Below, piece after piece: positions 1 to 29,862 of a DNA stretch of 29,862 nt (within the stretch, counting starts at the first letter, position 1; the number at the start of each line of letters is the position of its first letter). The position numbers and the translations under genes are program-made. Under the pieces are notes generated by a model. That model made no database searches, was not told where the DNA came from, and saw only the letters and a program-made list of their open reading frames with translations. The DNA lies in NCBI GenBank assembly GCA_004431415.1, contig QPMI01000681.1, positions 1 through 29,862 on the forward strand. The letters run 5' to 3'. The DNA is from Cyanophora paradoxa CCMP329 (lineage: Eukaryota; Plantae; Glaucophyta).

Positions 1-3000
1 AGAGTGGTTACTGATATCCATGGACAGAAAAAAGGAAACCACAAGTAGAAAAAGGAAGAGGCGCACCCAGTGGTCCACTCGAGATTGGTGAAGCCCCGGA
101 GGATAACCATTGTTGCCTCCGGTGTTGTTCCCGGTACATCAAGCCGGTGCACTTGACTGGAGACGCTGCAGCGCGCGGCACTTGCGTGGCCGTGCACTCC
201 AGTGCACCGTCGTTTGGCGGTAGGCGAGCCAGCTTCTCGACGTACGCACGTGCTGCGGGGCTCGCTGCCCTCGCGTCCCGTATCGCGGACCTTGCGACCA
301 CGGCGATGCTCCCCCGTACCGATCTGGAGCCTCCTTCCTCCCGTGACATTGCAGGGAACCAGTGCAGTTTCGCCTTCAGGGTATTGCTCAGCGCGTTGAA
401 GTATCGGTTCTCGGTGTTCGCCACGCTGCGACGCGCCCAAGTCAGAGCACGTTCAGCGGGAGAAGGGAAATAAGAAGGAAAAGAAACAAAGGAAAAGAAA
501 GAAAAGAGAAGGGGGTACGCGGACCGTCTGTACAAGCAGGACAGGATGGGTGTCGGAATAGGCCGCTCAGGTGTGCCTAGCCATAGAGGCTTGTTTCGCC
601 TCGTGTATGGCGGAGGCACATACGCCTCAACATCGATGTCCACATCGACCAATTGTCCGCGCCGTTTGGCTGAGTTTCTCGTGAGCTTGAGCATTTGCGA
701 TAACCGTTGCTCGTACCTGTTGGACTTTCCGTGTAGTTCTCCTGTATGCCGTCGCGCCGAGTTCGTCCACCTCGGGGTACTCCTCTCCAGAGTCGTTGCC
801 CCCATTCAGCATCCGGTGTGTTAGAACATCTGACTTGGAGCCCATCTGTTCCAGCACTGCAGCCACTTGCTTCAGAGCCTGAAAGCTGTTCTCCGCTGCG
901 CGACCTGTACCGTATTTCTCCTGCACCGGAATTAGAGTTCAGTAACCCCTTCTGTGGCGTCGTCTTCGTACCCCTCGCACGCACCGCCAGCTCTGGCTTC
1001 ATGCGCAGCCGGGTGAAGAGCTCGTTCGCCGGCGCTTCGTGGTGGAGAACGGCAGGGTTTCCCATTGCCTCGTGGCACGCCTGTGGAGAACGGCAGGGTA
1101 CGCGCATCAGCTCCACGTGTCGGGGGGGGGGGGTACGCGTAGCGAAGGGGAGGGGGGTTGGAGGGGGGGGTAGTCGAACCTCCATTGGACTTGGCGCCTG
1201 TTCGGGAGCCGGGCCTGGGTCTTGACCTGCTTGCCGCGCGGCCTCCCACGCTGCTCGCGCCCGCCTTGCGTTGCCGTGCTCCTCGTCGTCGAATGCCTTG
1301 GCTAGATCTACAAGGCCTTTGAATATGAGCTGGTTGGCAATTGTCGCCCACCGCCGAAAACGCGATTTGCGGACAAGGTCTGAGAAGATAATGCCGACTG
1401 ATATGCTGCTTGCCGGCCCTGCAAGAAGGCGAAGAAGCTCCTTGCCGCTCTTCCGAACAGCCTGCAGGACCTGCACATCGCTTGCAATCTTGCCGCCACG
1501 ACCGACATCCCTGTTGCCTCCGTACGCGTTGCACTTCCGAAGAAGCTTCTTCACCTCCGGGTACGACACGAGATCGTCCTGCGCCTTGCGCTTCCGCCCT
1601 TTCCCACGTGGCAACTCTTCCACCAACGCGGCCTCTGCAGCTGCTGCTGCAAGCTCCACACATGCATGAAGCCTGCGTCGCCATTGGTAAGAAAAAAAAC
1701 TTTACCCCCCCCCCCCCCCCCCCCCCCCCGGATGCATACCACAGCTGGAGTGATTCGCCTTCCCGTGTCTGCTGCTGTGCTGCGTGCACTGATTGAGCGA
1801 GACTGCGGAACTGGCCCTTCATTTCTTCCTTCGTGCCAAGGTACATTGCTTGCTGGCTGAGCCCGAGAGTCGCTTGCATACGCAGAAGGTTGATTTCAGA
1901 CTGTCCGTTTGTGACCTAATATAAAATTAAGAACATGTTACGAAAAGACAGAGCATGAAAGCATCGTGCACCTCCATGAAAGCATTTGCAAGACCTTGTG
2001 CCCGTGCAGGCTCACGGTCCAACTCAGCGTCTCCTGGCCGCAGGGCCAGAAGCTGTGTGAGCACAGCAGCAGCTGAGCGGATCTCGCCATCATCAGGGGC
2101 TGCATCACATTTCGGTTTTCAAAATAGAATGCAGTGATTTGAAGGGGACGTACTGTAGAAATCGAGTGATGAATTGCTCGATCGCCCGTAGAAGAACACC
2201 TCTATCCAGAGCGATAGGAACATCTTCGATTCAACAGCGTATGATCGTTTGTCATCGCTAGTACTTGTGTCATCCTTGCCCTCCTGAAAGTCCAGAGACA
2301 AGATGACCTGACCGGGCAGCAAGTAAGCAGAAGAAGCACGAGGCAAGCTGGCATGGACACGTGCCAGATCTATCTCTCGCAGTCGTCTCTCACGGATGTA
2401 GATCTTGTTGGTATAGAAGCTCGTCACCCGGGCCTTTAGCCAGTCGTAGTGCCTGGCTCGAAGGTCCGTATCCACTGCAAACTCACCGTGCGCCCCTGGC
2501 ACGCCAAGGCCCAGAAATGCACACTGTGCCTGCAGTGAGTGCCGTGCTTCAACTGGCCAAGAAAGATAGATGCTTACGTCCATATCAATGAGCTCATCGA
2601 GTTGAGAAGAGCTTGAGGTATCTTCCTTGTCGCCAGCAGCTATATCAGCATCTGGATGAGGGTCGGGACCGGTGCGCTGAAGGCTTGGCGATTCGAGTGC
2701 GACCTAAATGCAGTATCTCATGGCGAATCTCAAGCTAAAGAAGATCGAGGACGCACAGTGCTCATGAAGTGCTTCAGAGCATGGAGATCCTCCAGTGTCC
2801 GTGTCCGGTTCTTTGCTGGTTCACCTCGAAACTGCAACCGACAAGCGTTCGCCTGAGCTTGCCGAGCCGCTTCTGTCACCTGGAGAAGTTGGTCTTAGAT
2901 TCCATTCGATCAATTCTTTGAGCTGCAGAGCACCTCATCAAGCCAATCAACACAACTCTGAAATTTGGGGCCTCGAAACGCTCCCTTTGTGCCCACAAAC

Positions 3001-4551
3001 AGGTTGCGCAGTGCACGCAGCATCTGCAGGGGCAGGTCGACGATGATGTCCTCCACATAATGCACTTGGGGTCCAGATCTGCAAACATGATAAGACAAAG
3101 AGGCGGCGTGCAGATTCACAGAGAAACGCACAGATCTCGAAGGGTGCATGTGCTTGTCGCCTTCTGCCGCGCCACCAGCGTCGCCGCCCGCTGCGCGTCC
3201 AGGGCGCCACCCGCCGCGCCGCCTCCCGTTGCCGCCTCCCGCGCCGCCTCCCGCGCCGCCCGCGCCGCCTCCCGCGCCGCCTCCGCGCCGCGCACCGGGC
3301 CGGGGGGGGAGGGACAGGGCGGGGGGGCGGGCCCGGGGGAGGGCGGCCGGGGGAGGACGGGCCCGGGGGAGGGGCGGGGCGGGGGGAGGGGGCGGGGGGA
3401 GGGCGGCCGGGGAGGCGGGCCGGGGGGAGGGCGGCCCGGGGAGGGGCGGGCCGGGGGAGGGGGGCGGGGGAGGGGCGGGCCCGGGGGGGGAGGGGCGGCC
3501 CGGGGGGAGGGGCGGAGGCCGGGGGGAGGGCGGGCCGGGGGAGGGCGGGCCCGGGGGAGGGCGGGCACGGGGGGAGGGCGGCCGGGGGAGGGGGGGGCCC
3601 GGGGGAGGGGGGCCCGGGAGGGGAGGGCGGGACAAGCTCAAGGCCGGAGCCGCCCCGAGGCCGCCACGAGCCACACCCGCCGCGCGGCCGCCAGAAGGGG
3701 TTGGGAGATGAGCTGGAGGTCCACTCCATCTCTTCCTCCCCAAAGAGTGTGCTCCTGGGTCGACATGCTGCGCAGTCGGGCATAAGACACCGAAAAGCAG
3801 CATCGCTTGGCCAATGAGAAGCGGTGGACGTCAAGCCCGCGGCGACCGTTAGAACTGAGAACCAGAAGCGATCGCCGGCCCAGCAGCTCTTTGTTAGAGG
3901 TCGGACTCGCTGGGTATGGCGCCGAACACAAAGCGATCGCCGAGCAATGAGAAGGCTCTATGCGCGGGGCAGATCTAGCGATCCAATTGAATAGAGAATC
4001 TCTATGCGAGCAAGCTCGCAGCGCTACGGGAGGCGCACGCACTGCAGGCTTGGCGTTGGCTGGTGCGACGAACTTGAAGCAGCTCCTGCGCAAGCGATCG
4101 CCGGTCAAGGCGGGGCAGATTCTAGCGATCCAATTGAATAGAGAACTCTATGCGAGCAAGCTCGCAGCCGTACGGGAGGCTGGGCACGCACTGCAGGCGT
4201 TGGCGTTGGCTGGTGCGACGAACTTGAAGCAGCTCCTGCGCAAGCGATCGCCGGTCAGAGAGCCTTCTCATCGCTCCGGCGATCGCTAGGCCCTGGTACC
4301 GAGTACTCCGGGGCGATCGCCAGCGCGAAACCGTCGGACGACGGACGCGGCGCCGGCGATCGCTTGAAAAAGGCCCCGGCCAGATCCGAGCCCACGGCCG
4401 GCGGGCATAGTGAACATAGTGCCAAAATTTCGCTCCGAAAACACGCTTTTTAGAAGGATCGGAAGAAAGCGCGCCCAGGCAGGTCCGAGGGCGGTCCGGA
4501 CGTACCTACTGACTCAGAGCTGCTTGCGCTGGGCCCGCCGGGCGACGCCAT
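1..4551 (-). CDS. Spliced multi-exon gene of unknown function, copy A (last exon lies outside the window)
   Basis: Manual splice model. ATG at 4551 (consensus context AACCATGG); exon 1 is 4506-4551 (MASPGGPSASSSESV), followed by a GTACGT donor. Short introns: 3079-3131, 2880-2933, 2704-2756, 2530-2577, 2308-2364 (GC-AG), 2100-2153, 1916-1971, 1673-1739, 1081-1179, 921-984, 670-716, 426-524, with the last donor near 66. In the consensus the junctions from 2880-2933 onward join in frame: DWLDE|VTEAA, HFMST|VALES, LIDMD|AQCAF, LDFY-T|PDDG, AFME|VTNG, LQLW|LHAC, PSPME|ACHE, KPELA|EKYG, KVQQ|PNGA, CLYRR|VANT. Each individual copy has indel frameshifts. Confidence 0.75.
3212..3630. repeat. Compound minisatellite: 12-mer GCCGCCTCCCGC repeats followed by a G-rich ~15-18-mer (GGGCCCGGGGGAGGGGC-like) array, copy 1
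   Basis: Directly visible. The minus strand reads as (GPAPPP/GPVPPP)n then (GAGG)n in the most consistent frame. The G-rich part is ~337 bp. Confidence 0.95.
3962..4259. repeat. Tandem duplication of a ~150-bp cassette (2 copies) in unit 1
   Basis: GCGGGGCAGAT...GATCGCCGGTCA occurs twice, starting near 3964 and 4110. Confidence 0.95.
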
Positions 4552-4973
4552 GTTGAGAGATCGAATCCCTGCGCGCCGCCTTACAGCGGCCGAGGAAGGG
4601 GCGACGCTGCAGAATTCGATGATGTGAACCTCGGACAAGCGAAAGCGTGTAGCTAGCGCGCCGCCGGCGCCGCGGGTGAGCCGATGAAGCGAGCGATGTG
4701 TACTCCTCGCGTGCGCGGGGCGGCGAAGTCGCCTGCGGGGCGGGCGTGGCGCCGCGGGCTGGAGCACGGCGCGCGCGCTGCGAAAGCGCTATGCGCGAGC
4801 TTTGCGCGAGCTTTGCGTCGACGCCGGCGCGCCTCACTTTCGAAGTCGGGGTACCCCCCGACTCATTCCCCCTTAAACTTGGGGCTCGGTGGCTTAAAAG
4901 CGAAGGCTCTGGGGTACATCGACGAAATTTGACTTGCTCCACAAAATTGCAAGGCGGCTCAAGAACTCTACGC

Positions 4974-7900
4974 TCACTGGAAGTTCAACTGCGGCCCTAC
5001 AAACTGCTTGCACCGCTCCACTAGCTCATCTAGTCTACCTGGTCAGCAAACCGATCCTCCTCGGCCACTAGCGGCTGCGAAACCATTCTTTCGCAACCGC
5101 AACAAATGGTGCGCAGTCCATTGGCTGCGCTGGTGTGCCCGGCGCATACACCGACCCATCGAGGCGAGAAAAGAATCTCGAGCACGCGTCAGCTCGGCAT
5201 CTTGCCTTGAAGATGACCAGCGGTCGTGTGGAAGGTCATATCATGCACAGGCTCCGGAGCTGAAGAGGCCTGCACTAATGCAGCGGCGTGACTCTTGATG
5301 GTGACTCTGCTCTGATATATATGAGCTCGAGGCAATCAGCAAGATGGTTACTGATATCCATGACAGAAAAAAGGAAACCACAAGTAGAAAAAGGAAGAGG
5401 CGCACGGCCAGTGGTCCCACTCGAATTGGTGAAGCCCCGGAGGATAACCATTGTTCCTCCGTGTTGTTCCCGTACATCAAGCCGTGCACTTGACTGGAGA
5501 CGCTGCAGCGCGCGCACCTGCGTGGCCGTGCACTCCAGTGCACCGTCGTTTGGCGTAGGCGAGCCAGCTTCTCGACGTACGCACGTGCTGCGGGCTCGCT
5601 GCCCTCGCGTCCCGTATCGCGGTTGCGACCACGGCGATGCTCCCCCGTACCGATCTGGAGCCTCCTTCCTCCCGTGACATTGCAGGAACCATGCAGTTCG
5701 CCTTCAGGTATTGCTCAGCGCGTTGAAGTATCGGTTCTCGGTTCGCCACGCTGCGACGCGCCCAAGTCAGAGCACGTTCAGCGGGAGAAGGGAAATAAGA
5801 AGGAAAAGAAACAAAGGAAAAGAAGAAAAGAGAAGGGGTACGCGGACCGTCTGTACAAGCAGGACAGATGGGTGTCGGAATAGGCCGCTCAGGTGCCTAG
5901 CCATAGAGGCTTGTTTCGCTCGTGTATGGCGGAGGCACATACGCCTCAACATCGATGTCCACATCGACAATTGTCCCGCGCCGTTTGGCTGAGTTTCTCG
6001 TGAGCTTGAGCATTTGCGATAACCGTTGCTCGTACCTGTTGGACTTTCCGTGTAGTTCTCCTGTATGCCGTCGCGCCGAGTTCGTCCACCTCGGGTACTC
6101 CTCTCCAGAGTCGTTGCCCCCATTCAGCATCCGGTGTGTTAGAACATCTGACTTGGAGCCCATCTGTTCCAGCACTGCAGCCACTTGCTTCAGAGCCTGA
6201 AAGCTGTTCTCCGCGCGCGACCTTACCGTATTTCTCCTGCACCGGAATTAGAGTTCAGTAACCCCTTCTGTGCGTCGTCTTCGTACCCCTCGCACGCACC
6301 GCCAGCTCTGGCTCATGCGCAGCCGGGTGAAGAGCTCGTTCGCCGGCGCTTCGTGGTGGAGAACGGCAGGGTTTCCATTGCCTCGTGGCACGCCTGTGGA
6401 GAACGGCAGGGTACGCGCATCAGCTCCACGTGTCGGGGGGGGGGGGTACGCGTAGCGAAGGGGAGGGGTTGGAGGGGGGGGTAGTCGAACCTCCATTGGA
6501 CTTGGCGCCTGTTCGGGAGCGGGCCTGGGTCTTGACCTGCTTGCCGCGCGGCCTCCCACGCTGCTCGCGCCCGCCTTGCGTTGCCGTGCTCCTCGTCGTC
6601 GAATGCCTTGGCTAGATCTACAAGGCCTTGAATATGAGCTGGTTGGCAATTGTCGCCCACCGCCGAAAACGCGATTTGCGGACAAGTCTGAGAAGATAAT
6701 GCCGACTGATATGCTGCTTGCCGGCCCTGCAAGAAGCGAAGAAGCTCCTTGCCGCTCTTCCGAACAGCCTGCAGGACCTGCACATCGCTTGCAATCTTGC
6801 CGCCACGACCGACATCCCTGTTGCCTCCGTACGCGTTGCACTTCCGAAGAAGCTCTTCACCTCCGGGTACGACACGAGATCGTCCTGCGCTTGCGCTTCC
6901 GCCTTTCCCACGTGGCAACTCTTCCACCAACGCGGCCTCTGCAGCTGCTGCTGCAAGCTCCACACATGCATGAAGCCTGCGTCGCCATTGTAAGAAAAAA
7001 AACTTTACCCCCCTCCGCCCCCCCCCCCCCCCCCGGATGCATACCACAGCTGGAGTGATTCGCCTTCCCGTGTCTGCTGCTGTGCTGCGTGCACTGATTG
7101 AGCGAGACTGCGGAACTGCCCTTCATTTCTTCCTTCGTGCCAAGGTACATTGCTTGCTGGCTGAGCCCGAGAGTCGCTTGCATACGCAGAAGGTTGATTT
7201 CAGACTGTCCGTTTGTGACCTAATATAAAATTAAAGAACATGTTACGAAAAGACAGAGCATGAAAGCATCGTGCACCTCCATGAAAGCATTTGCAAGACC
7301 TTGTGCCCGTGCAGGCTCACGGTCCAACTCAGCGTCTCCTGGCCGCAGGGCCAGAAGCTGTTGAGCACAGCAGCAGCTGAGCGGATCTCGCCATCATCAG
7401 GGCTGCATCACATTTCGGTTTTCAAAATAGAATGCAGTGATTTGAAGGGGACGTACTGTAGAAATCGAGTGATGAATTGCTCGATCGCCCGTAGAAGAAC
7501 ACCTCTATCCAGAGCGATAGAACATCTTCGATTCAACAGCGTATGATCGTTTGTCATCGCTAGTACTTTGTTCATCCTTGCCCTCCTGAAAGTCCAGAGA
7601 CAAGATGACCTGACCGGGCAGCAAGTAAGCAGAAGAAGCACGAGGCAAGCTGGCATGGACACGTGCCAGATCTATCTCTCGCAGTCGTCTCTCACGGATG
7701 TAGATCTTGTTGGTATAGAAGCTCGTCACCCGGCCTTTAGCCAGTCGTAGTGCCTGGCTCGAAGGTCCGTATCCACTGCAAACTCACCGTGCGCCCCTGG
7801 CACGCCAAGGCCCAGAAATGCACACTGTGCCTGCAGTGAGTGCCGTGCTTCAACTGGCCAAGATAGATAGATGCTTACGTCCATATCAATGAGCTCATCG

Positions 7901-9832
7901 AGTTGAGAAAGCTTGAGGTATCTTCCTTGTCGCCAGCAGCTATATCAGCATCTGGATGAGGGTCGGGACCGGTGCGCTGAAGGCTTGGCGATTCGAGTGC
8001 GACCTAAATGCAGTATCTCATGGCGAATCTCAAGCTAAAGAAGATCGAGGACGCACAGTGCTCATGAAGTGCTTCAGAGCATGGAGATCCTCCAGTGTCC
8101 GTGTCCGTTCTTTGCTGGTTCACCTCGAAACTGCAACCGACAAGCGTTCGCCTGAGCTTGCCGAGCCGCTTCTGTCACCTGGATAAGTTGGTCTTAGATT
8201 CCATTCGATCAATTCTTTGAGCTGCAGAGCACCTCATCAAGCCAATCAACACAACTCTGAAATTTGGGGCCTCGAAACGCTCCCTTTGTGCCCACAAACA
8301 GGTTGCGCAGTGCACGCAAGCATCTGGCAGGGGCAGGTCGACGATGATGTCCTCCACATAATGCACTTGGGGGTCCAGATCTGCAAACATGATAAGACAA
8401 AGAGGCGGCGTGCAGATTTCACAGAGAAACGCACAGATCTCGAAGGGTGCATGTGCTTGTCGCCTTCTGCCAGCGCCACCAGCGTCGCCGCCCGCTGCGC
8501 CGTCCAGGGCGCCACCCGCCGCGCCGCCTCCCGTGCCGCCTCCCGCCGCTCCCGCGCCGCCTCCCGCGCCGCCTCCCGCGCCGCCTCCCGCGCGCGCACC
8601 GGCCGGGGAGGGGGGACAGGGCCGGGGGGGGGCGGCCGGGGGAGGGCGGCCGGGGAGGACGGCCCGGGGGAGGCGGGCCGGGGAGGGGGGGGCGGAGGGG
8701 CGGCCCGGGAGGGCGGGCCCGGGGAGGGGCGGCCCGGGGAGGGCGGGCCGGGGAGGGGGGCGGGGGAGGGCGGCCCGGGGAGGGCGGCCCGGGGAGGGGC
8801 GGCCCGGGGGAGGGGCGGCCGGGGGAGGGACGGGCCGGGGAGGGCGGGCCGGGGAGGACGGCCGGGGGAGGCGGGCCGGGGAGGGGCGGGCCCGGGAGGG
8901 AGGCGGGGACAAGCTCAAGGCCGGAGCCGCCCCCGAGGCCGCCCACGAGGCCACCACCCGCCGCGCGGCCCGCCAGAAGGGGTTGGGAGATGAGCTGGAG
9001 GTCCACTCCATCTCTTCCTCCCAAAGAGTGTGCTCCTGGGGTCGACATGCTGCGCAGTCGGCATAAGACACCGAAAAGCAGCGATCGCTTGGCCAATGAG
9101 AAGGCGGTGGACGTCAAGCCCGCGGCGACCGTTAGAACTGAGAACCAGAAGCGATCGCCGGCCCAGCAGCTCTTTGTTAGAGGTCGGACTCGCTGGGTAT
9201 GGCGCCGAACACAAAGCGATCGCCGAGCAATGAGAAGGCTCTATGCGCGGGCAGATCTAGCGATCCAATTGAATAGAGAATCTCTATGCGAGCAAGCTCG
9301 CAGCGCTACGGGAGGCGGGCACGCACTGCAGGCGTTGGCGTTGGCTGGTGCGACGAACTTGAAGCAGCTCCTGCGCAAGCGATCGCCGGTCAGAGCGCGG
9401 GCAGATCTAGCGATCCAATTGAATAGAGAATCTCTATGCGAGCAAGCTCGCAGCGCTACGGGAGGCGGGCACGCACTGCAGGCGTTGGCGTTGGCTGGTG
9501 CGACGAACTTGAAGCAGCTCCTGCGCAAGCGATCGCCGGTCAGAGAGCCTTCTCATCGCTCCGGCGATCGCTAGGCCTGGTACCGAGTACTCCGGGCGAT
9601 CGCCAGCGCGAACCGTCGGACGACGGACGCGGCGCCGGCGATCGCTTGAAAAAGGCCCCGGCCAGATCCGAGCCCACGGCCGGCGGCATAGTGAACATAG
9701 TGCCAAAATTTCGCTCCGAAAACACGCTTTTTAGAAGGATCGGAAGAAAGCGCGCCCAGGCAGGTCCGAGGGCGGTTCCGGGACGTACCTACTGACTCAG
9801 AGCTGCTTGCGCTGGCCGCCGGGCGACGCCAT
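4974..9832 (-). CDS. Spliced multi-exon gene of unknown function, copy B (~1,100 aa in consensus)
   Basis: Same model as copy A. ATG at 9832; last intron 5307-5405 (GTGCGC...CAG); stop TGA at 4974-4976 after VGPQLNFQ. This copy has many 1-bp deletions, probably sequencing errors. Confidence 0.72.
8518..8908. repeat. Compound G-rich minisatellite, copy 2
   Basis: As in copy 1; the G-rich part is ~310 bp. Confidence 0.95.
9245..9544. repeat. Exact tandem duplication of the 150-bp cassette in unit 2
   Basis: 9245-9394 is identical to 9395-9544. The cassette is single in units 3, 4 and 5 (e.g. 14587-14737). Confidence 0.97.
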
Positions 9833-10247
9833 GGTGAGAGATCGAATCCCTGCGCGCCGCCTTACAGCGGCCGAGGAAGGGGCGACGGCTGCAGAATTCG
9901 ATGATGTGAACCTCGGACAAGCGAAAGCGTGTAGCTAGCGCGCCGCCGCGCCGCGGGTGAGCCGATGAAGCGAGCGATGTGTACTCCTCGCGTGCGCGGG
10001 CGCGGCGAAGTCGCCTGCGGGGCGGCGTGGCGCCGCGGGCTGAGCACGGCGCGCGCGCTGCGAAGCGCTATGCGCGAGCTTTGCGCGAGCTTTGCGTCGA
10101 CGCCGCGCGCCTCACTTTCGAAGGTCGGGTACCCCCGACTCATTCCCCCTAAACTTGGGGCTCGGTGGCTTAAAAGCGAAGGCTCTGGGTACATCGACGA
10201 AATTTGACTTGCTCCACAAAATTGCAAGGCGCTCAAGAACTCTACGC

Positions 10248-13200
10248 TCACTGGAAGTTCAACTGCGGCCCTACAAACTGCTTGCACCGCTCCACTAGCT
10301 CATCTAGTCTACCTGGGTCAGCAAACCGATCCTCCTCGGCCACTAGCGGCTTGCGGAACCATTCTTCGCAACCGCAACAAATGGTGCGCAGTCCATTGGG
10401 CTGCGCTGGTGGTGCCGGCGCATACCACCCGACCCATCGAGGCGAGAAAGAATCTCGAGCACGCGGTCAGCTCGGCATCTTGCCTTGAAGATGGAGCCAG
10501 CGGTCGTGTGGAAGGTCATATCATGCACAGGCTCCGAGAGCTGAAGGAGGCCTGCACTAATGCAGCGGCGTGACTCTTGATGGTGACTCTGCTCGTGATA
10601 TATATGAGCTCGAGGCAATCAGCAAGAGTGGTTACTGATATCCATGGACAGAAAAAAGGAAACCACAAGTAGAAAAAGGAAGAGGCGCACGGCCAGTGGT
10701 CCCACTCGAGATTGTGAAGCCCGGAGGATAACCATTGTTGCCTCCGTGTTGTTCCCGGTACATCAAGCCGGTGCACTTGACTGGAGACGCTGCAGCGCGC
10801 GGCACCTTGCGTGGCCGTGCACTCCAGTGCACCGTCGTTTGGCGGTAGGCGAGCCAGCTTCTCGACGTACGCACGTGCTGCGGGGCTCGCTGCCCTCGCG
10901 TCCCGTATCGCGGTTGCGACCACGGCGATGCTCCCCGTACCGATCTGGAGCCTCCTTCCTCCCGTGACATTGCAGGAACCAGTGCAGTTTCGCCTTCAGG
11001 TATTGCTCAGCGCGTTGAAGTATCGGTTCTCGTGTTCGCCACGCTGCGACGCGCCCAAGTCAGAGCACGTTCAGCGGGAGAAGGAAATAAGAAGGAAAGA
11101 AACAAAGAAAGAAAGAAAAGAGAAGGGGGTACGCGGACCGTCTGTACAAGCAGGACAGGATGGGTGTCGGAATAGGCCGCTCAGGTGTGCCTAGCCATAG
11201 AGGCTTGTTTCGCCTCGTGTATGGCGAGGCACATACGCCTCAACATCGATGTCCACATCGACCAATTGTCCCGCGCCGTTTGGCTGAGTTTCTCGTGAGC
11301 TTGAGCATTTGCGATAACCGTTGCTCGTACCTGTTGGACTTTCCGTGTAGTTCTCCTGTATGCCGTCGCGCCGAGTTCGTCCACTCGGGTACTCCTCTCC
11401 AGAGTCGTTGCCCCCATTCAGCATCCGGTGTGTTAGAACATCTGACTTGGAGCCCATCTGTTCCAGCACTGCAGCCACTTGCTTCAGAGCCTGAAAGCTG
11501 TTCTCCGCTGCGCGACCTGTACCGTATTTCTCCTGCACCGGAATTAGAGTTCAGTAACCCCTTCTGTGGCGTCGTCTTCTACCCCTCGCACGCACCGCCA
11601 GCTCTGGCTTCATGCGCAGCCGGGTGAAGAGCTCGTTCGCCGGCGCTTCGTGTGGAGAACGGCAGGGTTTCCCATTGCCTCGTGGCACGCCTGTGGAGAA
11701 CGGCAGGGTACGCGCATCAGCTCCACGTGTCGGGGGGGGGGGGTACGCGTAGCGAAGGGGAGGGGGTTGGAGGGGGGGGTAGTCGAACCTCCATTGGACT
11801 TGGCGCCTGTTCGGGAGCCGGGCCTGGGTCTTGACCTGCTTGCCGCGCGGCCTCCCACGCTGCTCGCGCCCGCCTTGCGTTGCCGTGCTCCTCGTCGTCG
11901 AATGCCTTGCTAGATCTACAAGGCCTTTGAATATGAGCTGGTTGGCAATGTCGCCCACCGCCGAAAACGCGATTTGCGGACAAGGTCTGAGAAGATAATG
12001 CCGACTGATATGCTGCTTGCCGCCCTGCAAGAAGGCGAAGAAGCTCCTTGCCGCTCTTCCGAACAGCCTGCAGGACCTGCACATCGCTTGCAATCTTGCC
12101 GCCACGACCGACATCCCTGTTGCCTCCGTACGCGTTGCACTTCCGAAGAAGCTTCTTCACCTCCGGGTACGACACGAGATCGTCCTGCGCCTTGCGCTTC
12201 CGCCCTTTCCCACGTGGCAACTCTTCCACCAACGCGGCCTCTGCAGCTGCTGCTGCAAGCTCCACACATGCATGAAGCCTGCGTCGCCATTGGTAAGAAA
12301 AAAACTTTACCCCCCTCCGCCCCCCCCCCCCCCCGATGCATACCACAGCTGGAGTGATTCGCCTTCCCGTGTCTGCTGCTGTGCTGCGTGCACTGATTGA
12401 GCGAGACTGCGGAACTGGCCCTTCATTTCTTCCTTCGTGCCAAGGTACATTGCTTGCTGCTGAGCCCGAGAGTCGCTTGCATACGCAGAAGGTTGATTTC
12501 AGACTGTCCGTTTGTGACCTAATATAAAATTAAGAACATGTTACGAAAAGACAGAGCATGAAAGCATCGTGCACCTCCATGAAAGCATTTGCAAGACCTT
12601 GTGCCCGTGCAGGCTCACGGTCCAACTCAGCGTCTCCTGGCCGCAGGCCAGAAGCTGTGTGAGCACAGCAGCAGCTGAGCGGATCTCGCCATCATCAGGG
12701 CTGCATCACATTTCGGTTTTCAAAATAGAATGCAGTGATTTGAAGGGACGTACTGTAGAAATCGAGTGATGAATTGCTCGATCGCCCGTAGAAGAACACC
12801 TCTATCCAGAGCGATAGGAACATCTTCGATTCAACAGCGTATGATCGTTTGTCATCGCTAGTACTTGTGTCATCCTTGCCCTCCTGAAAGTCCAGAGACA
12901 AGATGACCTGACCGGCAGCAAGTAAGCAGAAGAAGCACGAGGCAAGCTGGCATGGACACGTGCCAGATCTATCTCTCGCAGTCGTCTCTCACGGATGTAG
13001 ATCTTGTTGGTATAGAAGCTCGTCACCCGGGCCTTTAGCCAGTCGTAGTGCCTGGCTCGAAGGTCCGTATCCACTGCAAACTCACCGTGCGCCCCTGGCA
13101 CGCCAAGGCCCAGAAATGCACACTGTGCCTGCAGTGAGTGCCGTGCTTCAACTGGCCAAGATAGATAGATGCTTACGTCCATATCAATGAGCTCATCGAG

Positions 13201-15029
13201 TTGAGAAGAGCTTGAGGTATCTTCCTTGTCGCCAGCAGCTATATCAGCATCTGGATGAGGGTCGGGACCGGTGCGCTGAAGGCTTGGCGATTCGAGTGCG
13301 ACCTAAATGCAGTATCTCATGGCGAATCTCAAGCTAAAGAAGATCGAGGACGCACAGTGCTCATGAAGTGCTTCAGAGCATGGAGATCCTCCAGTGTCCG
13401 TGTCCGGTTCTTTGCTGGTTCACCTCGAAACTGCAACCGACAAGCGTTCGCCTGAGCTTGCCGAGCCGCTTCTGTCACCTGGATAAGTTGGTCTTAGATT
13501 CCATTCGATCAATTCTTTGAGCTGCAGAGCACCTCATCAAGCCAATCAACACAACTCTGAAATTTGGGGCCTCGAAACGCTCCCTTTGTGCCCACAAACA
13601 GGTTGCGCAGTGCACGCAAGCATCTGGCAGGGGCAGGTCGACGATGATGTCCTCCACATAATGCACTTGGGGTCCAGATCTGCAAACATGATAAGACAAA
13701 GAGGCGGCGTGCAGATTTCACAGAGAAACGCACAGATCTCGAAGGGTGCATGTGCTTGTCGCCTTCTGCCAGCGCCACCAGCGTCGCCGCCCGCTGCGCC
13801 GTCCAGGGCGCCACCCGCCGCGCCGCCTCCCGTGCCGCCTCCCGCGCCGCCTCCGCGCCGCCTCCCGCGCCGCCTCCCGCGCCTCCCGCGCCGCGCACCG
13901 GGCCGGGGGAGGGGGAGGGACAGGGCCGGGGGGGGCGGGCCCGGGGGAGGGGCGGGGCCGGGGGAGGGACGGGCCCGGGGGAGGGGCGGGGCCGGGGGAG
14001 GGGGGGGCGGGGAGGGCGGGCCCGGGGAGGGGCGGGCCCGGGGGGAGGGCGGGCCCGGGGGAGGGGCGGGGCGGGGGAGGGGGGGGGCGGGGGGAGGGCG
14101 GGCCCGGGGAGGGGCGGGCCCGGGGGAGGGCGGCCCGGGGGGAGGGGCGGGGCCGGGGGGAGGGACGGGCCCGGGGGAGGGCGGCCGGGGGGGGACGGGC
14201 CCGGGGGGAGGGCGGGCCGGGGAGGGGCGGGCCCGGGGAGGGGAGGGCGGGACAAGCTCAAGGCCGGAGCCGCCCCGAGGCCGCCCACGAGGCCACCACC
14301 CGCCGCGCGGCCCGCCAGAAGGGGTTGGGAGATGAGCTGGAGGTCCACTCCATCTCTTCCTCCCCAAAGAGTGTGCTCCTGGGTCGACATGCTGCGCAGT
14401 CGGCATAAGACACCGAAAAGCAGCGATCGCTTGGCCAATGAGAAGGCGGTGGACGTCAAGCCCGCGGCGACCGTTAGAACTGAGAACCCAGAAGCGATCG
14501 CCGGCCCAGCAGCTCTTTGTTAGAGGTCGACTCGCTGGGTATGGCGCCGAACACAAAGCGATCGCCGAGCAATGAGAAGGCTCTATGCGCGGGGCAGATC
14601 TAGCGATCCAATTGAATAGAGAATCTCTATGCGAGCAAGCTCGCAGCGCTACGGGAGGCGGGCACGCACTGCAGGCGTTGGCGTTGGCTGGTGCGACGAA
14701 CTTGAAGCAGCTCCTGCGCAAGCGATCGCCGGTCAGAGAGCCTTCTCATCGCTCCGGCGATCGCTAGGCCCTGGTACCGAGTACTCCGGGGCGATCGCCA
14801 GCGCGAACCGTCGGACGACGGACGCGGCGCCGGCGATCGCTTGAAAAAGGCCCCGGCCAGATCCGAGCCACGGCCGGCGGGCATAGTGAACATAGTGCCA
14901 AAATTTCGCTCCGAAAACACGCTTTTTAGAAGGATCGGAAGAAAGCGCGCCCAGGCAGGTCCGAGGGCGGTTCCGGGACGTACCTACTGACTCAGAGCTG
15001 CTTGCGCTGGGCCCGCCGGGCGACGCCAT
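10248..15029 (-). CDS. Spliced multi-exon gene of unknown function, copy C
   Basis: ATG at 15029; first donor at 14983; candidate micro-exon 14670-14713; acceptor at 14392; last intron 10589-10690 joins EWDHW-P|VTIKSH in frame; TGA at 10248-10250. Confidence 0.75.
13815..14250. repeat. Compound G-rich minisatellite, copy 3
   Basis: As in copy 1; the G-rich part is ~354 bp. Confidence 0.95.
14423..14840. promoter_or_regulatory. Cluster of 7 GCGATCGC palindromes in the 5' intronic region (putative regulatory or structural element; same cluster at ~3800-4363, 9081-9645, 19661-20074, 24820-25236)
   Basis: Sites start at 14423, 14494, 14558, 14722, 14757, 14791 and 14833. I saw no perfect site elsewhere in the unit. 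The function is inferred. Confidence 0.55.
14557..14765. repeat. ~28-bp imperfect inverted repeat flanking the 150-bp cassette (present in every full unit)
   Basis: AGCGATCGCCGAGCAATGAGAAGGCTCT (14557-14584) versus the reverse complement of 14737-14765, AGCGATCGCCGGAGCGATGAGAAGGCTCT: 1 mismatch and 1 gap. In unit 2 the arms are 9215-9242 and 9544-9572. Confidence 0.9.
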
Positions 15030-15450
15030 GGTTGAGAGATCGAATCCCTGCGCGCCGCCTTACAGCGGCCGAGGAAGGGGCGACGGCTGCAGAATTCGAT
15101 GATGTGAACCTCGGACAAGCGAAAGCGTGTAGCTAGCGCGCCGCCGGCGCCGCGGGTGAGCCGATGAAGCGAGCGATGTGTACTCCTCGCGTGCGCGGGC
15201 GCGGCGAAGTCGCCTGCGGGGCGGGCGTGGCGCCGCGGGGCTGAGCACGCGCGCGCGCTGCGAAGCGCTATGCGCGAGCTTTGCGCGAGCTTTGCGTCGA
15301 CGCCGCGCGCCTCACTTTCGAAGGTCGGGGTACCCCCCGACTCATTCCCCCCTAAACTTGGGGCTCGGTGGCTTAAAAGCGAAGGCTCTGGGTACATCGA
15401 CGAAATTTGACTTGCTCCACAAAATTGCAAGGCGCTCAAGAACTCTACGC
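15030..15450 (-). promoter_or_regulatory. ~420-bp intergenic spacer holding the 3' UTR/terminator of one copy and the promoter/5' UTR of the next
   Basis: Lies between the stop of copy D (15451) and the ATG of copy C (15029). It is CGCG-rich, with a TGCGCGAGCTT direct repeat and a GTCGGGGTACCCC(CC)GAC near-palindrome. The role is inferred from position. Confidence 0.5.
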
Positions 15451-18400
15451 TCACTGGAAGTTCAACTGCGGCCCTACAAACTGCTTGCACCGCTCCACTA
15501 GCTCATCTAGTCTACCTGGGTCAGCAAACCGATCCTCCTCGGCCACTAGCGCTTGCGAACCATTCTTTCGCAACCGCAACAAATGGTGCGCAGTCCATTG
15601 GGCTGCGCTGGTGGTGCCCGGCGCATACCACCCGACCCCATCGAGGCGAGAAAAGAATCTCGAGCACGCGGTCAGCTCGGCATCTTGCCTTGAAGATGGA
15701 GCCAGCGGTCGTGTGGAAGGTCATATCATGCACAGGCTCCGAGAGCTGAAGGAGGGCCTGCACTAATGCAGCGGCGTGACTCTTGATGGTGACTCTGCTC
15801 GTGATATATATGAGCTCGAGGCAATCAGCAAGAGTGGTTACTGATATCCATGGACAGAAAAAAGGAAACCACAAGTAGAAAAAGGAAGAGGCGCACGGCC
15901 AGTGGTCCACTCGAGATTGGTGAAGCCCCGGAGGATAACCATTGTTGCCTCCGGTGTTGTTCCGGTACATCAAGCCGGTGCACTTGACTGGAGACGCTGC
16001 AGCGCGCGGCACCTTGCGTGGCCGTGCACTCCAGTGCACCGTCGTTTGGCGGTAGGCGAGCCAGCTTCTCGACGTACGCACGTGCTGCGGGGCTCGCTGC
16101 CCTCGCGTCCCGTATCGCGGTTGCGACCACGGCGATGCTCCCCCGTACCGATCTGGAGCCTCCTTCCTCCCGTGACATTGCAGGGAACCAGTGCAGTTTC
16201 GCCTTCAGGGTATTGCTCAGCGCGTTGAAGTATCGGTTCTCGGTGTTCGCCACGCTGCGACGCGCCCAAGTCAGAGCACGTTCAGCGGGAGAAGGGAAAT
16301 AAGAAGGAAAAGAAACAAAGGAAAAGAAAGAAAAGAGAAGGGGGGTACGCGGACCGTCTGTACAAGCAGGACAGGATGGGTGTCGGAATAGGCCGCTCAG
16401 GTGTGCCTAGCCATAGAGGCTTGTTTCGCCTCGTGTATGGCGGAGGCACATACGCCTCAACATCGATGTCCACATCGACCAATTGTCCCGCGCCGTTTGG
16501 CTGAGTTTCTCGTGAGCTTGAGCATTTGCGATAACCGTTGCTCGTACCTGTTGGACTTTCCGTGTAGTTCTCCTGTATGCCGTCGCGCCGAGTTCGTCCA
16601 CCTCGGGTACTCCTCTCCAGAGTCGTTGCCCCCATTCAGCATCCGGTGTGTTAGAACATCTGACTTGGAGCCCATCTGTTCCAGCACTGCAGCCACTTGC
16701 TTCAGAGCCTGAAAGCTGTTCTCCGCTGCGCGACCTGTACCGTATTTCTCCTGCACCGGAATTAGAGTTCAGTAACCCCTTCTGTGGCGTCGTCTTCGTA
16801 CCCTCGCACGCACCGCCAGCTCTGGCTTCATGCGCAGCCGGGTGAAGAGCTCGTTCGCCGGCGCTTCGTGGTGGAGAACGGCAGGGTTTCCCATTGCCTC
16901 GTGGCACGCCTGTGGAGAACGGCAGGGTACGCGCATCAGCTCCACGTGTCGGGGGGGGGGGGGTACGCGTAGCGAAGGGGGAGGGGGGTTGGAGGGGGGG
17001 GTAGTCGAACCTCCATTGGACTTGGCGCCTGTTCGGAGCCGGGCCTGGGTCTTGACCTGCTTGCCGCGCGGCCTCCCACGCTGCTCGCGCCGCCTTGCGT
17101 TGCCGTGCTCCTCGTCGTCGAATGCCTTGGCTAGATCTACAAGGCCTTTGAATATGAGCTGGTTGGCAATTGTCGCCCACGCCGAAAACGCGATTTGCGG
17201 ACAAGGTCTGAGAAGATAATGCCGACTGATATGCTGCTTGCCGGCCCTGCAAGAAGGCGAAGAAGCTCCTTGCCGCTCTTCCGAACAGCCTGCAGACCTG
17301 CACATCGCTTGCAATCTTGCCGCCACGACCGACATCCCTGTTGCCTCCGTACGCGTTGCACTTCCGAAGAGCTTCTTCACCTCCGGGTACGACACGAGAT
17401 CGTCCTGCGCCTTGCGCTTCCGCCCTTTCCCACGTGGCAACTCTTCCACCAACGCGGCCTCTGCAGCTGCTGCTGCAAGCTCCACACATGCATGAAGCCT
17501 GCGTCGCCATTGGTAAGAAAAAAAACTTTACCCCCCTCCGCCCCCCCCCCCCCCCCCGGATGCATACCACAGCTGGAGTGATTCGCCTTCCCGTGTCTGC
17601 TGCTGTGCTGCGTGCACTGATTGAGCGAGACTGCGGAACTGGCCCTTCATTTCTTCCTTCGTGCCAAGGTACATTGCTTGCTGGCTGAGCCCGAGAGTCG
17701 CTTGCATACGCAGAAGGTTGATTTCAGACTGTCCGTTTGTGACCTAATATAAAATTAAGAACATGTTACGAAAAGACAGAGCATGAAAGCATCGTGCACC
17801 TCCATGAAAGCATTTGCAAGACCTTGTGCCCGTGCAGGCTCACGGTCCAACTCAGCGTCTCCTGGCCGCAGGGCCAGAAGCTGTGTGAGCACAGCAGCAG
17901 CTGAGCGGATCTCGCCATCATCAGGGGCTGCATCACATTTCGGTTTTCAAAATAGAATGCAGTGATTTGAAGGGACGTACTGTAGAAATCGAGTGATGAA
18001 TTGCTCGATCGCCCGTAGAAGAACACCTCTATCCAGAGCGATAGGAACATCTTCGATTCAACAGCGTATGATCGTTTTCATCGCTAGTACTTGTGTCATC
18101 CTTGCCCTCCTGAAAGTCCAGAGACAAGATGACCTGACCGGGCAGCAAGTAAGCAGAAGAAGCACGAGGCAAGCTGGCATGGACACGTGCCAGATCTATC
18201 TCTCGCAGTCGTCTCTCACGGATGTAGATCTTGTTGGTATAGAAGCTCGTCACCCGGGCCTTTAGCCAGTCGTAGTGCCTGGCTCGAAGGTCCGTATCCA
18301 CTGCAAACTCACCGTGCGCCCCTGGCACGCCAAGGCCCAGAAATGCACACTGTGCCTGCAGTGAGTGCCGTGCTTCAACTGGCCAAGATAGATAGATGCT

Positions 18401-20261
18401 TACGTCCATATCAATGAGCTCATCGAGTTGAGAAGAGCTTGAGGTATCTTCCTTGTCGCCAGCAGCTATATCAGCATCTGGATGAGGGTCGGGACCGGTG
18501 CGCTGAAGGCTTGGCGATTCGAGTGCGACCTAAATGCAGTATCTCATGGCGAATCTCAAGCTAAAGAAGATCGAGGACGCACAGTGCTCATGAAGTGCTT
18601 CAGAGCATGGAGATCCTCCAGTGTCCGTGTCCGGTTCTTTGCTGGTTCACCTCGAAACTGCAACCGACAAGCGTTCGCCTGAGCTTGCCGAGCCGCTTCT
18701 GTCACCTGGATAAGTTGGTCTTAGATTCCATTCGATCAATTCTTTGAGCTGCAGAGCACCTCATCAAGCCAATCAACACAACTCTGAAATTTGGGCCTCG
18801 AAACGCTCCCTTTGTGCCCACAAACAGGTGCGCAGTGCACGCAAGCATCTGGCAGGGGCAGGTCGACGATGATGTCCTCCACATAATGCACTTGGGGGTC
18901 CAGATCTGCAAACATGATAAGACAAAGAGGCGGCGTGCAGATTTCACAGAGAAACGCACAGATCTCGAAGGGTGCATGTGCTTGTCGCCTTCTGCCAGCG
19001 CCACCAGCGTCGCCGCCCGCTGCGCCGTCCAGGGCGCCACCCGCCGCGCCGCCTCCCGTGCCGCTCCCGCGCCGCCTCCCGCGCCGCCTCCCGCGCCGCC
19101 TCCCGCGCGCCTCCGCGCCGCCACCGGGCCGGGGGAGGGGGAGGGACAGGGCCGGGGGGGGGGGCGGGCCCGGGGGGAGGGCGGGGCCGGGGAGGGACGG
19201 GCCCGGGGGAGGGGCGGGCCGGGGGGAGGGGGGGGGGGGGAGGGGCGGGCCCGGGGGAGGGGCGGGCCCGGGGGAGGGGCGGGCCCGGGGGGAGGGCGGG
19301 GCCGGGGGGAGGGGGGGCGGGGGAGGGGCGGGCCCGGGGGAGGGGCGGCCCGGGGGAGGGGCGGGCCGGGGGAGGGGCGGGGCCGGGGGAGGACGGGCCC
19401 GGGGGAGGGGCGGGCCCGGGGGAGGGACGGGCCCGGGGGAGGGCGGGGCCGGGGGGAGGGCGGGGCCCGGGGGAGGGGAGGGGCGGGGACAAGCTCAAGG
19501 CCGGAGCCGCCCCCGAGGCCGCCCACGAGGCCACCACCCGCCGCGCGGCCCGCCAGAAGGGGGTTGGGAGATGAGCTGGAGGTCCACTCCATCTCTTCCT
19601 CCCAAGAGTGTGCTCCTGGGGTCGACATGCTGCGCAGTCGGCATAAGACACCGAAAAGCAGCGATCGCTTGCCAATGAGAAGGCGGTGGACGTCAAGCCC
19701 GCGGCGACCGTTAGAACTGAGAACCCAGAAGCGATCGCCGGCCCAGCAGCTCTTTGTTAGAGGTCGGACTCGCTGGGTATGGCGCCGAACACAAAGCGAT
19801 CGCCGAGCAATGAGAAGCTCTATGCGCGGGGCAGATCTAGCGATCCAATTGAATAGAGAATCTCTATGCGAGCAAGCTCGCAGCGCTACGGAGGCGGGCA
19901 CGCACTGCAGGCGTTGGCGTTGGCTGGTGCGACGAACTTGAAGCAGCTCCTGCGCAAGCGATCGCCGTCAGAGAGCCTTCTCATCGCTCCGGCGATCGCT
20001 AGCCCTGGTACCGAGTACTCCGGGGCGATCGCCAGCGCGAACCGTCGGACGACGGACGCGGCGCCGGCGATCGCTTGAAAAGGCCCCGGCCAGATCCGAG
20101 CCCACGGCCGGCGGCATAGTGAACATAGTGCCAAAATTTCGCTCCGAAAACACGCTTTTTAGAAGGATCGGAAGAAAGCGCGCCCAGCAGTCCGAGGGGC
20201 GGTTCCGGGACGTACCTACTGACTCAGAGCTGCTTGCGCTGGGCCCGCCGGGCGACGCCAT
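15451..20261 (-). CDS. Spliced multi-exon gene of unknown function, copy D
   Basis: Collinear with the other copies. ATG at 20261, TGA at 15451-15453, splice sites conserved. Confidence 0.75.
19042..19488. repeat. Compound G-rich minisatellite, copy 4
   Basis: As in copy 1; the G-rich part is ~365 bp. Confidence 0.95.
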
Positions 20262-20678
20262 GGTTGAGAGATCGAATCCCTGCGCGCCGCCTTACAGCGG
20301 CCGAGGAAGGGGCGACGGCTGCAGAATTCGATGATGTGAACCTCGGACAAGCGAAAGCGTGTAGCTAGCGCGCCGCGGCGCCGCGGGTGAGCCGATGAAG
20401 CGAGCGATGTGTACTCTCGCGTGCGCGGGCGCGGCGAAGTCGCCTGCGGGGCGGGCGTGGCGCCGCGGGGCTGAGCACGGCGCGCGCGCTGCGAAGCGCT
20501 ATGCGCGAGCTTTGCGCGAGCTTTGCGTCGACGCCGCGCGCCTCACTTTCGAAGTCGGGGTACCCCCGACTCATTCCCCCTAAACTTGGGGCTCGGTGGC
20601 TTAAAAGCGAAGGCTCTGGGGTACATCGACGAAATTTGACTTGCTCACAAAATTGCAAGGCGCTCAAGAACTCTACGC

Positions 20679-23600
20679 TCACTGGAAGTTCAACTGCGGC
20701 CCTACAAACTGCTTGCACCGCTCCACTAGCTCATCTAGTCTACCTGGGTCAGCAAACCGATCCTCCTCGGCCACTAGCGGCTTGCGGAACCATTCTTTCG
20801 CAACCGCAACAAATGGTGCGCAGTCCATGGGCTGCGCTGGTGGTGCCCGCGCATACCACCCGACCCCATCGAGGCGAGAAAAGAATCTCGAGCACGCGGT
20901 CAGCTCGGCATCTTGCCTTGAAGATGGAGCCAGCGGTCGTGTGGAAGGTCATATCATGCACAGGCTCCGAGAGCTGAAGGAGGGCCTGCACTAATGCAGC
21001 GGCGTGACTCTTGATGGTGACTCTGCTCGTGATATATATGAGCTCGAGGCAATCAGCAAGAGTGGTTACTGATATCCATGGACAGAAAAAGGAAACCACA
21101 AGTAGAAAAAGGAAGAGGCGCACGGCCAGTGGTCCCACTCGAGATTGGTGAAGCCCCGGAGATAACCATTGTTGCCTCCGGTGTTGTTCCCGGTACATCA
21201 AGCCGGTGCACTTGACTGGAGACGCTGCAGCGCGCGGCACCTTGCGTGGCCGTGCACTCCAGTGCACCGTCGTTTGGCGGTAGGCGAGCCAGCTTCTCGA
21301 CGTACGCACGTGCTGCGGGGCTCGCTGCCCTCGCGTCCCGTATCGCGGTTGCGACCACGGCGATGCTCCCCCGTACCGATCTGGAGCCTCTTCCTCCCGT
21401 GACATTGCAGGGAACAGTGCAGTTTCGCCTTCAGGGTATTGCTCAGCGCGTTGAAGTATCGGTTCTCGGTGTTCGCACGCTGCGACGCGCCCAAGTCAGA
21501 GCACGTTCAGCGGGAGAAGGGAAATAAGAAGGAAAAGAAACAAAGGAAAAGAAAGAAAAGAGAAGGGGGTACGCGGACCGTCTGTACAAGCAGGACAGGA
21601 TGGGTGTCGGAATAGGCCGCTCAGGTGTGCCTAGCCATAGAGGCTTGTTTCGCCTCGTGTATGGCGGAGGCACATACGCCTCAACATCGATGTCCACATC
21701 GACCAATTGTCCCGCGCCGTTTGGCTGAGTTTCTCGTGAGCTTGAGCATTTGCGATAACGTTGCTCGTACCTGTTGGACTTTCCGTGTAGTTCTCCTGTA
21801 TGCCGTCGCGCCGAGTTCGTCCACCTCGGGGTACTCCTCTCCAGAGTCGTTGCCCCCATTCAGCATCCGGTGTGTTAGAACATCTGACTTGGAGCCCATC
21901 TGTTCCAGCACTGCAGCCACTTGCTTCAGAGCCTGAAAGCTGTTCTCCGCTGCGCGACCTGTACCGTATTTCTCCTGCACCGGATTAGGTTCAGTAACCC
22001 CTTCTGTGGCGTCGTCTTCGTACCCTCGCACGCACCGCCAGCTCTGGCTTCATGCGCAGCCGGGTGAAGAGCTCGTTCGCCGGCGCTTCGTGGTGGAGAA
22101 CGCAGGTTTCCCATTGCTCGTGGCACGCCTGTGGAGAACGGCAGGGTACGCGCATCAGCTCCACGTGTCGGGGGGGGGGTACGCGTAGCGAAGGGGGAGG
22201 GGGTTGGAGGGGGGTAGTCGACCTCCATTGACTTGGCGCCTGTTCGGGAGCCGGGCCTGGGTCTTGACCTGCTTGCCGCGCGCCTCCCACGCTGCTCGCG
22301 CCCGCCTTGCGTTGCCGTGCTCCTCTCGTCGAATGCCTTGGCTAGATCTACAAGCCTTTGAATATGAGCTGGTTGGCAATTGTCGCCCACCGCCGAAAAC
22401 GCGATTTGCGGACAAGGTCTGAGAAGATAATGCCGACTGATATGCTGCTTGCCGGCCCTGCAAGAAGGCGAAAGAAGCTCCTTGCCGCTCTTCCGAACAG
22501 CCTGCAGGACCTGCACATCGCTTGCAATCTTGCCGCCACGACCGACATCCCTGTTGCCTCCGTACGCGTTGCACTTCCGAAGAAGCTTCTTCACCTCCGG
22601 GTACGACACGAGATCGTCCTGCGCCTTGCGCTTCCGCCCTTTCCCACGTGGCAACTCTTCCACCAACGCGGCCTCTGCAGCTGCTGCTGCAAGCTCCACA
22701 CATGCATGAAGCCTGCGTCGCCATTGGTAAGAAAAAAAACTTTCCCCCCCCCCCCCCCCCCCCCCCCCCCCGGATGCATACCACAGCTGGAGTGATTCGC
22801 CTTCCCGTGTCTGCTGCTGTGCTGCGTGCACTGATTGAGCGAGACTGCGGAACTGGCCCTTCATTTCTTCCTTCGTGCCAAGTACATTGCTTGCTGGCTG
22901 AGCCCGAGAGTCGCTTGCATACGCAGAAGGTTGATTTCAGACTGTCCGTTTGTGACCTAATATAAAATTAAGAACATGTTACGAAAAGACAGAGCATGAA
23001 AGCATCGTGCACCTCCATGAAAGCATTTGCAAGACTTGTGCCCGTGCAGGCTCACGGTCCAACTCAGCGTCTCCTGGCCGCAGGGCCAGAAGCTGTGTGA
23101 GCACAGCAGCAGCTGAGCGGATCTCGCCATCATCAGGGGCTGCATCACATTTCGGTTTTCAAAATAGAATGCAGTGATTTGAAGGGACGTACTGTAGAAA
23201 TCGAGTGATGAATTGCTCGATCGCCCGTAGAAGAACACCTCTATCCAGAGCGATAGAACATCTTCGATTCAACAGCGTATGATCGTTTGTCATCGCTAGT
23301 ACTTGTGTCATCCTTGCCCTCCTGAAAGTCCAGAGACAAGATGACCTGACCGGGCAGCAAGTAAGCAGAAGAAGCACGAGGCAAGCTGGCATGGACACGT
23401 GCCAGATCTATCTCTCGCAGTCGTCTCTCACGGATGTAGATCTTGTTGGTATAGAAGCTCGTCACCCGGGCCTTTAGCCAGTCGTAGTGCCTGGCTCGAA
23501 GGTCCGTATCCACTGCAAACTCACCGTGCGCCCCTGGCACGCCAAGGCCCAGAAATGCACACTGTGCTGCAGTGAGTGCCGTGCTTCAACTGGCCAAGAT

Positions 23601-25425
23601 AGATAGATGCTTACGTCCATATCAATGAGCTCATCGAGTTGAGAAGAGCTTGAGGTATCTTCCTTGTCGCCAGCAGCTATATCAGCATCTGGATGAGGGT
23701 CGGACGGTGCGCTGAAGGCTTGGCGATTCGATCGACCTAAATGCAGTATCTCATGGCGAATCTCAAGCTAAAGAAGATCGAGGACGCACAGTGCTCATGA
23801 AGTGCTTCAGAGCATGGAGATCCTCCAGTGTCCGTGTCCGTTCTTTGCTGGTTTCACCTCGAAACTGCAACCGACAAGCGTTCGCCTGAGCTTGCCGAGC
23901 CGCTTCTGTCACCTGGATAAGTTGGTCTTAGATTCCATTCGATCAATTCTTTGAGCTGCAGAGCACCTCATCAAGCCAATCAACACAACTCTGAAATTTG
24001 GGCCTCGAAACGCTCCCTTTGTGCCCACAAACAGGTTGCGCAGTGCACGCAAGCATCTGCAGGGGCAGGTCGACGATATGTCCTCCACATAATGCACTTG
24101 GGGGTCCAGATCTGCAAACATGATAAGACAAAGAGGCGGCGTGCAGATTTCACAGAGAAACGCACAGATCTCGAAGGGTGCATGTGCTTGTCGCCTTCTG
24201 CCAGCGCCACCAGCGTCGCCGCCCGCTGCGCCGTCCAGGCGCCACCCGCCGCGCCGCCTCCCGTGCCGCCTCCCGCGCCGCCTCCCCGCCTCCCGCCGCC
24301 TCCCGCCGCTCCGCGCGCCACCGGGCCGGGGGAGGGGAGGGACAGGGCCGGGGGGGGCGGCCCGGGGGGAGGGCGGGCCGGGGGGAGGGACGGGCCCGGG
24401 GAGGGGCGGGCGGGGGGGGGGGGCGGGGAGGGGCGGCCCGGGGGGAGGCGGCCGGGGGAGGGCGGGCCCGGGGGAGGGCGGGCCGGGGGGGGGGGGGCGG
24501 GGGAGGGCGGCCCGGGGGAGGGGCGGCCCGGGGGAGGGCGGCCCGGGGGAGGGCGGGCCGGGGGGACGGGCCGGGGGAGGGCGGGCCGGGGGAGGGACGG
24601 GCCCGGGGAGGGGCGGGCCGGGGGAGGGGCGGGGCCCGGGGAGGGAGGCGGACAAGCTCAAGCCGGAGCGCCCCCGAGGCCGCCCACGAGGCCACCACCC
24701 GCGCGCGGCCGCCAGAAGGGTTGGAGATGAGCTGGAGGTCCACTCCATCTCTTCCTCCCCAAAGAGTGTGCTCCTGGGGTCGACATGCTGGCAGTTCGGG
24801 CATAAGACACCGAAAAGCAGCGATCGCTTGGCCAATGAGAAGGCGGTGGACGTCAAGCCCGCGGCGACCGTTAGAACTGAGAACCCAGAAGCGATCGCCG
24901 GCCCAGCAGCTCTTTGTTAGAGGTCGGACTCGCTGGGTATGGCGCCGAACACAAAGCGATCGCCGAGCAATGAGAAGGCTCTATGCGCGGGCAGATCTAG
25001 CGATCCAATTGAATAGAGAATCTCTATGCGAGCAAGCTCGCAGCGCTACGGGAGGCGGCACGCACTGCAGGCGTTGGCGTTGGCTGGTGCGACGAACTTG
25101 AAGCAGCTCCTGCGCAAGCGATCGCCGGTCAGAGAGCCTTCTCATCGCTCCGGCGATCGCTAGGCCCTGGTACCGAGTACTCCGGGGCGATCGCCAGCGC
25201 GAACCGTCGGACGACGGACGCGGCGCCGGCGATCGCTTGAAAAAGGCCCCGGCCAGATCCGAGCCCACGGCCGGCGGGCATAGTGAACATAGTGCCAAAA
25301 TTTCGCTCCGAAAACACGCTTTTAGAAGGATCGGAAGAAAGCGCGCCCAGGCAGGTCCGAGGGGCGGTTCCGGACGTACCTACTGACTCAGAGCTGCTTG
25401 CGCTGGGCCCGCCGGGCGACGCCAT
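20679..25425 (-). CDS. Spliced multi-exon gene of unknown function, copy E
   Basis: Collinear with the other copies. ATG at 25425, TGA at 20679-20681. Confidence 0.72.
24247..24651. repeat. Compound G-rich minisatellite, copy 5
   Basis: As in copy 1; the G-rich part is ~331 bp. Confidence 0.95.
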
Positions 25426-25844
25426 GGTTGAGAGATCGAATCCCTGCGCGCGCCTTACAGCGGCCGAGGAAGGGCGACGGCTGCAGAATTCGATGATGTG
25501 AACTCGGACAAGCGAAAGCGTGTAGCTAGCGCGCCGCCGGCGCCGCGGGTGAGCCGATGAAGCGAGCGATGTGTACTCCTCGCCGTGCGCGGGCGCGGCG
25601 AAGTCGCCTGCGGGGCGGGCTGGCGCCGCGGGGCTGAGCACGGCGCGCGCGCTGCGAAGCGCTATGCGCGAGCTTTGCGCGAGCTTTGCGTCGACGCCGC
25701 GCGCCTCACTTTCGAAGGTCGGGGTACCCCCCGACTCATTCCCCCCTAAACTTGGGGGCTCGGTGGCTAAAAGCGAAGGCTCTGGGGTACATCGACGAAA
25801 TTTGACTTGCTCCACAAATTGCAAGGCGCTCAAGAACTCTACGC

Positions 25845-27943
25845 TCACTGGAAGTTCAACTGCGGCCCTACAAACTGCTTGCACCGCTCCACTAGCTCAT
25901 CTAGTCTACCTGGGTCAGCAAACCGATCCTCCTCGGCCATAGCGGCTTGCGGAACCATTCTTTCGCAACCGCAACAAATGGTGCGCAGTCCATTGGGCTG
26001 CGCTGGTGGTGCCCGGCGCATACCACCCGACCCCATCGAGGCGAGAAAAGAATCTCGAGCACGCGGTCAGCTCGGCATCTTGCCTTGAAGATGGAGCCAG
26101 CGGTCGTGTGGAAGGTCATATCATGCACAGGCTCCGAGAGCTGAAGGAGGGCCTGCACTAATGCAGCGGCGTGACTCTTGATGGTGACTCTGCTCGTGAT
26201 ATATATGAGCTCGAGGCAATCAGCAAGAGTGGTTACTGATATCCATGGACAGAAAAAGGAAACCACAAGTAGAAAAAGGAAGAGGCGCACGGCCAGTGGT
26301 CCCACTCGAGATTGGTGAAGCCCCGGAGGATAACCATTGTTGCCTCCGGTGTTGTTCCCGGTACATCAAGCCGGTGCACTTGACTGGAGACGCTGCAGCG
26401 CGCGGCACCTTGCGTGGCCGTGCACTCCAGTGCACCGTCGTTTGGCGGTAGGCGAGCCAGCTTCTCGACGTACGCACGTGCTGCGGGGCTCGCTGCCCTC
26501 GCGTCCCGTATCGCGGTTGCGACCACGCGGCGCGCGACGGCGATCTCCCCCGTACCGATCTGAGCCTCCTTCCTCCCGTGACATTGCAGGGAACCAGTGC
26601 AGTTTCGCCTTCAGGGTATTGCTCAGCGCGTTGAAGTATCGGTTCTCGGTGTTCGCCACGCTGCGACGCGCCCAAGTCAGAGCACGTTCAGCAGAAGGGA
26701 AATAAGAAGGAAAAGAAACAAAGGAAAAGAAAGAAAAGAGAAGGGGGTACGCGGACCGTCTGTACAAGCAGGACAGGATGGGTGTCGGAATAGGCCGCTC
26801 AGGTGTGCCTAGCCATAGAGGCTTGTTTCGCCTCGTGTATGGCGGAGGCACATACGCCTCAACATCGATGTCCACATCGACCAATTGTCCCGCGCCGTTT
26901 GGCTGAGTTTCTCGTGAGCTTGAGCATTTGCGATAACCGTTGCTCGTACCTGTTGGACTTTCCGTGTAGTTCTCCTGTATGCCGTCGCGCCGAGTTCGTC
27001 CACCTCGGGGTACTCCTCTCCAGAGTCGTTCCCCATTCAGCATCCATTCAGCATTGTGTTAGAACATCTGACTTGGAGCCCATCTGTTCCAGCACTGCAG
27101 CCACTTGCTTCAGAGCCTGAAAGCTGTTCTCCGCTGCGCGACCTGTACCGTATTTCTCCTGCACCGGAATTAGAGTTCAGTAACCCCTTCTGTGGCGTCG
27201 TCTTCGTACCCCTCGCACGCACCGCCAGCTCTGGCTTCATGCGCAGCCGGGTGAAGAGCTCGTTCGCCGGCGCTTCGTGGTGGAGAACGGCAGGGTTTCC
27301 CATTGCCTCGTGGCACGCCTGTGGAGAACCGGCAGGTACGCGCATCAGCTCCACGTGTCGGGGGGGGGGGGGGTACGCGTAGCGAAGGGGAGGGGGGTTG
27401 GAGGGGGGGGGGTAGTCGAACCTCCATTGGACTTGCGCGCCTTTCGGGAGCCGGGCCTGGGTCTTGACCTGCTTGCCGCGCGGCCTCCCACGCTGCTCGC
27501 GCCCGCCTTGCGTTGCCGTGCTCCTCGTCGTCGAATGCCTTGGCTAGATCTACAAGGCCTTTGAATATGAGCTGGTTGGCAATTGTCGCCCACCGCGAAA
27601 ACGCGATTTGCGGACAAGGTCTGAGAAGATAATGCCGACTGATATGCTGCTTGCCGGCCCTGCAAGAAGGCGAAAAGCTCCTTGCCGCTCTTCCGAACAG
27701 CCTGCAGGACCTGCACATCGCTTGCAATCTTGCCGCCACGACCGACATCCCTGTTGCCTCCGTACGCGTTGCACTTCCGAAGAAGCTTCTTCACCTCGGG
27801 TACGACACGAGATCGTCCTGCGCCTTGCGCTTCCGCCCTTTCCCACGTGGCAACTCTTCCACCAACGCGGGCCTCTGCAGCTGCTGCTGCAAGTCCACAC
27901 ATGCATGAAGCCTGCGTCGCCATTGGTAAAAAAAAAAACTTTT

Positions 27944-27974
<31 letters not shown>

Positions 27975-29862
27975 ATGCATACCACAGCTGGAGTGATTCG
28001 CCTTCCCGTGTCTGCTGCTGTGCTGCGTGCACTGATTGAGCGAGACTGCGGAACTGGCCCTTCATTTCTTCCTTCGTGCCAAGGTACATTGCTTGCTGGC
28101 TGAGCCCGAGAGTCGCTTGCATACGCAGAAGGTTGATTTCAGACTGTCCGTTTGTGACCTAATATAAAATTAAGAACATGTTACGAAAAGACAGAGCATG
28201 AAAGCATCGTGCACCTCCATGAAAGCATTTGCAAGACCTTGTGCCCGTGCAGGCTCACGGTCCAACTCAGCGTCTCCTGGCCGCAGGGCCAGAAGCTGTG
28301 TGAGCACAGCAGCAGCTGAGCGGATCTCGCCATCATCAGGGGCTGCATCACATTTCGGTTTTCAAAATAGAATGCAGTGATTTGAAGGGGACGTACTGTA
28401 GAAATCGAGTGATGAATTGCTCGATCGCCCGTAGAAGAACACCTCTATCCAGAGCGATAGGAACATCTTCGATTCAACAGCGTATGATCGTTTGTCATCG
28501 CTCAGTACTTGTGTCATCCTTGCCCTCCTGAAAGTCCAGAGACAAGATGACCTGACCGGGCAGCAAGTAAGCAGAAGAAGCACGAGGCAAGCTGGCATGG
28601 ACACGTGCCAGATCTATCTCTCGCAGTCGTTCTCACGGATGTAGTCTTGTTGGTATAGAAGCTCGTCACCGGGCCTTTAGCCAGTCGTAGTGCCTGGCTC
28701 GAAGGTCCGTATCCACTGCAAACTCACCGTGCGCCCTGGCACGCCAAGGCCCCAGAAATGCACACTGTGCCTGCAGTGAGTGCCGTGCTTCAACTGGCCA
28801 AGATAGATAGATGCTTACGTCCATATCAATGAGCTCATCGAGTTGAGAAGAGCTTGAGGTATCTTCCTTGTCGCCAGCAGCTATATCAGCATCTGGATGA
28901 GGTCGGGACCGGTGCCGCTGAAGGCTTGGCGATCTCGAGTGCGACCTAAATGCAGTATCTCATGGCGGAATCTCAAGCTAAAGAAGATCGAGGACGCACA
29001 GTGCTCATGAAGTGCTTCAGAGCATGGAGATCCTCCAGTGTCCGTGTCCGGTTCTTTGCTGGTTCACCTCGAAACTGCAACCGACAAGCGTTCGCCTGAG
29101 CTTGCCGAGCCGCTTCTCGTCACCTGGATAAGTTGGTCTTAGATTTCCATTCGATCAATTCTTTGAGCTGCAGAGCACCTCATCAAGCCAATCAACACAA
29201 CTCTGAAATTTGGGGCCTCGAAAACGCTCCCTTTGTGCCCACAAACAGGTTGCGCAGTGCACGCAAGCATCTGGCAGGGGGCAGGTCGACGATGATGGTC
29301 CTCCACATAATGCACTTGGGGTCCAGATCTGCAAACATGATAAGACAAAGAGGCGGCGTGCAGATTCACAGAGAAACGCACAGAATATCGAAGGGTGCAT
29401 GATGCTTGTCGCCTTCTGCCAGCGCCACCAGCGTCGCCGCCCGCTGCGCCGTCCAGGGCGCCACCGCCGCCGCCGCCTCCCGGCCGCCTCCCGCGCCGCC
29501 TCCCGCGCCGCCTCCCGCCGCCGCCTCCCGCGCCGCCTCCCGCGCCGCGCACCGGGCCGGGGGGAGGGGGAGGGACAGGGCCGGGGGGGGGGCGGGCCGG
29601 GGGAGGGGCGGGGCCGGGGGGAGGGACGCGGGCCCGGGGGAGGGCGGGGCCCGGGGGAGGGGGGGGGCGGTGGGAGGGGCGGGCCCGAGGGGCGGGCCCG
29701 GGGAGGGGCGGGCCCGGGGGGGGGGCGGGGCCGGGGGAGGGGGGGGGGCGGGGGGAGGGGCGGGCCCGGGGGAGGGCGGGCCCGGGGGGAGGGGCGGGCC
29801 GGGGAGGGGCGGGCCGGGGGAGGGACGGGCCCGGGGGGAGGGCGGCCCGGGGGGAGGGACGG
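25845..29862 (-). CDS. Spliced multi-exon gene of unknown function, copy F (5' end lies outside the window)
   Basis: TGA at 25845-25847. Exons are collinear up to the G-rich VNTR, where the window ends. Confidence 0.72.
29465..29862. repeat. Compound G-rich minisatellite, copy 6 (truncated)
   Basis: As in copy 1; it runs off the window end. Confidence 0.95.

Follow-up and report, generated by a model that had tools for sequence, protein, structure and literature searches.

The window, a 29,862-nt stretch of Cyanophora paradoxa DNA, raises the question of whether a repeated unit of about 5.2 kb represents a gene array or a concatemer of a circular element, both of which had been put forward in the original prediction. 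Self-comparison shows that these 30 kb are repeat throughout, with five complete and two partial units lying head to tail, and no unique flank occurs anywhere within the 29,862 nt. The window opens with a partial unit (1-2314), corresponding to the final ~2.3 kb of a unit, followed by unit 1 (2315-7616, 5302 nt), unit 2 (7617-12913, 5297 nt), unit 3 (12914-18140, 5227 nt), which we used as the reference, unit 4 (18141-23352, 5212 nt), unit 5 (23353-28558, 5206 nt), and a second partial unit (28559-29862), in which the window ends inside a G-rich minisatellite. The unit length thus ranges from 5.2 to 5.3 kb, and the total amounts to ~5.7 unit-equivalents. Near-identical direct copies had been predicted, and this was borne out: each copy shows 0-24 mismatches to unit 3, mostly within the G-rich minisatellite, and almost no substitutions are found outside one minisatellite. 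The partial unit at 1-2314 has 0 mismatches to unit 3 across 2323 aligned bases. Head-to-tail repetition, at high identity, of a unit no shorter than 1 kb is what defines a tandem gene array or macrosatellite.

Most of the differences between units are gaps. The multiple alignment of the units has 201 gap runs, of which 177 span just 1-2 bases; homopolymers account for 156 of these 177 short gaps, and deletions in a single copy dominate. These homopolymer indels are the long-read error pattern typical of an unpolished PacBio contig.

Other differences are structural, and the absence of spacer variation that had been claimed does not quite hold. A 150-bp tandem duplication is present in unit 1 (3964-4257) and unit 2 (9245-9545, 2.0 copies at 100% identity), and the same segment is single-copy in units 3-5. 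The minisatellite block between fixed anchors also varies, from 461 to 516 nt depending on the unit. A SNP apparently shared by units 1 and 2 (alignment column 3508) was rejected as a homopolymer alignment artefact. Because the duplication is limited to units 1 and 2 and the minisatellite length differs, the data agree with copies that are physically separate and not with a single 5.2-kb circle passed over several times; the original prediction had favored distinct copies from the 150-bp variant, and the minisatellite length concurs. Passes over a monomeric circle would be identical save for random read error, which is not what we observe, and the alternative proposal, a rolling-circle concatemer read from a 5.2-kb circle, is not supported, given that the units differ in both duplication and minisatellite length. 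Moreover, repeated SMRT passes on one template alternate strands and cannot yield a direct repeat, so that a rolling-circle or multi-pass origin from inserts of ~15 kb is not supported on this ground either. Inserts of ~15 kb are those of the PacBio libraries from which the source assembly was made (PMC6704402), and single PacBio molecules therefore carried ~3 units.

The unit is also probably multicopy, because contigs of its body reach a depth of ~1,000-1,650 in X1, an independent DNA run from 2024, versus 40-118 for rare variant contigs of the same stretch, the baseline here being these variant contigs. The copy number is perhaps on the order of tens, which is a rough and weak estimate, and the gene family probably occupies at least 100 kb of the genome, although no more than about ten copies are present in the assembly. 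About 70% of the 31-letter words of the unit are present in 14 DNA-type runs, which is roughly the share expected from full coverage, given the indel error rate of the window.

Each unit had been described as nearly filled by one intron-rich gene, and both RNA-type contigs and a reading-frame test confirm this. cDNA-type contigs from three independent studies (X15, X17, and X18) display canonical splicing on the minus strand, with CT..AC joints equivalent to GT..AG, and in each study a single spliced contig of 2.2-2.5 kb covers 10420-13854 (minus strand). One gene copy extends over 10249-15029 on the minus strand, from an ATG at 15029-15027 to a TGA at 10251-10249, with ~16 exons and ~1,050-1,150 codons; the gene fills ~90% of the unit, leaving a spacer of ~0.4-0.5 kb. 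The first five minus-strand introns given by the spliced contigs lie, in plus-strand coordinates, at 10589-10690, 11045-11138, 11284-11330, 11532-11594, and 11690-11787, and the last five at 12278-12342, 12517-12572, 12701-12753, 12908-12963 (a GC-AG intron), and 13680-13733. In this gene model, the start exon and a micro-exon were read from the window sequence and from joints in the cDNA-type contigs. The predicted start exon (14984-15029, minus strand) comprises MASPGGPSASSSESV and one further nucleotide; a GTACGT donor and an intron of 270 nt come next. Its assignment is based on the ATG open reading frame, the sequence, and the contig joint 14712>14983 in X18. The 44-nt micro-exon (14670-14713, minus strand), followed by a GTGCGT donor, lies within a MITE-like inverted-repeat element and within the segment that is duplicated in units 1 and 2.

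Removing the introns from the copy consensus yields a single open frame of 895 codons, with 25 stops in each other frame, versus a longest frame of 297 codons among 500 shuffles. The GC content at codon positions 1, 2, and 3 of this frame is 0.645, 0.46, and 0.625, respectively, and both exon GC (58%) and GC3 (62%) are well below the genome mean of 67.6% (PMC6704402). The introns measure 47-135 nt, and their number and sizes fit the pattern of the species, which averages 9.2 introns per gene with a mean intron length of 86 bp (PMC6704402). The gene is thus real, spliced, and transcribed, with ~15 introns, and the spliced contigs of three studies together with the 895-codon frame indicate a complete transcribed gene in each unit. 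The broken frames of single copies would result from PacBio homopolymer deletions in a repeat beyond the reach of short-read polishing. Promoter and terminator scans of the window returned hits at chance level only.

Two minisatellites lie within the gene. The G-rich 17-nt minisatellite (13900-14248, ~20 copies), whose length differs among units, reads on the minus strand as a PPPGP-type proline-rich sequence, and a 12-nt minisatellite, CCGCGCCGCCTC (13785-13894), is Gly/Ala-rich in the coding frame. Short-read RNA contigs terminate at the latter.

One exon, here called exon F, sets RNA and DNA apart. It is found at 1177-1668 (minus strand) as an intact frame of 164 codons, and the partial unit at 1-2314 contains its sole error-free copy; in the gene copy at 10249-15029 the exon spans 11788-12278. 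In the dominant RNA contigs, exon F is 25 nt shorter than in every DNA copy, and these contigs also differ at position 12066 (C>U). The shorter RNA would break the long frame, and the window copies may therefore not be those expressed. Use of an alternative acceptor (TTGCAG, 26 nt inside exon F) fits the total length, but the letters shared at the joint fit a 69-nt intron. Neither a mini-intron, nor slippage between direct repeats, nor an IRE1-type pair of CNGNNGN sites fits the 25-nt difference. The mismatch between dominant RNA and dominant DNA thus poses a concrete puzzle within reach of inexpensive tests.

The predicted protein of ~1,100 residues has a Ser/Pro-rich start, then a proline-rich stretch, a Gly-rich linker, and ~855 residues of ordinary composition. 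This last part includes an NLS-like KRK patch, encoded by exon F as PRGKGRKRKAQ, and the protein may have a nuclear role. A CxxCxxC...CxxxxHxH pattern extends over two exons. The gene had been proposed to be an orphan, and it does behave as orphan-like in exon-by-exon searches: the correctly framed exons gave no match in Pfam, PDB, or the ESM Atlas, and exon F, used as a query against viral and JGI metagenome contigs, found no relatives. In searches with unspliced frames, raw open frames, many of them broken or off-frame, had no match in Pfam, a phmmer query covering 12805-13302 (minus strand), ~40% of which is intron read-through, gave 0 matches against 1.84 billion representatives, and a homologous-protein search with 21929-22936 (minus strand) gave 0 matches among candidates of 185-588 aa only. 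Pfam searches made exon by exon, which domains split across exons may escape, gave no match to a transposase, integrase, Rep, or helicase family, and neither a Harbinger/PIF transposase nor a Myb-like partner was detected in the unit by Pfam with exons and raw frames. In the pieces of exons B and A, an H..D..Q..C order (LHWF, IRD, TQGAARC), like the His-Asp-Gln-Cys order of a C-terminal Ulp/SENP (clan CE, C48) protease domain, can be read by eye, which is a weak sign, and these pieces have no match in Pfam or PDB. Judged from its sequence, the protein looks lineage-specific, without known relatives.

In the 5' region of the gene lies the cluster of palindromic sites that had been taken as the mark of a replicon. 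Seven octamers GCGATCGC are found at 14423-14840 (36 in the window, versus 1.2 expected), accompanied by inverted repeats of ~26 nt (14422-14447/14740-14765 and 14567-14592/14729-14754); the inverted repeats found in the unit are confined to 14422-14842. The stretch at 14350-15200 is common to a dispersed high-copy repeat family, with a summed DNA contig depth of 12,000-57,000 versus ~1,500 for the unit body. Because the depth of the octamer cluster is 8-37x that of the unit body and comes from many contigs that are only 90-95% alike, the cluster is part of this dispersed family and not a unit-specific origin, which undercuts its reading as a replicon mark. Altogether, ~1.4 kb of the unit is common to dispersed repeats. 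The spacer and 5' introns would consist of such high-copy repeats, GCGATCGC-rich and MITE-like, so that part of the unit would be of mobile-element origin. Within the spacer, contigs from other loci break off at 10039 and 10095, positions that may be putative element termini; inspection by eye revealed no terminal inverted repeat shared by the two. An exon GC below the genome mean and ~1.4 kb of shared repeats would be as much at home in a mobile element as in a host gene.

We consider, with a probability of roughly 0.55, that the window belongs to a nuclear tandem gene array, or "macrosatellite", whose unit is one complete minus-strand gene plus a spacer of ~0.4-0.5 kb. The near-identical units support the prediction that a unit of one gene was amplified head to tail, either very recently or with homogenisation, and the whole looks like a recently amplified gene array rather than a read artefact of one circle. 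The array, which is repeat from one end of the window to the other, is presumably chromosomal. Its growth and uniformity would be due to unequal exchange or gene conversion between copies, processes that would also reshuffle minisatellite lengths and would have carried the 150-bp duplication into two adjacent units. A somewhat unlikely alternative is that the unit is a mobile element or was one until recently, with the ~1,100-residue protein as its own enzyme, beyond the recognition of profile libraries, with the high-copy sequences related to the spacer and 5' region as non-autonomous derivatives, and with the array formed by its own replication or by repeated end-to-end insertion. The shared repeats form one contiguous block of the unit (offsets ~1440-2900, i.e. 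14350-15200 plus 10000-10520) at 2-37x the body depth in X1, the contig breaks at 10039 and 10095 could be ends ~55 nt apart, and the GCGATCGC-bearing 26-nt inverted repeats, the GC content of the unit, lower than the genome mean, and the cysteine/histidine pattern across two exons would all be consistent with such an element. Nevertheless, Pfam searches of exons and raw frames detected none of these enzyme families, and neither a transposase nor a RepHel catalytic domain, as expected of a DNA transposon (TIR, Helitron, or Harbinger), was found; the two putative ends lack a terminal inverted repeat by eye, the flat depth of the unit body gives no hint of dispersed full-length copies, and the gradient in depth is suggestive of nested repeats from several families instead of one pair of ends. 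The ~15 introns and the low-complexity region encoded by minisatellites also resemble a host gene.

An extrachromosomal, multi-copy origin of the units, as parts of a self-replicating circular or linear episome of many units, would agree with a contig without flank, a high depth, and a self-closing sequence, but we regard it as quite improbable: Pfam searches of exons and raw frames detected no family of replication initiators, and the palindrome cluster belongs to a dispersed repeat, so that neither a recognisable initiator nor a unit-specific origin of an autonomous replicon was found, and repeat-only contigs are the normal assembler outcome for a chromosomal tandem array. Variation among neighbouring units rules out a 5.2-kb monomer circle only, and not a multimer. 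It is extremely doubtful that assembly or sequencing made a false array out of a single-copy gene. The contig does have many errors and may derive from a very small number of long reads, but the independent 2024 run gives the unit contig a depth of ~1,500 versus 40-118 for rare variants, most words of the unit (~70%) recur in the 14 DNA-type runs, the structural differences between units are real, and the strand alternation of SMRT passes leaves no room for direct repeats. One joint hypothesis, which we consider unlikely as a whole, is that the 5.2-kb unit is a self-amplifying glaucophyte selfish element, mobile or episomal, whose protein would be an unrecognised mobility or replication enzyme, whose ends would be common to the abundant short GCGATCGC-rich derivatives, and whose divergent RNA (25 nt shorter, C>U) would stem either from a separate master copy or from processing that is programmed.

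Similar arrangements occur in other eukaryotes. Gene-bearing macrosatellites include human D4Z4 with DUX4 (3.3 kb) and RS447 with USP17 (4.7 kb), which share with the Cyanophora array a kilobase-scale head-to-tail unit, copies that are nearly identical, a single open reading frame in each unit, and transcription of the array, whereas the Cyanophora gene has ~15 introns, takes up ~90% of its unit, and encodes a protein without known family. Arrays of highly expressed protist genes, such as trypanosomatid tubulin and dinoflagellate gene arrays, as well as histone, 5S, and rDNA arrays, are likewise made of head-to-tail one-gene units with short spacers, kept uniform through concerted evolution; in contrast, the Cyanophora gene is not a housekeeping gene and shows no sign of trans-splicing or polycistronic processing. 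The unit does not have the character of an rDNA, 5S, snRNA, or SL-RNA array, with no structural RNA gene found by Rfam at gathering and E-value thresholds or by a tRNA search. Protist nuclear plasmids and rDNA circles, such as the Ddp plasmids of Dictyostelium and the rDNA circles of Naegleria, Euglena, and Entamoeba, resemble the Cyanophora sequence in being small, multi-copy, self-closing, and without flanks, but the Cyanophora unit carries neither a Rep-type gene nor rRNA, and the differences between units exclude a monomer circle.

If the locus is a simple gene array, it offers a clean case of a glaucophyte gene that was recently amplified and evolves in concert, and it also carries a caution, since orphan genes in unpolished repeat contigs can seem "cryptic" solely through homopolymer errors. 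If the selfish-element or episome reading were true, it would point towards eukaryotic mobile DNA of a class not yet described and would account for how the very abundant GCGATCGC-rich family arose.

The window is a single tandem repeat from end to end and holds no unique flank. Repeat search and self-comparison give a start-to-start spacing of 5.20-5.31 kb, with five complete units, placed by self-comparison at 2315-7616, 7617-12913, 12914-18140, 18141-23352, and 23353-28558 (units 1 to 5), and two partial units, one at either end (1-2314 and 28559-29862), which confirms the predicted head-to-tail repetition of a one-gene unit. Self-comparison with unit 3, our reference, shows 0-24 mismatches and 19-113 gap openings per copy. 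When the five full units are aligned, 177 of the 201 gap runs are only 1-2 bases long, 156 of these 177 lying in homopolymers, and the short gaps mostly correspond to a base absent from one copy alone; nearly all apparent substitutions occur within a G-rich minisatellite or adjoin indels. One apparent SNP common to units 1 and 2 was rejected as an indel-adjacent alignment artefact. These short gaps and substitutions are what long-read error, rather than divergence, leaves behind. The published Cyanophora paradoxa assembly was made from PacBio RSII reads of ~15-kb insert libraries with Canu and Quiver, plus a majority correction by short reads in which places lacking coverage stay unchanged (PMC6704402); such polishing fails precisely at a perfect repeat. 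We also observe a C homopolymer (G on the gene strand) in the intron between the exons lettered G and F, 25-29 long at 1705-1729, 22744-22771, and 27944-27972 and shorter at 17530-17555; this variation in length may be real or read error.

Two differences between units exceed the size expected from error. A 150-bp tandem duplication, detected by repeat search, is present in units 1 and 2 (3964-4257 and 9245-9545), the segment being single-copy at the equivalent place in units 3-5, and the minisatellite-holding block between fixed anchors measures 484, 461, 504, 516, and 471 nt. Since both features differ among units, the copies are physically distinct, as the original prediction had argued from a variant shared by adjacent copies 1-2 only. 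The duplicated segment sits between two 26-nt inverted repeats carrying GCGATCGC (14567-14754) and includes the splice sites of a 44-nt micro-exon as well as the micro-exon itself. Units 1 and 2 thus have two copies of this exon, and using both would shift the frame.

Each unit contains one minus-strand gene, described here from the copy at 10249-15029. We compared four public runs with the region 10000-15200, namely X1, a DNA-type run, and X15, X17, and X18, labelled only "RNA?" and originating from three different studies. Each of the latter three has a 2.2-2.5-kb contig that omits ten stretches of 47-106 nt, whereas the same ten stretches are present, unspliced, in X1. The omitted stretches end in CT..AC, equivalent to GT..AG on the minus strand, which indicates that these contigs derive from cDNA and that the gene lies on the minus strand. 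No single gene copy gives a clean reading frame. A copy consensus was therefore used, keeping any column whose base is present in at least two copies, from which the RNA-defined introns were removed after refining their ends to GT-AG (GC-AG for one intron). Three further short introns upstream of 13122 were placed from splice signals; the resulting exons add up to 427 nt, compared to the 428 nt of RNA contig remaining beyond 13122. The spliced consensus has a single open frame of 895 codons with a TGA stop at 10251-10249, while each of the two remaining frames is interrupted by 25 stops and the longest frame in 500 shuffles of the same letters does not exceed 297 codons. GC at codon positions 1, 2, and 3 is 0.645, 0.46, and 0.625, and the amino-acid make-up is ordinary. 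The gene is real, and the broken frames of single copies are due to sequencing error.

The sequence together with an RNA joint (14712>14983) supports a start ATG at 15029 (MASPGGPSASSSESV), followed on the minus strand by a 270-nt intron and the 44-nt micro-exon at 14670-14713. This start and the TGA match the gene span first proposed, 10248-15029, and the spliced-out stretches bear out its intron-rich character. The encoded protein would be ~1,050-1,150 residues long. In number and size, the introns are in line with the species values of 9.2 introns per gene and a mean length of 86 bp, and the GC content of the gene (58%) is well under the genome mean of 67.6% (PMC6704402). Before intron removal, the consensus has a second frame that is open for 760 codons across several exons and introns (offset ~2715-4994, e.g. 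16410-17723 in unit 3), and two of its three frames are open in exon F. Such openness of non-coding frames is unusual, and the genome paper also comments on overlapping open frames in this species (PMC6704402). A short imperfect palindrome, GTCGGGTACCCCCGAC (10125-10142), follows the stop codon at a distance of ~110 nt on the gene strand and may belong to a 3' end signal.

Between the micro-exon and the verified coding part, we find a 17-nt G-rich minisatellite, which reads as a PPPGP-type sequence on the minus strand, and a 12-nt minisatellite, whose coding-frame translation is Gly/Ala-rich; it is at these repeats that the short-read RNA contigs break off. The 17-nt period, not a multiple of 3, occurs at 13900-14248 and at the equivalent place in every unit, where coding region is expected. 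All three of its frames are proline-rich, and its length differs between units by amounts not divisible by 51. This leaves three readings: a frame lost in many copies, length differences due to read error, or a non-coding minisatellite.

Exon F (11788-12278) is 25 nt shorter in all three RNA runs than in DNA (468 versus 493 nt), and the RNA contigs have A for G at 12066, i.e. C>U on the mRNA strand and Ala>Val, whereas G at this position and a full-length exon are found in X1 and in all six copies of the window. With 25 nt lost, exons E-A would no longer share the frame of the upstream exons, and the 895-codon frame would be broken. Of the explanations tested (alternative acceptor, mini-intron, slippage, IRE1-type sites), none fits. 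A variant copy absent from the window may be the source of the dominant RNA, or this RNA may be processed. For the 3' end (10095-10296), X1 also contains a variant that is 95% alike and deeper than the window's own form, showing that the gene family has members beyond the array.

No match was found when the exons were searched singly, each from a copy intact for it, against Pfam, PDB sequences, and the ESM Atlas, a design that domains spanning exons could escape. A word search of 5.8 billion clusters gave no match, nor did phmmer against 1.84 billion representatives, a weak test given that the query is partly intron. Viral and JGI metagenome contigs contained no relative, and no rRNA, tRNA, or other Rfam family occurs in the window. 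As far as these exon-by-exon searches of protein, structure, and metagenome databases reach, the gene is an orphan, as predicted. A CxxCxxC...CxxxxHxH pattern across two exons is a candidate exon-straddling domain. For a SUMO-protease-like C-terminus, a possible lead, an H..D..Q..C order can be read by eye in exon B, but no profile supports it.

The window contains 36 occurrences of GCGATCGC, where 1.2 would be expected; there are seven or eight per unit, always at one site (14423-14840 in unit 3) and accompanied by 26-nt inverted repeats. Summed contig depth in X1 is ~1,000-1,650 over the unit body, compared to 11,900 at 14350-14523, 56,700 at 14524-14697, 21,000-40,000 at 14698-15200, and ~5,000 at 10000-10347, the excess coming from hundreds of contigs merely 90-95% alike. 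Over 14701-15030, RNA contigs that are 1.2-1.4 kb long and stem from other loci match the unit at ~95% and then enter unrelated sequence. Together, these observations indicate that abundant dispersed repeats share the sequence of the spacer, the 5' introns, and the region of the first exon. A contiguous ~1.4-kb block of the unit (14350-15200 plus 10000-10520), comprising spacer, first exon, 5' introns, and 3' UTR, has 2-37 times the unit-body depth in X1, and it belongs to abundant, transcribed dispersed repeat families. The palindrome cluster, initially taken as the mark of a replicon, is so deep in X1 and so variable among contigs that this does not hold: it is a copy of a MITE-like dispersed repeat, not a private replication origin, and this element encloses the micro-exon as well as the 150-bp duplication. 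In DNA contigs from other loci, the match ends at 10039 from the left and resumes at 10095 to the right, with an 11-nt repeat, GCTTTGCGCGA (10067-10096), between these breakpoints. A mobile unit could terminate at the two positions, which lie ~55 nt from each other; inspection revealed no inverted repeat between them.

An assembly artefact is very unlikely, given that 14 DNA-type runs from 2024 contain ~70% of the unit's 31-letter words, about the share of full coverage at the window's indel error rate, and that the depth of the unit body in X1 exceeds that of rare variant contigs covering the same part (40-118) by a factor of 10-40. If these rare variants are single-copy, the latter ratio weakly suggests a few tens of units. 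A 5.2-kb circle read repeatedly, the rolling-circle alternative of the original prediction, is also very unlikely, because the units differ from each other and because the strand alternates between successive passes over a SMRT template, so that no direct repeat can result.

A multi-unit episome would account for a contig without flank, but a repeat-only contig is the normal assembler outcome for a chromosomal array and the Pfam searches revealed no replication gene, making this an improbable reading. That the unit is itself a mobile element is somewhat less doubtful, though still unlikely. The likeliest reading, to which we give a probability of roughly 55%, is that a lineage-specific, transcribed gene, its regulatory part assembled from mobile repeats, forms a chromosomal array that has recently been amplified or homogenised.
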